DNA of 64,000 nucleotides. It comes from Chiloscyllium plagiosum (taxonomy: Eukaryota). Shown here piece by piece: positions 1 through 64,000 of this stretch. Both the position numbers and the translations under genes were made by a program. The stretch is from positions 7,611,936 through 7,675,935 of the forward strand of contig NC_057749.1 of the NCBI RefSeq assembly GCF_004010195.1. Direction: 5' to 3'. Under the pieces are notes generated by a model. The model saw nothing but the letters and a program-made list of their open reading frames with translations, made no database searches and was not told where the DNA came from. Positions within the stretch are counted from its first letter, which is position 1; each line of letters opens with the position of its first letter.

Positions 1-1064
1 TTTCTTTAGATCCACTGGCAACATTATTTACCCAGTCCACCTGCATATTGAAGTCTCCCATGATCAATGTAACCTTGCCTTTCTGACATTCCTTCTCTAT
101 TTCCCGGTACATGTTGTGTCCCTGGTCCTGACCACTGTTAGGTGGTCTATACACAACTCCCAATTATGTTTTTTTTGCCTTTGTGGTTCCTCAATTCCAC
201 CCACACAGACTCCACACCATCCGACGCTATGTCATTCAATACCATAGATTTAATTTTGTTCTTAACTAACAAGGCAACCCCACCCCCTCTGCCCACTTCT
301 CTGTCTTTTCGATAAATTGAAAAACCATGGAGGTTTAACTGACAGTCCTGACCCCCCTGTAACCAAGTCTCTGTGATGCCTACTACATCATAATCATTCA
401 CTATTATCTGTGCCATTAGTTCATCGGCTTTGTTATGAATGCTACAAGCATTCAGGTAAAGTGCTTAATGCTAACTTCCTTATCATTAGAGATGTTGGAA
501 GTCATATGTCCTAAGTTATCCTTGCTTTTTACTGCATTCTCAGTCTGCCTCAATTTTAAATCCGCCTGGAAACATGCTATCCTGCTGCTTATCTTGCCAT
601 TTACCTCCATACTCCTTGTCGCTTTCACTTTCCCTTCCCCCCAACTCAGACGTTTAAAGTCCTACTGACCACCCTATTTATCCTCTTCGCTAGAACATTG
701 GTACCTGATCGGTTCAGGTGGAGACCGTCCCAACGGTACAGATCACCCCGTTCCAAAACTGATGCCAATGCCCCATGAAGTGGAATCCCTCTTTCCTATA
801 CCAATCCCTTAGCCACGTGTTTACTTGCCTAATTTTCTTGTCCCTATGCCAATTGGCAGGTGGCTCGGGCAGTAAACCGGAGATTATGACCCTCGAGGAC
901 CTGTGCTTCAATTTCCTGCCTAGTGCTTCGTAATGCCCAAACGTGTCCTCCACCCTAGTCTTGCCTATGTTGTTGGTACCAACGTGGACCACAACAACTG
1001 GATCCTCCCCCTCCCGCTCCAATATCCTTTCAAGCCGGTCGGAGATGTCTCGCACCCTGGCACT
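1..1064 (-). mobile_element. CR1 LINE fragment: ORF1 SGNH-esterase domain (714-1064) followed by the start of the ORF2 APE endonuclease (1-~430, frameshifted)
   Basis: ORF 714..1091 reads RVRDISDRLERIL...VVVVHVGTNNIG, typical of the CR1 ORF1 esterase; ORF 147..416 reads YDVVGITETWL...YRKDR..GRGGGVALLVK...ESVWVEL (APE endonuclease). Runs off the window start. Confidence 0.9.
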
Positions 1065-1445
1065 GAAACAGAACCTTTTGTTCCATTCCAACCATCATCC
1101 CAAACTTAACTAGTCCCACCTGCCTGCACTTGGGTCATATCCCTCCAAATATTTCTTATTCATACACTTATCTTTTTAACATTTTAACTGCATCCACCAC
1201 TTCCTCTGGAAGTTCATTCCACCCATGAACCATTCTCTGTGTAAAACAAAATGCCCCTCATGCCTTTTTGAAATCTTTCTCCTCTCACCTTAAAGATATG
1301 CCCTTTAGTCTTGAAATTCTGCACCCGAAGGAATAGACACCTGCCATTCACCTTGTCTATGACCCACATGATTTTATAAACCTTTATAAGGTCACCCCTC
1401 AAGCTCCTATGTCCCAGTGAAAAAACAAGGCCTAGCTTATCCATC
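1065..1445 (-). mobile_element. CR1/HER1 LINE 3' end
   Basis: Translation LFSL..RSLRGDLIKVYKIM..IDKVN is the CR1 ORF2 C-terminus, followed by a 3' UTR matching other CR1 copies in the window. Confidence 0.85.
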
Positions 1446-1689
1446 TGAGACTAAACATTCAAATATTCAATTCTAGATTCATTAGTGACTTTTGACTATC
1501 CTGGCGTTTTATGAACTTCTGTTCATTTGATATCTTGACTTTGTTTCGGTTTTTTCCCCACAGGTCCTTTGCTCCCTTGTGGAACTATCCATGGTGCTGA
1601 ATTTGCAAATTACGTTCAAGGTGATAAATGCTACATTTGGGAAAAAAAACTTTTTAACTGACTGGAAGAATAGAGATGGGCAACTTCTT

Positions 1690-2330
1690 ATCTAAATAGA
1701 GAGAAATGTCAGAATGCAATGGTGTAGAGGGTTCTGGGTGGACTTGTGCATGAATCACGGCAAACTAATATGCAGATACAGCAGGAAAAAAAGGCAGGCA
1801 AATGGAATTTTGCAAGGCATTAGTCAGACCACACCTGGAGTATAGCACACAATTTTGGTGCCATTAGTTGGAGTGGAGATGGAGTTGCACTAGAGGAACG
1901 TTAGAGGAGATTCATAGAGGGGTGTTCCTTAAGAAGAGAGATTTGTACTGTATAGAGGTTAGAAGGCAGATAGGAGATGTAATTGACATATAAAAGATCA
2001 CAAAGGGGATTGACGATAGTAGATGTATAGAGGACGTTTCCTTCATGGGGCTATCTAGAATGAGGGATTGTAGTTTTTGGATAAGGGGTAGAAGATTTAA
2101 GGCAGATGAGGAGAAATTATTTCTCTCAAATGGTTACAAATCTGTGGAAATCACTCCCCAGAGTGTGTTGGATGCCAGGATGTTGAGTAAATAGATTTTG
2201 ATTAGCAATGGGTTAAAGGATTAAGGGGAGTGGGCAGGAAAGTGGAGTTGAGGCTGAGCTAAGATCAGCCAAGATCGTACTAAGTGGCGGAGTAAGCACG
2301 AGGGGCTGAATGGCCTACTCCTCCTTCTGC
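1690..2330 (+). mobile_element. Degenerate CR1 LINE 3' portion
   Basis: agtcagaccacacctggagtat (VRPHLEY) motif and the CR1 3' UTR gggctgaatggcctactcct. Confidence 0.75.
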
Positions 2331-2539
2331 TAGTTTTATCTCTTCCAAGTTCTCAGCCAAGGGACTTCAAGACTGTTAAAAGTGTTTTCTTTCAAATGTA
2401 AAATTAAGTGGAGTCCCCGACTGCCTCCTTGGATCAATGCAGAAAGTCAAAATAGCACCATAGGACCTAAGAATAGGTGAATATCCCTGAGTATTCTGGT
2501 CAAAATCTATCAAGGTGACAGAGGGCTGCTGATCATCAA

Positions 2540-2680
2540 CCACTTTGCTCTTTTTGAGAGTTTCCCCATATACAAATTAACTGCTTTATCTCCTAAATTA
2601 CAGCAGTGGCTACACATCAAAAGCACTTTGGGATTCTCCAAACTCATGAAAGGTGCTAAATAAATGTATCTTTTCATTTC
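2540..2680 (+). mobile_element. Deu-SINE (SacSINE1-like) 3' fragment
   Basis: aaattaactgc...ttacagcagtggctacac...aagcactttggga...gaaaggtgct matches the tail of the copies at 21050, 31590 and 62720. Confidence 0.55.
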
Positions 2681-4384
2681 TTCCACTTGTCATAGCAACA
2701 AAGAAAAATCTCAACTGGCTACAAGACAAAACGCCCTTTCCCTCAAAGGAAATCATAGATCTTTCTAGTCATCAGTTGCTATAAGATAAGAAAAAGCAAT
2801 AAAAATCATAGTTTTGCAGGACTCCGATTTTACTATACCTGGCAAGTGATACAATGCCTGTAGGAAATGTGCCAGTAAGAATGAACACAAAACTTAAAGA
2901 ACGTGAGAGCAAGGAGAACCTGAGGATTTTATAGTTGCCACATAGCTGAACAAGGCATAATCTTGAATTACATCTCCCGTCACTGTGCATAGAGTGGATT
3001 GCAGATATTTAGAATGTGTGCGTCAGAATGGTAGTCATAGGATATATAACTACAATTAAAATGGAGATTGAGCCATCAAAATCTTTAAACGTATCCATTC
3101 CTCCCAACACTTACAACTTGTGATTGAACTCGGTCATGAATCAATGCGAGCAACAGCAAATCTCAAATTGCTGATGCATTGTACCTAATAGCTGTAGAGT
3201 GAAGGAATACACTGAAAATGAAGAATGCCAGTCAATAACAAAGCAGTATTCCAACTGAAGGGCTCAGATAATGTAAACTATAAAGACCAATGTCATTTTT
3301 AGTCAAGTTTAGATTCTTGCAAGTTATTATTTTTTATAATATTTTCAAATGTTATCAGTACAGGGACACATTGTTCAGGGTGAAACATAGTTCAGAATCC
3401 TGATAATAAATCTGTCATAGGGAATGTAGCATTGTGACATTATATTTACTTCAGTAAATAATAAAACTCAATTTTAACAGAAAATTGATTTAAGTAGTCG
3501 GGTGGCTTATAAACAAAGATATTATTATGTATATGTTCCATCAGGGAAAAGCAATGCAAAATTTAGGATGTGCTGTAGATGTAATTGCAGCTTATACACA
3601 AGTAAATATGGCATCCACTACCATTTATCTGTTAAGACAGTGCTGTTTCTTTCGACACAAAGTGGATTGTCACAATTATTCTTACACACATCAGTTAAAG
3701 TGCAAACAATCAAAAATGGTATTTATCGACTCTTCTGTGTTTTTGCTTTCATTTTAACACTGACAAATTTGCTGGAGTCACAACGACAGAGCAGCTCCTG
3801 CTATTTTTAGTCCCTTTATAAATGATCTCCCTGAAATTGAAGTCTGTCTGGCAAAGTATAGCTTCCAACAAATCAATACAAAAAAGTTTGAATCCACCAC
3901 AGTAGGGGGAATCAATGAGTGCTCTCTCCCTCTGTCTCTATCTTTCTCCCCTCGCCAGTACCTCTCTTCGAAGAAAACATATCAATTTGACTTTTACGCC
4001 CACGACAGTATAACTGCAGCCAAGCCTGAAGCCAGAAGTTCTTAAGTGGTTCATTAAACCACCGGGGAGCCTGTTAAAGTTAATTTTAGACTTCCTTTAC
4101 CATTAAAAAAAAAATTAACCAGTATTCAGATACTAGGAAGGAGAATACTAGTGCCCCAAAATAAAGAGGGGGCCGGAACTTGATTGAGAGAGTGCAGGTA
4201 TAAGTGCTGGCTGAAAGGTGACTCTGTGGAGTGGGCTTTTAGATTCACATTTTCTATTTCTGACACCCACTCAAAATATATACAAGTGATACTTATCAAT
4301 TTTCCCAAAGAAAACAGTGTTTAGAAGAATGAAGGATTCAATACTGATACAAATGAGATATTGCTTTACAAACATTAATAGGAT

Positions 4385-4695
4385 ATGTACATATGAACAA
4401 GGAACAACAATAGGCCACTTGCCCCTTCAAGCCGGCTCTCCCATTCCATAAGATCACATTTGAATCTGAACTCTACATATCCCTGATAATCTTTCATCCC
4501 CTTGGTAAACAAAGAAACCTCTGCCTTAAAAACATTTAGAGATTCTGCAATTTTTCTGCCTTTTGGAGGAAAGACTCCCAACCTGCAAAGATAAAGAAAC
4601 ATTTCCTCATCTCGGTCCCTTGTTTTTAAGCTATAATCCTTGGTTTTAGATTATCCCACAAGAGAACACCCACCCAGTCAAGCCCCCTCAGGCTT
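4385..4695 (-). mobile_element. CR1 LINE 3' fragment
   Basis: Reverse complement of the CR1 3' UTR (taggccacttgccccttcaagcc). Confidence 0.65.
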
Positions 4696-6357
4696 GGAGA
4701 GAAAAGATTCAAAATGGTGACAATTTGCTGTCAATATGAGTTTGATAAATGTGCATCAAATATTGTAAGGGAGTTTTTTGGTAGACTAGTTGACATATGG
4801 ACCAAAACCCTTGGTTCAACTCCCACGACGGATTTCTAATCTCTCAAATGTACATTTGTAACATGGACAAACAGGTTGATTATTAGCTAAGACGGAAAAC
4901 CCCAAGAATGGGAGAGTTTCCTTGTTGGCCAGACTTCAGAGGCAACAGCCAAACCAATGCAGCATCGTGTCCACAAAAAATGGATTCATCCAATGGAAAG
5001 CAAATGACCCAAGACTTTGAATTGAGGCTGGAAGAAAAAAATGGATCAAAAGCCACCAAATGTCCATCACAGAACAATTCAGCCCAATACAGAAGAATTT
5101 ATCCTCCATATGACAATGCTGCTGTTCTACCTAAGTATTGTCCTATGCGTTTTTACTGTCCATTTATAAGGACAAGGCATCTGTGATACTCACCTCAATC
5201 ATTCCATCTGGGATAGGGTTCCAAATTCTCCTACTCTCTGGGTAAAAGCAATTATAATCACTCTTTGCTCCAGTTTTAAAGTATTGTAAAGTATTCTGCC
5301 CTACATCTTACACACAAAAAATCACCCTGAGTATGGTTGAGAAATCTTGCTTTAGTATCAAAAGTCCAGGATTTATAAATATTATTAAAACACAGAAGAA
5401 ACCATCAACTTAAGCATAAACTCTCTCTTCCAATGCCTTCAACTTATGATTGAATTCTGTAGCGCATCATTGTGTCGAACAGCAGGAGGCAAGAATTCCT
5501 TTGATTGCTCTGTGCAGTAATATCGTAAATGTGCTTGTGGAGGTTAACTTGGTTCACCATTTCAAGCGGAGAACGGAAATCTTTCATGAACACATTTAAG
5601 ATGTCATTGCACATAACGACTAGAGGAAATCTTTGCCCCTCTGACTCAAAATCCTGTGAATACTGTACTTTGTGGCTTCCTTTCACTTTGCCACTCATGG
5701 ATTCAGTTCCAGTGCACAACATAAGCCATTCAAACAAACACCAAGAATGGCGAAAATTAAGTAACGGGAATGTACAGTTAGAAAAGATACTGGGGTTGGA
5801 TACAAACTATGAATGTGTGGTGCTATTTGAAATTACATACTACAGAATAGAATCAATCATAGGGTCCAATCAATCAATGCCAATGTCTATGACCCAAATA
5901 AGCATCCTTGCTCTCTACCACCAAATCATTCTATTTCTTTCTCCTTTGCATTGGATGGTATGGCTTCTCATTGCATTTTATGAGCAGCTTATTATGCTGG
6001 GAGTTGCTGCCACTGTCCTCTTCCAATGTGGGAAACTACAGGACTTGCTTGGTTTAGTGTGGTCTAACAATATATTTTATTTGTAGTTAACAAGATCCAG
6101 TTAATTTCATCTTAACAACTGGTTGCTTTAATATAGAGTTGTACTACAGGAACTTTGAGGAGGACCATCTGTTAGGTCACACTCTATTGAGATTCTAAGA
6201 TGTTTTGTTCACAAGTTTGAATGATATCATTTTAGGCGGTGTTTATCCTACCCCTTTCAGACCCAAATACTACATTCAATAAGAAATAAGATAGGGTCAT
6301 TAAATGTGTGCAGGCTGTTCGCTTCAACTATATTGTTATGTGGGTGGTCTTGTATGA

Positions 6358-6748
6358 ATCATAGAATCCCTACAGTGTGGAAGCAGGCTATTAGGCCCAT
6401 CGAGTCCACACTGATCCTTCAAAAAGCATTGCACCCAGACCTACCCTATCCCTGTAACCCTGCATTTCTCACCCAACCTGAGCATCCCTGGATATTATGG
6501 GCAATTTAGCATGGCCAATCCACCTAACCAGTACACCTCTGGTTGGAGGAGAAAACTGGAGCACCTAGAGGAAACCCATGTAGATACAGGGAGAATGTGC
6601 AAACTCCACACAGATAGTTCATCCAAGGCAGGAATCGAACCCGGGTCCTTGACGCTGTGAGGCAGCAGTAGATTAGATTAGATTAGATTACTGCAGGAAT
6701 CGAACCCGGGTCCTTGACGCTGTGAGGCAGCAGTACTAACTGATGAGA
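6358..6748 (-). mobile_element. HE1 SINE (V-SINE) with an internal 43-bp duplication
   Basis: tRNA-derived head (ggaatcgaacccggg, B-box reverse complement), V-domain ggaaacccatgtagatacagggagaatgtgcaaactccaca and CR1-like tail. Confidence 0.9.
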
Positions 6749-6823
6749 TTGGGTGTATAATCACAAAAGAGATTCTGGAGTCCAAGATATTCTCAAAGCA
6801 AAGGTTTATTCATGCTATGTTAA

Positions 6824-7690
6824 GGGGAGTTGGTGGCGTAGTGGTAACGTTGTTGGATAAGTAATCCAGAGGCCTAAGCTACTGCTTGGGACTCATGTGG
6901 TCAAATCCCACCATGGCAGTTGTGGAATTAAATTTCAATTTCTAAACTTGCAACGTTAAGCTTCTCTCAACAATAGTGATTGCAGTAATTGAAACCAGGT
7001 GGATCTTATTGACTATGAGCTCCTTGATTGGTCCAGGCTAACAAACCCAATCAGGAATCCCTGGCTGACCAAGATAAACAGGGGATTTGCCAGAAGGTGG
7101 GAGCTTGTTGGGTTTTTTTGGGGGGGTGGTATCTGTATTTTATGTACTGTTTCTTCTGTAATTGGACTGTCTTATTTGTACAAATATCATTGTTACTGCT
7201 TGTAATGATTGAAATTGGGATTTGAGGTTTGTCCTCATTGCCCTGAAAACCGGTTGAATGTCAGGGTTTGGGGCTTGGCTTTGCCACTCCTTTCCCTTGT
7301 AAAATTGCTGTTTCTCTGTATACAGCTGTAAATGCTAATTGTTTTGTAAACGGTGAATTGTGTAATAAAATACAAAAAAACAGGGTGTTTAGAATCCCCT
7401 CAGTTTAGGGTTCTGATTCCAAGGTGGGTGGCCATGGCCAGTGTAATGTGCACAAGTAAATATACAGGGATGGGATACTGGCCTCTGTGCAGTTATTTCA
7501 ATGACCATGATGAAATTGTCTGCCTCATGAATGAAGGCAATCTGTCATCTTTGTTATCTGACCTACAGGTGTGTACAGACCTACAGTCATGTGATTGACT
7601 GGACCGGCCAGTCAGCTTAGCTCTAGGGCAATTAGTAATGGGCAACAAAGGCTGGACTTGCCAACAACCCCTATATCCCATAAACAAAAC
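6824..7690 (+). mobile_element. tRNA-head SINE (called family B here), interrupted by an L1/Tx1-like 3' end at ~6995-7381
   Basis: Head ggtggcgtagtggtaa...tcaaatcccacc; body resumes at ~7495 and ends gggcaacaaaggctgg...atccca. The inserted piece is T-rich and ends aataaaatacaaaaaaa. Confidence 0.6.
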
Positions 7691-7882
7691 ATTACAATAT
7701 AGTTAGTCCACCCGTAAGACTTGTTTCTTGCTTCTCATTTCAAAGACTCATGTAATTTATATAATCACTGTCAGTGCTTTTCTATTTAGGTAGTTATGTT
7801 AACTCTTTACTCTACAAATCATACAATCTTTTGCAGAAAATTCCATATTTTAACCACAGTCTAGGGAAATAATGTCCAATGT

Positions 7883-8155
7883 GGGATGACACAGTGGTTG
7901 GTACTGCTCACACATGCCAGGGACCTGCATTTGATTCCACCCTTTGGTGACTTGTGTGGAGCTTGCGCATTCTCCCTGTATCTGTGTGGGTTTCCTTTGG
8001 GTGCTCCAGTTTCCTCCCACAGTCCAGAGATGTGGAGGTTAGGGTGGATAAACCATGGGAAATGCAGAGTTACAGGAATAGGATAAGGGATGAGATGCTC
8101 TTCACACGATCAGTGTGGGCTGAATGGCTTGCTTTCACACTGTAGGGATTCTACT
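7883..8155 (+). mobile_element. HE1 SINE
   Basis: cagtggttggtactgct...tgtgtggagcttgcgcattctccc...cacactgtagggattcta. Confidence 0.9.
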
Positions 8156-8612
8156 GACTTCAATATTGAGCAGAACAGATAATGGAGTCCAATATGGTTC
8201 AGGTCACTTTGTGTCCCCATCCAAAGTGATTTTCACCTTCCAATTTCTAGACCAAATTCCAGAGTTAAAATAAATTCTGATGTTTTTGGTAAATGTGTGT
8301 GACATGATATCCATTCTTCATCATAATAAACTGAACCTTTTCACCTCCTTTGGAAGCTAGTACTGAAGCATTACTTAATAGATCCCAACTCCAATTTTAA
8401 TGGGGTGCTTTAAATTAATTATTTCAAACTGAATAAATACTTTTTTCCCTAAAATAGCACACATAAAGCACCACTGATCCAGAATCACATAAAATACCTG
8501 TTGATCTTCCCAATTTGAATCACTACTGTCTAGAAAAGAATAACAGAAAATGAATGGATTTGTAACAGTGGTATGACTTTTACATGGAGATTTGGACAAT
8601 ATCTGTGTTAGA

Positions 8613-8925
8613 GTAGATTAGATTCCGTACAGTGTGGAAACAGGCCCTTTGGCCCAACGACTCCACACTGACCCTCCAAAGAGTAACCCACCCAGACCCA
8701 TTTCCCTCTAACTAATGCACCTAACACTATGGGCAATTTAACATGGCCAATTCACCTGAACAGCTCATCTTTGGACTGTGGGAGGAAACTGGAGCACCCA
8801 GAGGAAATCCACGCAGACCCAGGGAGAATGTGCAAACTCCACACAGGCAAACAGGTCTAGAATTGAACCTAGGACCCTGGCGCTGTGAGGCAGCAGTACT
8901 AACCACTGAGCCACCGTGCTGCCCA
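8613..8925 (-). mobile_element. HE1 SINE
   Basis: Full-length reverse-complement copy with (GATTA)n tail. Confidence 0.92.
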
Positions 8926-9616
8926 TAGTTTTATTTATGTTATTTAAAACCTAACCCCTTATCCTCTTCATTACAATGGCTGCCTACTTCAGCCTCTGAT
9001 TACTTGCTTCTTCACTTCCCTGGTCTACCTGTTGCAGGACAATACCCACCTGTTAACGTTGCCACTGGTTATAAAGGGTTAGGCATAGCAATTGCAGTGT
9101 CGACATATTCACATGCAGTTTCTCCAGCTGTGACCATGCACAGACCTCAGGAGGTTCACACAGTAATTCAAAAGAATGCAGCTCCCACCTCCTCAACCAT
9201 GTCCTTTAAGCTTATCCAAACCTGTGCTGCCCATAACTCACGTAGTTTCTTTTCTAGTTGCCCCTATGCCTCCAAAGTATCTTGCTTCCCAATTCCTCAA
9301 ATACATCAAGTCTATTCTCACGATTCAATGTCTTTATATCTCCTTATCCCATTAGACTTACAAATAGCACCTCCTTTTGTTCCCACAATTATACTTTCCT
9401 TTTCTTGACTCCTCTATCCACATAGTTCCCATTGCTGGCCGACATTGTTGTTCTATGTTTCACAGCTAACATGCAATGTACCTTCAATAGTACATTAATC
9501 AGACTTCAACTCATTCAGTCCTCTCTCTCTCGTGCAGCATGACACACCCTGAAAACATAAAGCTACAGTTTATATCCATCCAAATTACATAACCTGAGCT
9601 CACAGATAGAGTATAA

Positions 9617-10250
9617 TGAAGATGGCAGCATAGAAGCAGGGTGGAGCTTGGGGATAATCCTTTCTCTTTTTACTTTTCCCCTCTTTTTATTTTGTTTCCA
9701 TTTCCTTTTCTTTTAAAGCCTAGAGGGTCAGGATGAAAGAGGATGGCTGGAGCAGCAGCAATAACAGGATGAGCCAGACATGGCTGCACCCCAGGTGAGG
9801 ATTAGAGCCAAGGCTAACTCCTCCAACCTCCCCACCTCCAGCCCTCGCCCCTCCTCGGCCTGGACTTGCAGGCTGAGCTGAGACGCCAGGCCCACAGCTA
9901 GGTTTGGGCGCCTGAAGGAGCCGAAGCCTTGGTGAAAGGGAGGGAGTGTGGATCGGCAACAGTGGGATGGGGAACAGTAGAGATGGAACCCACGCATCCC
10001 TAGGCCTATGGCTCCAGTTCAGATGTGGTGCTCACGATTGTGACGGTGGAAGAGACCTGTCAGAAACCCCCAGCCAATGCCAAGCAGGGGAGGAACAAAG
10101 AGAAGGGGGAAAAAATGAACTCTATTGCGATAAAATCCTCCATTATATTCAAGATGAGCCGGAGCATGGCAGCACTCAGTTTTATACCACTTTGAAAAAT
10201 CCCTTTTTGCTATATTTCCATATACATGTGACAATAAATCTAAACCAAAC
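9617..10250 (+). mobile_element. Non-coding element with a Rex1/Babar-type 3' tail
   Basis: Begins aagatggcagc, has a pyrimidine tract and a GC-rich body, ends tacatgtgacaataaatctaaa like the Rex1-type fragment ending at 57320. Confidence 0.55.
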
Positions 10251-10373
10251 ACAGAATATGCAGCTGCTAGGAGCTGTAAGAACAGCTTGTTGAATGTTTA
10301 GTACCATGTCTAATTATTGTGTTACTTTCTTGTCCTGGTGTTCAAATCCCTCCCCTGAGTTCGCCATGAGAAA

Positions 10374-10698
10374 ATTAGAATCCCTACAGTGTGGAAGCAG
10401 GCCATTCAGCCCCTCAAGTCCATACTGACCCATCCCACGCAAACGCAACCTCCACTCTATCGCTGTAACCCTGCATTTCCCATGGCTAACCCACTTAACC
10501 TGCACATTCTTGAACGCTATGGGTAATTTAGCATTGCCAATCCACCTAGGCTGCACATCTTTGGTTTGTGGGAGGAAACCAGAGCACCCAGAGGAAACCC
10601 ACACAGACACGGGTTGAATATGCAAACTCCACACAGAGGGTGGAATCAAACCTGGATCCAGGTGCTGAGAGGCAGCAGCGCTGACCACTGAGCCGCCT
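10374..10698 (-). mobile_element. HE1 SINE
   Basis: Reverse-complement head, V-domain and tail all present. Confidence 0.9.
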
Positions 10699-10974
10699 TG
10701 CTTTTCTCATTGTTTCTGCAAGCCCCCTCCTCAACTCTCATTCCCAAAACCCAAAAAGTTCTATTCTTAGGCTCCAGATCCTGCCATAACACTCCCCATT
10801 TGCCCTCCCAGTGAAGGCTATAACTTCAGTCACATGTGCCAATATGATACAACCCTATGTCAAACGCAGCCCTCTCCTTGAAGCCAAGATTCTCCTTCAA
10901 ACAAGTGTCCGGTCACTTTCCTAATCTGTTAGTCAATGGATCAGAATAGCCCTTAAAAAGGGAGAGAGTGATTG

Positions 10975-11335
10975 AGAGTAGACCAGAAATCCAGGAACTC
11001 TGAACCAAAGTTCTGGGGAAAGGAGGTCAAATCTAGAGCACTTGGTGGAATTCAAACCCCACAAAAATATAACCAGGATAGAAAGCTAATCTCAGTAATG
11101 GTGACCATTACAAGTAGCATCAATTGCCGTGATAACTCTCCTGATTCATTAAAAACCCTTTAAGAAAGGAAATCTGCCATTCTTATCTGGTCTGACCTAC
11201 ATGTGACTCCCGATCCACAGGAGTCTTAAGTGCTTGACTCCTAACTGCCCTGTGAAAATGGCTCTGACAAGCCGCTCAGCTCAAGGCTAATTAGGGATGG
11301 CCTTGCCAGCGTTGCCCACATCTCAAGAAAAAAGT
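10975..11335 (+). mobile_element. tRNA-head SINE family B
   Basis: Core ggaaatctgccattcttatctggtctgacctacatgtgactcc and tail ttagggatggccttgccagcgttgcccacatc. Confidence 0.75.
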
Positions 11336-11514
11336 ATTAATCTAAAAGGAACACCCCTTGGAAGCAGCACAAGATGCAAGATTCTGTACAGAATGGAAGG
11401 TGAGGGCTGAATGCAATCTGTTTGCTGCTGTTATCAACAGGCATTGGGGAAGAAGTGTCAGGGATGTGATTGAAGTTGCAAGCCCATGGAATTACAATGC
11501 TGCAAAAACGATGG

Positions 11515-11600
11515 AGTGAGTGAAGAGCGAGAGAGAGTGAGAACGCGAGAGAGGGGGAGAGGGAGAGAGAGAGAGAGTGCGATACAGAGACAGACAGATG
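11515..11600 (+). repeat. Imperfect (GA)n microsatellite
   Basis: gagagagtgagaacgcgagagagggggagagggagagagagagag. Confidence 0.85.
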
Positions 11601-12387
11601 GTTTGAAGAAAAAGCATAACTGCAATGTGGAAATGTGCTCCAGTGGCAGTTTAATTAGAAATTAATTGCAGATGTGATTCTAATGCACACACACAAGGAG
11701 AACAAGTACAAAGTAAATAAACATGAGGAAACGTCTTTCCATTGAAGCATAAATAGTAAGCATCGGCGAGCTTGGAGTCCTAGCTTTAATAGCTGTTTGA
11801 ATTATTTCTGCAATATCTTATTAAAAAGAACACGGCAGCAAGGACATTAATCATTCATGCCAAGATAAACGGTGCTACAATTTGTTGAAATTGAGAGTTG
11901 GGACAAAATGCATCTCCAGGAGACAAATGGATGCACCTCCACATTCTGGCATCTATATTGCCAGGCAACCGGCTTTCATTCAACTCCAAGTAACTAGCAA
12001 GGGATATGTGAATAAAGACTGAGGTTGCAGAAGGTGGTGAGGGAGAGAGAAAAAAAAATGTTTGGAGATTAATCTAGTGTCGACTGATTATTGAAATTTA
12101 CTTGGCTTTAGTCGAAGCTGGAGAATAGCACTGATTTTTCTCTTTGCAGTTTACTTGCCTCTATCTCCAAAGCTTGGCTTGCAACCAAGATAAAACCAGT
12201 CACAACTGCCAAGGAACTTCCCACCACCCGTTCTGCACTGGATAACTCTAGAGTAAGAGATGGGAAGGTTGGGGAGTAATTAAGTGGACTCAATTTATGT
12301 CATTGATTATTCAAAGTGATTACCTTGGTGCTGACATGAACCTAACACTGATGAAAATTCCCAGATTCACGAGAGCATAGACTCCAG

Positions 12388-12495
12388 AGGCTCTTGTCGT
12401 AGTGTCCCTACATCTGGGCCAGGAGGGCTTGGTTCAAGTTCCACCTGTTCCAGAGGTGTGTTGTGACATCTCTGAACATGTTGATCAGAAAAGTC
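12388..12495 (+). mobile_element. Short (~110 bp) tRNA-derived SINE (called family C here)
   Basis: gggctcttg...gtagtgtccctac...ggttcaagttccacctgttccagagg...catctctgaaca; recurs at about 14040(-), 16155, 44210, 48885, 57497 and 57648. Confidence 0.7.
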
Positions 12496-12519
12496 TAGAC
12501 TGCTGGAATTGGACATATA

Positions 12520-13125
12520 CAGATTGCAAAAAGCCATATGGGTGGCGGGGATGGGATGGAGTACAAAATGTTGGAGAGTATTGTTACAAGTTGTACAGGG
12601 CATTGATGGGACAACCTCTGAAGTACTGTGTACAGTTTCACTTTTCTAACTTGAGAAAGGACATTGCATGAGAAGAGTTCAGAGTAGATTCACTTAGCTC
12701 ACGCTGGAGTTGAACAATCTCAGTATGAGAGATTGGACTGACTGACCCTACATTAGAAGAATGGAAGGCAATTTTATCAAAATAACCTCCTCAGGGAATT
12801 ATATAGGTATTCTGAGAGGATGTTCTCCCAGTTGGTTGTGTCTTGTAGGGGTTGGGGGTGACTAGAACTAAGGGACACAATTGAAAAATAAGAGATCTCC
12901 CATTTAAGATGGGTAAAAGGTTAACTTACATGTTTCTGCCAGAGAGTCAGTTGGATGTGGAATCATTTTCCTTAAAGAGTACTGGTGGTAGGGTCATTGA
13001 CTTTTGTTTTTAAGACAGTAGGAGATGGATACTTCATTTAAGATGGAAATACAATGGGTGCTAGCAGTAGATAGGAAAACAGAGGTGACATTACAATCAG
13101 ACTCTTATCAAATGGTACAACAAGA
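12520..13125 (+). mobile_element. Degenerate CR1 LINE 3' portion
   Basis: KLYRALM..PLKYCVQF motif in ORF 12402..12671. Confidence 0.75.
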
Positions 13126-13127
13126 TT

Positions 13128-13392
13128 TAGGACTACCAGACCATGGAGAGAGATGACTGGTGGAGGTTTCAAGTAAAGTCAAGTTGCCACAGTTTTACCA
13201 AACCATTGGAGTGTCCTCTCAGAGAGAGAGATAACTCATGGTGACTTAACCTGAGGGTCACTATACCTCAGGCAGGAGAACAGGTTAAGGAGGACAGTCC
13301 TTCATGATAACCTCAGCCTGTGTTGGAATTTAATCCACACTGTAGGCATCACATTGCTTCACAAATCTTCCATCCAGCCAACTGAGCTAACT
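13128..13392 (-). mobile_element. tRNA-derived SINE (called family D here)
   Basis: Reverse complement of the element at 27295-27495; the head reads tagctcagttggctggatgg on the minus strand. Confidence 0.7.
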
Positions 13393-13692
13393 GAAAATGT
13401 ATGTATATTTGTATGGCAACTTCCCCCCGCCCAAAAAAAAAGTCTAAACTCAGAATTAATTTAAGTCCTCTGCCATTCATGGAAACCAGTATCCAGGACG
13501 ACACGATATTCTCTCGGATCCAGGCTAGAAAGCCAATCATCATACAGGATCCTGGAACATGAGTGGTGGCAGATGATTCAACTCTTGGAGAAGTCCATAG
13601 GAATCTTAGAATTCTAATGATGTCTCTCTCAGATACATGTACTATGGCTGGGTTCACACTCCCCTAAAGCAGGATCACTAGCCTAGTACAAT

Positions 13693-13986
13693 TATAGAAT
13701 CCCTACAGTGTGGAAGGAGGCCATTCTGCCCATCAAGTCCACAGCAACCCTGTGAATAACATTCTCCTCACATCCACCCCATTACACTAAGAACCTGTAT
13801 TTCCCATGGCCAATCCACCCAACCTCCACACCTTTGGACTGTGGGAGGAAACCGGAGCACCTGAAGGAAACCCACACAGACACGGGGAGAATGTGCAAAC
13901 TCCACATACAGTTTCCTGAGGCTAGAATCGAACCAGGGTCCCTAGTGCTCTGAGGCAGCAGTGCTAACTACTGAGCCGCTGTGCCT
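13693..13986 (-). mobile_element. HE1 SINE
   Basis: Reverse-complement head, V-domain and tail. Confidence 0.9.
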
Positions 13987-14899
13987 GCAAGTTAACAATG
14001 AATAACCACTCCCCATTTATTTCCACAAATAAACTGATTTCAATTGGAGTGCAGAAGAGATATTTTTAATCATAACTGTCACTTTATTACACAAGTGGGA
14101 CTTGAAGCCAGAGGTTCTGTCCCAGAGGCAGGGATACTACCACTATGCCAGGATAACTCTTGGGGTATAGTGTAGAAGTGGAATATTTGATTACATGCTA
14201 AGAAAAAAATGGCTTTACCAGAGAGTTGTAACATTGAGCCAACGAGAGTTGCAGTGTCACAGATTTGATTGGGAGTCTGCTTGGCGTCATTTGGTGACGT
14301 TTAGGCTTTTAACTGTGCTTCAGAGTTTGGAAATGGAGAAAAGGTCACCTCAGGGTCCTACTCCTTATCGTTGTATAACTGAATATTCTTACATTAAGCA
14401 TGGTAGCTAATAAAGACTTGGGTGAAGTGATCGAGACTGCAAAACTCTGAAGGATGGAAACAGATTCCTAACTTAATACCTTCAGGGGAATGGAGAAAAC
14501 TGAAATAATTGTGGCATTGTTCCTTCTAATGAGGATTTAGGGGTTAAGGGGAGGAAGCCAGCAGCTGGAAAGTGTGTTTGGAAAAAAAAAGCAAGAGAAA
14601 AATCTCACTCACAAGTATCTCTGGCCTAAAACTACAAACTGCCCTTAGTCTCAAACTCTGTGCAGACTAGTAATTCATCACAGAATTACATGACGTGGTT
14701 AGGAAGCCAAACATGACTGTCGCCTATAGATACATAATGAGCCTCCCAGGTTTAGATAACCCTGAAAGGATGGAGTAGTTATCACTGCAGAAAGATCAAA
14801 AGCAGAACAAGATTACATGTTTTTTGAACATATGAATTAATATTCCTCCAAGATACCCAGTGTTTCTTGCTTCTCATTTCCTTCCATCTTATACAAAAT

Positions 14900-15250
14900 A
14901 ATACAGCAAAGGAAGAGACCCTTCAGTCCATCAAGACGGCATTAATTCCTAATCCTTATCAGGCTGAATACTTATTGGCCATCGGTGGTTTCTAACCCTC
15001 TGTTTGCCTCCTGCTCATGTGTCAATTAAGATTTGTCTTAAATATTGCGAACATGTCTGCTTCACCTACCTCCACTGGCAGTGCGTTCCAGATCCCACCA
15101 CCTTCTGTGCGAAAAATTTCCTCACACTTCTCCCTTAAACTTTCCCCCTCTCAACTTCGAACCTTTGGCCTCTAGTAGCTGACTTTTCACCTTGGGAAAA
15201 GCCCCTGATGAACCACCCTCTCTAGGCCTGTCATAATTTTGTAGATCTCT
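14900..15250 (-). mobile_element. CR1 LINE 3' end
   Basis: Similar to the CR1 3' ends at 45525 and 52476. Confidence 0.7.
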
Positions 15251-15399
15251 ACCTTATTTTCTTTGAAATTAGGAGGTGGTGTTGGTTTATAGTTGGACCG
15301 ATGCCAACTGACGCTCGGTACCTCAACCAGGTGGACACCCTGTATGTGTGTCTGGGAGACTTAATCACCCAAGTGAGCAAGTCAGCATTGAATCATAGA

Positions 15400-15720
15400 G
15401 AGGCAATGGCCTAGTGGTATAAATCCATAAACTCAGGTAATCTTCTGATTCAATGGGTTTGATTCACACCAACAGCAAATGGGCTTGAATGCAAAGAAAA
15501 ACTTGGAATTGAGAGCTTAATGATCATCACAGATTCAATGTTGATTGTTAGAACAACACATCTGGCTCACTGATGCCCTTTAGTGAATTAAACTGACATC
15601 CTTGCTTGGCCTGCTGTGACTCCAGACCCACAGCAATGTGGTTGACTCTTCATTGCCTGCTGGGATGGGCAATTAATATTGGCCTAGTCAGTGACGTCCT
15701 TATCCCGTGAAGGAACTTTT
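15400..15720 (+). mobile_element. tRNA-head SINE family B
   Basis: tggcctagtggta head; tgtgactccagacccacagcaatgtggttgactctt core. Confidence 0.75.
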
Positions 15721-16281
15721 TTAAAAAATCACATTTGAAGAATGTTGCCTGTCAACTTTTCCATGCATTAGCTTCAGGTTGAACAAGTTAAAAATAAATA
15801 ATTAGAGAGGAGTTCAGAGGTGACATCTTTTGAGAAGAGGCTGGACATCAAGAATTCACTGCCTGAAATCAACTGGAGGAAAAAAACTCTCATGGATTTA
15901 AAAAAATACATTGAGATGTACTTGAAGAGTCATAACAGGGTTATGGACCTGCATGCTCAAAAGTAGAATTAGGTTGGAGCAAACAAAGATATTATTGGGT
16001 GAAGGGTTTCTTTCTATGCTGTAGAATCTCTAGATTTGGTTTAAGATTAAAGCAAAATAAATTAGCTCATGAGAATGGACTTTGAGCATTGGTGGTCAGT
16101 ACACACAACCTTCATGACTCAGTATAATAGATTTTTTAAAACCAAAGTGTTAAAGGGCCCTTGTAGTGAAATGGTTGTGTCTGAGCCAGGAGGCCACTGT
16201 TCACATTCCACCTGCTTCAGAATTGTATAATAACATCTCTGAACAGACTGATTAGGAAAAATAGCAGAGAGAGAGCGCATG

Positions 16282-16367
16282 GGGGGAGTGGAGGAGAGTG
16301 AGCCGGGTGGGGTGATGAGGGGGAGTGGAGGAGAGTGAGCCGGGTGGGGTGATGAGGGGGGGGGGGG
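16282..16367 (+). repeat. Two perfect copies of a 37-bp G-rich unit plus a poly-G run
   Basis: gggggagtggaggagagtgagccgggtggggtgatga at 16282-16318 and 16319-16355. Confidence 0.9.
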
Positions 16368-17149
16368 AAGAACACAGAGGGGACAGCACTCAGCGCTTTG
16401 CAATGAGAAGGTGCTAGGAATAGTCCAGGCCCTCTGGCCCTTTGATTTTCAGTTAAATGTGTGTTTTTTTTATTCAGCTGCAGTTACTGCAGGAACAAAC
16501 CTCACCAGTAACGTCCTATAATTCAGGTCACTGACGGCCTTTGTGTTGCACCAATTGTGTGTGTGTCTTTTGTGGAGAAAATAGAGCCAGACTGTGTGTT
16601 TGTGTCAAACTTGCAGTTTCCCTTGCATTTGGAAAACGAGCAAAGAGAAACAGACTGCAGAGATGACAACAGCTGGAATCAGGAGCGAGCCACTGTTTGT
16701 TAGAAACACAAGTGCCATATGGAATGGAATGATTTCCTCTATGCACTATTAGTAATGAGATAAGAAGCTCTTCTGTATAAACATGTTTACAGCTTGGTAA
16801 AACCGAGTGCGTAGGAACAACCTCTTAATGGATAACTTATTGGACAGATTCTGCTGATCGCATCTTTCTTGAATACTAGGTCCTTACTTTTCGCAGTAAG
16901 TGCAGTCAAGGTTCTAGTTTTACATCCGCCCTGCTTGGCAACAACTTCGAGTTATGAAATACCTGTAATGTAGCCAAAGTATCCAAAAGCGCTTCATAGG
17001 AGCCATATAAAAGGAGGCATTTATAAGATAGGTAAGTGATACAGATTGAACAAGAGCTTTCTGCTTATATAAGTCACAGATTACAACTCCATGTACCTGC
17101 AGGTTTGCTGCTTCAAGAATATTCCAGAAGTTTCACACCATCCAAAGCA

Positions 17150-17920
17150 AAATAGACACTTCTTTGACTCCTCTACCAACACCTCCAACATTCACTCCCT
17201 CTGTCACTGATAACAGTACCAGCAGGGTACACTAGCTACAAGACACTGTAGCAACTCACCCAGGGTCCTTCAACAGCACCATCCCAATCTATAACCTTCA
17301 TGGAATCCCTACAGTGTGGAATCAGGCCATTTGGCCCAACAAGTCCACACTGACCCTCAATAGAGTCAACCACAAAGACCCATTCCTTTATCCTATTATC
17401 CTATATTTCCCCTGACTAATGCATCTAACCGACAGGTCCGTGAACACTATGGGCAATTTAGCAAGACCAATTCATCTAATCTACACATCTTAAGATTGTG
17501 GGAGGAAACCAGAGCAACCAAAGGAAACCCACGCAGACACAGGGAGAATGTCTGTGTGCCGTTTGCACAGTCACCAGAGGAATCGAACCCAGGTCCCTGG
17601 TGCTGTGAAGCAGCACTGCTAACCACTGAGACACCATGCCACCATTGTCCTTGAAAGACAAGGACAGCAGATACAGAGGAACACCACCACCTGCAGGTTC
17701 CCCTCAAGTTATACACTATCCTGACTTGGAACAATATCACTATTCATTGACCGTCATGGAGTCAAAATCCTGGAGCTACCTCCCTTATAGCACTATGGGA
17801 GCATCTACAGCAGTTCAACGAGGTGACTCACCATGACTTCCTTAAGGACAATGAAGGATGGGCAATAAGTGTTGGTCTAGTCAGCGATGCCCTCATCCTG
17901 CTGAGTAATAAAGAAAAACA
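17150..17920 (+). mobile_element. CR1/L2-group LINE 3' end interrupted by an antisense HE1
   Basis: Matches the reverse complement of 37680-38100; tail ggatgggcaataagtgttggtctagtcagcgatgccctcatcc. Confidence 0.75.
17299..17644 (-). mobile_element. HE1 SINE
   Basis: Full-length reverse-complement copy. Confidence 0.9.
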
Positions 17921-18498
17921 TGCAACTCTAAACAAATAGCACTTTAACTCTAGTTACCGTTCAAACAACTGTTGAGGAGGGTCAGCACAGCCTTGTAATA
18001 GCTGAAACATTTTTGAATAATCCACTGGATTTTTAGAAAGTAAACTCGATTGCTAGTAAATTTTTTAAACCGGGTCATAACAGGGCTGAACAGCTTTGTT
18101 TTCTTATTCCACTCTTCCACTAGTCAAAACAAAACTTGAATTTAAAATGGGCAGTGGTATTGCCAATTCTATTGGTGCCAGACTATATTTGGATTATTAT
18201 CAGACACCAATCAGCCAGGTTTCCTCAGTTAACAAGCTAAATAAGTTCCTCCAGCAAAAATATGAGCAAAAAAGATTCAAACGTAGATAACTTCCCTTCT
18301 TGAACATGAAGAAACATATACACAACACCTTCAAGCGTAAAACAATGCAGAGTGTTACTTTTTAAATCGTCTGGTTAGGTGATAGTTAAAAACTAAAAAA
18401 ACAAACATTCACAGATTGTCCTGAAATGTCAATCTGCAGTTAAATTTACTTTGCAGACACAAGCAGTTGGCACTGGGGTATATTCCTGGATCATGTGT

Positions 18499-18706
18499 GA
18501 TGTGGAGATACCAGTGCTGGACTGGGCTGGGCAAAGTCAGAAGTCACCTGACACCAGGTTATAGTCCAACAATTCTGTATGAAATCACAAATTTTTGGAA
18601 TGCTATTCCTTTGTCAGGTGACCTGATGAAGGAGCAACGGTCTGAGAGCTTGTGGTTTCAAATAGAACTGTTGGGTTATAACCTGGTTTTGTCTGACTCA
18701 TGACTT
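18499..18706. mobile_element. Penelope-derived fold-back mini-element
   Basis: Inverted arms aagtcacctgacaccaggttatagtccaaca / tgttgggttataacctggttttgtctgact around a centre containing ctgatgaaggagc. Confidence 0.7.
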
Positions 18707-18799
18707 GGATCAGATGTGGCTGGTAGAACTCTCTCTCTTGTGGAGTCAATGAGATAGATTACAAAGTACACTGTGGAAACCCCCATAAGCAGTGAAGAG

Positions 18800-19345
18800 G
18801 TGCTTCTGCCACTGAGAATGATGAACAGAAAAATGAAGAGAGCATTTAAGAAAGAATTTTAACAAAGACTACATTAGCCATCTATTGAAGTGAAGTACAA
18901 TTGTCACTGTGCAGACAAAAGTCATTGCAGAAATCAAAAGGAATGGCGAGGGACAAATTTAATCTCCCCTTGAGATCTGCACTTTTGAGCTTTGAGATTC
19001 TGTTTCCCCCCCAGCTACTTTTGTTCATCCCTAATATCTGTGTCAAACCTTCTGTACTCTGTCTGTCTTAGTGATGAATACATGTGTGTATTTGGTACTT
19101 TGAAAGAGGTTTAGTTAAAGTCATATAGTAGTAGATTAGGGATCTTTTCTTCTTCCTACCATTTGTTCAGGTATGTTACAATAAAGAGAGTTATTTTCCA
19201 TCAATGATGAAACCTGATGTGAATTTATCCTGATCAAGCAAGTAAAATAGGTCATCTTGGTGGTCTCATTGGGATTTTAAACACGTGATGGCTCTTAGAA
19301 CAGTGGGGCCCTTATTGGCACATATGTCCTAATTGAGTTGTGACA
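18800..19345 (+). mobile_element. Possible degraded LTR
   Basis: aataaa at ~19180 and a terminus ...gttgtgaca resembling an LTR end; no 5' TG end or TSD identified. Confidence 0.3.
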
Positions 19346-19906
19346 TGTGTAATGCAGAATGAATGGAGGATAACACGCACGACTGATGAATTTGCTTCCC
19401 GATGCCTGGACGAAGAGAGTTCATCCTGCTCTTTTTGGCTTATGGCAGGGCCTTGTCTGATCTCTCAGTGGTTCTCAGCTTGGCCTCTTGGCAGCTCTCA
19501 GCTTGGTGGATCTCAGTGGTACATTGGCTGGATTCTTGGCAGTTCATGGGGAGTCTAGGGTCGGCTCTCCCAGCAATACATTGGTTGGATTCTTAGTGGC
19601 TCATGGCAGTGTCTAGACTCGGCATGCGATTAGGTTCTACTGAGGTATGTTCCCGAGGCATTGGGCAGGATCGGAGAGGCAGCAGTGATGGCATCTGCAG
19701 CGGCAGTGAGAACAGACAGCTGAGGTCTCCCCGAAGAGTGAGATAAGTGAAGGACTCAAAGACTGTTGATCATTTAACTTATTCCTTTATTTTCCTAGTT
19801 TAAACAACAAAAGACGTTAAATGTTAACTATTACCTTATTTTTCTACTATTCTATGAAATAATGCTTAACTTTTAAATTCTTGTTTCTCTTGCAAATTTG
19901 TACCTA

Positions 19907-20877
19907 CAGGTCGTTCTGCTATAACACATGTTTTGTCCACATGAGTTCACCGCAATGTGATTGACAAATTGTCATGAAGCTAAAGCCGTGGTCTGTACCT
20001 TTATGAGAGAGTTGAATGCTGTTCTGAACTGAGAGCTTACAAGCACCTGTCATATAATTAACTAGCAGTCTCAGTGTGTACTGGAAAATTGAAAACATGT
20101 AACATTTAGCTGTGAAATAGATAGCTGAGTTGGTTGATGTTTTGACGACAATTCAGTTATCACTTAAACCAATCAGTTTAAATTTTGCCCCAGGATACTA
20201 AAACACAATCGACTTTGAATTTACTGTTTTTGGCAACATTGAACCAATCAGATGATCCAATGTTGGGGATATAACAAAAGGCAGGCAGTTTGAAAGTCAG
20301 ACAGAGTAACTGCCATTGAAACACTCTCGATCAAAAAGGTACCTTTTCATAGAAACATATTTGTAATATAAGGAAAGACGACAACCCAGGGAGATCTTCA
20401 GTTGGAAGAAGAAAGACACTGATGACAGCCATTGAATCGTTTTGAAATTAAGTTGATGCAAGTTTAATAAGTGTTTTATTGGAACAATATAGTGTTATAG
20501 AATTGGAGGCAAATAATAAGCAGCTAAAAGAAAGTGGGGCTGAGAGTTTTGAATAGTTGTTTAATATTCACTCTTAGTGTTAAATAATAAATTGATATAA
20601 TTTTCTTTAAATAATGGAATTTGGAATTTCTCTGTCACTCATTTTAACAGATTATGAGGTGAACTGAGCTTTTCTGGGTGTTTGGTTTAAATTAACAGAG
20701 GGGTTCATCACTGTGTCATTACAGGGACATGGTTTCTAAGGTGTGAACATTTAAAACAGGTGTTGGCTATAATGCAATTACATCAATAACACTTTAAGCA
20801 CTGTTTCTAAGGTATGGTTTTTCTAAGAAACGGGGTTGCACAAAAATGTACCCATCGTGTTATTGTAGAACTGACTA
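19907..20877. mobile_element. Tc1/mariner-superfamily (Tigger/pogo-like) MITE
   Basis: TA|CAGGTCGTTCTGCTATAACAC ... GTGTTATTGTAGAACTGACTA|TA: imperfect 21-bp TIRs flanked by TA. Confidence 0.75.
19970..20723 (+). mobile_element. Solo LTR (754 bp) inserted in the MITE
   Basis: TGTCATGA...TCATTACA termini, several CCAAT boxes (20168-20261), TATA-like gatataa at ~20268, aataaa at ~20586; no clear TSD. Confidence 0.7.
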
Positions 20878-21402
20878 TATGCTCTTGGACTATACCTTGG
20901 TACCCAAGATGTTGCCATGTGTGGCAACATTATACACTTTTCTCTGTACTCCTGTACTGGAGTACATGTGACAATTAAATAAAAAAAAAATCGAATATAC
21001 AATGGCCATGGCAGGCATATACAGTTGGGGATCAGTTCAACTACAGCTGTAGTTGAATTGGTGGCAGTCTTATCTGTCAGTCACAACAGTCTGGGCTCAA
21101 GTCCCACTCCAAAAGTTTAGCGTAAAACTTAAGACTGACACTGCTGTGATGCTGGAGAGAGCTATCCTTTGGGTGAGAGAAAACAGAGGTCCCATGTCCC
21201 TCTTGGTTAGATCTCAAGGAAACTATAGCATGTCTTCAAAAGAACAACAGGCAGATTACCATCAGTGCTCTGACTGGATTCATCACTCAAGCCAACATCT
21301 CAAAAACAAACTACATGGTCATTATCACACTGCTGCTCACAAGAGCTCAAACTGGCCACTATATTGCCTATGTTACAACAATGGATAAGCTTCAAAGAGT
21401 AA

Positions 21403-21825
21403 ATTAGTTTTAAAGAAGGGTCACTGGACCCAAAACATTAGCTCTACTTTCTCTCCACAGATTAGATTAGATTCCCTACAGTGTGGAAACAGGCCCTTCG
21501 GCCCAACCAGTCCACACCGACCCTCTGAAGAGTAAGTCACCTAGACCCATTTCCCTCTGACTGATGCACCTAGCACTATGGGCAACTTAGCATTGCTAAT
21601 TCACCTGACCTGCACGTCTTTGGACTGTGAGAGGAAACCAGAGCACTCGGAGGAAACCCATGCAGATATGGGGAGAATGTCTGTGTGGAGTTGCACAGTC
21701 GCCCGAGGCTGGAATCAAACCTGGGACCCTGATGCTGTGAGGTAGCAGTGCTAACTACTGAGACACCGTACCACCCCTCACAGTGCTGCCAGCTCTGCTG
21801 AGATTTTCCAGCAATTTCTGTCTTT
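21403..21825 (+). mobile_element. Penelope-derived tail mini-element with a 14-bp TSD, containing an HE1
   Basis: TSD gcttcaaagagtaa at 21389-21402 and 21826-21839; body aagaagggtcactggacccaaaacatt...tgctgccagctctgctgag. Confidence 0.75.
21459..21776 (-). mobile_element. HE1 SINE
   Basis: Full-length reverse-complement copy with (GATTA)n tail. Confidence 0.92.
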
Positions 21826-23029
21826 GCTTCAAAGAGTAATTCATTGATTGTAAAATGTTTGGAGATATCCAGTAGCTGTGAAGTGTGCGATATTGATGCA
21901 TGTCTTTCTTCAACAGCATTGGTTTAGCTGCAAGATCTTTCACTCAGGATTGAGACACAATCACTGAGGGTAGTAGCTTAATGTTGTATCAAAGCCATAA
22001 AGCTAGCAGGGGTTTGGAATATAACAAGTCAGTGGCTTGAGAAGACAGTAAAGATGACTGGAAGAATTAATCGGGGAAAAAATTAGTTTTAAAGAAAATC
22101 AAGCCCATGTAGTATATCTGGAATAGGTTGGAACTGCGGCACCTTGTTATCACAGCTCTTTCTACAGCCTTGTCTGAAAAAAAAAACCTGAACACTATTC
22201 TTTCAGCTCCGGTTTTAATTGAGATGTGTGGAGTTTTTCGAAATCTAATCTCAAGCATTTCTTCACATGGGAGAAAGGAAAAGCTCCCAACTGAGAGAAT
22301 CTGTGTCTTTAGATTCTTCTCGTGGTGGTTTTTTTAATTAACCGTTGAATTAAAAAAATGAATAAAGGGATTGTCATAAATTCCTATGCAGCACGACAAT
22401 TTTGTGCTCAGCACAATTTGTGAGGAGCAGGGCAACTCTTTCACATCTTAAGGGGACATTAAGAAATCATATTAAGGAGGCATCTATTGATAAGTGAAAT
22501 TGAAAGGTAACCAAACGTGCCGTCTTTATTTAATCTGGTGGAGATTTTAACAGACACTCGTGCTGGTCTGAATTTCCTTATTTTACTACTTTAACAAAAA
22601 TCAAGACAGACAGGAGCAAGTTCATTCACAGATTGGGCAAGGTCTGGAGGAAGACTGGGATATAGAGGTAACAATAGCACAGAAGAGGCAACTCCGACCC
22701 ATCAAGTGCACGTGAACTTTCTGCAGACCAATCTCACCAGTCCCATTTCCTCCCGCACTCCCTGTAGCCCTGGACATTTATTTCCCTCAGGTTCCCCAAC
22801 TACCTTCCTTTAAAAATCATTGATTGGTTCACTTCTACCATCCCAGAGGGCAATATGTTCCAGGTCATTATCAAAATAGGTTCCTCTTTGCACTTATCAA
22901 CGGTATTTAATTCTCCCTCTTGCAGTTCCACATTTATCCTCAGCCAAGAATTTGACATCTGATCACTAACCAAAGGTTCCTAATAGATAAAATGTTAAAA
23001 GGTAAAGTCACCATAATCCTACTGGACCA

Positions 23030-23295
23030 TTGTATCAAGTATGTAAAAAAGCCCAAACCACATTACTTGAGGGAAGTAGGAATTCTGCTTTCAGTATTTC
23101 AGGGGGCCCACTCAATAATTGGGCTCCGCCGACACCTCACCTAAACATTTGGATGGTCCACATACAGACTTGTATACACAAATGATTCAGTCTGATCTGT
23201 ATATGTAAAGAAATGCAATGTACACGTATGAATAGCATCACCAATTGTATAGATAAAAATATTATGAATAAAGTATATTTTTGAAATAAAAAAAA
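23030..23295 (+). mobile_element. L1/Tx1-like LINE 3' UTR with poly-A, inside a family D SINE (pieces at ~23000-23030 and 23555-23640)
   Basis: Ends aataaagtatatttttgaaataaaaaaaa; the flanks match the two ends of 13128-13392. Confidence 0.5.
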
Positions 23296-23994
23296 TTGGC
23301 TGACCATTCATTTTGGAATTTCCTCCCTCAGGATAAGATTGAGGAATTGAAGTAGAGCTTTTCATAATAACTTCAATCAGTGAAAGTTGTGAATGCGGAT
23401 ACAGTAACAATGTTTAAAAGACATGTGGATAAGAATGGTTTGAAGGGGTATCAGCCAAATGCAGGCAGGTGGACTGAATTAAGTTTGGGAACATGGTCAG
23501 CACAGACTGGCTAGACTGAAGGGTCTGCTTCCATACTGTGTGACTTGATGACAATATAGGGAATTGAACCCATGCTGTTAGATCACTCTATGTCACAAAC
23601 CAGCCATTCAGTCAACTGAGCTAACCAATCCCTCCAGTCAGACAGTCGATATATGGAAAGCTAGAACCCCTCAAAAACACTGTCAAACTATGAAACCGTA
23701 GTTTAGGAGTGCCTCTGGCAAGAGGCATGGAACATGCAGAATAGCTTCATCGAAACATACACAAAAAATGACCGTCTTCCAGGAATTTAACAAAGAAACA
23801 TTCTCTCTGATCACTAAAGACAAATGAAGCTTGGAAATATTTAGCCATTTCCAATCTCCACCATTCAGTCTTGAGCAAACGTACAGTAACCACAACAGTT
23901 ACTATAAAAACAATAATTGGCCAATTTAGCACAAACTTAGGCATGTAACTAGCAAGGTCATGATGCTAGACTGATGGGTATGTCTCAAGTAGCT

Positions 23995-24635
23995 CCATCC
24001 AGCAGTACACAACTACCATGCTTCCAAACCCACAACCTCAACCATCCAGAAGGGTAGTAGATTAGATTACTTACAGTGTGGAAACAGGCCCTTTGGCCCA
24101 ATAAGTCCACACCGACCCGCTGAAACGTATACCACCCAGACCCATACTCCTACATTTACCCCTTCACCTAACACTACGATCAATTTAGCATGGCCAATTC
24201 ACCTAACCTGCACATTTTTGGATTGTGGGAGGAAACCGGAGCACCCAGAGGAAACCCACGCAGACATGGGGAGAATGTGAAAATTCCACACAGAGTCGCC
24301 TGAGGCGTGGATTGAACCCAAGTCTCTGGTGCTGTGTGGCAGCAGTGCTAACCACTGTGGCACCATGCCGCCCACAGAGATACAGGGGAACACTACCACC
24401 TGCACAATGTCCTCCAATTCTCACCATCTTGACTTGGAAATATATCACCGTTCTTTTAGTGTACTGGGTCAAAATCCTGGAACTTTCTCCCAAATGACAT
24501 TTGGGTCTACTAACAGCACATGGAGTGTAGTGGCTCCTGAATGCAGCACATCACCTTCTCAAGGACATCGAAGGATAGGCGATAAATTGTTGGCCCAGCC
24601 AGCAACACTTGTGTTTTAGGAGTAAATTTTTAAGC
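23995..24635 (+). mobile_element. CR1/L2-group LINE 3' end interrupted by HE1
   Basis: Same family as 17150-17920 and 51505-52175. Confidence 0.7.
24058..24373 (-). mobile_element. HE1 SINE (young subfamily)
   Basis: Full-length copy with retained CpGs and an agattagattactt tail. Confidence 0.93.
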
Positions 24636-25759
24636 AAAAAAAAAGATTGTGGTTAATGTAGAGATTTTAAAACGGGTTGTTTTCTCTTTATGTTCCAAAT
24701 CTTAGTGAACTTTCAGCTCACCTGATATGGTTTGTGGACTTGATTTTCTTTCTTATATTTTAGCCCAATTTCATGCTGCTTATTCTTCTTCCTCCAATAT
24801 GATTTGCATGTTGGATCAGTTTTTGGAAGCCTCGATCTTAATGTGTGACCCAGCTAACAAGAAAAAAATCAAGGCATTCCACACGTAGGTTGCATTCCCT
24901 GTCTACACAAGGAAGGGAATTAAATATAAATCTTCCCACACTAGGGTAGGAGACGGCACCAATGGTTGGGAATTCAGGCAGAAGTAAATCTCCTGCTGAC
25001 CGCCCAAGTTTGGGGCATACGTCAGGAATGGGATGGAATATCCTGCCCTTACCTGGATGTGCACAGCTCAAACACCACAACAAAATAGTCTACTTGATTA
25101 GCACCATGTGCATCAGCTTAAATATTTATCACCTCAAAAATCACAGAAACGCCATGGTAATATTGTATACTATCTATCTTTGAAATTCACTGCAACAACA
25201 CCCTAAGGTTCCCCTAAAAGTACATTTCCACAGACTCTGCCACACAGAAGCATAAGGACCACTACCAAAAGTCAATATCTGGATCTCCAAAACTGATATT
25301 CCTGCACCATATGGGCTGCATGTTTAGGAATGTCGTTTCAGGAAGCAGATCAACACCATCTTTTAAAGAAACAATGCAGATGTGTGACTATGCTGGCCTT
25401 ACGAATGCAAGATGACTGGCCTATTAATAATAATTTAAAAGCTATCAATTTTAAAAAAGTCCAAGCTGCATTGGTCAAGGGAACAATTCTACTTTAAATA
25501 TTTGATAGATGATTAGCCCACATCCTTCATTGACATTTACAGTGCAGAGGAAGTCCATTTGACCCATTATTGACACAAGTAATTTTATGTTGTTAACTGT
25601 GAAGTAGTGGGAATAGAGTAACACTCCTCATCCTCGGTCATAACACAATATAGTGACTCGTTTAAAAAAAAACATGAAAGATGTTAAAAAAAAGGATAGA
25701 ATTAAGTATGGATGATGATCACTGCTGACCCTCACATACTTGAATGTTAGATCACAGGA

Positions 25760-25940
25760 TAACTGCTTTCTGTACTTCCACAACATCACTGAAACAGATT
25801 ACCAAACTGTTGATTCAGTGCAGAACTTTGGTGTACAGATTGGTAATGCATTTTCCTACAAAAAAGGGAAAACAATGCATTGGCTACAAAGCACTCTGGA
25901 ATGTCCAAGTGGTGAACAGTGCTATTTGAATTCAAGTTTG
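25760..25940 (+). mobile_element. Deu-SINE fragment
   Basis: caacatcactgaaacagattacc...cattggctacaaagcactctgg. Confidence 0.6.
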
Positions 25941-27294
25941 ATTAATAAATGACAAGCAAATTCTAATGGGCTTGATTGAAGAAAGTACTGTTTGAACAAA
26001 TATTTCAGACATTTGGCGAATTTACTTCTCCAGCATCTCTCTCATTTAAGTGCATCAATAAGGGATTTCTTTAACTGCATGTGATACATTGCAACTGTGC
26101 AAATGTTCTACCAGAGACTTCTTGAAAAATTGGCTTTTTCCTTTCTTTTCAGCTTTAATTTTATTTCCAATTTGTTTCTCTCTTCTTTACGATTGAGACC
26201 TTTAATGTATTGTTGCCCATTACAATATGTATCATATGCGTGTGCAAAATGATTTGTGAAAGCTTGCAATAGATTGCTATCTCTTCCATTCCATTCCACG
26301 TCTGATACAATCTATTGCCTTGAAGTCACATTTTTATCAGTTGTGGCCTCATAACGCATTCCTGTTGAACTCTTGGTTACATTTTATAGCCTTCAGATCT
26401 GCACTAATAGGTCTATTGTTATTCAATAAACCTTAGTCCATTGAACCCTAACAATAGATTTGATATATTCACAAACATTACAATGGGTTCAGTTCAAAAA
26501 GATGGATTTGAATAGAGTTATTACCGAGCTACCTTCCACAGACTTGGCAAACATACAGAAAGAAGTTCCTGCAGTGTCAAATAGTGTTGGAAATTGAGGA
26601 AAATTCAATGAAAGGAAAGGGTTGCACTTAATGGAATGCCTTAGCAGTCTTTTAGAGAAATGTCTCCATGTACAATTAATTGCTTCTACTGCACCTACTC
26701 CAGGGAAACAAGCGATAGTAGAGTCATGCTCTGAAAAATGATTGGACACAATGTGATGTATGATCAATCTATTTTGAGGGTAATAAAAAGGGAAGAGTGT
26801 TGACCAGGACATTGACACAGTTTCTTTGCCCCAGTAGTGGCATAGGATTATTAATATTTGGCAGACTGACTAGAACAGTTAAAACGGGACTTCAGTTTCA
26901 CCTCTCAACTAATGCTAAGGATGGAGTAGAATAAATAACGGAAGAGTGCCAAAAATTGAGCAGTACATAGTTTACTTCAATTTGTAGTTCTAGGTGGAAT
27001 GGGGCACTCATTCTTTCAATTGCATACTTAACAGGAGTCAAAAAAAAAGTTTTTACTTTCTCAAGCTCAGTTGTGTTACTGCTTTAGAAGTTTTAAAAAG
27101 CAAAGGTCCAAGGTGACACCACAAGGCCAACAGCCATGAGTACTCCAAACTGCAGCACTCAATTTTGAGAACGTGGAAGCATAAGTTGCATTTCAACTGT
27201 AAGTCATCAAATAGTGAAGCAAAATGGTTTGAGGTTTTCAAGTAGACTGAACCTACATTCCTTACTAATCCAGGAAAGGAAATCAGTCATCCTT

Positions 27295-27495
27295 GTTGGC
27301 TGGATGGCTGGTTTGGAATGTAAATAGATGTCAACAGTGTGGGTTCAATTCCTATACCAAGATGAGGTTACCACGAAAGTTCCACCTTCTCAAATTTTGT
27401 CCCTCACCTGATGCTTGTTAACCCTCAGGTGAAACCACCACCAGTCATCTCTCTCTGTTAAGAGAATGGTCCTCTGCGACTATGGTGACTTCACA
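27295..27495 (+). mobile_element. tRNA-derived SINE family D
   Basis: gttggctggatggctgg...gggttcaattcc B-box; tail gactatggtgacttcac. Confidence 0.7.
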
Positions 27496-29188
27496 GCGAC
27501 TTTAGTTAGTTCTGTGTTCAGAAATGCAACTCCAAAACACAAAAGTGTCTTGACATTTAGAAAGAATTCTTTTTTGGTTTTCAGGGGCACCTTTATGTTC
27601 TGACCAACCCCTTTATTAGATTAAAGTCACGTGGTAACAAAAAGCTCCTCTATTTATATTAACATATGAAGTATTTGACTCTCTCAGAAGTAGAATTAAA
27701 TCAGTCTCCTCAATTATTATCAAATCTGCATTCAAGTTAAAGCTACATCACAGAAGGAAATCATTAACTTCCTAGACTCTGCAGTTTTTAAATTGTCACA
27801 GGATAACAAGTATAAGGTTAGCAAAAGTACAGGCATAAGGGTAGCTAGAGATTTTGTTTTTGGCCTCCTAAAATATTTGGCACACATTTCTATGCACAAA
27901 GACAATCAACCTAAACATTCCTTCTATAGACTGTGAAGTCACAGAAAATGCACAAAGCTAGAAGTCTATGACTAGGCAGTTCTCATCCTTTTTAGTGTAA
28001 CTTGAATTTAAATCTGGAATTAAGGTCTACTATTAATAGTGTTCATTACAATGTAACAAATACATATACTAGGTCCTGGATCTACACAGCCTTAAGCTTG
28101 AGATTTTACATTAATTTTCAAGGAAATCATTGTTTCAGCGTGGAGATAGCCTGGCTCCCAGTTAGCTGAGCGTTCCTTTGCTGACAGGTCTGAAACCTTT
28201 CCCTCTCATGGACAGCTTCCCTCTACCTTCACCCACTTCTCACACTTCGCAGCAGACGGGTGAAAGGTTATCCGTGGTATGCAAGAATATGACGTATTTA
28301 GTTGAAACTTTATTGCTGGAACAGCACAGCAGGTCAGGCAGCATCCAGGGAACAGGTGATTCGACATTTCGGGCACAGGCCCTTCTTCAGGAATGAGCAG
28401 AGAGTGTTCAGCAGGAGAAGATAAAAGGTAGGGAGGAGGGACTTGGAGGAGGGGCGTTGGAAATGTGATAGGTGGAAAGAGGTCAAGGTGAGGGTGATAG
28501 GTCAGAGTAGGATGGAGGCGGAGAGGTCAAGAAGAAGACTGCAGGTCAGGAAGGCGGTGCCGGGCTGGAGGGATTCGGCTGAGACAAGGGGAGGGGGGAT
28601 GAAGAAACTGGTGAAGTCCAAGTTCATCCCCTGTGGTTGGAGGGTTCCCAGTAGGAAGATAAGACGCTCCTCCTCCGACCGTCGCGTTCTTGTGGTTTGG
28701 CGGTGGATGAGTCCAATGACCTGCATATCCTCGGTGGAGTAGGAGGGGGAGTTGAAATGCTGTGCTACAGGGTGATTGGGTTGATCTGGGCCACCCGGAC
28801 GAACCAACCCAACCACCCTGTAACACTGCCCCCTCCCACTCCACCGAGGATATGCAGGTCATTGGACTCATCCACCGCCAAACCACAACAACCCGACGGT
28901 CGGAGGAGGAGCGTCTTATCTTCCGACTGGGAACCCTCCAACCGCAGGGGATGAACTTGGACTTCACCAGTTTCTTCATCCCCCCTCCCCCCACCTTGTC
29001 TCAGCCGAATCCCTCCAGCCCAGCACCGCCTTCCTGACCTGCAGTCTTCTTCTTGACCTCTCCGCCTCCACCCTACTCCGACCTATCACCCTCACCTTGA
29101 CCTCTTTCCACCTATCACATTTCCAACGCCCCTCCTCCAAGTCCCTCCTCCCTACCCTTTACCTTCTCCTGCTGAACACTCTCTGCTC

Positions 29189-29224
29189 ATTCCTGAAGAA
29201 GGGCCTGTGCCCGAAACGTCGAAT
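29189..29224 (+). ncRNA. Minimal type I hammerhead ribozyme motif in the PLE tail
   Basis: ATTC (stem I) - CTGAAGA - A - GGGC ctgt GCCC (stem II) - GAAA - C GTC - GAAT (stem I'); stem III reduced to the palindrome ACGT. Confidence 0.8.
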
Positions 29225-29290
29225 CTCCTGTTCCCTGGATGCTGCCTGACCTGCTGTGCTGTTCCAGCAATAAAGTTTCAACTTTGATAT

Positions 29291-30214
29291 NNNNNNNNNN
29301 NNNNNNNNNNNNNNNNNNNNNNNNNNNNNNNNNNNNNNNNNNNNNNNNNNNNNNNNNNNNNNNNNNNNNNNNNNNNNNNNNNNNNNNNNNNNNNNNNNNN
29401 NNNNNNNNNNNNNNNNNNNNNNNNNNNNNNNNNNNNNNNNNNNNNNNNNNNNNNNNNNNNNNNNNNNNNNNNNNNNNNNNNNNNNNNNNNNNNNNNNNNN
29501 NNNNNNNNNNNNNNNNNNNNNNNNNNNNNNNNNNNNNNNNNNNNNNNNNNNNNNNNNNNNNNNNNNNNNNNNNNNNNNNNNNNNNNNNNNNNNNNNNNNN
29601 NNNNNNNNNNNNNNNNNNNNNNNNNNNNNNNNNNNNNNNNNNNNNNNNNNNNNNNNNNNNNNNNNNNNNNNNNNNNNNNNNNNNNNNNNNNNNNNNNNNN
29701 NNNNNNNNNNNNNNNNNNNNNNNNNNNNNNNNNNNNNNNNNNNNNNNNNNNNNNNNNNNNNNNNNNNNNNNNNNNNNNNNNNNNNNNNNNNNNNNNNNNN
29801 NNNNNNNNNNNNNNNNNNNNNNNNNNNNNNNNNNNNNNNNNNNNNNNNNNNNNNNNNNNNNNNNNNNNNNNNNNNNNNNNNNNNNNNNNNNNNNNNNNNN
29901 NNNNNNNNNNNNNNNNNNNNNNNNNNNNNNNNNNNNNNNNNNNNNNNNNNNNNNNNNNNNNNNNNNNNNNNNNNNNNNNNNNNNNNNNNNNNNNNNNNNN
30001 NNNNNNNNNNNNNNNNNNNNNNNNNNNNNNNNNNNNNNNNNNNNNNNNNNNNNNNNNNNNNNNNNNNNNNNNNNNNNNNNNNNNNNNNNNNNNNNNNNNN
30101 NNNNNNNNNNNNNNNNNNNNNNNNNNNNNNNNNNNNNNNNNNNNNNNNNNNNNNNNNNNNNNNNNNNNNNNNNNNNNNNNNNNNNNNNNNNNNNNNNNNN
30201 NNNNNNNNNNNNNN
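29291..30214. other. Assembly gap (924 N)
   Basis: Run of n. Confidence 1.
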
Positions 30215-30679
30215 TTCCTGATGAAGGGCTTTTGCCCGAAACATTGATTTTCCTGTTCCTCAGATGCTGCTTGACCTGCTGTGCTTTTCCAGCACCAATC
30301 TGATCTAAATAAACCATTGTCAGGTTGGGCTGTAGACCATGGAGGGATGAATGCTAAAAGAAGGGCCTGTGCCCGAAAGTCGAATCTCCTGTTCCCTGGA
30401 TGCTGCCTGACCTGCTGTGCTGTTCCAGCAATAAAGTTTCAACTTTGATCTCCAGCATCTGCAGACCTCACTTTCTCCTATGACGTATTTAGATCAGCTA
30501 TGGTCCCCCAGAAGCGTGTATTTCCCTATGTGCCTTTTGCTCATCCACACCCGACAGCTTCCCTTCACAACTCCTTCCTGCCCTCCACCTTGTTGTTGCC
30601 TCCTTCTCTCAACCCTCGCAAAGTGAGCTCCATCCCAGCCCCCCAGCTCCTCACCTCTGGCCGATGACTCCCACCGCCT

Positions 30680-30698
30680 GCGCCAGCAGGTGGCACCC
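30680..30698 (+). promoter_or_regulatory. Candidate CTCF binding site
   Basis: gcgCCAGCAGGTGGCAccc fits the CTCF core CCASYAGRKGGCR in unique GC-rich sequence. Confidence 0.55.
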
Positions 30699-31589
30699 CA
30701 ATGCTGCCATTCACCTTCCCAACACCTCGCTTCCCCTCCAAATCACAGGCTTCACCATCAAAACACAGGAGAGGAACGACCTGTGATTGGAGGATGGCCT
30801 TCACGGATTGTATCTCTCGCACGTACAGGAATGACTTTCCTCTGAATAGTAGCCCTTCCCAGCCCGGATTTTCATTTTTTGGGAGGTGGGGTCAGGGGTG
30901 GTGGGAGTACATTTGCCTGCCCAACAGTCCTGGGCTTCTCTCTGACAACTTGCCCTCATCCCTCACAAAGATAAACATAAGAGTAATTAGTGTGTCTGCC
31001 ATTTGCCCATTTCCAAGTCCATTTCTTGTGTCCATATTGGAGCGGCCCACATTACTCTTAGCTAACATTCTCTCAGTACCGCACCAGAGTTTAGCTGAGC
31101 AACTACAACCGTACTGTTCAGGAAAGTGAACAGGCTGAGCACTCGTGCCGTTTACTTTAGGAGATTTGCGTGTGCAGCCATGCATTAATTACAAAGCAAT
31201 TGTACATTGCAACAAGCAGTGTCCTGCGCAGTGACTAGAGCAGAGACATAGCTACTATGTTGCTCTACAATTCAAAGAGCAAACAGTTTTTGCAAGCATA
31301 TTGAAAGTGCTTTGGAACAGCTTAGATGACATTAAGAATGCTGTACACAAAGTTGTTATTTTAATTTCAAAAGAACAATCCTATTGCGACAACGTCATTT
31401 ACAATGTTCTTAACAGTGTCAAGAACAATTTGGAAACTGCCTGAATTCAATTCAGTTTGGCTTGAAATTGTTTAACGCATAGTGTCTTTTCCTCAGTTAT
31501 TTCCCATGAAAAACCTCATACCGTAGACTTCCATTCTGCCTTAAATTGCAGGCAGCAATCAAATGCGTGGAACACACAATTGACCTACT

Positions 31590-31780
31590 GGGAACAATTG
31601 ATTACCTGGTGGCAATATATTGCAGTTTGTGGGAGCTTGCTCGATGTAAATTGATTATGTGCTTGCTACGAGGCAACAATGACTAGCTTTCGAGAGGTGC
31701 ATCCATTGGCTGCAAAGCACTTGGGAGGTGTCCTGTGGTTTTGAAGAGGTGCTATAGGAATGCAGGTCCTTCTTTGTTGT
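31590..31780 (+). mobile_element. Deu-SINE fragment
   Basis: gattacctggt...ttgcagtttgtgggagcttgct...cattggctgcaaagcacttggga. Confidence 0.7.
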
Positions 31781-32255
31781 CTTGACTTTGCAATACCATT
31801 TTCAGATGAGCTTTGCGGCCAGACAAAATCTGCCTTAAGACCTCCAATAAATGAGATGCTCTTCGGTATTCTCTTTGGAAGGATTGCAAGAGATCTTCTT
31901 GACTGCGTTATTGGCAGCATCCTCCATCATTGTAAATGACACATACCCATTATTGTATCTTTCACACTTGAATTGGCTGAATTTCTGAGCAAGGCTTCAA
32001 AATATTGGAATTTTTTCTATGCTACAGACCATTTTACACAAACTTACATATTGCTTGTTAATGGAGTGGGATCTTTTATGTAGCCACACTGGAAACTCTA
32101 ACTTCAAAGTGCAAACTCATGTTCTGAATCAGTGTCTTCCATTCCATTGCTAACCTAATCCATGCATCATTGATTCAACAATGTTGGAAATAATAGACAG
32201 GAACATATCCAATGTCAATGTATCCTTACAGGGTATACTCTTTTACTACAATTCA

Positions 32256-32810
32256 GGGTAGCACGGTGGTTCAGTGGTTAGCACTGCTGCCCCACAGCAC
32301 CAGGGACCCGGGTTCAATTCCTGTCTCGGGCAATTGTCTGTGTGGAGTTTGCACATTCTCCCCGTGTCTGCGTGGGTTTCCTCTGGGTGCTCCGGTTGCC
32401 TCCCACAGTCACAAAGATGTGCAGTTCAGGTGAATTGGTCATACTAAATTGCCTGTAGTGTTAGGTGATGGGGCAAATGTATGGGAATGGGCCTGGGTAG
32501 GTTGCTCTTTGGCGGGTCGGTGTGGACTTGATGACCCGAAGGGCCTGTTTCCATACTGTCGGGAATCTAATTCCCTACACAGTCCAAAGATGTGCAGGCT
32601 AGTTGGATTGGCCACGGGAAATAGTCTAGCGTGTCCAGGGATGTACAGGTTAGGTGGATTTGTCATGGGAGATGGTCTATCTTGTCCAGGGATGTGCAGG
32701 TAAGGTGGATTAGCCATGGAAAATGTGCGGTTATAGGGTGGGAAGCTCTTTGGAGGGCCAGTGTGGACTCGATGGGCCGAATGGCCTCTTCCACACTATA
32801 GGGATTCTAT
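32256..32810 (+). mobile_element. HE1 SINE (32256-32570) abutting a 5'-truncated HE1 variant with a triplicated 51-bp unit
   Basis: Full head, V-domain and tail, then gatgt(g/a)cagg units starting at 32589, 32640 and 32691 and a second tail ending gggattctat. Confidence 0.88.
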
Positions 32811-33037
32811 AAACAGGGTCTTGGGTTTTGCCCTTTCCACAGCACTGGACCTCTGAGGCTAATGTTGCACTGCTTTGTCAACTCATTATGTCTGAAATCA
32901 GGTCACTTGGCATAGTCCAGAAAGTGAAAAAAGCTTCCACTACACACATCATGAACCAACTGAGCCAAGACATTAAACATACAGCACAGAACAAAGTCCC
33001 AGGGGTTTTCTGCTCCATTTGAGCATAAAAGAGGAAG

Positions 33038-33425
33038 GATGGCAGTGTGGTGGTAAGGTCACTGGGCTAGTAATCCAGAGACCCAGGCTAGTACTCTAAG
33101 GATACGGGTTCAAAATCCCAGCAAAGCAACTGGGAGAATTTAAACTCCATTAGCAAATATGGAACAAATGCCCGTCTTGGTACTGGATTATGAAGCTAAC
33201 TATCTGTCATCATAAAACTTCTTCTGGTTCCTTAATGCCCTTTAAGGAAGAAAATCTACAGTGCATACTTAATCCGACCTGCATGTGACTGTAGATCATA
33301 GAAATCTGATAGACTCTTAACAGCCCTCTGTAATCGACTAATAAGTCATTCAGTTCAATGGTATATAGAAATGGGCAATAAATGCTGGCCTGAACAGCAG
33401 TACAAACATCCCATAAAATAAATGA
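33038..33425 (+). mobile_element. tRNA-head SINE family B, full length
   Basis: ggcagtgtggtggtaa...gggttcaaaatccca head; tail gggcaataaatgctggcc...acatcccat. Confidence 0.8.
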
Positions 33426-33444
33426 GTTTCTTAAAATTATTAAG

Positions 33445-35170
33445 GCAAAATATTGCTAATCAAAAACTAAATCAAGCAGAACACTAGGAACTCAGCAGAT
33501 CAGGCAACACCTGTGGAGAGAGAAACAGAGTTAATGTTTTGGGTCTGGTGACCCTTCCTGAGAACTGATGGTAACTAGGCAAATGTCAGTTTAAATGCAG
33601 AAGTTAGGGTGGGGGGAGAGTAAATTATAGGTGGGGATAGAGCCCAAAGAGAGAGAAGAACAGTTGGACAGATGAAGGAGTGAATAACAATCTGGCTGGG
33701 AGGGTGAGTAGCTGTTAATGGAAACCATTGGTAGCTAACAATAGGTAGCATGCAATGGCAGACTATGTGATAACAAGGCCTGGTGTGTGGGGTAGGGGGC
33801 TAACATCTGGGAGAGTTCAGACCCTAACATTATTGAACTCGATATTGAGTCTGGAGAGCCGCAGTGTCACCAAGTAGAAAATGAGGGGTTGTTCTTCCAA
33901 CTTCAGCTGGGCTTCACTGGAGCACTGCAGCAAGCCTGAGACAGAGATGTTGACCAGGGAACAGGGTGGGGTGTTGAAGTGAAAGGCAGCTGGAAGCTCA
34001 GGGTCTTCTTTTGCAGACAGAACTTGGATGTCCTGCAAAGCTGTCATCCAGTCCACGTTTTGTTTCCCCACTGTAGAGGAGACCACACTCTGAACAGCGA
34101 ATGCAGGCGACGAGATTGCGAGAAGTGCAGATGAAGCACTGCTTCACGTGGAAGGTGTGTTTGGGCCCTTGGATACGGAGGAGGGAGGAGGGAGGAGGTA
34201 GATGGGCTGGCGTTACACCTTCGGCAGTTGCAGGGGAAGGTGTTGTGGGGCTGTTGGGAGCGAATGAAGAGTGGACCATGGTGTTTCAAAGGGAACAGTC
34301 CCTGAGGAAGGTGGAAAAGGGAGGGAAGGGGAAAGTTTCTCTGGAGGTGGCGGAAATGGTGGCTGATGATCTTCTAGATGTGGATGCTGGTGGAATGGTG
34401 GGTAAGGACAATGGGAACCCTATAGCTGTTGCAGGAGGGAGGAGAGGAGGGGAGTGTGAAAGCGCAGGAGATGGGTCAGACCTAGTTGAAGGTCCTGTTG
34501 ACAATGGTGCAGGGAAATCCTTGGTTGAGGAAGAAGGTGGACATTGCGAAGGCTCCTTTATCAAAGTTGTCTTCAAATTAACATATGCAGCGGAGACAAA
34601 GGAGCTGGGAGAATGGAATGGAGTCTTTACAGGAAGCAGGATACATATTCGAGGTAGCTATGGGAGTCCAGTCAGTGACCAGTCTATACCCAGAAATGGA
34701 AACAGAGATTCGAGGAAGGAAAAGGGGTGAGTCAGAGATAGACCAGATGAAAATGAGGCTAAGGTGGAAATTGAAAGCAAAGTTGATGAGCTTTTCCAAT
34801 TCTGGACAAGAGAGGGAAGCACTACCAATGATTAGATTAAAATAGATTAGATTTAGATTACATTACAGTGGGGAAACAGGCCCTTCAGCCCAACAAGTCC
34901 ACACCGACCCACCGAAGCGTAACCCACCCATACCCTTACATTTACCCCTTACCTAACAATACGGGCAATTTAGCATGGCCAATTCACCTGACCTGCACAT
35001 TTTTGGACTGTGGGAGGAAACCCACGCAGACACGGGGAGAACATGCAAACTCCACACAGTCAGTCGGCTGAGGCGGGAATTGAACCTGGGTCTATGGCGC
35101 TGTGAGGCAGCAGTGCTAACCACTGAGGAGGAAGAGTTGTGGGAATGGGCCAGAATAGGAGTGGAACAAT
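33445..35170 (-). mobile_element. Penelope-like retroelement 3' half (RT thumb, linker, GIY-YIG endonuclease, tail); degraded, with an HE1 inserted
   Basis: Frameshifted pieces LINFAFNFHLSLIFIWSIS, CKDSIPFSQLLCLRCIC, FICTSRNLVACIRCSECGLLYSGETKR, HFNTPPCS...LEEQPLIFYL..L...LNIEF. Confidence 0.9.
34830..35126 (-). mobile_element. HE1 SINE (young subfamily)
   Basis: Long (GATTA)n tail, V-domain and head. Confidence 0.92.
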
Positions 35171-35309
35171 ATCGAGTCTGGTGTGACTCTTGAGAACTTC
35201 CTACACTGCTTCATCTCAGCCACCAAAATATCCTGTTCTTCCTCTGTCCCAGATCCAGCTTCTCTTTAAGATCTATCCATACTGTTCTCTTCAACCCCGG
35301 GGGAGGGGC

Positions 35310-35630
35310 GTGAGGACAAGGGCCAGGTAGTCTTACCAATAAGTTCAGGTAATTTTCAGGGGACCTGGGTTCGAATCCCACCTCAGGTGATGGTGGAATT
35401 TGAATTCAATCGGAAAAAGAAAAATCAAGATTCTGATAACCATTGTCAGAAAGAAACCCACCTGGTTCAATAAGGTCCTTGAGGGAAGAAAACTGCCATC
35501 CTTACCTGGTCTGGCCTACATGTGACTCCAGATCCACAGCAATGTGATTGACTCTTAACTGCCCTCTGGCCAGTAGGGATGGGCAATAAATGATGGTCTA
35601 GCCAGTGATGCCCTCATGATGTAAATTAAA
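35310..35630 (+). mobile_element. tRNA-head SINE family B
   Basis: gggttcgaatccca B-box; core actgccatccttacctggtctggcctacatgtgactccag. Confidence 0.8.
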
Positions 35631-36699
35631 TTTTAAAGAAAACACCTATTCCAGCAGACAATTTTCAACATATTAACTCCTCTCTGGATGAAGTAGTTTG
35701 ATTTTTATTTATATTTTTAGCTAAATCTTGTTTCTTCACACAAAAGAATCACCTCAAAATTACTCTTTAGATAGATTAATGGCTATTTAATTTTGATGGT
35801 TCCCAATTTATGACTCCACCCACAAGCAGAACATCTTCTCTGTAGGGAATTCTTCCTAATAAATTCCAGTTTGGTTTCTCACCAAACATCCAAATCAAAT
35901 CTTTCAATGGAATGCACCTGCCAGATATATCCCAGCCTCATTAGTTGTGTAAATGCTGATTGTAATTGCAGGCTGCCAAAGTATTGACTAATCTGTGTAT
36001 TAAACTGCTCTCAACAAGTGTTTACAGCTCATGCAAGTGAATTAAATACTTTGTATATGCTTTAACCCCATGTACAACACTGTTTTCTGTTCTCTCTGTG
36101 AAATCTAGCCTCCTTTATTCCCATTTCTAGAGAATTCCCTCCGGATGAGTAACCATGTAAATAGAGACGTATCTCTCCCTGAATCGGACCTTCCAGTCTA
36201 CTTGACAGTTTGTAGAATTAGCTCCTCAGCAATTCAATATTACGATGACAAAACCTTGAACCTGCATGAAATTCAACATCTTTCTTTAACAGGATTGAAT
36301 GCGTCTTCACGAGCATTCACTATTTGATCGTCAATGGCTCTTTTTAAAGAAAAGGTTCCCTGAAGAAACCACATCAGTATCTTCAGGGAATGTGAGGTGA
36401 TCAGATCACTCCCAATGCCAACTAAAATAGAGGTAACCCCTTTATTGTTCTTCAAGCAGATTACTGGGCATGCTCAGGATTATCAGGAATACACTGTTTT
36501 GGAGGTGTGTAAAAGGTGGAATAGAGTCAAGCACCAATTATTCTCACTCCATTAAATACCTAAGTGAGAAATCTCCATGCTGACGGGTGTGGAAGCTTAA
36601 AGCTCTTGTAAACCCATTCCTTCATGTTATTTCTATATATATATCAAGCGTTAATGCTGCTCCAGGTTGTGAACCCATTTCTTTACTTCCTTTCGGCTT

Positions 36700-37270
36700 T
36701 AAATTGTTCCATTCTCTCCCCTCCCCCAACTCCATGTCCTCTCTCCCCTCCCCCAACTCCATTGGGACTGTTCTTTCAAGGTAGAGAAGCAGGAGGCTAG
36801 GAGAACACAGCAGGCCAGACAGCATCAGGAGGTGGAGAATTCGACATTTCGGGTGTAACCCTTCTGCTTGACGCTGCCTGGCCTGCCGAATTCTCCCAGC
36901 CTCCTGCTGGTCTACTTTGAATTCCAGCATCAGCTGCCCATCAGCCATGATTGAGTGGCGGAGTGGACTCGATGGGCCGAATGGCCTTACTTCCGCTCCT
37001 ATGTCTTATGGTCTTATCTGCAGTTTTTTCTTGCCTCTAAATTCTTTCCAGTCTGGCAGTTAGACACACTATTGTTCTTCCATTCTCACATTCCGATCAC
37101 TTAATCTGCACTACAAGCCTTTCTCTCCCAACACTCCACCCCTCCCACTATTGTATAAATGCTGCCCCCTTCACACTTCATGTCAGCTCTCATGGAGAGT
37201 CACCTCAACTTGAACCTTGTTATCTCTCCATGGATGCTGCCTGACCTGCTGCTATTTCCAGCCTTTTTTT
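36700..37270 (+). mobile_element. Composite of PLE tails: a host tail containing a fold-back PLE mini-element (~36782-36932) and a short CR1 3' tail (~36938-37016)
   Basis: Inverted arms agcaggaggctaggagaa / ttctcccagcctcctgct; CR1 tail gggccgaatggccttacttccgctcctatgtcttatgg; 27-bp tandem duplication at ~36713-36762. Confidence 0.65.
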
Positions 37271-37679
37271 TTAATGCTGTTGTATGTGGTTATAGTTCTA
37301 AACGAGTCAATACTGGAGTTGCATTAGCTTCGCCCAGTCTGATGAGGTGACTGAGTCTGTGGTAAGGGTGCTGGAGTCAAAGTTTTACACCAGCCTTCAT
37401 AGGGAACAGATTTATTCTGTACAGCTTTTAAGAGTCCTCCTGATTCTGCCTAACTGGTGATGAAATTGTACTTACTGCTATCATGCAAGAAACATCTTGT
37501 TAATTAAGAACAGTGCCCTTCCTGTAAAAAGGGTTAATCAGGGCTTCAGTCACTGACCATGGATCCAATAACCATGTGCTTAATTTACAATTGTTTTGAA
37601 TTTGTCTTTTGACTTCCCATGGATGAGCAAAGACCTCATTCTAAGGGTATGGGACAAGTGAGGTACAGTCTGTATTTTT

Positions 37680-38925
37680 ATTAAAAATATTCATTTGTGG
37701 GATGAGGGTGTCGCTGGTTGGGCCTAACAGTTATTGTCCATCCCTAGCTGGTGTTGAGAATGTGGCTCTGAGCTGCCTTCTTGAACCGCTGCAGTCCACC
37801 TGATGTGAGTTGGCCCACAATGCCCTTAGGGAGAGAATTCCAGTGACAGTGAAGGAACGTCGATACATTTCCGAGTCAGGATAGTGAGAGGAATGGAAGG
37901 GAACTTGTAGGTGATGGTGTTCCCATATATCTGCAGCACTTGTCCTTCTAGTTGGAAATGGTCGTAGATTTGGAAGATGCTGTAGGAGGATTTCTGCAAT
38001 GCAGCCGCTGCCGAGTGTCAGTGATGGAGGGAGTGGATGTTTGTGAATGTGGTGCCAATCAAACGGGTTGCTTTGTCCTGGATGGTGTCAAGCTTCGAGT
38101 GTATTGTTGGAGCTGCACCCATCCATGCAAGTGGAAAGTATTCTATCGCACTCCTGACTTGTGCCTTGATTGATAGGCTTTGGGAAGTTCGGAGAGGAGT
38201 TATTTGCTGCAGTATTCCTAGACTCTGACCTGTTCCTGTAGCCGCTGTGTTTATGTAGGGAGTCCATTTGAGTTTCAGGTCAATGATAATCCCCAGGATG
38301 TTTATAGTGGAGGATTCAGTGATGGCAACACCATTGAATATCAAGGAGTGGTGACGGTCATAGCTTGGCATTTGTGTGGTGTGAATGTTACTTGTCACGT
38401 GTCAGTTCAAGCCTGGATATTATCCTGATCTTATTGCATCTGAACATGGACTGCTTCAGTATGGGAGGTTGCAAATAGTGCTGAACATCCAAACTTCTGG
38501 CCTTATGATGGAGGGTAAGTAATTGATGAAACAGCTGAATATGTTTGGGCCTAGGACACAACCCTGAGGAACTCCTGCAGAGTGTCCTGAGCTGAGATGG
38601 CTGACCTCCAACAATCACAACCATCTTTCTCCGCATCAGATATGAATCCAACCAGTGGAGAATTTGCCCCCGACACCCATTGATTCCAGTTTTGCTAAGG
38701 CTCCTTGATGCCACGCTCTGTCGAATGTAAGCTTGATGTCTAGGGCTGTCACTTTCACCTCACCTCTGGAATTCAGCTGTTTTGTCCATATTTGAACTGA
38801 GGTTGTAATGAGGTCAGGAAATGAGTAGGCCTGATGGAACCCAAGCTGGGTAGCAGTGAGCAGGTTCTGCTTGATAGCACTGTTGATGACACCTTCCATC
38901 TCTTTACTGATGATCGCGAGTGAAT
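37680..38925 (-). mobile_element. CR1/L2-group LINE, RT through 3' end, frameshifted (clade not resolved)
   Basis: QLGF...DLIT...ALDIKLTFDRAWHQGALAKL and KAQVRSAIEYFPLAW...KLDTIQDKATRLIG. Confidence 0.9.
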
Positions 38926-39479
38926 GTTCTGCCAACCTGGGTTTGAATCCCAACATGGCAATGTTTAGATTAACATTTACTGTGCTTGACAAAAGTGGTA
39001 GGGAGTTATCTCCTTGAAGCACAGTCAACGTGGTTTAGGGACACTCACTGTGCTGTTAGTATTCTAACCAATAAAAATTCTAGGGGATCTTTTATACAGC
39101 AAGTAGATGGTACCTCACTTTGTATCTGAAAATATTATGGACCATGTGTAACTCCTCAGAATTGCACTAATATGTTCAGCCTACATTGTTGTGCTCAATG
39201 ACTAGAGTGGGGTTTGAACCCAAAGACTCAGATGCAGTAGTACTAATGCCACCAAGCCATGGTTGACAACAATGTTATTAGCCATTAATCCATTTTGCTG
39301 GTTTGTTTCAAAGATTAGTACAGTTAACCACACTGCCATTCATGGACATATTTATGTTCTCATTCACGGCCTACTTAATAATTGGAATGACTCACAGATT
39401 GTTTTGGTGAATAAACATATCAAGTGTCACTTAACGAAGGTAGACAAGTGGAGCCTTGATCGAATTAAATGATTTATAA

Positions 39480-39950
39480 TCATAGAATCCCTACAGTGTG
39501 GAAGCAGGCCTTTCAGCCCGTCGAGTCCACACTGACCCTTCAAAAAGCATCTCACCCCTCTATCCTGTCTTTGCATTTCGCATGGTTGATCCACCTAACC
39601 TACACATCCCTAGACACTATGGGCAATTTAGTGTGGCCAATCCACCTAACTTGCACATATAGTATAGAAATGTACAGCATGAAAACAGACCCTTCAGTCC
39701 AACTCATCCATGCCGACCAGATGTCTTAAATTAATTTAGTCCCATTTGCCAGCACTTGGTCCATATCCCTCTAAACCCTTCAAATTCATATACCCATCCA
39801 TTAGACTTTGAGGGGAAGCCAGAGGACCTGCAGGAAACCCAAGCAGACATGGGGAGTACATGCAAACTACACACGGACAGTCACCTGAGGGTAAAATTGA
39901 ACCTGGGTCCCTGATGCTGCGAGGTTGCAGTGCTAGCCACTGCTGCCCCT
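39480..39950 (-). mobile_element. HE1 SINE interrupted by a CR1 3' tail (~39660-39800)
   Basis: HE1 tail half at 39480-39658 and head half at 39800-39950, separated by acagcatgaaaacagacccttc...catatacccatcca. Confidence 0.85.
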
Positions 39951-40639
39951 AATTCAAGAGTTGAATGGCCTACTCCTGTTACTCCTTGGATAGTTGCCTT
40001 TTTAAACTTATTCTTTTTCTTTAATAAATGTTTTGGCTTGGAAGATAAATGGGATTTAAGCAAAACAGTGCGAGAATTCTTTAATCAGATGGGCCAATGG
40101 TAATACTAGAAGCCCTGAGATTTTCAATTCTAATTAAATGTCATCCCGCACAAACTTTGGCAGAGAAAAACTTTGTATATGTTCCTTGTCCGCAGGATCT
40201 TCCACATTCTGCTCTTAATTAAATGTTAAACAGAAATGGTGCTTTCTGAAATAGGGATCCATCAGAAATTCCTGTCAACTCTCACTCCAACCATCAGCTC
40301 ATAATGAGAAAGAAAAATAATGTTGGGCAATTGGTTCAAAGGATATTTTTCTAATTGTTAAGTGCAAGCATAATGTCAAACAAAATAATTTAGACTATAA
40401 TGGTTGAGTGGAAACGCAACAGCAGAATCATCTTAATATACAAATGAGAGAAAAGTTGGATATATCCAAATGTTAGATGGATAATATCTTTTCTCAACAA
40501 GCAAAGAGGGGAAATGGGCCTTAGGGAGGTGTATGGAATTAGGCCACAGGTCAGCCATGAGCTCACTGAAAGGCTCTAGGGGCTGAATGATCTTCTCCTG
40601 TTCCTACATAACACAAGTGCAAAATTTGCTCCTCCAGTG

Positions 40640-40985
40640 GAGGTCTTCATAAAATCTACTCTTACAAATCAGGAACCCATCCAGATAAAGTTGCTCACAC
40701 TCACAATAGGTCGATGGTGGCACAGATTTAAAGTTTAAAGAAGATGTGCAAGGCAAGTTTTGTTTTATAAGCCACAGAGGATGGTGGATGCCTGGAATGC
40801 ACAGCCAGGGGACAGAGGGTAGAAGCAGACATGCTGACAACTCTCTTAGGAGTCATTGAGACAGATATGTGGACAGGCAGGGGATACAGGGATACATATC
40901 ATTGAAGGTAGATTGGATTACTTTAGATTGGTTGACAGAGACATAACGGGCTGAAGAGTCAGTTCCTGTGCTGTACTGTTCAATG
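40640..40985 (+). mobile_element. CR1 LINE 3' end
   Basis: acagaggatggtggatgcctggaatgc...gggctgaagagtcagttcctgtgctgtactgtt. Confidence 0.7.
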
Positions 40986-40989
40986 TTGG

Positions 40990-41295
40990 TAATATCAGCC
41001 CAGGCTAATGATCTGAGGAAAGGAGTTCAAGAGCTTTAAATTCAACTAAACAAATCTGGAATCCAGTCACAGTGGCCATAACAACTATTGTCGATTGTCA
41101 TAGAAAACCATTTGGTTCATCTAGTCCTTTAGGTAAGGAAATTTGCCATCCTTACCTGGTGTGGTCAATACATGACTCCAGACCCACAGCAATGTAGCTC
41201 AATTTTGGCCACCCAAGAAACTGAGTTCAATAGCAACTATAAACGGACATCAAATGTTGAACTGGATAGTGACGCCCACATCCCATTAAAAAAAT
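40990..41295 (+). mobile_element. tRNA-head SINE family B
   Basis: Core ggaaatttgccatccttacctgg...catgactccagacccacagcaatgt. Confidence 0.75.
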
Positions 41296-42271
41296 TCTTT
41301 GAAATCATTTCCCCGTGTCTACATTTTGGATTCCTAATTAGTTATTTTACAGTGAAACGAGTTTGAACAGAAGATATTTTTAGCTGAAACTTGCCTAAAA
41401 GGAAATGAGTCTTCCCCACGCAGGCTCCCATGCTCAGTTGTACATCGTTAGGTAGATGAGCAGTAATTACAGCACAGAATGGGAATTTCCCTCAGAAACT
41501 GAAATAATGGACAATTCATTAGCCGTGTCTGGTTATTCAGAGAGACAACTTTGCATCTGGGTGCTGGATACCTTCTTTTGATTTGTGCAGGCTCTGTGAA
41601 AGAGGTTTTGCAAGTCACTCAGGCAGCCGAGGGCTGTGGAGGGAGTTCAGTGCTGCTTTGTACAAGAGGATAGCACATGGAGAGATTGGTCTTTTATTGA
41701 GTTTGACAATCCATTAAAGTGGGCAAACATTGGTGTGTTCTTGTATTTTAGAGTAAGCTAGAACTGTGTGTCAAGGTTCCCATCAGCACGCTCAGACATG
41801 TGATATGTTGCATCTGCGGTGTGCGGTTCAAGACAAAATGACCCTTCACTGTTACACTCCTAAGACCGAGCACCACAAATCACTTGCATTTAAAAAGCAA
41901 CTTTAATCTGGTCAAAGTTTCACATGGTCCTTCATAGCATCATCAAGCAAAATTTGACAGTGTTAACTGGATCCAAGTTTTCAGCTGTGTTAGAAACAAG
42001 ACTACTTCTGGATCGAGCATTTATCAATTAAAACACAGTCTCAAATTTCTCTTCCCCCAGTCCTAGCAATTTATCAATTAACCTTTCTCTCTATTTTTTA
42101 GAACTCAATTCTTCGGTAAATTAACTGAGTTATGTGTTAAAGTGGAATGCACAGGCATTGGAAGCAGTCCAGAGAATAAGAGTGCTGAAGAACAGTCATA
42201 CTGGACTCCCACTGTTAACTCTGTTTCCTTCTCCACAGGGACACAAGACCAAGTAAGTTCCTCTAGCACTT

Positions 42272-42930
42272 TCATAGAATCCCTACAATGTGGAAGCAGG
42301 GCATTCAGCCCATCGAGTCCACACTGATCATCTGAAGAGCATCCCACCCAGACACACCCCCTATCCTATCCCTGTTACCCTGCATTACCCATAGCTAATT
42401 CACCTAGCCTGCACATCGCTGGACACTATGGGGCAATTTAGCACGGCCAATCCACCCTAACCTACACATTGATGGACTGTGGGAGAAAACCAGAGCACCT
42501 AGATTAGATCCCTTGAGACACAGAGAGAAGGTGCAAATTCCACATAGCCAGTGGTTAGCACGGTGGGGCAGTGGTTAGCACTGCTACCTCACAGCGACAG
42601 AGACCCGGGTTCAATTCCCACCTCAGGCGACTGACTGTGTGGAGTTTGCACATTCTCCCCGTGTCTGTGTGGATTTCCTCTGGGTGGTCCGGTTTCCTCC
42701 CACAGTCCAAAGATGTGCAGGTCAGGTGAATTGGCCATGCTAAATTGCCCATAGTGTTAGGTAAGGGGTAAAGGTAGGGGTATGCGCTTTGGCAGGGCGG
42801 TGTGGACTTGTTGGGCCGAAGGGCCTGTTTCCACACTGTAAGTAATCTAATCAGTCACATGAGGCTGGAATTGAACCCAGGTCCCTGGCGCTGTGAGGCA
42901 GCAGTGCTGACCATGGAGCCGCTGTGTCAC
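42272..42930 (-). mobile_element. Older HE1 SINE hosting an opposite-strand HE1, itself inside a PLE tail remnant (~42183-42960)
   Basis: Outer copy is broken at cagt (42548-42551 and 42852-42855). Confidence 0.85.
42552..42851 (+). mobile_element. HE1 SINE (young subfamily)
   Basis: Near-consensus copy ending ccacactgtaagtaatctaat. Confidence 0.95.
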
Positions 42931-42969
42931 TAATTTGTTCAGCATCTGCAATATTCGGTATTTGTTACA

Positions 42970-43480
42970 GGGAGAGGGTACATTAGGTTAATTCAGGGTA
43001 TGGAGGGATTTTCTTATGAGAAGAATTCAACTCAGTTGGGCTTCTACTCATTGGAGTTGAGAAGAATGAGAGAAGATCTAATTGAAAGCTGTAAGCTTTT
43101 TAGGGATTTGACAGGGTAGATGTAAAAAGGTTGTTTCCCCTTGTGGCGGAGTGTTGCATCACTGGGCAAATCTCAGAATAAGGGATTGCTCATTTAAGGA
43201 GAAATAAAGCGGACTTTTAAAAAAAAAATCCTTTATTGGCGGGTAATGAATCTATGGAATTCATTATCTCAGCAGCCTCACAAAGTATATTCACGACTAA
43301 GAGTTTTTTTAATCAGTAAGGGAATCAAGAGTTATGATGCAAAAGGCAGAAGGCGTGAAGTTACGGGGTAAAAGTAGGAAATGTAGAGTTGAGGATTATC
43401 ATATTAGCTATGCTCTCATTCAGTGGGAAATCATGCCCAAAAGGTTGAAAAGCCTACCTTGGCTTCTACACCTTATGATT
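42970..43480 (+). mobile_element. CR1 LINE 3' end
   Basis: Decayed YEERL..LGLYSLE.RRMR.DLIE-type C-terminal coding sequence plus UTR. Confidence 0.75.
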
Positions 43481-44324
43481 GACAGATGTTGGCTGTCCCT
43501 CAATTCAGCAGCAACATCTGCTCGGGGTTACAAGACTCTAGGGTGAAGTCTTCATTCGAAGGAACATGTTAACCCATAGACTTTAGAATGCTTCAGTCAG
43601 GAAGCCTGAGGTGGTAGGATCTGAATTTACTCCCTTTTCCTTCTTTCCCTTCTGCTGCTCTGCCTCATCATTAAGATGTTGGGACTCAAAACATTATGCA
43701 ACCACAAGGTAAAATCTAGAATGGAAGTGTCATAAAAATAAAGAGGTAGAATTAAAAGGGGTTATTGTCTGACTATAAGCCCTCTGAGTAGTAGGACTTT
43801 CCTTGTATAGGAAGATGGTCACCATATTGATTTGTGGACCCAAAGCTAAGTTGATATCTGTTTAGGACCTATATTTATATTAACCACAAACAAGCAAAAT
43901 ACTTTAGGTGTGAGGCTGAACTCAATTTATCTATCACCAAAAGTATGAAATTAGTAAAATAAACTATTCAGTTATCAAATATGGTGAAGGATAAAAAGGC
44001 ACCTTTAAGAAATATACGAAGCACTAAATTAAATGGAAACAGAAGAAAAAAACAGAATTACTCCTGAAGCTATTGGCAGTTTAACCATACCTGTTTGAGC
44101 AACAAAGATAGGCACACACAGGTAAAGGCAAGTTCATGAAGTAATTGGATTCCTTCATTCAAACACCTTTTGCCTGCTGTCTACTTGCTTGAAGTTTATT
44201 GAAGATGGAGGAGCTTGTGTAGTGCAATGACAGTGGCCTTATCTCTGAGCCAAGATCTGGGTTCAGTATTGTGTTATAGTATACCTGAGCAGGTCAAAAA
44301 GCACTGAGGAAGTGAGTGATCAAC

Positions 44325-44570
44325 CATAGAAAATAGCAGGAGTAGGCCATTCAGCCCTTTGAGTCTGCTCCGCCATTCAATATGATCATGGATGACCATC
44401 CAACTCAGTCTCCCGTTGCCACTTTCTCCCACATACCTTTTGATCCCTTTAGCCCCAAGAACTATATCCAACTCCTTCTTGGAAACATTCACTGGTTTGG
44501 CCTCAGTCACTTTCAGTGGCAGAGAATCTCACAGGCTTACCACTCTCTAGGTGAGGAAGTTTTCTCTTTC
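44325..44570 (-). mobile_element. CR1 LINE 3' end
   Basis: agcaggagtaggccattcagccc, reverse-complement UTR. Confidence 0.8.
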
Positions 44571-44919
44571 AATACCTGACGCTGATTATTTTTATAAATA
44601 GTTTACACAGCGAATGGTCAATGATCAAGAATGCATTGACTGAAATGATGGCAGAATTAGATTCAATCAGAATTCAAAAGAGGAATTGAATGAATTTTTC
44701 TGGGAGGGTGAAGTATGGACGATGTCAAATATGTGGGGAAAGAGTAAAACTCGTTGAATTTTAAGACAAAATCTTATGGCAATGAGTGTCTGTCAGGAAT
44801 ATATAAGAATGTTAAATTTCAAATGATCATAACAATTAATAGTACAGCAGAAAAGGGCACCAATTAGCTGTCAAGTTTGATTGGCTGAAACATAGTCATA
44901 GAAAGAAAATAGTTAATGA

Positions 44920-45378
44920 GATATAGAAACAGAATTAGGCCATTTGGCCCATCGGGTCTGCTCCACCATTTGATCATGGCTGATATACTCCTCACCCCAT
45001 TTTCCTGACTTCTCTCCATATCCCTTCAACCTATTACCAATTAAAAATCTGTCTAACTCCTCCTTAAACTTACTCACTGTGCCAGCATCCACTGCACTTT
45101 GGGGTAGGGAATTCCACAGATTCACAACCCTTTGGGAGAAGTAGCTTCTCCTCAACTCTGTTTTAAATTTGCTCCCCCTTATGCTAAGACTATGACCTCT
45201 CATCCCAGAATGCCCCACACGAGGAAGCATCTGCTCTCCGTCTATTCTATTCACACCTTTTATCATCTCGAATACCCCAGTTTTATCTCCCCTTCATTCT
45301 TCTAAATTCCAGAGAGTATAGGCCTAAGCTGTTCAATCTCTCTTCATGTGGCAAACCTCTCATCTCTGGGATCAATGA
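44920..45378 (-). mobile_element. CR1 LINE 3' end
   Basis: ORF 44913..45266: RGHSLSI...RRSYFSQRVVNLWNSLP. Confidence 0.9.
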
Positions 45379-45524
45379 TGAACTGTTGAGTCCAAAGTAG
45401 TTCAAAATGGGCAGAAGGCTTGGCCATGTAATTGGTTATTTCATTCATCGGACTGGCCCAGGCACAATGGGCTGAAGGATCATACAGAACAGAAGGAAGC
45501 CAATGATCCTTCTGGCTAGGACGT

Positions 45525-47180
45525 TACATAGAACATAGAACATTCCAGCACAGTACAGGCCCTTCAGTCCATGATGTTGTTTGGAGCATTTATCTTAATG
45601 TAAGATCAACCTAACCTACACACCCCTCAATTTATTGCCATCCAAGTGCTTGTCCAGCAGTTGCTTAAATGTCCCTAATGTCTCTGACTCTACTACCACT
45701 GCATTCCATGTACCCACCACTCTGCATAAAGAACCTACCTCTGACAACTCCCTTATACCTTCCTGTAATCACCTTAAAATTATGACCCCTCGTGACAGCC
45801 AGTTCTGCCCTGGGTAAAAAGTCTGTGGCTACCTACTCTATCTATGCCTCTCATTACCTAGTAGACCTCTATCAAGTCACCGCTCTTCCTTCTTCTCTTC
45901 AGTGTGAAAAGCCCGAGCTCACTCAACCTCCCTTCATAAGACATGCCCTCAAATCCAGGCAGCATCCTGGGAAATCTCCTCTGCATCTTCTCTAAGGCAT
46001 CTTCCTATAATAAGGTGACCAGAACTGGAAACAATATTCCAACTGTGGTCTAACCAAGGTTTTATAGAGATGCAGAAAAACAGCAGAAAAACAGTTAAAT
46101 GAAAGCCAAAACACCATACGCCTTCTTAACAACCCTATCAACTTGGATGGCAACTTTGAGGGAACCTTGTATGTGTACCCCAAGATCCCACTGTTCCTCC
46201 ACACTGCCAAGAATCCTGTCTTTAACCCTATATTCAGCATTCAAATTCCACCTTCCAAAATGAATCCCTTAGCATTTTTTCAGGCTGAACACCATCTGCC
46301 ATTTCTTAGCCCAGCTCTGCGTCCTGTCACTGTCACGTTGTAGCCTGCAACAGATCTCTACAACACCACCAACCTTTGTGTCATTGGCAAACTTACTAAC
46401 CTTCTACTTCTTCATCCAAGTCACCTATAAAAACTACAAAGAGCAAAGGCCCAAGAACACAAATGGTCACCAAACTCCGGGTGGAATTCTTTCAGCCAGC
46501 CAATTCTGTATCCAGGCAGCCATATTTCCCTGTATCCCATACATTCTAACTCTCTCAATGAGCCTACCTTGGGGAACTTTATCAAATGCCTTCCTGAAAT
46601 CCAGATATACCACAGCCACTGCTCAACCTTCGTCAACTTGTCTCCTCACATCCTCAAAAGAACTCAATAAGACTTGAGGCTTGACCTGTCCCTCATAAAG
46701 CCATGCTCACCATCTTTAATCAAATATCTTATTCCAAATAGTCATAAGTCCTATCTCTCAGAATCCTTTCCAGTACCTTGCTTACTACAGATCTAAGGCT
46801 AACTGGTCTATAATTCCCAGGGATTTCCCTATTCCCTTTCTTGAACGGAGGAACAACATTCGCCTCCCTCCAATCCTACTCTCGTGGAGGGTGAGGACGC
46901 AAAGATGATCGCCAGAGGCACAGCAATCTCATTCCTCGCTTCCCCTCGTAACCTTGGATATAACTGGTCTGGCCCTCGGGACTTACCTATCTTGATGCTT
47001 CCCAGAAATTTCAGCATATCCACTTCATTAATATCAACCTGTTCAAGCCTATTAACCTGGTCCACATGTTCTCACTATCTCTTGATTACTAAAGCAAAAC
47101 TCATTTAGAGTGTCCCCTACTTCTTCAGACTCCAGACACGAGTTCCCTCCACTATCCCTGATCGGCCCTACCCTCTCTCG
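45525..47180 (-). mobile_element. CR1 LINE ORF2 (RT) to 3' end, internally deleted
   Basis: KSRGPDQLYPRL..EAR.EIA.PL; LYKTLVRPQLEYC.QFWSPYY. Confidence 0.92.
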
Positions 47181-47769
47181 GGGGTGTATGGGAAATAAAA
47201 GGAGTAAACCATTTTGGCCTCCAGAACCTTCTGTTGTTTGATTAGATCATGACTTCAACTCCATTTACCTTTCTGGAAAAGGGAAAGCAAACATTTTGGA
47301 AAATTTTTGATATTAAAATAAAAAAAGCACACTTAATTTTTTTTTCCCTAATGTTTGGAAACCAAATTATACAGAGTATCATTCTGCTCGAGACTAATAA
47401 TTTAGTTGATTACAACAAGCATTTAATTTAGTTTATTCTGAGAATGAATCAACCAGATCAAAAGTGGATCAATGCAAATTCTGAATCAGCACACAGACAA
47501 ATTAGAACTCTGCAGAATGGGAATATTTTATCAACTAATGGAGGTCTTACATTGAAATAAGTGACAGGGAATTAAATGTACAAGGTGAATTAGCTCCTTG
47601 TATCTGTTCCTGTATACAGTATAAAGCATGCTCCGATATACGTTATGTATAGAAGAGTCAGCTCTCAAGCATTAACTTGTTCTGTTGTGCAACATATTAT
47701 TTGGGTAACAGAAGGACTAGCAGGAGCAAGTTGGCCACTAATGAAGCATTCCCTACTAACTGGCACTGT

Positions 47770-48370
47770 TAACATTACTTAGCAAGTGAGCCAGCAGTCT
47801 GGACTGATGATTTGGTGACAGGAGTTCAAATCTTACCACTACAACAACTGAGGAGTTTTAATCCAATTTATGAAACAAAAGGACAGTTAATTTAAACAAA
47901 ATATGAACAGCAATGGTCACCACAAACTCCATCTGGTTTATTAATCAGATGTTTTGTTCATCCTTACCCGGCCTGTCCTAAATATGAGAGCACAATGTAG
48001 GAGCAAATTACTGCAGATGTTGCATTCTGTACCTATTACATATAGGACAGAAAACGACAAATGCTGGAGATCACAGTAAGTCAGACAGCATCCATGGAGA
48101 GAGAGCAAGCTAACATTTTGATTCTAGATGTCTCTAATGTAGAACCATCTAGACTTGAATTGTTAGCTTGCTCTCTCTCCGTGGATGCTGTCTGACCCAT
48201 TGTGATCCCCAGCATTTGTTGTTTACTTTCCTATATGTAATTCCAGATCCAAAAAAAATGCTGTTAACTTCCAGTTGCCTTCTGGATCGGCCAAGCATGC
48301 TGTTCACTCATACCCAAGGATGATTCAGGATTGATAATACATGTTACACTTCCCACATTCCATGAATTAA
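47770..48370 (+). mobile_element. tRNA-head SINE family B, interrupted by a PLE fold-back (~47990-48228)
   Basis: catccttacccggcc before the insertion and cctatatgtaattccagatcc after it. Confidence 0.6.
48051..48224. repeat. ~80-bp inverted repeat (PLE tail fold-back) with a 15-bp spacer
   Basis: Arms 48051-48130 and 48146-48224. Confidence 0.9.
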
Positions 48371-49089
48371 ATCAAAAGCCAAGGTTTATTTTGAGTAATG
48401 ATTTTACTGCACAGTAAAATTTATTTTACCAAATGTCTAGTTTGCAGCACAGTTACTCTATAATGATTGTTTCTTTCCCACAAAGCAAGTAATCGCAGGT
48501 GGAGTTTCTGCTATCCTGTCACTGTTTTCCATTCTAAATGGCAGATCAATGCAAATGGCAGCTGCCCAGTTGGTGCCTTGTGTGTTGTCCAGTTGTAGAA
48601 CTACCTGACTATCATAACTTGCTGCCTATGTGCATTGACAACATACACAGTGATAAAATGAAAATAAGAGCAAACTTCAAATTGGTTCTGCACAGATAGC
48701 CCGTTAATAGGTAATTAATAATATGGATCAGACATAATGGTGCAAGACCACTTTAGATCACTGCAGGTGGAAAAATCAATACTTAATGAGGGGACAATTA
48801 AGTTGCTGCGAATATGTAGACATTGAGAAAGGAATGAGTTGACAAAAGGAACTTCCGGCTCTTCAGCTAAACATAGAGTATGGAGGGCTCATAATGCAGT
48901 GGTAATGTCCCTACTTTTGAGCCAGAAGGCCTGCGTTCAACTCCCAACTGCTCCAGAGGTGCTCTACAGGATAATTTAAAATAGTTCTTCAGAGAGTGCA
49001 GGGGTTTCTACAAGTGAGAGAACCTTTGCCTCTGACTGAAGTATTAGGCAGATTTTCTTGTATTGATGAGTTAGTAACAAAATGTTTTA

Positions 49090-49470
49090 ATCATGAAGAA
49101 AGATTGTACAGACTGGGTTGTTTTCCTTAGAGGACAAGAGATCGAGAGAGGAGACAATTGAGACATATAAAATTATAAGGGCCATAGATGTAGTAGACAG
49201 GAAGAAACTGTTCCCCTTGACGGAGGGATGAATGACCGGGAGTATAGGTTTAAAGGTAAGGAGTTAAAAGTTTAGCGGAGGTGTGAGAATACCTTTTTTT
49301 TCCTCTATCTAGAGGATGGTGGGAATCTGGGACTCCCTGCCTGTAAGGGTAGAAGAGGCAGAAACCCTCATAACTTTTAAGAATAATTTAGATGTGCACT
49401 TACGATGTTGAGTCATACAAGACCAAGGGCCAAGTGCTGGAAAATAGGATTAGAATAGTTAGGTGGTTGG
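49090..49470 (+). mobile_element. CR1 LINE 3' end
   Basis: catgaagaaagattgtacagactggg...gggccaagtgctggaaaataggattag. Confidence 0.75.
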
Positions 49471-50604
49471 TTTTGTAATGGACCAGGCCAAATCTCTTAA
49501 AATATATTAAGAAGATAGTGTAGATCCTAACTTTTTCTTATATTAAAAGGCAAATGTAAGGCATTGTGTTCCGGATGCAATTTCCCACTGCATTCCCATT
49601 AATGCTATGAATGGTAGATATCCAAGCCCGAGATGAGACCACATGATCATGGATCACCATGGATCAAAATATCAAAATTTGAGGAAGATAGTGGCATCCT
49701 GGTAATGTCATTGAGCAAATCATCCTGAAGCCCAGGCCAATGTTCTTGGGACACTGAATTCAAATTTCACCATGGTGAAATGTGAACTCAGTAAAAATCT
49801 GGAATACAGTGCTGGCATAAGAGTGACCATGTAACCTCAAGGGGTCACTTGATCTAAAACGTCAGCTCTGATTTCTCTTCACAGATGCTGCTAGACCTGC
49901 TGAGCTTTTCTCGCAGATTCTGATTAACAACATCTGCATTTCTTTCAGTTTTGTTTTTCCAAAAGATATCAAGATAGCTTTGTCATTCAATAAAACAGTT
50001 TGGATACATTTAAAAAAAAAAATAAGTGGAGTTGTCAAGTCAACTAATCCTAAATCTTTCAAAGAACATGCAAGAATGTTATGAACACTGTCACACCTTG
50101 CTATCCCTTCACTTTATCAAATGAGGTAAAATGTATGATGGAAAGAAAATAGGAAATAATTTGAAGGACTTTTACATCAATACAATATAAATTTCATGAC
50201 AGGAAAAATTACACTCAGGCTATTGGTTATTTAGGCAATTCATTAAAGCAACCAAGTGAAGGGAAGAGAAGTAAATATTCAAGTACAGAAAAGATTATTG
50301 CATCTGTTCTTTCATTGATGCTGAATTCAAACAGAATAATTAGACAGCTATACTTATTTATGTTTTGTGATCAGGAAAATATTTTCTCACAACCAATCAT
50401 TAACAGCACCATATCAATTGGGGATTTCTTACAAACATCTTCAAAAATTCTTCCATTCAAAATGCAGGCTCCCAATCTTCTCTTATAACTGTGTAAGCAC
50501 TGGCAAACTTTTCTGAAAGAAAATCTGCCATCCTTGCTTGGTTTCAGCCTCATGGTGGCCCCTGGCCAATGGAGTGTGGTTGACTCTATTGCCTAATTAA
50601 GTGG

Positions 50605-51130
50605 TCATAAAGTTGTACAGCAGAGAAACAGACCCTTCGCTCCAACCCTCCCATGCTGACCAGGTATCCTAATTAATTGAGTCGCATTTGCCAGCACTTG
50701 GCCCATATCCCTTTAAATTTAAACCCTTCTTATTCATGCACCCATCCAGGTGCCTTTTAATTATTGTAATTGTACTAACCTCCACCACTTCCTCTGGTAG
50801 CTTATTCTATACACACACCACCCTCTGTGTGAAAAAGTTGCCCCATAGGTCTCTATTATACCTTTTCCTTTTCATCTTAAGCCTATTTCCTTTAGTTTTC
50901 TGGACTCCCTTCTGAAAAAGAGCTTGGGTATTCACTCTATTTATGCCCTTCATGATTTTATGAACCCCTATAAGGTCACCCCTCAGAGTTTGACGCTCCA
51001 GGAAAAATAGCCCCAGCCTACTCTGCATCTCCCTATAGCTCAAACCCTGGCAACATCCTTGTACATCTTTTCTGCATGCTTTCAGATTTCACAACATCTT
51101 TCCTACATCGGGGAGACCAGAATTGAATAC
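50605..51130 (-). mobile_element. CR1 LINE 3' end inserted in a family B SINE (pieces at ~50480-50605 and 51135-51200)
   Basis: ORF 50807..51043: RLGLFFLERQTLRGDLI.V.KIMKG. Confidence 0.85.
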
Positions 51131-51346
51131 ATTAAGTTGAAGGACAATTCGGTATGGGCACCAAATATAGACTTCACCAGCAACATCTATATTCTGTCAA
51201 ATCTTTAAAAGCATGTTTGAAACCCCTGAGATGACTTGGCAGTGTTCACAAGAGCTTATGGACGAATCAGTCAAGTCTCAAAGTGTTTGACTCATCAAGC
51301 CACCAAACACTTAATGGTGACCAAAGCCACAGCCAATTCAATAACA

Positions 51347-51442
51347 TGATGTGGAGTGCCAGTGGTGGACTGGGGTGGACAAAGTTAAAAATCACACAAC
51401 AGCAGATTATAGTCCAACCTATTGTTGTGTGGTTTTTAAATT
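51347..51442. mobile_element. Internally deleted PLE fold-back mini-element
   Basis: gatgtggagtgccagtggtggactggggtggacaaagttaaaaatcacacaaca...tgttgtgtggtttttaa; same family as 18499 and 59668. Confidence 0.6.
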
Positions 51443-51504
51443 CAAGACCAGTAACACTTAATATCTAGCCTCAGCGTGTGCTTCTCTCCAACAAGAGAGA
51501 GAGT

Positions 51505-52175
51505 GTAAGCATCATCACCCCTTGACATTTAATGGCACTACATTATCTAAATTTCTTGTCAACATCCTCTGGGTTACGCTTGATGAGAAAATGAACTAGA
51601 CCAGGCATTTAACAGTGGAAAATAGCGAGGAACTTTGAATAGAGAACCTCACCTCCTGATTCTCCAAGGCCATCCACTAACCAAAAGGTACAGGTCAGAA
51701 GGAATGCTCTCTACTTGCCTGCATGAATGAACACTCAAGAAGCTCGACATTATCCAGGACAAAGTAGCCCACTTGAATGGCCATCCAACAAATTAAGCAT
51801 TCTCCTCCCTCCACCCCACCAATACACAGTAGCAGCAGTGAGTGCCATCTACAAGATGCACTGCAGCGACACATCTCCTCTGATAGGATCTTTCAAAGGT
51901 GTGACCTTTACCAGCAGAAGGGCAGAGTTTATGGGAGCATCACCACCTGCAAGTCACCTACCAAGCCACTGCCATACTGATTTGGAAATATATCGCAGTT
52001 TTTTCACTATCATCTGATTAAAAATCCTGGCACTCTTTTCCTAACACCCCTATAGGTGCTCCTACAGCACACAAGCCTGCAACAACTCAAGGCAACAGCT
52101 CACCAGCACCTTCTCAAGGACATCAGACACTGGCCTTGCCCTTTTCAGAGACATTCCACAAATGGATAAAAACCT
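51505..52175 (+). mobile_element. CR1/L2-group LINE 3' portion
   Basis: HQYTVAAVSAIYKMHCS; homologous to 37680-38400. Confidence 0.8.
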
Positions 52176-52475
52176 AATTTCACAAAATATGTTTTATAAC
52201 TTCAATGTACTACGTAGATGAAAATCCAAAATCCAAATAGAAAAATATCAGGTCAAGCATCACTTGTGAATGTCACTTGTGAAATATTAATATTTCAGGC
52301 TGATAAACTTTCATTGGAACAACCTTGGTTAAGGTGGCTACATTCCAGACAAATTTGAGGATGGACAATGTGTAACGATGATACTGTTTCACAAAAGGTT
52401 GCAACTACAAACAAAACACAACCAACAACTGATTTTTTTTTGAAAGAAGGAACATGCAGTAGAGTCAGAGATACA

Positions 52476-53972
52476 GTCATAGACATGTACAGCATGGAAA
52501 CAGACCCTTCAATCCAACTTGTCCATGCCAACCACATATCCTAACCTAATTTAATCCAGTTTGCCAGCTCTTGGCCCATATCCCTTAATTCTTCCTATTC
52601 ATATATTCATCCAGATGCCTTTTAAATGTTGTAATTGTACCAGCCTCCACCACTTCCTCTGGCAGCTCATTCTGTACATGCACCACCCTTTGCATGAAAA
52701 AGTTGCTCCTTAGGTCCCTATTATATCTTTTCCCTCTCACCCTAAAACTATGACCTCTAGTTTTGGACTGCCCCACCCCAGGGAAAAGACTTTGTCTATT
52801 TACCCTACCCATGACTCCCATGATTTTATAAACCTCCAGAAGGTCACCCCTCAGCCTCCATGCTCCAGGGAAAACAGCCCCAGCCTGTTCAGCCCCTCCC
52901 TGTGGCTCCAATCCTCTAACCCTGGCAGCATCCTTGTAAATCTTTTCTGAACCCTTTCAAGTTTCAAAACATCCTTCCGATAGGAAGGAGACCAGAATTG
53001 CACACAATATTCCAAAAGTGGCCTAACCAATGTCCTGTACAGCCGCCACATGTCCTCCCAATTCGTATACTCAATGCTCTGACCAATAAAGGAAAGCATA
53101 CCAAATGCCTTCTTCACTATCCTATCTACCCACAACTCTACTTTCAAGGAAATATGAACCTGCACTCCAAGGTCTCTTTGTTCAGACACACTCCCCAGGA
53201 CCTTACCATTATGTGTATCAGTTCCACTCTGATTTGCTTTTCCAAAAATACAGCACCTCGCACTTATCTAAATTAAACTCCATCTGCTACTCATCAGCCT
53301 ATTGGCCCATTTGATCAAGATCCCATTGTACTCTGAGGTAATCTTCTTCATTGTCCACTACACCTCCAATTTTGATGTCATCTGCAAACTTACTAACCAT
53401 ACCTCCCGTGTGCACATACAAATCATTTATAAATGATGAAAAGCAGTAGACCCAGCACCGATCCTTGTGGCACCCCACTGGTTACAGGCCTTCACTCTGA
53501 AAAGCAACTCTCCATCACCACTCTCTGTCTTCTTCCTTTGAGCTAGTTCTGTATCCAAATGGCTAATTCCTTCTCTATTCCATGAGATTTAACCTTGCTA
53601 ACCGGTCTCCCATGAGGTACTTTGTCAAACACATTATGAGACATGATTTCCCACACACAAAGCCATGTTGACTATCCCTAATCAGTCTTTGCCTTTCCAA
53701 ATACATGTACATCCTATCCCTCAGGATTGTCTCCAACAACTTGCCCACCACTGATGTCAGGCTCACCGGTATATAGTTCCCTCGTTTGTCCTTACCACCT
53801 TTCTTAAACAGTGGCACCACGTTAGCCAACCTCCAATCTTCCGGCACCTCACCTGTGACTATCAATGATACAAATATCTCAGCAAGAGACCCAGCAATCA
53901 CTTCCCCACCTTCCCACAGAGTTCTAGGGTACACCTGATCAACTTATGGGGATTTATCCACTTTTATGTGTT
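52476..53972 (-). mobile_element. CR1/HER1 LINE ORF2 (RT) to 3' end
   Basis: VPEDWRLANVVPLFKKG.K....NY.PVSLTSVVGKLLE; LYRTLVRPLLEYCVQFWSP; LRGDLLEVYKIM. Confidence 0.95.
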
Positions 53973-54564
53973 TTAATAATTGTTTCTTTCCCAAGATATT
54001 CACATGTGACCTTGAACGATACAGTGTTCATGCAAATTGCTTAACTTTTCAATAGCATTCACCCTTAGTCATATTAAAATATTGATTGCATGTTTTATTT
54101 TAAGAAAGAAAATCCATCAAAGGGAAAAAGTCATTGACAGAAACATGTTTTATCCCATTTAAGGGGCGTAACAAAAAAGAAAGTACTTTCAACCCAGTAG
54201 ATATGGAGAAACTGTTCACGCTCATAAAGGGATTGACAACCAGACGGAACAGTTTTAAAGTGTTTAATGAAAAGATGCAGATGTGAGGAGAGAAAGCTTT
54301 TTTCACACAGCAAGGAGTTAGGGCCAGGAAGTGTGGGGGAAGCAGGTTCAAATGAGGCATTCTAGGCAGCATTAGGTGATTAATTGGAAACACTGTGCAA
54401 GGCTTATGGGGAAAAGGCAGGAAATGATCACAAAAAGAAAATGCTTGGAGACCCAGTGCAAACATGGTGAACTGAATGACCTCCTTCTACGGAGAGGAAG
54501 AAGAAAAACCTTGCAGAACCAATTTTTTTTTTTGCACAACATAAAGATGCTCCATCTCTTTTGA

Positions 54565-55202
54565 AATTTGTGTCACAAGTAGACAGGGTGGTTGAGAAGG
54601 CATTGAGAGTGCTTGCCTTCATTGCTCAGATCTTTTGAGTCCAGGAATTGGGACGTCATGTTGAGGTTGTACAGGATGTTGGTGAGGCCTCTTCTGCAGT
54701 ACTGTGTTCTGGAGGTTGCCTTGTTGTAGGAAGTCTATTATTAAGCTGGAGAGGGTTATAGTCATGAATGAAGTGTTTGAGATACAAAAATAGACTGGAA
54801 AGACTGGGATTTTTTCACTGGAGTGGAGGAGGTTGAGGGGTGACTTTATAGATGATTATAAAATTATGAGGAGGACAGATAAGATGAATGACAAAGATCT
54901 TTTCCTAGGGTGGAGGAGTTCAAAACTAGAGGGCAAGTTTCTAAGATGCGAGGAGAAAGATTCATAAAGGAGATGAGGGACAGATTCTTTTAAAACAGTG
55001 CGGCTCTTGTGTGGATTAAACTGACAGAAATTAGTGGATGCAGGTACAGTCACAATGTTTAAAAGACACTTAGATAAGTTCATGAATAGGACAGGTTTGG
55101 AGGGATATGGGCCAAACATAGGCAGGTGGGACTAGTTTAGTTTGGGAACCTGTTTGGCATTGACTGACAGGACCAAAGGGTTGGTTTCTTTGCTGTATAA
55201 CT
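54565..55202 (+). mobile_element. CR1/HER1 LINE 3' portion
   Basis: Reverse-complement homolog of 52476-53150. Confidence 0.88.
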
Positions 55203-56954
55203 GTTTTTTTAAGAGTCCAAGGGTGAAACGAGTCTTTATAAACAATCACATGCTGACAGAACAACAGTCCAGACCAGAGAAAGGCAACCAGCCAAAGCAA
55301 CTTTCGTTCTGGGCCTTTAATTCTCCTGGCATAAGATGGTCACATTGGAACAGTCCAGGTGACAATGCATACAACAATAACATCTGAAAGCGCATCACAC
55401 TCTTTAACAGCCAGCTTATGAATACCTGAAGTGAAATTTCAATTTAGCAAGACAGAGCCTTTTTAAATGAATTAACTCACCCAAATTTGTGGTGCTGCTA
55501 AATCCATAGAGATCACGCATTTGGTTCGTTCCTTTTGGAGAAAGAGTTGAGAGGCCTGTCCTTTCAGCGTTCCAGTTGAGGGACGACTAAAAGATCTTCT
55601 GTTGGCTTTTTTTGATAACTGTAACATTATGGCACTTTTCACGACAATTACATTTTATGTCAGAACAACAGAATTCCCCAATTTTTCCTGAGTACTGAGC
55701 CATTAAATTAAATTTAGGTCATTTGTAAACTACCAAGACAAATCCAAATGCAGTTATCATCAAGTGTTTCCATTTTGCTTGGACACTGGGGTAGGAAATG
55801 ATAAAGAGTGTCTTTCCCTTGAATGGTGGAAGTGCAGCTGGTTTGGATTATGCAGTCAAATGATAGCTCAGTTAACTGGATTGTTTGCATGATTGCAATC
55901 AGCTTTGATTATATTGAAGGCGCAACTGAGGCAAATTGTCTTGTTTCTCCTTCCATTAGACCCTGGAGAGTTTTCTCCACCAACACCAGCCATCACATCT
56001 ACCTTGACGTCTGTGACTTCAGGGTCCAGTGCTTTTGGAAAATTGGCTCTTAAACCTAAATACAATCATTTGAATGTGCCAATTTCCTTTTTTAAAATAA
56101 CTAGCATCACAAAAACCTAAACCTATTTCACCTCCAGCCGTTCTAATATTGCTGCTACTTAAATAGATTTTGTTTAACATAAACTCGAGAGAACAGAAAC
56201 AGTCTGAATGTGTGATGGCTTCAGTTTTAGTGGAAAGTGTTTGAAATTCTGTCCTTGAAAGAGCTTTACATGCAAGTCATCAATTCTGCTGCTGTTACAG
56301 TAAATCCAAGAAATATGGTGTAGCAGCAACATGTGGGAATAAATCTTCACCTGCATAAGTAAAGAATGGAAGAAATGTAGGGTTGCAAGTAGGAGGCATT
56401 GCCTGAATTCCAAATATATTCTCCTGGAGTGAAAAGTGTCGGGGAGCTATCAAAGGAAGTTATCCCATGGTGAGATGGAAAGGAATACTGATTTTGATTC
56501 TGTGCCAGGTCACAAACCCAACTACCCTTTATTTTCTGGAGATGGTGAGTTAAGGCCTTCGTGGAAGATGAATAAAGATGACTATTGACTACAGCCAAAA
56601 TGGTGAGCAGACTGACAGTTACATGAGGTGTGAAATTTTATATCAGAGTAACAAGGTGTGGAAACAAATGCCTCCCTAAAGTTACTGCTGTCAATTTTGA
56701 GTTTTAAAATCTTCTAGGCAAAGATGGGTTTAGTGCCACTGGCCCAGCAAATAGTGAGACTTTATTTTGGGATGTTTTATTGTCACAGTTTGCACAGAAT
56801 TTTCTGTGGATTTTAGGAATATTTTCACTCATGCTAAATGGGGGTAGCTGTCAGTACAAGACTTTTCACTTGTAACTCTCACACATTGTGGTAAAGTTGA
56901 TCAGATTAGAACTTGGTTTTGTTATACTAATATAGCAGGCAAGTTTATTTAGGT

Positions 56955-57320
56955 GACTACAAAGAATTATGAACACAGGCCAGTTCATCACAAAAACTAG
57001 CCTCCCATCCATTGACTCTGTTTATACTTCCCACTGTCTTGGGAAAGCAATCAAAGTAATCAAAGACCACTCCCACCCTAGTTATTTGAAAACACGTACC
57101 AACAGATTCAAGGACAGCTTCTTCTCTGCTGTTATCAGACCTTTGAACAGACATCTCAAAAGTTAGTTTTGATCTCCCTCTCTGCAACTGTAACACTGTA
57201 TTCTGCACTCTGTTCTGCTACTCTGATGCACTTTGTATTGTACGATCTGTCCGGATAGCATACAAAACAACACTTTTCACTATATCTCAGTACATGTGGC
57301 AACAATAAATCAAATTCAAA
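56955..57320 (+). mobile_element. Rex1/Babar-type LINE 3' end
   Basis: LPSIDSVYTSHCLGKA..IKDHSHP..KTRTNRFKDSFFSAVIRPLN; tail tacatgtggcaacaataaatcaaattcaaa. Confidence 0.8.
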
Positions 57321-57495
57321 CTCATTGTCTCTGCCATCATTTTATTGTCACAGTTATCCACCTGAACCACCCAGATTCACTGTCACCAATCTTTCTTGCT
57401 GTTATTAGTCTGGGCTACTAATACCGTCTAGATAGTCTGAATCTTGATGAACAGGTTTATTATGTCTTAATCAGGAGATAGTTACATTATATCCA

Positions 57496-57742
57496 GGGGG
57501 CCCCTCTTGTGGTGCAGTGATAGTGTCCCTACCCCTGAACCAAGACATCCAGGTTCAAGCCTCATCTGCTCCATAGGTGTGTAATAACATCTCTGAATAG
57601 CTTGTTTAGAAAAAAATAGGTTAAGCATAAAATAAAGCTTTTATCAAAGGGCTCTTGTAGTGCAGTAGTAGTGTTCCTCCCTCTGAGCTAGAAGACTTGG
57701 GTTCAAGTCCCACATGCCTGAATAGGTTGATTAGAAAATACA
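57496..57742 (+). mobile_element. Two adjacent short family C SINEs
   Basis: 57496-57615 and 57648-57742, each ctcttgt(g/a)gtgcagt(g/a)..agtgt..ct...ggttcaag...aatag.ttg.ttagaaaa. Confidence 0.75.
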
Positions 57743-57947
57743 CAGTTACATTATGTCTCGGTTACATAATGGTCTCTTATGAAGCATTAGGCTCAGCTTA
57801 CTCTTAAGTTCACATTACAGTGACAAAAACATTCTTGCACCACATTGGTAACAAATCCAGCATTAAAGACTGGTGAGATCATCCCAGGAATGATCCCTTG
57901 CATCCTAATTGGTAGATCTTAGTTACAATATCAGTTAAGCTAGGGAA

Positions 57948-58192
57948 CTACGGGGCAACTTTTTCACACAGAGGGTGGTGCGTGTATAGAATGAGCTGCC
58001 AGAAGAAATGGTGGAGGCTGGTACAACTATATTTATAAGGCATCTGGATGGGTATTTGAATAGGAAGGGTTTAGAGGGATATGGGCCAAGTGCTGGCAAA
58101 TGGGACTACATTTGGTTAGGATATCTGGTCAGCATGGACAAGTTGGACCAAAGAGTCTGTTTCCATGCTGTACATCTCTATGACTCTATGAC
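57948..58192 (+). mobile_element. CR1/HER1 LINE 3' end
   Basis: FFTQRVVRV.NELPEE followed by a UTR ending ctctatgactctatga. Confidence 0.88.
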
Positions 58193-58254
58193 TGCCTTAA
58201 AGAACATTTAAGGACTTATCTTTTTTATTCTTAATAGGGTCTAATCATATTGAG

Positions 58255-59037
58255 TTTTTTTTTATTCACGTGGGCTTTGCTGGGTGGGTCAGCAATTATT
58301 TTGGCCGTTGTACCCTTGAGAAGATGGTGTGGAATAATCTTCTGGGGCAGCTGCAATCCATGTGTTTTAGGTAAGCTCACAATGTCATTTAAGGAGGGAG
58401 TTCCATGATTTTGACCCATTGAGACTGAAGGATCAACAATACATTAGATTAGATTACATTACATTACAGTGTGGAAACAGGCCCTTCGGCCCAACAAGTC
58501 CACACCGACCCGCCGAAGCGCAACCCACCCATATCCCTGACATTTACCCCTTACCTAACACTAAGGGCAATTTAGCATGTCCAATTCACCTAACCTGCAC
58601 ATCTTTGGACTGTGGCGGGAATTGAACCCGGGTCTCCGGCGCTGTGAGGCAGCAGTGCTAACCACTGCGCCACCGTGCCGCCCACATATTCCAAGTCAAG
58701 ATGATGAGTGGTTTGGAGAGGAGCTGGTGGTGTTCCCATGTGTTTGCTGCTTTTGTCCTTCTAGATAGAAATGGTTGTGCGTTTAGAAGGTGCTCTGAGG
58801 ATTTTGTTTGTGGATGTGGTACAATTAAGCAGATTTTTTTTTGTCCTGGATGGCATCAAGCTTCTTGAGTATTGTTGGAGCTGCGAAATTCTAGCACATT
58901 TTCGACTTGTCCATAGTAGATGATTGAGGCTTTGGGGAGTCAAATGATAATTTACTTACTGCAGGATTCCTTGCCTCTGATCTGCCCTTGCCATCACATG
59001 ATGAGTCCAGTTTAGTTTCGGGTCAATGGTAACCCCA
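58255..59037 (-). mobile_element. CR1/L2-group LINE 3' portion interrupted by HE1
   Basis: Homologous to 37680-38300. Confidence 0.75.
58445..58683 (-). mobile_element. HE1 SINE (young) with most of the V-domain deleted
   Basis: tttggactgtgg is joined directly to cgggaattgaaccc; CpGs retained. Confidence 0.92.
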
Positions 59038-59238
59038 CATGAGTCACTGTTCTATCCAACTTCAAATACAAACTCAAGTGTGACCAGTTGTAGTATGAGG
59101 AAAGCATTGAGCTTAGTGGAGGTTTAAAAGGTTCTACTGAGCAAAGCTATGCACATAACATGGCAAGAGAGGATGTCTTACGTACCTGGAGGTTTACAGA
59201 TCCAGGCTCCAATTCAAAGTGATCTGATGTCAATATGG

Positions 59239-59486
59239 TTCTGGATCAGTGGTGCTGGAAGAGCACAGCAGTTCAGGCAGCATCCAATGAGCAACGAAAT
59301 CGATGTTTCGGGCAAAAGCCCTTCATCAGGAATAAAGGCAGTGAGCCTGAAGCGTGGAGAGATAAACTAGGGGTCCACATTGATGCCCTGGGGTTGAAGT
59401 GTTCCAAGGCGGAAGATGAGGCGTTCTTCCTCCAGGCGTCTGGTGGTGAGGGAGCGGCGGTGAAGGAGGCCCAGGACCTCCATGTC
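59239..59486 (-). mobile_element. Short PLE 3' insertion (GIY-YIG C-terminus plus hammerhead-bearing tail)
   Basis: Minus strand encodes DMEVLGLLHRRSLTTRRLEEERLIFRLGTLQPQGINVD; probable TSD atgtca(a/c)tatgg at 59227-59238 and 59482-59493. Confidence 0.88.
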
Positions 59487-59667
59487 ACTATGGAATAATT
59501 CTGTTTGCACATGCTCAGTAACTATGCTTACAGTAAAGTTATAATTTTATTTACAGTGCAACATTCCATTTATCAAGTAAATTCAGTGCTCTACTTGGTT
59601 GAAATTAAACTTTCCTGGTAATAATACTTCAGGTACTACAGCTTCCGAATGTGATCAGATATTTTTT

Positions 59668-59850
59668 TAAAATCACACAACACCAGGTTATAATCAAACA
59701 GGTTTATTTGGAAGTACAAGCTTTCAGAGCGCTGCTCCGTTGTCAGCACTTTGACAAAGGGGCAGCGCTCTGAAAGCTAGTGCTTCCAATTAAACCTGTT
59801 GGACTAAACCTGTTTGTGCACCCCAGTCCAACACCAGCACCTTCACATCA
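59668..59850. mobile_element. PLE fold-back mini-element
   Basis: Arms aacaggtttatttggaagtacaagctttcagagcgctgctcc / ggggcagcgctctgaaagctagtgcttccaattaaacctgtt. Confidence 0.8.
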
Positions 59851-59949
59851 TCTGATATTTTATCATCTTTAAAGATTATATTCCGCAGTAATGGCAGTTC
59901 TGCATTTCGCTTTTGTACCGAAGGATTTTCCCTGTGTTTCTTCATTGTA

Positions 59950-60135
59950 ATTGAATTGAATTTGCTTTATTGTCACATGTACTCAAATGAGTACAGTGAA
60001 AGGTTAGTAAGTTGCCACCTACAGTGCAATCTTAGGTACAAAGGTACCTAGGGACAGCTTCTTCAGTTACAAGATTAGTTTGTGTAACAATGTCACCAAC
60101 ACATGGCATCATCTTAGGTACGAATACCTAGGGTA
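59950..60135 (-). mobile_element. Rex1-tail element 3' end
   Basis: tttattgtcacatgtactc is the reverse complement of the tail at 20960-20980. Confidence 0.55.
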
Positions 60136-60137
60136 CC

Positions 60138-60272
60138 TACCTTCCTGATGAAGAGCTCCGACCCGAAATGTCAATTTTCCTGCTCCTCGGATGCTGCCTG
60201 ACCCGCTGTACTTTTCCAGCAACACATTTTCAACTCTGATCTCCAGCATCTGCAGGTCTCTCTGTCTCCACA
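60138..60272 (+). mobile_element. PLE tail mini-element starting at its hammerhead, with a ~15-bp TSD
   Basis: ttcCTGATGAagagctccgacccGAAAtgtc...; flanks gaatacctagggtac (60122-60136) and gaatacctaggtac (60273-60286). Confidence 0.78.
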
Positions 60273-60291
60273 GAATACCTAGGTACAATCC

Positions 60292-60417
60292 TTGTTGTGG
60301 TTCTGTTCGCCGAGCTGGGAATTTGTGTTGCAGCCGTTTCGTTCCCTGTCCAGGTGACATCCTCAGTGCTTGGGAGCAATGAGCACCCGAGCTACAAATC
60401 TTTTCACAAACTTTGAA
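60292..60417 (-). mobile_element. Tail of a different PLE family with a hammerhead remnant
   Basis: Minus strand reads gcaCTGAGGAtgtcacctggacagggaacGAAAcggctgc. Confidence 0.65.
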
Positions 60418-61229
60418 CAATCCTTAGATGCAGGGGAGAGAAATGAAGAAAATAAATGGACTTATGGAAGTTTTGTAGCTGTAATGGAGATTTGCTTGTG
60501 TTTTCATGGCAGTAATGGTGATTTTGAATCATACAATCCTCGACATTATGTCGGCTCATTGGCTCAACTCAGAGTCAGGACTCCTCCCACTGTCCACTGC
60601 CTCACAATGAAGCCTGCACCTCTGCTTTGGTGCTAGGGATTTCCTCTATCCCTGTGGCTATGCTGACAGCTCTTAGAAGCTTTCTGTGTCATTCTCTCAA
60701 GTGTTGTGTTGCCACAAAGTTTCACTACCATCACTAATCAGCTGTCTTTGCTTCTTTTGTAGTCTTTTACATGTCAGTTCCCTGATTCTCCCTGACAAAA
60801 TTTGATTGTTTCATGTTTGATACCATATAGAATGAGAGCTGCACACCTCTGCTCACTACATGTGGCATGTGCCCACTCCTGTCACCTTGTTGTGTGTTGA
60901 TCTGCTCAAACCTGATTTTGTGTGCATCAGGATTACCTGGTCTAACTAGAAGACTCTTGTTAAGTAAACAATACTGATGTTATTGTATTACTGCAATCAT
61001 ATACAGGTTACATTACTATGGCCTACATTGTTGCAGTAATTCAGCACATGAGACGCCAACACATCTCCCACAAGCTTCTGCTTAGGTCTGACTAGGTCCC
61101 GAAGAGATGATCACAGTATGTGGTGTTTACTATGCTCAATTAATCCTTTGGAACCAAATGTGACAATGGTGATGTTTAAATATTGTCCATTAAGGTTAAC
61201 ATATGTGGGAAAACGTGTCAGTCACAGCA

Positions 61230-61475
61230 AGCATATAAGATTGATAGCCCCCATCTGGTCAGTCATCCTTCCCTATTGAAGTGGGCAATGGCTGGATGTT
61301 CATTTGGCAAGGAAATCTGCCACACTGTCTCAGTCTGGCCTGCATGTGACTCCAGACTCCAAGTAACATGCGTTGACCCTCAATTGCTTGAAACGACTTT
61401 GCAGGTCCCTCAGTTGTGGTAATAAAGGGTGGGCAACCAACACCAATGACGGCTGTATCCTGTGAAAAAATAAAG
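61230..61475 (+). mobile_element. tRNA-head SINE family B, 3' part
   Basis: ggaaatctgcc...tctggcctgcatgtgactccagac. Confidence 0.7.
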
Positions 61476-62714
61476 GAAGGGCAAAACAAGTTATTGTTTT
61501 GTTTTGTGCCTGTGTTTTGGAATGATTGCATTATCTTTCGTCTGGCTGTATCCTTCTCCAGTCGCAAAAGTGGTCAGTAAACTGACTTTGCACCAGCCAG
61601 TTCATATACTGCAGAATGAAATCTGGACTCGACAATCGACAATTCATTCAAACCCCTCATCCAAGCAGACGGCTTGTTAATTTTAATCAGGTCGTCTGCA
61701 TGCCTTATCCTTATTTGTACTAAAGTCACCACTGCTCTTAATAGGCTCAATCTGAATGCTTCAAAGTCATTTTATTTTATAAGATAATTTAAAGATAGTA
61801 GTTGGCTCCTTTTATTACGACTGTCATTTTATTTGACAAAATTTATTTCAAATACTTTGAATTTTATGACGGCACAATGAATTGCAAGAGAGAACAATAG
61901 TGCAGGAGGCAAGAGGATGTGAAACCCATAGGAATACTACTGTTTTAAATAAAGACAAAATAACCAAACAGCAACATATTCATATATGTCACAAATATAA
62001 TAAGTATATTTTCAGATAGGAATGACTTTGATTTGAATGACAGAATGCCATCAAGCTGACACATCTGACGGCTGATAGTATTGTTCTTTCAGACACCCGA
62101 GATTCTCTTTGACACCTTCTTATGTGAAAGTGGATTCGGAAAACATATTTTCAATTCACTTTTGGAGTCACTGAATGCAAATCAAGCAGCACGATGTAAC
62201 ACAACTGAGAGCAATCGGAAAGGGGCAGAGAGAAAATTTGATATGCAAGGTAACATTGGTCCTGTGTCAGTTCTGAATCACAGCATTGCAGTCATGCCTC
62301 TGAGTTTGAGGAGTATGTTTTTAAGTCCTAGATTTGGGAAGTCAAGCCTTCAACCACACTCCAGCACAATCCCAAAGAAGTGCTGCACTGTTTGAAGTGC
62401 AGTAACTCTTGACGCTTTCTATGTGTAAAATGAATGAAATAACGTGGATTTTGTTTAATTAAATATCTCTGGATTTATTTGGAGTTAAAATTAATACAGA
62501 ATAATCACAAGACACGTCTTTTGTCGACGAAATTACAACACCACTGCAGCCTTTGGTCATGTGTTGACATGTTGGTCCTTGGTCCATCTGAATATCAAAC
62601 TCTTAAACCAACATTGCTCTTAAAGTGATGATACAACGACCAGGGCCAACTTTCAGTTCGAGTCATCTAACTGCAACACCATCTTACATCTTAGCGGCTG
62701 GTTTTATTTTTTAA

Positions 62715-62975
62715 AATCTCCCACCGTACTATTTTGAAGAATAGCAGGGGAGTTACCTACAGTGATTTGTGCCACTTTGTTCTGCAGACAGCAGCATGAA
62801 ACTGGTTGTGAGCTCGGGAGGTGGTTTATGGGATCCTGCTGTGCAGTAACCAGCTGCCATGTTGCCAACATTACAGTTGTGACTGCCCTTCAAAAGACGT
62901 CATTGGCTGCAAAGGACTTTGGGAGGTCCTGTAGATGTGAAAGATGCTATGTAAATGTCAGAGGGTTCCTTTCTT
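62715..62975 (+). mobile_element. Deu-SINE fragment
   Basis: tttgaagaatagcaggggagtt...tgggatcctgctgtgc...cattggctgcaaaggactttgggagg. Confidence 0.72.
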
Positions 62976-64000
62976 CAAGGACTAGTCCTGAGTCCCTTCT
63001 GCACAACTGCAAAGGTGAAGAGGGTGGGAGGAGGGGAGGGGGTTAAGGGGAGAGGTGTGAGACTCCAACAGGAGTTGTTCAGAGCATGTTATCCTCTAAT
63101 CGCTCTGGCTTTTTCTCCTCTGGTCTGTTGCCTCTATAGAAAGGATTCATGATTAAGGGCGAGGGCCAAGTGGGGCGAGAGCGTGATTGTCTAGTTACAG
63201 AGTTTCTACCATCTTGGTTCTTGGAGATGCATAATGTGGGCCAGGTTATCGTTCCCTGCCTACCAAGAGTTTGCATCCTTTCTCCTTTGTGTGTGTATGT
63301 TTGTGTGTGTGTGTCTCCATCCGTCCGTGGGAAGAAGATTGATGCCAGTGTTGACGGGCAGTGGCCCAGTGCCCACTCCTTATCAGCCTGCAATTCTAGC
63401 AATATACCAGCTCAATGCTTGGGCCCCTTTTCTATTGTGCCTTGGCCTCATTAAATTCTGATGTGATATTATGTAAATTAATACATTCCACAATTCCATG
63501 GGACTTGGCCTGTGTTTGAACTTCTTCCTTTGTGGACTCATTTGGAATTGGGGCAGAGAAAATTTGCATGGTCCTTTTTAACCAATATTTATGCTGGCCT
63601 TTTTAGTGCTAGAGCAGTAATTTATTCTGCATTTTTACATATTTCTGGAACGACTATTAATACATTTTCTTTCTAGCCTTAAGGTAAATTTGTTTTCAAA
63701 GTGCCTCAGATACAAGTATTTGCTAGCTGAGTTGACCTAAGATGACAGAATCACATTCTGTCAACAGGGTAGAGACAGACCATTCAGTCCAATTGCACTA
63801 CGCCATTGTTTATTACAGAAGCTTCCTTCTACTCTTCCCCCCTCTAACCTTATCATTTCCTTTTATTGCAGCAAATCTCACTGCAGTCCTACATTAGTAA
63901 TGGTTAGAAGTTTTATCAGTACAATACTAATCAATGCAACTTTATCAAGCCATTTTAAACTGTAACTTTCAATAAAACCAAATGCATGACGCTATCGAAA

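Follow-up and report, generated by a model that had tools for sequence, protein, structure and literature searches.

Short copies of Penelope-like elements bounded by the hammerhead in the genome of Chiloscyllium plagiosum

Relation to known Penelope-like systems

Canonical insertion units of endonuclease-positive Penelope-like elements (PLEs) were reportedly set out by Evgen'ev and Arkhipova in 2005. As outlined by Craig et al. (2021, PMC8557442), canonical PLE units show heavy 5′ truncation, an inverted 5′-truncated copy directly upstream and a 30-40-bp 'tail' extension at one end only; the function of the PLE hammerhead is called unclear in the same outline. The elements of the shark Chiloscyllium plagiosum analysed here have in common with them an ORF for reverse transcriptase (RT) and, at its C terminus, a GIY-YIG domain, 5′ truncation, an inverted partner, a tail extension and a hammerhead in the terminal repeat. 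In that outline, however, only a high degree of 5′ truncation is described for canonical PLEs, whereas here a large share of the copies ends at one discrete point at the 5′ edge of the hammerhead. The kind of element is known; the regularity of the ends at the hammerhead edge is under-described.

Transposition of Poseidon of Anolis carolinensis (PAc) has been carried out in vitro (Frangieh et al. 2024, PMC11167929). The length of the PAc cDNA is set by the RNA 5′ end through the hammerhead, ribozyme mutants are without effect, and the hammerhead is dispensable for insertion in vitro. The shark copies appear to resemble PAc in that two adjacent internal RT start sites, ~110-120 nt after the hammerhead, define the genomic 3′ ends, and in that both target strands are cut and extended, with cDNA reaching the RNA 5′ end and no RNA ends at the cut site. 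The PAc ORF starts inside the hammerhead, whereas the shark ORF ends ~160 nt before it, and genomic copies beginning at the hammerhead are a class unreported for PAc in the main text of that study.

Minimal hammerheads of metazoan PLEs, as presented by Cervera and De la Pena (2014, PMC4209133), have the boxes CUGANGA and GAAA, one additional base ahead of helix II, a helix I of 4-5 bp and a palindromic helix III stub (ACGU or AGCU), and the shark hammerheads are alike in these features. In both cases the motifs are mostly single and dispersed, and opposite-strand pairs lie 100-700 bp apart. The single motifs are ascribed in that presentation to 'truncated PLEs', with no end mapping given there, whereas the ends were mapped here. 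It also proposes processing by self-cleavage, but no trace of this was found in the ends of the shark copies.

In D. virilis Penelope, so far as it is described by Schostak et al. (2008, PMC2377424) and in PMC4209133, the start site and an internal, TATA-less promoter lie upstream of the hammerhead, with 46 nt and a 75-nt intron between the start and helix I. The shark elements are similar in that their terminal repeat would hold a start and core promoter a short way 5′ of the hammerhead; they differ in that the putative start adjoins helix I and in that TATA boxes are present in families B and C.

Non-LTR retrozymes, to the extent covered in PMC7229834 and in the preprint of Li et al. (2026), are short non-coding units with type I hammerheads that are kin to PLE terminal repeats and are thought to use PLE enzymes, and the shark units are like them in this. 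The retrozymes depicted by Cervera and de la Pena (2020, PMC7229834) form tandem arrays with the unit set by the cut sites, and circular RNA, whereas the shark copies are single, flanked by target-site duplications (TSDs) or folded back, and their ends are not at the cut sites.

Copies in the window and their parent elements

The C. plagiosum genome (3.56 Gb) was sampled, and the window, the 64-kb stretch of DNA analysed here, was inspected in addition. Position 0 is the first C of the CUGANGA core and all offsets are counted from it. The samples of families A, B and C were small and ranked by similarity to one query each; the queries were the short copies themselves, and BLAST alignments could not run beyond the query ends. 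For family C, the first 20 of 39 scored matches (the query's own place excluded) were taken as 260-nt pieces, and family B was handled in the same way. In the window, CTGANGA occurred 45 times against 43.7 expected and was thus not enriched, and Rfam gave 0 matches at the gathering score and 18 at E<=10, none of them a hammerhead; hammerhead recognition therefore rests on family homology. Many window copies have a decayed hammerhead. Well-kept copies of families A, B, C and D have the minimal PLE hammerhead described above, with a G-C closing pair and a palindromic 15.2-16.2 stub.

Long copies carry an ORF with RVT_1 and GIY-YIG domains upstream of the tail and are thus endonuclease-positive PLEs. 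The 893-aa open frame of copy L049 scored 33 bits for RVT_1 (cut-off 29.6) and 21.2 bits for GIY-YIG, just below the cut-off of 22.6 (E 3.5e-4). L056, inspected for a partial tandem copy (pLTR) ahead of a full-length unit, has two tails in the same orientation 3135 nt apart; the stretch after the first tail reads N, as do other parts of the long elements.

All the mini-element sites listed in the original prediction are present in the window, and its solo tails do start a few nt 5′ of the core. In family A, the solo mini copy at 60137..60272 (+) has its core at 60145-60151, family homology from 60142 and a 5′ end ~3-8 nt before the core, and lies within a TSD of 14/15 nt (60122-60136 / 60273-60286). 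A composite family A insertion, 28302-30479, has the TSD 28289-28301 / 30480-30492. Its long inverted arm (28302..28790, -) has the short 3′ end outward and passes through the hammerhead into GIY-YIG C-terminal coding sequence. The long direct arm (28800..29290, +; core 29193) has ~390 nt of 3′ UTR and ORF end upstream of the core, shares 95% identity with the tail of L049, the copy with the open ORF, and is cut short by an N run. A tail at 30215..30300 (+) begins 3 nt before the core, immediately after the N run, its upstream part being unreadable, and a mini copy at 30351..30479 (+), which starts ~4 nt before a decayed core and has the long 3′ end, makes the right end of the composite.

The family C solo at 21403 (+) begins 7 nt ahead of a decayed core, and a later SINE (21461-21783) splits it into a 5′ part, 21403..21460, and a 3′ part, 21784..21826; its TSD is of 13 nt (21390-21402 / 21827-21839). 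The family C solo at 42183..42265 (+) starts 2-3 nt before the core at 42185 and is followed by nested SINEs. The core of the family C copy at 49836..49940 (+), predicted to be truncated, is defective, being decayed or partly deleted.

Fold-backs were expected to invert immediately 5′ of the core or, in one case, within stem II. This holds for the family B fold-back at 18499-18705, which pivots at -2/-2: its inverted arm (18499..18620, -) reaches the long 3′ end, with its 5′ end 2 nt before the core position, and its direct arm (18621..18705, +; CTGATGA core 18623-18629) ends near the short 3′ end, with a probable TSD, judged by eye, at ~18487-18498 / 18706-18718. It also holds for the family D fold-back at 48035..48245, in which arms 48035-48136 and 48140-48241 are 86% complementary and the pivot is inside helix II. 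In the family B fold-back at ~59667..59851, whose inverted arm stops at the short 3′ end and whose direct arm stops at the long one, the pivot is at 0/+2, inside the core box and not 5′ of it; its TSD is at ~59655-59665 / 59851-59861.

The window also holds copies passing through the hammerhead that the original prediction lacked: the family A stretch 28302-29290, a family C read-through copy at 33511..33640 (-) with a TATA-like box 29 nt before a CAGTT start, and a 5′-truncated family A read-through copy at 59249..59490 (-) that reaches the GIY-YIG coding end ~165 nt upstream of the core.

The 5′ boundary at the hammerhead

In families A, B and C, both the 5′ ends and the fold-back pivots cluster at helix I's outer base pair. 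Helix I is made by the four bases with which the short copies begin, and these covary from family to family (AUUC/GAAU, AGUU/AACU and AGCU/AGCU). Among the similarity-ranked samples, 26/29 family A loci had a solo or main arm whose 5′ end was within -10..+7, and 13/20 copies of family B (within -12..0) and 13/20 of family C were at the boundary, as predicted. Copies passing the boundary were scattered or long, running into the 3′ UTR and the RT/GIY-YIG ORF. The sole class-blind estimate comes from ~31 family A insertions met incidentally in flanks and classified by hand; 11 began at -10..+2, another 2 lay within the ribozyme, 1 began at -19, and the remaining 17 started further upstream or were long. 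Word depth in contigs of run X15 went from 3.9M through 1.09M and 0.38M to 0.35M across the boundary, stepwise and not gradually. The boundary is far commoner than chance in the genome samples.

The use of short-copy queries, with alignments bounded by the query ends, could have given an appearance of phasing to copies that arose by ordinary random truncation of the 5′ side, or to solo repeats that remained after the two terminal repeats recombined, so that the boundary would reflect only alignment or ascertainment. However, the flanks were inspected directly and the TSDs abut the boundary, fold-back arms adjoin with gaps of 0-17 nt in 11/14 family A pairs, word depth falls about tenfold at the boundary and is then flat, and recombination is unable to make fold-backs. 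Such an origin is extremely improbable.

The ribozyme cut site is at +27/+28 in family A and +29/+30 in family C, ~30 nt 3′ of the boundary. None of 9 internally truncated family A units or arms started at +25..+30, and no copy end was mapped to the cut site in the samples of families A and C. Hammerhead cleavage was rejected as the source of the ends, since the cut site lies downstream of the boundary and has no ends.

As the boundary is ~30 nt 5′ of the cut site, RT had copied the entire ribozyme. Stalling or template switching of RT at the folded ribozyme, which the original prediction offered as one of two readings, would suit the second fold-back arms and few solos that start near helix II (+8..+26 in family C; +9, +15 and +21 in family A; inside helix II in family D). 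But the main peak is at the 5′ edge, whereas a block by structure would be expected on the 3′ side. Moreover, the length of the PAc product follows the template 5′ end across the hammerhead, and the C3G and G8C mutants leave its size unchanged (PMC11167929). This reading is very unlikely.

Promoter-like motifs are present upstream of the boundary and at it. In majority bases, the long copies have a T/A-rich box whose first T is 31-32 nt before the modal start: TTATCT in family A (33 copies, columns >=90% conserved), TATAAAT in B (12 copies) and TATAAAA in C (8 copies). An initiator-like CA is found at the start, in TCA-TTC (A), CCA-CAA (B) and TCA-GTT (C). In the young family B subfamily, with copies 96-98% identical, the starts of solos and forward arms range over -12..0, lying 28-40 nt 3′ of the first T in the TATA box. 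The motifs suggest that the boundary would correspond to a transcription start. The box of family A is no more than TATA-like and may be conserved for some other role in the 3′ UTR. As no AG precedes the boundary in A, B or C, a splice acceptor there, of the kind seen in D. virilis, was rejected.

The RNA 5′ end might instead be set after transcription, a longer PLE RNA being trimmed 5′ to 3′ as far as the border of the folded hammerhead, or that of PLE protein bound at the hammerhead and tail, and the protected stub reverse transcribed. The boundary is indeed the outermost base pair of helix I in families A, C and D. The PAc protein binds RNA within 172 nt after the hammerhead and aids its folding (PMC11167929). 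The starts are fuzzy over a few nt, and the polyA RNA reads have no pile-up of starts, both of which would fit trimming. It leaves unexplained, however, the conserved TATAAAT and TATAAAA at textbook distance from the boundary in families B and C, and we consider it unlikely.

In the raw reads of run X20 (a single-cell polyA library, ~2% of the run), no RNA 5′ ends were seen at the boundary and no place passed the test for many molecules beginning or ending, which counts against a transcription start there. Of the placed X20 reads, 88% continue into unlike sequence, as expected of short copies carried passively in other transcripts. In favour of the boundary, 87 RNA reads of X20 break exactly at -4. 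Run X21 had 0 reads placed on the elements.

3′ ends, fold-backs and the origin of the short units

Most solo copies have TSDs. Among 25 family A solos, 18 have a flank match that was reached by <=2 of 50 shuffles and 10 have flank matches >=15 nt with <=1 mismatch; the 3′ copy of the TSD is at +122..+128 or at +88..+93. Two alternative 3′ ends ~35 nt apart are used in families A and B, one by each unit: they are at ~+89 and +122..+128 in A, and in B the units are of 76 nt and of ~110-120 nt. Together with the RVT_1 and GIY-YIG ORF upstream in long copies, the TSDs and the paired 3′ ends bear out the view that these are PLE tails moved by PLE machinery.

An inverted 5′-truncated partner copy was found at 12/29 loci of family A, 6/20 of C and 8/20 of B, and in the window at 18499, 28302, 48035 and 59667; ~40-60% of the hammerhead-bounded copies are head-to-head fold-backs pivoting at helix I. 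In the inverted pairs of family A, the partner arm ends at 84-100 in 10/14, the short end being at ~92, and the main arm at 114-131. One short and one long end within one TSD were seen in the two window fold-backs of family B, the composite 28302-30479, L091 and L095. The two 3′ ends and the fold-back geometry match the two RT start sites of PAc and the extension of both strands (PMC11167929), and by this analogy RT initiation and two-strand priming may work in the shark as in PAc. Snap-back self-priming of the fold-backs was judged less likely than two-strand priming, as the distal ends of the partner arms cluster at the short 3′ end (6/14 at 93-94).

The short units are best read as dead-on-arrival by-products of autonomous RT/GIY-YIG PLEs, neither a separate element nor products of ribozyme cleavage. 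We give slightly better than even chances to the explanation that they are by-product cDNAs of transcripts that begin at a promoter in the pLTR, next to the hammerhead, and that are reverse transcribed from the known internal RT start sites with one target strand or both. The pLTR of each family would carry a pol II-type promoter directly 5′ of the minimal hammerhead, and transcription would start at the 5′ strand of helix I or a few nt ahead of it. With RT starting at internal sites only ~90 and ~125 nt downstream, the cDNA of such a transcript would therefore be 95-130 nt long when it runs off the RNA 5′ end. Priming by one nicked target strand would give a solo mini copy with a TSD. If both strands prime, two cDNAs would come together head to head at the 5′ end of the RNA and make a fold-back, which would thus have a short 3′ end on one side and a long one on the other. 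The family B fold-back arm L082, which starts ~35-40 nt before the core and outside the cluster, counts against this model. Second fold-back arms often start inside the ribozyme (+8..+26 in C, +9..+60 in A), and the model accounts for them only as incomplete cDNAs.

If the RNA begins at helix I, the ribozyme is the 5′-terminal structure of the transcript, and the very short helix I of 'minimal' hammerheads follows from the place of the RNA start. The huge numbers of single hammerheads in the genomes of fish, amphibians and reptiles would then be run-off cDNAs of a promoter-proximal RNA and not random truncations. The young and abundant family B makes the model of transcription start and two-strand priming testable. 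A quite unlikely extension is that the minimal hammerhead is mainly a 5′-terminal pairing module rather than a processing ribozyme: its palindromic helix III stub (ACGU or AGCU) would pair two RNAs head to head in a dimeric RT/endonuclease particle, and the cDNAs from both target strands would meet at the paired 5′ ends. If true, it would account for the high share of fold-backs pivoting at helix I and would give the PLE hammerhead a role like that of a retroviral dimer-initiation site.

The other reading in the original prediction was a dedicated non-autonomous lineage, SINE-like or retrozyme-like, that begins with the hammerhead, has its own master copies and borrows the PLE RT and GIY-YIG. 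A preprint (10.64898/2026.07.22.740005) proposes that non-LTR retrozymes derive from PLE terminal repeats, and the very high copy numbers (at least 1142 candidates in A, at least 2556 in C and at least 1730 in B at first look) would favour such elements. So would the first pooled sample of family C, where 0/17 copies were long by eye, one of which (window 33511) later proved long. Kinship was assessed by p-distance nearest neighbours and shuffles of the short/long class. In the family C sample, which was unbiased for class, the nearest neighbour was of the same class in 10/21, a value reached by 3715/5000 shuffles; mean distances in the short/long comparison were 0.122/0.127/0.129, and no diagnostic column separating short from long copies, and hence no shared diagnostic mutation of the short ones, was found. 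In family A, a long copy is the nearest relative of 17/48 short copies; the same-class value of 63/86, reached by 0/2000 shuffles, is confounded, because the two classes were drawn with different queries. Since short and long copies are interleaved and diagnostic mutations are lacking, nothing points to a distinct master of SINE type. The short copies are, moreover, without the upstream T/A box.

A TTTT-type run stops pol III. Most family A copies have a run of four T's ~32 nt in, which speaks against dedicated elements, and pol III transcription was judged unlikely on this ground. Head-to-tail tandem arrays of the retrozyme kind were not seen among the solo copies, which are dispersed singly with TSDs; some local clusters of copies are present at L016, L039 and L055. 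Dedicated elements are accordingly a doubtful explanation, with only a small chance of being right. From the original interpretation the PLE origin and the hammerhead peak were upheld, and the separate lineage and the RT stall were not.

For annotation, the short units are to be filed as PLE by-products, not as SINEs, and the fold-backs not as microRNA precursors; the best Rfam matches at E<=10 were sub-threshold microRNA-like ones on three fold-backs.

Hammerhead-bearing tails and the phasing of their 5′ ends

The window is rich in tRNA-derived SINEs and short non-coding repeats. No hammerhead was found among the Rfam matches across the window, either at the gathering score or at E ≤ 10, and the bare word CTGANGA was not enriched (45 observed, 43.7 expected). 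The ribozyme is seen in the family alignments as CUGANGA, one extra base, a G-C-closed helix II of 4-5 bp, GAAA, a palindromic stub (ACGU or AGCU) and a helix I of 3-4 bp. This is the minimal hammerhead of Penelope-like elements (PLEs) as described in the accessible part of PMC4209133. By tail homology, the window members were assigned to family A (60142, 30351, 28302-29290, 59249), B (18499, 59667), C (21403, 42183, 49836, 33511) and D (48035). The top sub-threshold Rfam matches were microRNA precursor models on three fold-backs (59709-59788, 18540-18699 and 48091-48185; 44.6, 41.1 and 38.5 bits, respectively), each under gathering. MicroRNA genes at these fold-backs were rejected, the matches being hairpin look-alikes.

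Copies were collected from the genome assembly (3.56 Gb, 101,977 contigs), and 5′ ends were numbered from the first C of the CUGANGA core. With a family A query (60130-60270), the best 40 of 1142 candidates were scored and 30 loci returned, leaving 29 after exclusion of the window's own locus. BLAST comparison with long references, together with flank reading, divided these into 14 solo tails, 12 inverted pairs and 3 copies running on into the ORF region (L013, L014 and L029 among the fetched loci). In this similarity-ranked sample, the solo or main arm of all 26 non-long copies begins within -10 to +7. For family C, a short-copy query was used, the best 40 of 2556 candidates were scored, and 260-nt pieces of the first 20 non-self matches were examined. 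Among these were 7 long copies, 7 solos, all of which begin at -3 to -5, and 6 fold-backs, two of which are identical and represent one duplicated locus. In a first pool of family B, 13 of about 22 copies extend upstream past the hammerhead by at least 150-780 nt. With a short query from a young family B subfamily (L078-L097), the best 40 of 1730 candidates were scored and the first 20 of 39 non-self matches examined, yielding 7 long copies, 8 fold-backs and 5 solos; solos and forward arms start at -12 to 0. All 40 scored copies were 96-98% identical to the 122-nt query, and this similarity points to a very recent PLE burst. The original observation that copies end or pivot at the hammerhead was confirmed in families A (26 of 29 loci), B and C, in samples that are small and ranked by similarity.

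As similarity ranking might favour a single subfamily, all tails were catalogued in 290,280 non-N bases of the window and fetched loci, giving 151 clusters (A 104, B 27, C 17, D 3). Incidental family A insertions were counted by hand, leaving out search targets, partner arms, the duplicated locus A002, the N-preceded A066 and the weak partial matches A047 and A068. Among the resulting ~31 insertions, drawn from source loci many of which had been picked because of long PLEs, 11 begin at -10 to +2, 2 within the ribozyme, 1 at -19 and 17 farther upstream or are long. Several 5′-truncated family A copies passing the hammerhead appear to have their ends close to the ORF stop codon, between -127 and -191 (A021, A042, A049, A054, A055, A074, A084). 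These may represent a second weak cluster or mere loss of alignable similarity.

Sequencing runs were compared with the fetched locus L049 (core C at 3324, minus strand). In run X15, summed contig word depth across the boundary dropped from 3.9M to 1.09M, 0.38M and 0.35M and was flat afterwards. In X20, a break at precisely 3328 (-4) is shared by 87 raw RNA reads, whose continuations are heterogeneous (agreement 0.4). The X20 raw RNA reads showed no read-start pile-up and 88% run on into unlike sequence; a polyA single-cell library is ill suited to detecting an RNA of 130 nt, yet the outcome counts as negative.

Cleavage, stalling and lineage as sources of the boundary

The ribozyme cut site lies at +27/+28 in family A and +29/+30 in family C. 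It was rejected as the boundary, as of the 9 family A units or arms that are truncated internally, not one begins at +25 to +30. Family C partner arms begin at +8 to +26. Stalling or template switching of the reverse transcriptase (RT) at the folded ribozyme had been put forward to account for the boundary. A stall is unlikely, since the RT arrives from the 3′ side and has copied the whole ribozyme before reaching the boundary, and since in assays of PAc, the Anolis element, product length tracks the template 5′ end across the hammerhead and is left unchanged by ribozyme mutants (PMC11167929).

The other proposal was that short copies are dedicated, SINE- or retrozyme-like units. In family C, where one query retrieved both classes, the nearest neighbour was of the same class for 10 of 21 copies, a value reached by 3715 of 5000 shuffles. 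Mean distances were 0.122 between long copies, 0.127 between short copies and 0.129 between the two classes, and the check for diagnostic mutations in short copies gave 0 diagnostic columns in the family C alignment. In family A, a long copy is the nearest relative of 17 of 48 short copies, across at least four subfamilies. A separate short-copy lineage is therefore unlikely. The first interpretation is upheld in part: the identification of the units as PLE tails stands, the interleaving of copies speaks against the separate lineage, and the position of the boundary at the 5′ edge speaks against the RT stall. The element is of a known kind, with an under-described, mechanistically informative regularity.

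The family A hammerhead at 29193 has ~190 nt of 3′ UTR upstream, preceded by the last part of a GIY-YIG coding sequence. Searching the genome at the protein level with part of an RT returned 42,891 first-look candidates. Among the copies fetched, L049 contains an 893-aa open frame, which scored 33 bits against RVT_1 (cut-off 29.6) and 21.2 bits, under the cut-off of 22.6, against GIY-YIG; the tail of L049 and the window family A copy share 95% identity. Judged from these matches, family A tails belong to canonical endonuclease-positive PLEs. At the start of the 893-aa frame, a 48-aa N-terminal stretch is repeated in tandem four to five times (L049:2841-3400, element orientation). Most long copies contain N stretches. 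The N run 29291-30214, which masks the middle of the composite insertion 28302-30479, stops exactly 3 nt 5′ of the CTGATGA core, and N runs stop at the same element boundary at other loci too.

Target site duplications and fold-back geometry

Target site duplications (TSDs) were sought in 25 family A solos by comparing the 32 nt immediately 5′ of the boundary with +80 to +160, using 50 shuffles. In 18 of 25 solos, no more than 2 of the 50 shuffles reached the best match, and 10 of 25 had a match of at least 15 nt with no more than one mismatch. The 3′ TSD copy starts at +122 to +128 or at +88 to +93. Several of these TSDs finish with CA or CAT immediately 5′ of TTC-CTGA, a microhomology to the first bases of the element. 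Within the window, TSDs were found at the family A solo 60142 (14/15 nt), the family C copy at 21403 (13 nt, after removing a later SINE insertion), the family A composite 28302-30479 (13 nt) and the family B fold-back at 59667 (~11 nt). The SINE within the family C copy (21461-21783) is tRNA-derived, lies in reverse orientation and has its own 8-nt duplication of the CCACAG region. Its family has at least 11 window copies, and the PLE copy L049 sits inside a member of it, with a TSD of 12 nt.

Each family has two 3′ ends, spaced ~35 nt apart. Fourteen inverted pairs of family A were measured in the coordinates of the 60142 copy, where the short end falls at ~92. Their main arms end at 114-131; of the partner arms, 10 end at 84-100 (6 of them at 93-94) and 2 at 127-128. 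Pairs combining a short and a long end within a single TSD were found at 18499, 59667, 28302-30479, L091 and L095. In PAc, reverse transcription begins at two adjacent internal sites ~111-118 nt beyond the hammerhead region, which define the genomic 'tail', and both target strands are cut and extended (PMC11167929, Frangieh et al.). The 3′-end anatomy of the shark fold-backs agrees with that report. Two cDNAs primed outward-in, one per target strand, would give exactly the observed head-to-head geometry. At L027, two family A copies on opposite strands (C1:64235548 and 64236414) have directly upstream flanks matching at 44/45 nt, and this common flank indicates that the locus itself was duplicated in inverted orientation.

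A candidate promoter beside the hammerhead

Long copies carry core-promoter-like sequence just upstream of the boundary. Their majority bases show a T/A box: TTATCT in family A (a block conserved to at least 90% over 33 copies), TATAAAT in B (from 12 copies) and TATAAAA in C (from 8 copies). The first T of the box precedes the modal or most upstream start by 31-32 nt. CA is present at the start itself in long copies of all three. Starts in the young family B subfamily lie 28-40 nt past the first T of the TATA box. According to the accessible parts of PMC2377424 and PMC4209133, D. virilis Penelope has its start site within the terminal repeat, a short way 5′ of the hammerhead, at a distance of 46 nt plus a 75-nt intron, whose 3′ end adjoins helix I. 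A start shortly before the hammerhead was mapped in D. virilis (PMC2377424); for the shark families we infer it. The mini copies are most likely run-off cDNAs of transcripts starting at the pLTR promoter beside the hammerhead: cDNA copied from RT start sites 90-125 nt downstream would run off at the RNA 5′ end. The mini copies are without the promoter, in keeping with the interleaving of short and long copies. An RNA end produced by trimming up to the hammerhead, whether folded or bound by protein, would agree with most of the data but leaves the TATA boxes unexplained. With a promoter start, the first four RNA bases would form helix I (AUUC/GAAU, AGUU/AACU, AGCU/AGCU), which would account for the very short helix I of 'minimal' hammerheads.

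The components are treated in PMC4209133, PMC11167929, PMC8557442, PMC2377424, PMC7229834 and a 2026 preprint (10.64898/2026.07.22.740005), whose accessible parts already describe 5′ truncation, inverted copies, tail extension, the pLTR hammerhead and promoter, and retrozymes as PLE derivatives. Those parts contained no statement of copy ends or pivots phased at helix I, or of the promoter reading. At L039 (C44:3201887-3205453) and L055 (C43:9170000-9179000), family B units are clustered in the same orientation at a spacing of 140-270 nt, each containing the upstream TATA region, in a tandem, retrozyme-like layout.

What the first reader, a model, noticed from the sequence alone, without database searches (positions are those of the whole stretch)
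29189..29224. Intact minimal hammerhead ribozyme in a young shark Penelope tail
Seen: all core nucleotides are present (CUGAAGA, GAAA, GUC triplet), with a 4-bp stem I (ATTC/GAAT), a 4-bp stem II (GGGC/GCCC), one extra A after A9 and a loop-less palindromic stem III (ACGT). The mirror copy at ~28361-28396(-) has GAAATGTC, a CpG decay. Established: PLE pseudo-LTRs carry minimal type I hammerheads thought to cleave as dimers. Inference: this copy, possibly with the same-strand copy at ~30358-30385, could self-cleave in any + strand transcript crossing the locus.
Basis: partly seen in the sequence, partly recalled or inferred. Interest (0 to 1): 0.7.

Follow-up and report, generated by a model that had tools for sequence, protein, structure and literature searches.

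The report
Penelope-element minimal hammerhead, inert here
The 36-base sequence is a genuine minimal hammerhead-ribozyme motif in the tail of a very abundant Penelope-like jumping gene, a kind of motif described in 2014, and at this spot it sits in a dead hairpin-shaped copy where it is unlikely to cut anything.

Summary
It is the only full match to a minimal-hammerhead descriptor in the 64 kb window. None appeared in 0 of 1000 dinucleotide shuffles.

The motif lies 156 nt past the stop codon of an RT + GIY-YIG ORF, in an extremely abundant Penelope-like element (PLE) family. It is identical to the family's majority sequence: 54 of 93 sampled tails.

This is the min-HHR class of Cervera and de la Pena 2014. 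No Rfam hammerhead model detects it.

- The proposed partner at 30358-30385 lacks the CUGANGA box and has a 1-nt deletion in the helix III palindrome.
- The copy sits in a ~490-nt inverted repeat. A + strand transcript would pair 35 of 36 motif bases with the antisense copy.
- The predicted double-hammerhead dimer is no more stable than two monomers.
- RNA reads run across 29220/29221 without a pile of ends.

Verdict: a new member of a known kind, and probably inert at this locus.

The parts
29189..29224 (+). Intact minimal type I hammerhead motif. Helix I 29189-29192/29221-29224, CUGAAGA 29193-29199, bulged A 29200, helix II 29201-29204/29209-29212, loop 29205-29208, GAAA 29213-29216, ACGU palindrome 29216-29219, C17 29220.
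28359..28394 (-). Mirror copy of the motif on the other arm of the fold-back. C15.2 is changed to U (GAAATGTC), so the helix III palindrome is broken.
28796..29290 (+). 5'-truncated PLE copy (+ arm): last ~80 codons of the GIY-YIG endonuclease ORF, 3' UTR, hammerhead and tail. It ends ...CAACTTTGATAT at the assembly gap.
28302..28795 (-). Inverted 5'-truncated PLE copy (- arm), ending at ...GTTTCAACT without the 30-nt extension. It is 96-97% identical to the + arm.
28756..29037 (+). Open frame holding the C-terminal end of the PLE ORF (...EERLIFRLGTLQPQGMNLDF...). The stop codon lies 156 nt before CUGAAGA.
29269..29274 (+). AATAAA in the tail. RNA reads carry non-templated A runs starting after about 29283.
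29291..30214 (.). Run of 924 N. Other copies have N runs of 89, 788 and at least 1500 at the same repeat fork, so this is most likely a scaffold gap.
30215..30249 (+). Older-subfamily hammerhead (CUGAUGA-A-GGGC-UUUU-GCCC-GAAA) with both CpGs decayed to ACATTG. Its helix I 5' strand runs into the gap.
30358..30478 (+). 5'-truncated tail of the young subfamily with the 30-nt terminal extension. It has no CUGANGA box and C15.2 is deleted (GAAAGTC), so it is not a hammerhead.
28288..28301 (.). Left copy of the 13-14 nt target-site duplication TATGACGTATTTAG.
   Evidence: family D7
30479..30492 (.). Right copy of the target-site duplication.
   Evidence: family D7
59306..59329 (-). Core of another older-subfamily hammerhead (…GAAACATCGA), with CpG decay in the palindrome.
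60145..60168 (+). Decayed older hammerhead core (helix II GAGC/ACCC, GAAATGTCAA).

Best explanation
The 36 nt are a real, sequence-intact minimal hammerhead (min-HHR) of the kind carried near the 3' end (pLTR) of canonical endonuclease-positive Penelope-like elements.

Here it belongs to a dead-on-arrival insertion bounded by a 13-14 nt target-site duplication. The insertion holds an inverted 5'-truncated copy joined head-to-head to a 5'-truncated + copy, then an unresolved gap, then further tail fragments.

As a monomer the motif can form helices I and II but not helix III. Cutting after C17 (29220) would need a second complete copy to build a 4-bp ACGU/ACGU helix III (a double hammerhead), help from the element's protein, or both.

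At this locus no competent same-strand partner exists, and a read-through transcript would fold into a ~470-bp hairpin that buries the motif. The copy is therefore most likely inert. Its intactness reflects recent copying from a master element, not selection at this site.

Shown: the motif, its non-random nature, its family context and the fold-back. Inferred: dimer or protein-assisted catalysis in the master RNA, and inertness at this locus.
For: Motif
- It matches at the stated coordinates and is the only hit in the window; 0 of 1000 shuffles gave a hit.
- It has all four features that Cervera and de la Pena list as not imposed by their descriptor (PMC4209133, text read): a nucleotide between A9 and 10.1, a G10.1-C11.1 pair, palindromic 15.2/16.2, and family-level occurrence.

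PLE context
- In L053 an 845-aa open frame has RVT_1 at 310-493 (33.1 bits, cut-off 29.6), then GIY-YIG at 729-759 (21.4 bits, cut-off 22.6). The hammerhead box starts 156 nt after its stop.
- The window's ORF fragment is the same C-terminus.
- An inverted 5'-truncated copy, a 30-nt terminal extension and a TSD are present. These are the features described for PLE insertions in PMC8557442 (passages).

Family
- 40 of 40 scored tails are 99-100% identical.
- 54 of 93 sampled tails are identical to the window over 84 nt.
- Differences between the three subfamily sequences inside the 36 nt fall at N7, loop 2, 10.4 (C or U, both pair with G) and 1.3 (U to A, which creates a pair). None falls in the core.
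- An unrelated family in L040 keeps the boxes, the bulge and ACGU with a different 6-bp helix II.

Inertness
- Fold of 28290-29290: -996 kcal/mol, 468 cross-arm pairs, 35 of 36 motif bases paired to the mirror copy.
- Helix I pair probability falls from about 0.3 in 76 nt of context to 0.03 in 152 nt and 0.002 in 295 nt.
- The double hammerhead scores -13.1 kcal/mol, against -14.2 for two monomers and -18.3 for an alternative dimer.
- Run X20 (RNA raw reads, 353 laid): depth is continuous across 29220/29221, and the table of places where molecules begin or end is empty.
Against: - No Rfam hammerhead model scores the sequence, even at E<=10 on 76 nt. Membership rests on a hand-written descriptor and the literature, not on a curated model.
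- Helix II is only 4 bp, and helix I is 4 bp in this subfamily but 2 bp in the older ones. The fold is therefore weak.
- There is no strict covariation within the family: helix II is invariant apart from one wobble change.
- The downstream tail (GGATGCTGCCTGACCTGCTG...) is about as conserved as the hammerhead, so conservation is not specific to the ribozyme.
- A direct upstream pLTR copy carrying a second hammerhead was found in 0 of 5 long-ORF loci examined; one of them has gaps.
- The RNA library was poly(A) single-cell, and only about 2% of the run was read. It could easily miss 5'-OH or cyclic-phosphate ends. Because reads come from the whole family, it says nothing about this locus alone.
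- The 924-N gap could hide a complete same-strand copy.
Confidence: 0.85

Rival explanations
1. One reading: the copy is a working ribozyme at this locus. It cuts any + strand transcript at 29220/29221, possibly by pairing with the same-strand copy at 30358-30385.
For: - All core nucleotides are present, and the isolated 36-mer folds into helices I and II as its minimum-energy structure at -7.1 kcal/mol.
- Family RNA exists on both strands.
Against: - The monomer cannot form helix III.
- 30358-30385 lacks CUGANGA and C15.2.
- 30215-30249 has ACAU in place of ACGU.
- The fold-back pairs 35 of 36 motif bases with the mirror copy.
- The double hammerhead is not favoured.
- There is no pile of read ends.
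- Published min-HHRs show no monomer cleavage and low dimer activity (PMC4209133). For the Anolis element no RNA-seq ends were seen at the site (PMC11167929, passages).
Confidence: 0.05
2. The sequence is conserved as part of the PLE 3' cis-element, for example for protein binding or for start of reverse transcription. The hammerhead likeness is retained but catalysis plays no part in the element's life cycle.
For: - The tail downstream of the motif is conserved about as well as the motif across subfamilies.
- Hammerhead catalytic mutants did not affect insertion by the Anolis PLE protein in vitro (PMC11167929, passage).
- PLE clades without canonical hammerheads proliferate well (PMC8557442, passage).
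Against: - Changes between subfamilies avoid every core position, and one of them creates a helix I pair.
- A different family keeps the boxes with a different helix II.
- The Anolis motif does cleave when protein is added, and C3/G8 mutants behave as expected for a hammerhead.
Confidence: 0.15
3. Chance resemblance to a hammerhead in a C/T-rich repeat.
For: - No Rfam model matches.
- The stems are short.
Against: - 0 of 1000 shuffles give a hit.
- The same architecture recurs in several subfamilies and in an unrelated family.
- The position relative to a PLE ORF matches the literature.
Confidence: 0.01

Closest known systems
Minimal hammerheads (min-HHR) in the pLTRs of metazoan Penelope-like elements (Cervera and de la Pena 2014, PMC4209133; main text read)
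   Same: - Type I topology with no helix III or loop 3.
- Palindromic 15.x/16.x (ACGU).
- An unpaired nucleotide between A9 and G10.1, and a G10.1-C11.1 pair.
- Short helix I (4 bp).
- Location near the 3' end of an RT + GIY-YIG element.
- Massive genomic copy number, mostly as single motifs in truncated copies, some as nearby pairs on opposite strands.
   Different: - Helix II is 4 bp with a 4-nt loop, not the 7-8 bp reported for Schistosoma families.
- Older subfamilies here have only 2 bp of helix I.
- The host lineage (shark-like genome) is not named in that paper's main text; its supplements were not opened.
- The youngest copies here are nearly invariant, as that paper reports for D. virilis, unlike the high variability it reports elsewhere.
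Hammerhead of the Anolis carolinensis Poseidon element PAc (PMC11167929; passages only)
   Same: [quoted passage not shown]
- No RNA-seq reads starting or ending at the predicted cut site, as here.
   Different: - In PAc the ORF starts inside stem II and the cut site is 26 bp past the start codon. Here the motif was seen only 156 nt downstream of the ORF stop.
- Protein-assisted cleavage is shown for PAc and untested here.
Canonical type I hammerheads (Rfam Hammerhead_1 and relatives; newt satellite 2, Schistosoma Sm-alpha)
   Same: - The same catalytic core.
- Thought to act as double hammerheads when helix III is short.
   Different: - No helix III or loop 3 at all, and no loop-loop tertiary contacts.
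- Not detected by any Rfam hammerhead model.
Animal non-LTR retrozymes (PMC7229834, search listing only; bioRxiv 10.64898/2026.07.22.740005, abstract and passages)
   Same: - Hammerhead-bearing, PLE-related non-coding sequence.
- The preprint reports retrozymes in the one chondrichthyan genome it sampled.
   Different: - Retrozymes are head-to-tail tandem repeats in which each unit has a complete hammerhead.
- Here the same-strand neighbours are a decayed older copy and a truncated tail, and the main arrangement is inverted.

Membership tests
PLE min-HHR (Cervera and de la Pena 2014) | Catalytic boxes CUGANGA and GAAA, with U16.1 and H17 | tested here: met
   CUGAAGA 29193-29199, GAAA 29213-29216, U 29219, C 29220
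PLE min-HHR (Cervera and de la Pena 2014) | Unpaired nucleotide between A9 and 10.1 | tested here: met
   A at 29200. It is present in all three subfamilies, and as U in an unrelated family.
PLE min-HHR (Cervera and de la Pena 2014) | G10.1-C11.1 base pair closing helix II | tested here: met
   G 29201 pairs with C 29212
PLE min-HHR (Cervera and de la Pena 2014) | No helix III or loop 3; positions 15.x/16.x palindromic so that two copies can pair | tested here: met
   ACGU at 29216-29219. The mirror copy (AUGU) and the 30215 copy (ACAU) fail this test.
PLE min-HHR (Cervera and de la Pena 2014) | Short helix I (4-5 bp) | tested here: met
   4 bp, ATTC/GAAT. Older subfamilies have GATT and hence only 2 bp.
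PLE min-HHR (Cervera and de la Pena 2014) | Sits in the terminal repeat (pLTR) of a PLE, with a copy in each flanking repeat | tested here: inconclusive
   It is always found about 156 nt 3' of the RT/GIY-YIG ORF. No upstream direct copy was seen in 0 of 5 long-ORF loci; one of these has gaps.
PLE min-HHR (Cervera and de la Pena 2014) | Self-cleavage as a dimer | not testable with these tools
   Only energies were computed: double hammerhead -13.1 kcal/mol against -14.2 for two monomers.
Rfam hammerhead families (Hammerhead_1, _3, _II, HH9, HH10) | Reaches the family's gathering score | tested here: not met
   0 matches at gathering score over the window. No hammerhead match at E<=10 on 3.1 kb or on 76 nt.
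Endonuclease-positive Penelope-like element | Single ORF with reverse transcriptase followed by a C-terminal GIY-YIG endonuclease | tested here: met
   RVT_1 scores 33.1 bits, above its cut-off of 29.6. GIY-YIG scores 21.4 bits, just under its cut-off of 22.6, but the motif ...IIYCIRCSRCGHLYIGETGR... is visible.
Endonuclease-positive Penelope-like element | Insertion anatomy: 5' truncation, an adjacent inverted copy, a 30-40 bp extension at one end, and a TSD | tested here: met
   Inverted arms are 97% alike. The 30-nt extension CTCCAGC...TCTCCT is present only at the right end. The TSD is 13-14 nt.
Animal non-LTR retrozyme | Head-to-tail tandem units, each with a complete hammerhead | tested here: not met
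   No tandem of complete units is present. The same-strand neighbours are decayed or truncated.

The most novel reading that the evidence does not exclude
The hammerhead is under ongoing selection in a currently active PLE lineage.

Across three successive subfamilies, every change inside the 36 nt falls at a free position or improves pairing. The youngest subfamily is the one still amplifying: 40 of 40 scored tails are 99-100% identical, and some units are 100% identical over more than 1.5 kb. It gained a fully paired 4-bp helix I through a single U-to-A change at position 1.3.

If ribozyme strength tracks amplification success, this family would be a natural system for testing what PLE hammerheads are for. 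The frequent fold-back copies might also feed hairpin RNA into small-RNA pathways.
Probability: 0.15. Interest if true: 0.5.

Novelty: new member of a known kind. Interest (0 to 1): 0.2.

Why it matters
It adds a cartilaginous-fish-type genome to the hosts in which Penelope-like elements carry minimal hammerheads. It also shows a very young, nearly invariant subfamily, which is convenient material for cleavage assays. It shows that Rfam-based scans miss this ribozyme class entirely. It does not change what is known: the class, its location and the dimer idea were published in 2014, and the biological role of these ribozymes remains open. This one locus cannot address that question.

Tried and rejected
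- Rfam (Infernal) at gathering score on the whole window, and at E<=10 on 3.1 kb and on 76 nt: no hammerhead match. Only microRNA-like chance hits on the fold-back centre appeared.
- My first fixed-spacing DNA pattern had one N too many and found nothing. A script replaced it.
- A fuzzy-regex scan timed out. blastn plus local alignment replaced it.
- The look-up of sequencing runs: no RNA holder listed. 18 rows from 7 studies and 4 coded organism labels hold the stretch. This is not used as evidence on expression.
- Of the four laid runs, X21 laid 0 reads. X15 and X1 are contigs and cannot show RNA ends.
- Search for a full pLTR-ORF-pLTR unit: 5 long-ORF loci (L057, L059-L062) show only the 3' hammerhead.
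- I considered that the sequence after '...GATAT' (region u) was the element's 5' UTR. I rejected this because it matches none of the long-ORF copies.
- I considered that the ~800-nt fold-back units were complete insertions with TSDs. None was found: the longest shared flank strings are 3-7 nt.
- Pfam scan of 70 window ORFs of at least 90 aa, leaving out 9 of 79 (8 lie within the PLE arms at 28209-29246; 1 overlaps another at 9731-10018). It found only transposon fragments: Exo_endo_phos 150-464(-), GDSL-like 717-1094(-), weak RVT_1 38639-39034(-). No host gene was identified, so whether the locus is transcribed is unknown.
- Paper search 'Penelope + shark + ribozyme' gave 2 papers, neither describing shark PLE hammerheads.
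- Earlier scan notes by place and by sequence were empty.

Full report
**Observation**

Window 29189-29224(+) reads ATTCCTGAAGAAGGGCCTGTGCCCGAAACGTCGAAT. In hammerhead numbering:
- helix I 5' strand: ATTC
- C3-A9: CUGAAGA
- one extra A
- helix II: GGGC/GCCC, closed by CUGU
- G12-A15.1: GAAA
- C15.2, G16.2, U16.1
- C17 at 29220
- helix I 3' strand: GAAU

There is no loop 3. A15.1-C-G-U16.1 is the palindrome ACGU.

I wrote a descriptor requiring the boxes, an optional bulge, helix II of at least 4 bp, palindromic 15.x/16.x, H17 and helix I of at least 4 bp. It finds one hit on both strands of the 64 kb window, at exactly these coordinates. It finds none in 1000 dinucleotide-preserving shuffles; with helix I relaxed to at least 2 bp, 4 of 1000 shuffles have a hit.

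- The mirror copy lies at 28359-28394(-). It does carry GAAATGTC, a CpG-to-TpG change at C15.2 that breaks the palindrome.
- The 'same-strand copy' at 30358-30385 is a 5'-truncated tail that starts inside the motif. It has no helix I 5' strand and no CUGANGA box, and it reads GAAAGTC with C15.2 deleted.
- Between the two lies an older-subfamily hammerhead at 30215-30249 (CUGAUGA-A-GGGC-UUUU-GCCC-GAAA). Both of its CpGs have decayed to ACATTG.

**What the element is**

The motif lies 156 nt downstream of the stop of an open frame (28756-29037) that ends ...EERLIFRLGTLQPQGMNLDF. Longer copies elsewhere in the same assembly give more of this frame.
- L033 has a 357-aa frame with ...YKPTDSHSYLDYTSSHP..., a CX4CX2C stretch, and IIYCIRCSRCGHLYIGETGR. 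Pfam GIY-YIG scores E 4.4e-4, 20.9 bits, cut-off 22.6.
- L053 has an 845-aa frame with RVT_1 at 310-493 (E 6e-8, 33.1 bits, cut-off 29.6), followed by GIY-YIG at 729-759 (21.4 bits). The hammerhead box again starts 156 nt after the stop.

RT followed by a C-terminal GIY-YIG endonuclease is the architecture of canonical EN+ Penelope-like elements. The cysteine motif in the linker is the trait that PMC8557442 (passages) ascribes to the Neptune and Nematis clades. No tree was made, so the clade call is an inference.

The family is enormous.
- The 141-nt tail has 556 first-look candidates; 40 of 40 scored are 99-100% identical.
- The 357-aa protein has 206,263 first-look candidates; 114 scored gave 115 matches at 81-100% identity.
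- The assembly has 3.56 Gb in 101,977 contigs.

I did not verify that the host is a shark.

**The locus**
- A 13-14 nt direct repeat, TATGACGTATTTAG, at 28288-28301 and 30479-30492 brackets the whole structure.
- Inside it, 28302-28795(-) and 28796-29290(+) are two 5'-truncated copies joined head to head, with their tails facing outward. The arms are 97% complementary by the repeat finder. My alignment shows 19 substitutions and 4 indels over about 490 nt.
- The + arm ends ...CAACTTTGATAT at a run of 924 N. In three other loci, N runs of 89, 788 and at least 1500 start at the same base. This fits scaffold gaps at a repeat fork.
- After the gap come the decayed older tail, 57 nt, and the truncated young tail. 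That tail carries the 30-nt extension CTCCAGCATCTGCAGACCTCACTTTCTCCT next to the TSD.
- The right-hand composite recurs at two other loci with different flanks, at 97% and 95% identity. One of them also has a gap on its left.

An inverted 5'-truncated copy, a 30-40 bp extension at one end only, and trouble for short-read assemblies are all traits that PMC8557442 describes for PLE insertions. The gap means the full content of the insertion is unknown.

**The family's hammerhead**

I collected 99 tail intervals from the window and the loci then held, leaving out loci that duplicate others. Of these, 93 cover the motif and give 35 distinct sequences. 54 are identical to the window's copy over 84 nt.

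A relaxed descriptor over 256,120 bases of window plus loci finds 73 motifs, and 58 are identical to the window's. These samples were retrieved with the window's own sequences and so lean towards its subfamily.

Three subfamily sequences can be read:
- older: CUGAUGA-A-GGGC-UUUU-GCCC-GAAACGUC-GAUU
- intermediate: CUGAAGA-A-GGG(C/U)-UUAU-GCCC-...-GAUU
- young: CUGAAGA-A-GGGC-CUGU-GCCC-...-GAAU

Their differences fall at four kinds of position:
- N7
- two loop-2 positions
- 10.4, where C or U both pair with G
- 1.3, where U to A turns a U-U mismatch into a pair and lengthens helix I from 2 to 4 bp

None falls in the core. An unrelated family in L040 keeps the boxes, a bulged U and ACGU with a different 6-bp helix II, GUUACC/GGUGAC.

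Individual old copies decay mostly at the two CpGs of ACGTCG, as expected for unselected genomic copies. Two results cut against ribozyme-specific selection:
- helix II shows no strict compensatory change within the family
- the tail downstream (GGATGCTGCCTGACCTGCTG...) is about as conserved as the motif

**Would it cut here?**

The isolated 36-mer folds into helices I and II as its minimum-energy structure at -7.1 kcal/mol. The helix I pair probability then falls as context is added:
- about 0.3 in 76 nt of context
- 0.03 in 152 nt
- 0.002 in 295 nt

For two 36-mers:
- double hammerhead (intramolecular helix II, intermolecular ACGU/ACGU helix III and helices I): -13.1 kcal/mol
- two separate monomers: -14.2 kcal/mol
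- an alternative dimer: -18.3 kcal/mol

So the active dimer is not favoured. This agrees with the published literature. PMC4209133 reports no monomer cleavage and low dimer activity. PMC11167929 (passages) reports that the Anolis PLE hammerhead cut only when the element's protein was added.

At this locus neither same-strand neighbour is a competent partner. A + strand RNA spanning 28290-29290 folds into one hairpin of -996 kcal/mol with 468 cross-arm pairs, and 35 of the 36 motif bases pair with the mirror copy. The antisense arm is transcribed first, so the motif would be captured as it emerges.

**RNA evidence**

One lay of reads was possible.
- Run X20 (RNA, poly(A) single-cell library, about 2% of the run read) laid 353 reads at 95% identity or more on 28796-29290, in both directions.
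- Depth rises steadily towards the 3' end and is continuous across the predicted cut. For 29204-29220 against 29221-29237 the figures are 54.2 and 58.6 in one direction, 101.6 and 121.5 in the other.
- The table of places where many molecules begin or end is empty.
- X21 laid nothing. X15 and X1 are contigs.
- Within the 36 nt, only 29205 (loop 2) varies in 10% or more of reads.

These reads come from the whole family, and this library type is poorly suited to catching ribozyme ends. The result therefore gives no support for cleavage but is not strong evidence against it. The Anolis study likewise found no RNA-seq ends at its site.

**Comparison and novelty**

The motif meets each sequence-level trait that defines the PLE min-HHR class. 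It fails every Rfam hammerhead model, which need helix III. It is not a retrozyme, because there is no tandem of complete units.

I did not find an upstream direct pLTR copy in any of 5 long-ORF loci. The 'both flanking repeats' trait is therefore untested rather than met.

On whether this is already in print:
- A full-text search for Penelope + shark + ribozyme returned nothing on shark PLE hammerheads.
- A 2026 preprint reports retrozymes in the one chondrichthyan it sampled (passages).
- A 2017 review states that all available PLE sequences carry hammerhead motifs (passage).
- Lunse et al. 2017, on dimeric PLE hammerhead variants, is recalled only and was not seen.
- Three earlier notes of this scan on other pieces of the same genome reach the same reading.

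Verdict: a correct catch of a known kind, a new member at most, and probably inert at this site.

Noticed in passing
L032:691-2641 and the matching parts of L009-L031 (own assembly): In at least 20 of the 30 loci fetched with the tail, a short fold-back (extension + tail(-), 71 nt, tail(+) ending GATAT) is followed by a non-coding AT-rich stretch. That stretch is 100.000% identical between loci over 89 to at least 1542 nt. It then breaks, at a different point in each locus, into reverse-complement PLE ORF sequence. No TSD was found, and the stretch matches none of the long-ORF copies. Possible readings are template-switch chimeras from one master RNA, very recent activity, or a gap-filling artefact.
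   Followed up: partly
window 29269-29290; loci: AATAAA lies at 29269-29274. 30 RNA reads of run X20 carry non-templated A runs beginning after about 29283, and 51 reads continue into the 30-nt extension. Many genomic copies, including the window's - arm, end at ...GTTTCAAC(T) without the extension. The tail therefore has two alternative 3' ends, one near a likely poly(A) site.
   Followed up: partly
window 30215-30400; L036:1501-1686; L037: The composite 'older tail + 57 nt + truncated tail' recurs at two other loci with different flanks, at 97% and 95% identity. The third piece is of a different subfamily in each. L036 also has an N gap on its left. This suggests the composite itself is copied.
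   Followed up: partly
window 28741-28838: The centre of the fold-back gives sub-threshold microRNA-precursor hits in Rfam (mir-3940, 30.2 bits against a gathering score of 84). This is simply because it is a hairpin, and it is not evidence of a microRNA.
   Followed up: no
window 150-464(-), 717-1094(-), 38639-39034(-): Fragments of other retroelements are present: an AP-type endonuclease (Exo_endo_phos, E 4.9e-9), a GDSL-lipase-like ORF (E 8.2e-10) and a weak RVT_1 match. No host gene was recognised among 70 ORFs of at least 90 aa.
   Followed up: no
window 36806, 37227, 49882 and nearby: Further decayed tail fragments share the box GATGCTGCCTGACCTGCTG. This box is conserved across subfamilies at least as well as the hammerhead.
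   Followed up: no
L057 (reverse complement) 3786-4303: The 5' part of an 893-aa PLE open frame contains about four tandem 120-nt repeats that are 97-99% alike.
   Followed up: no
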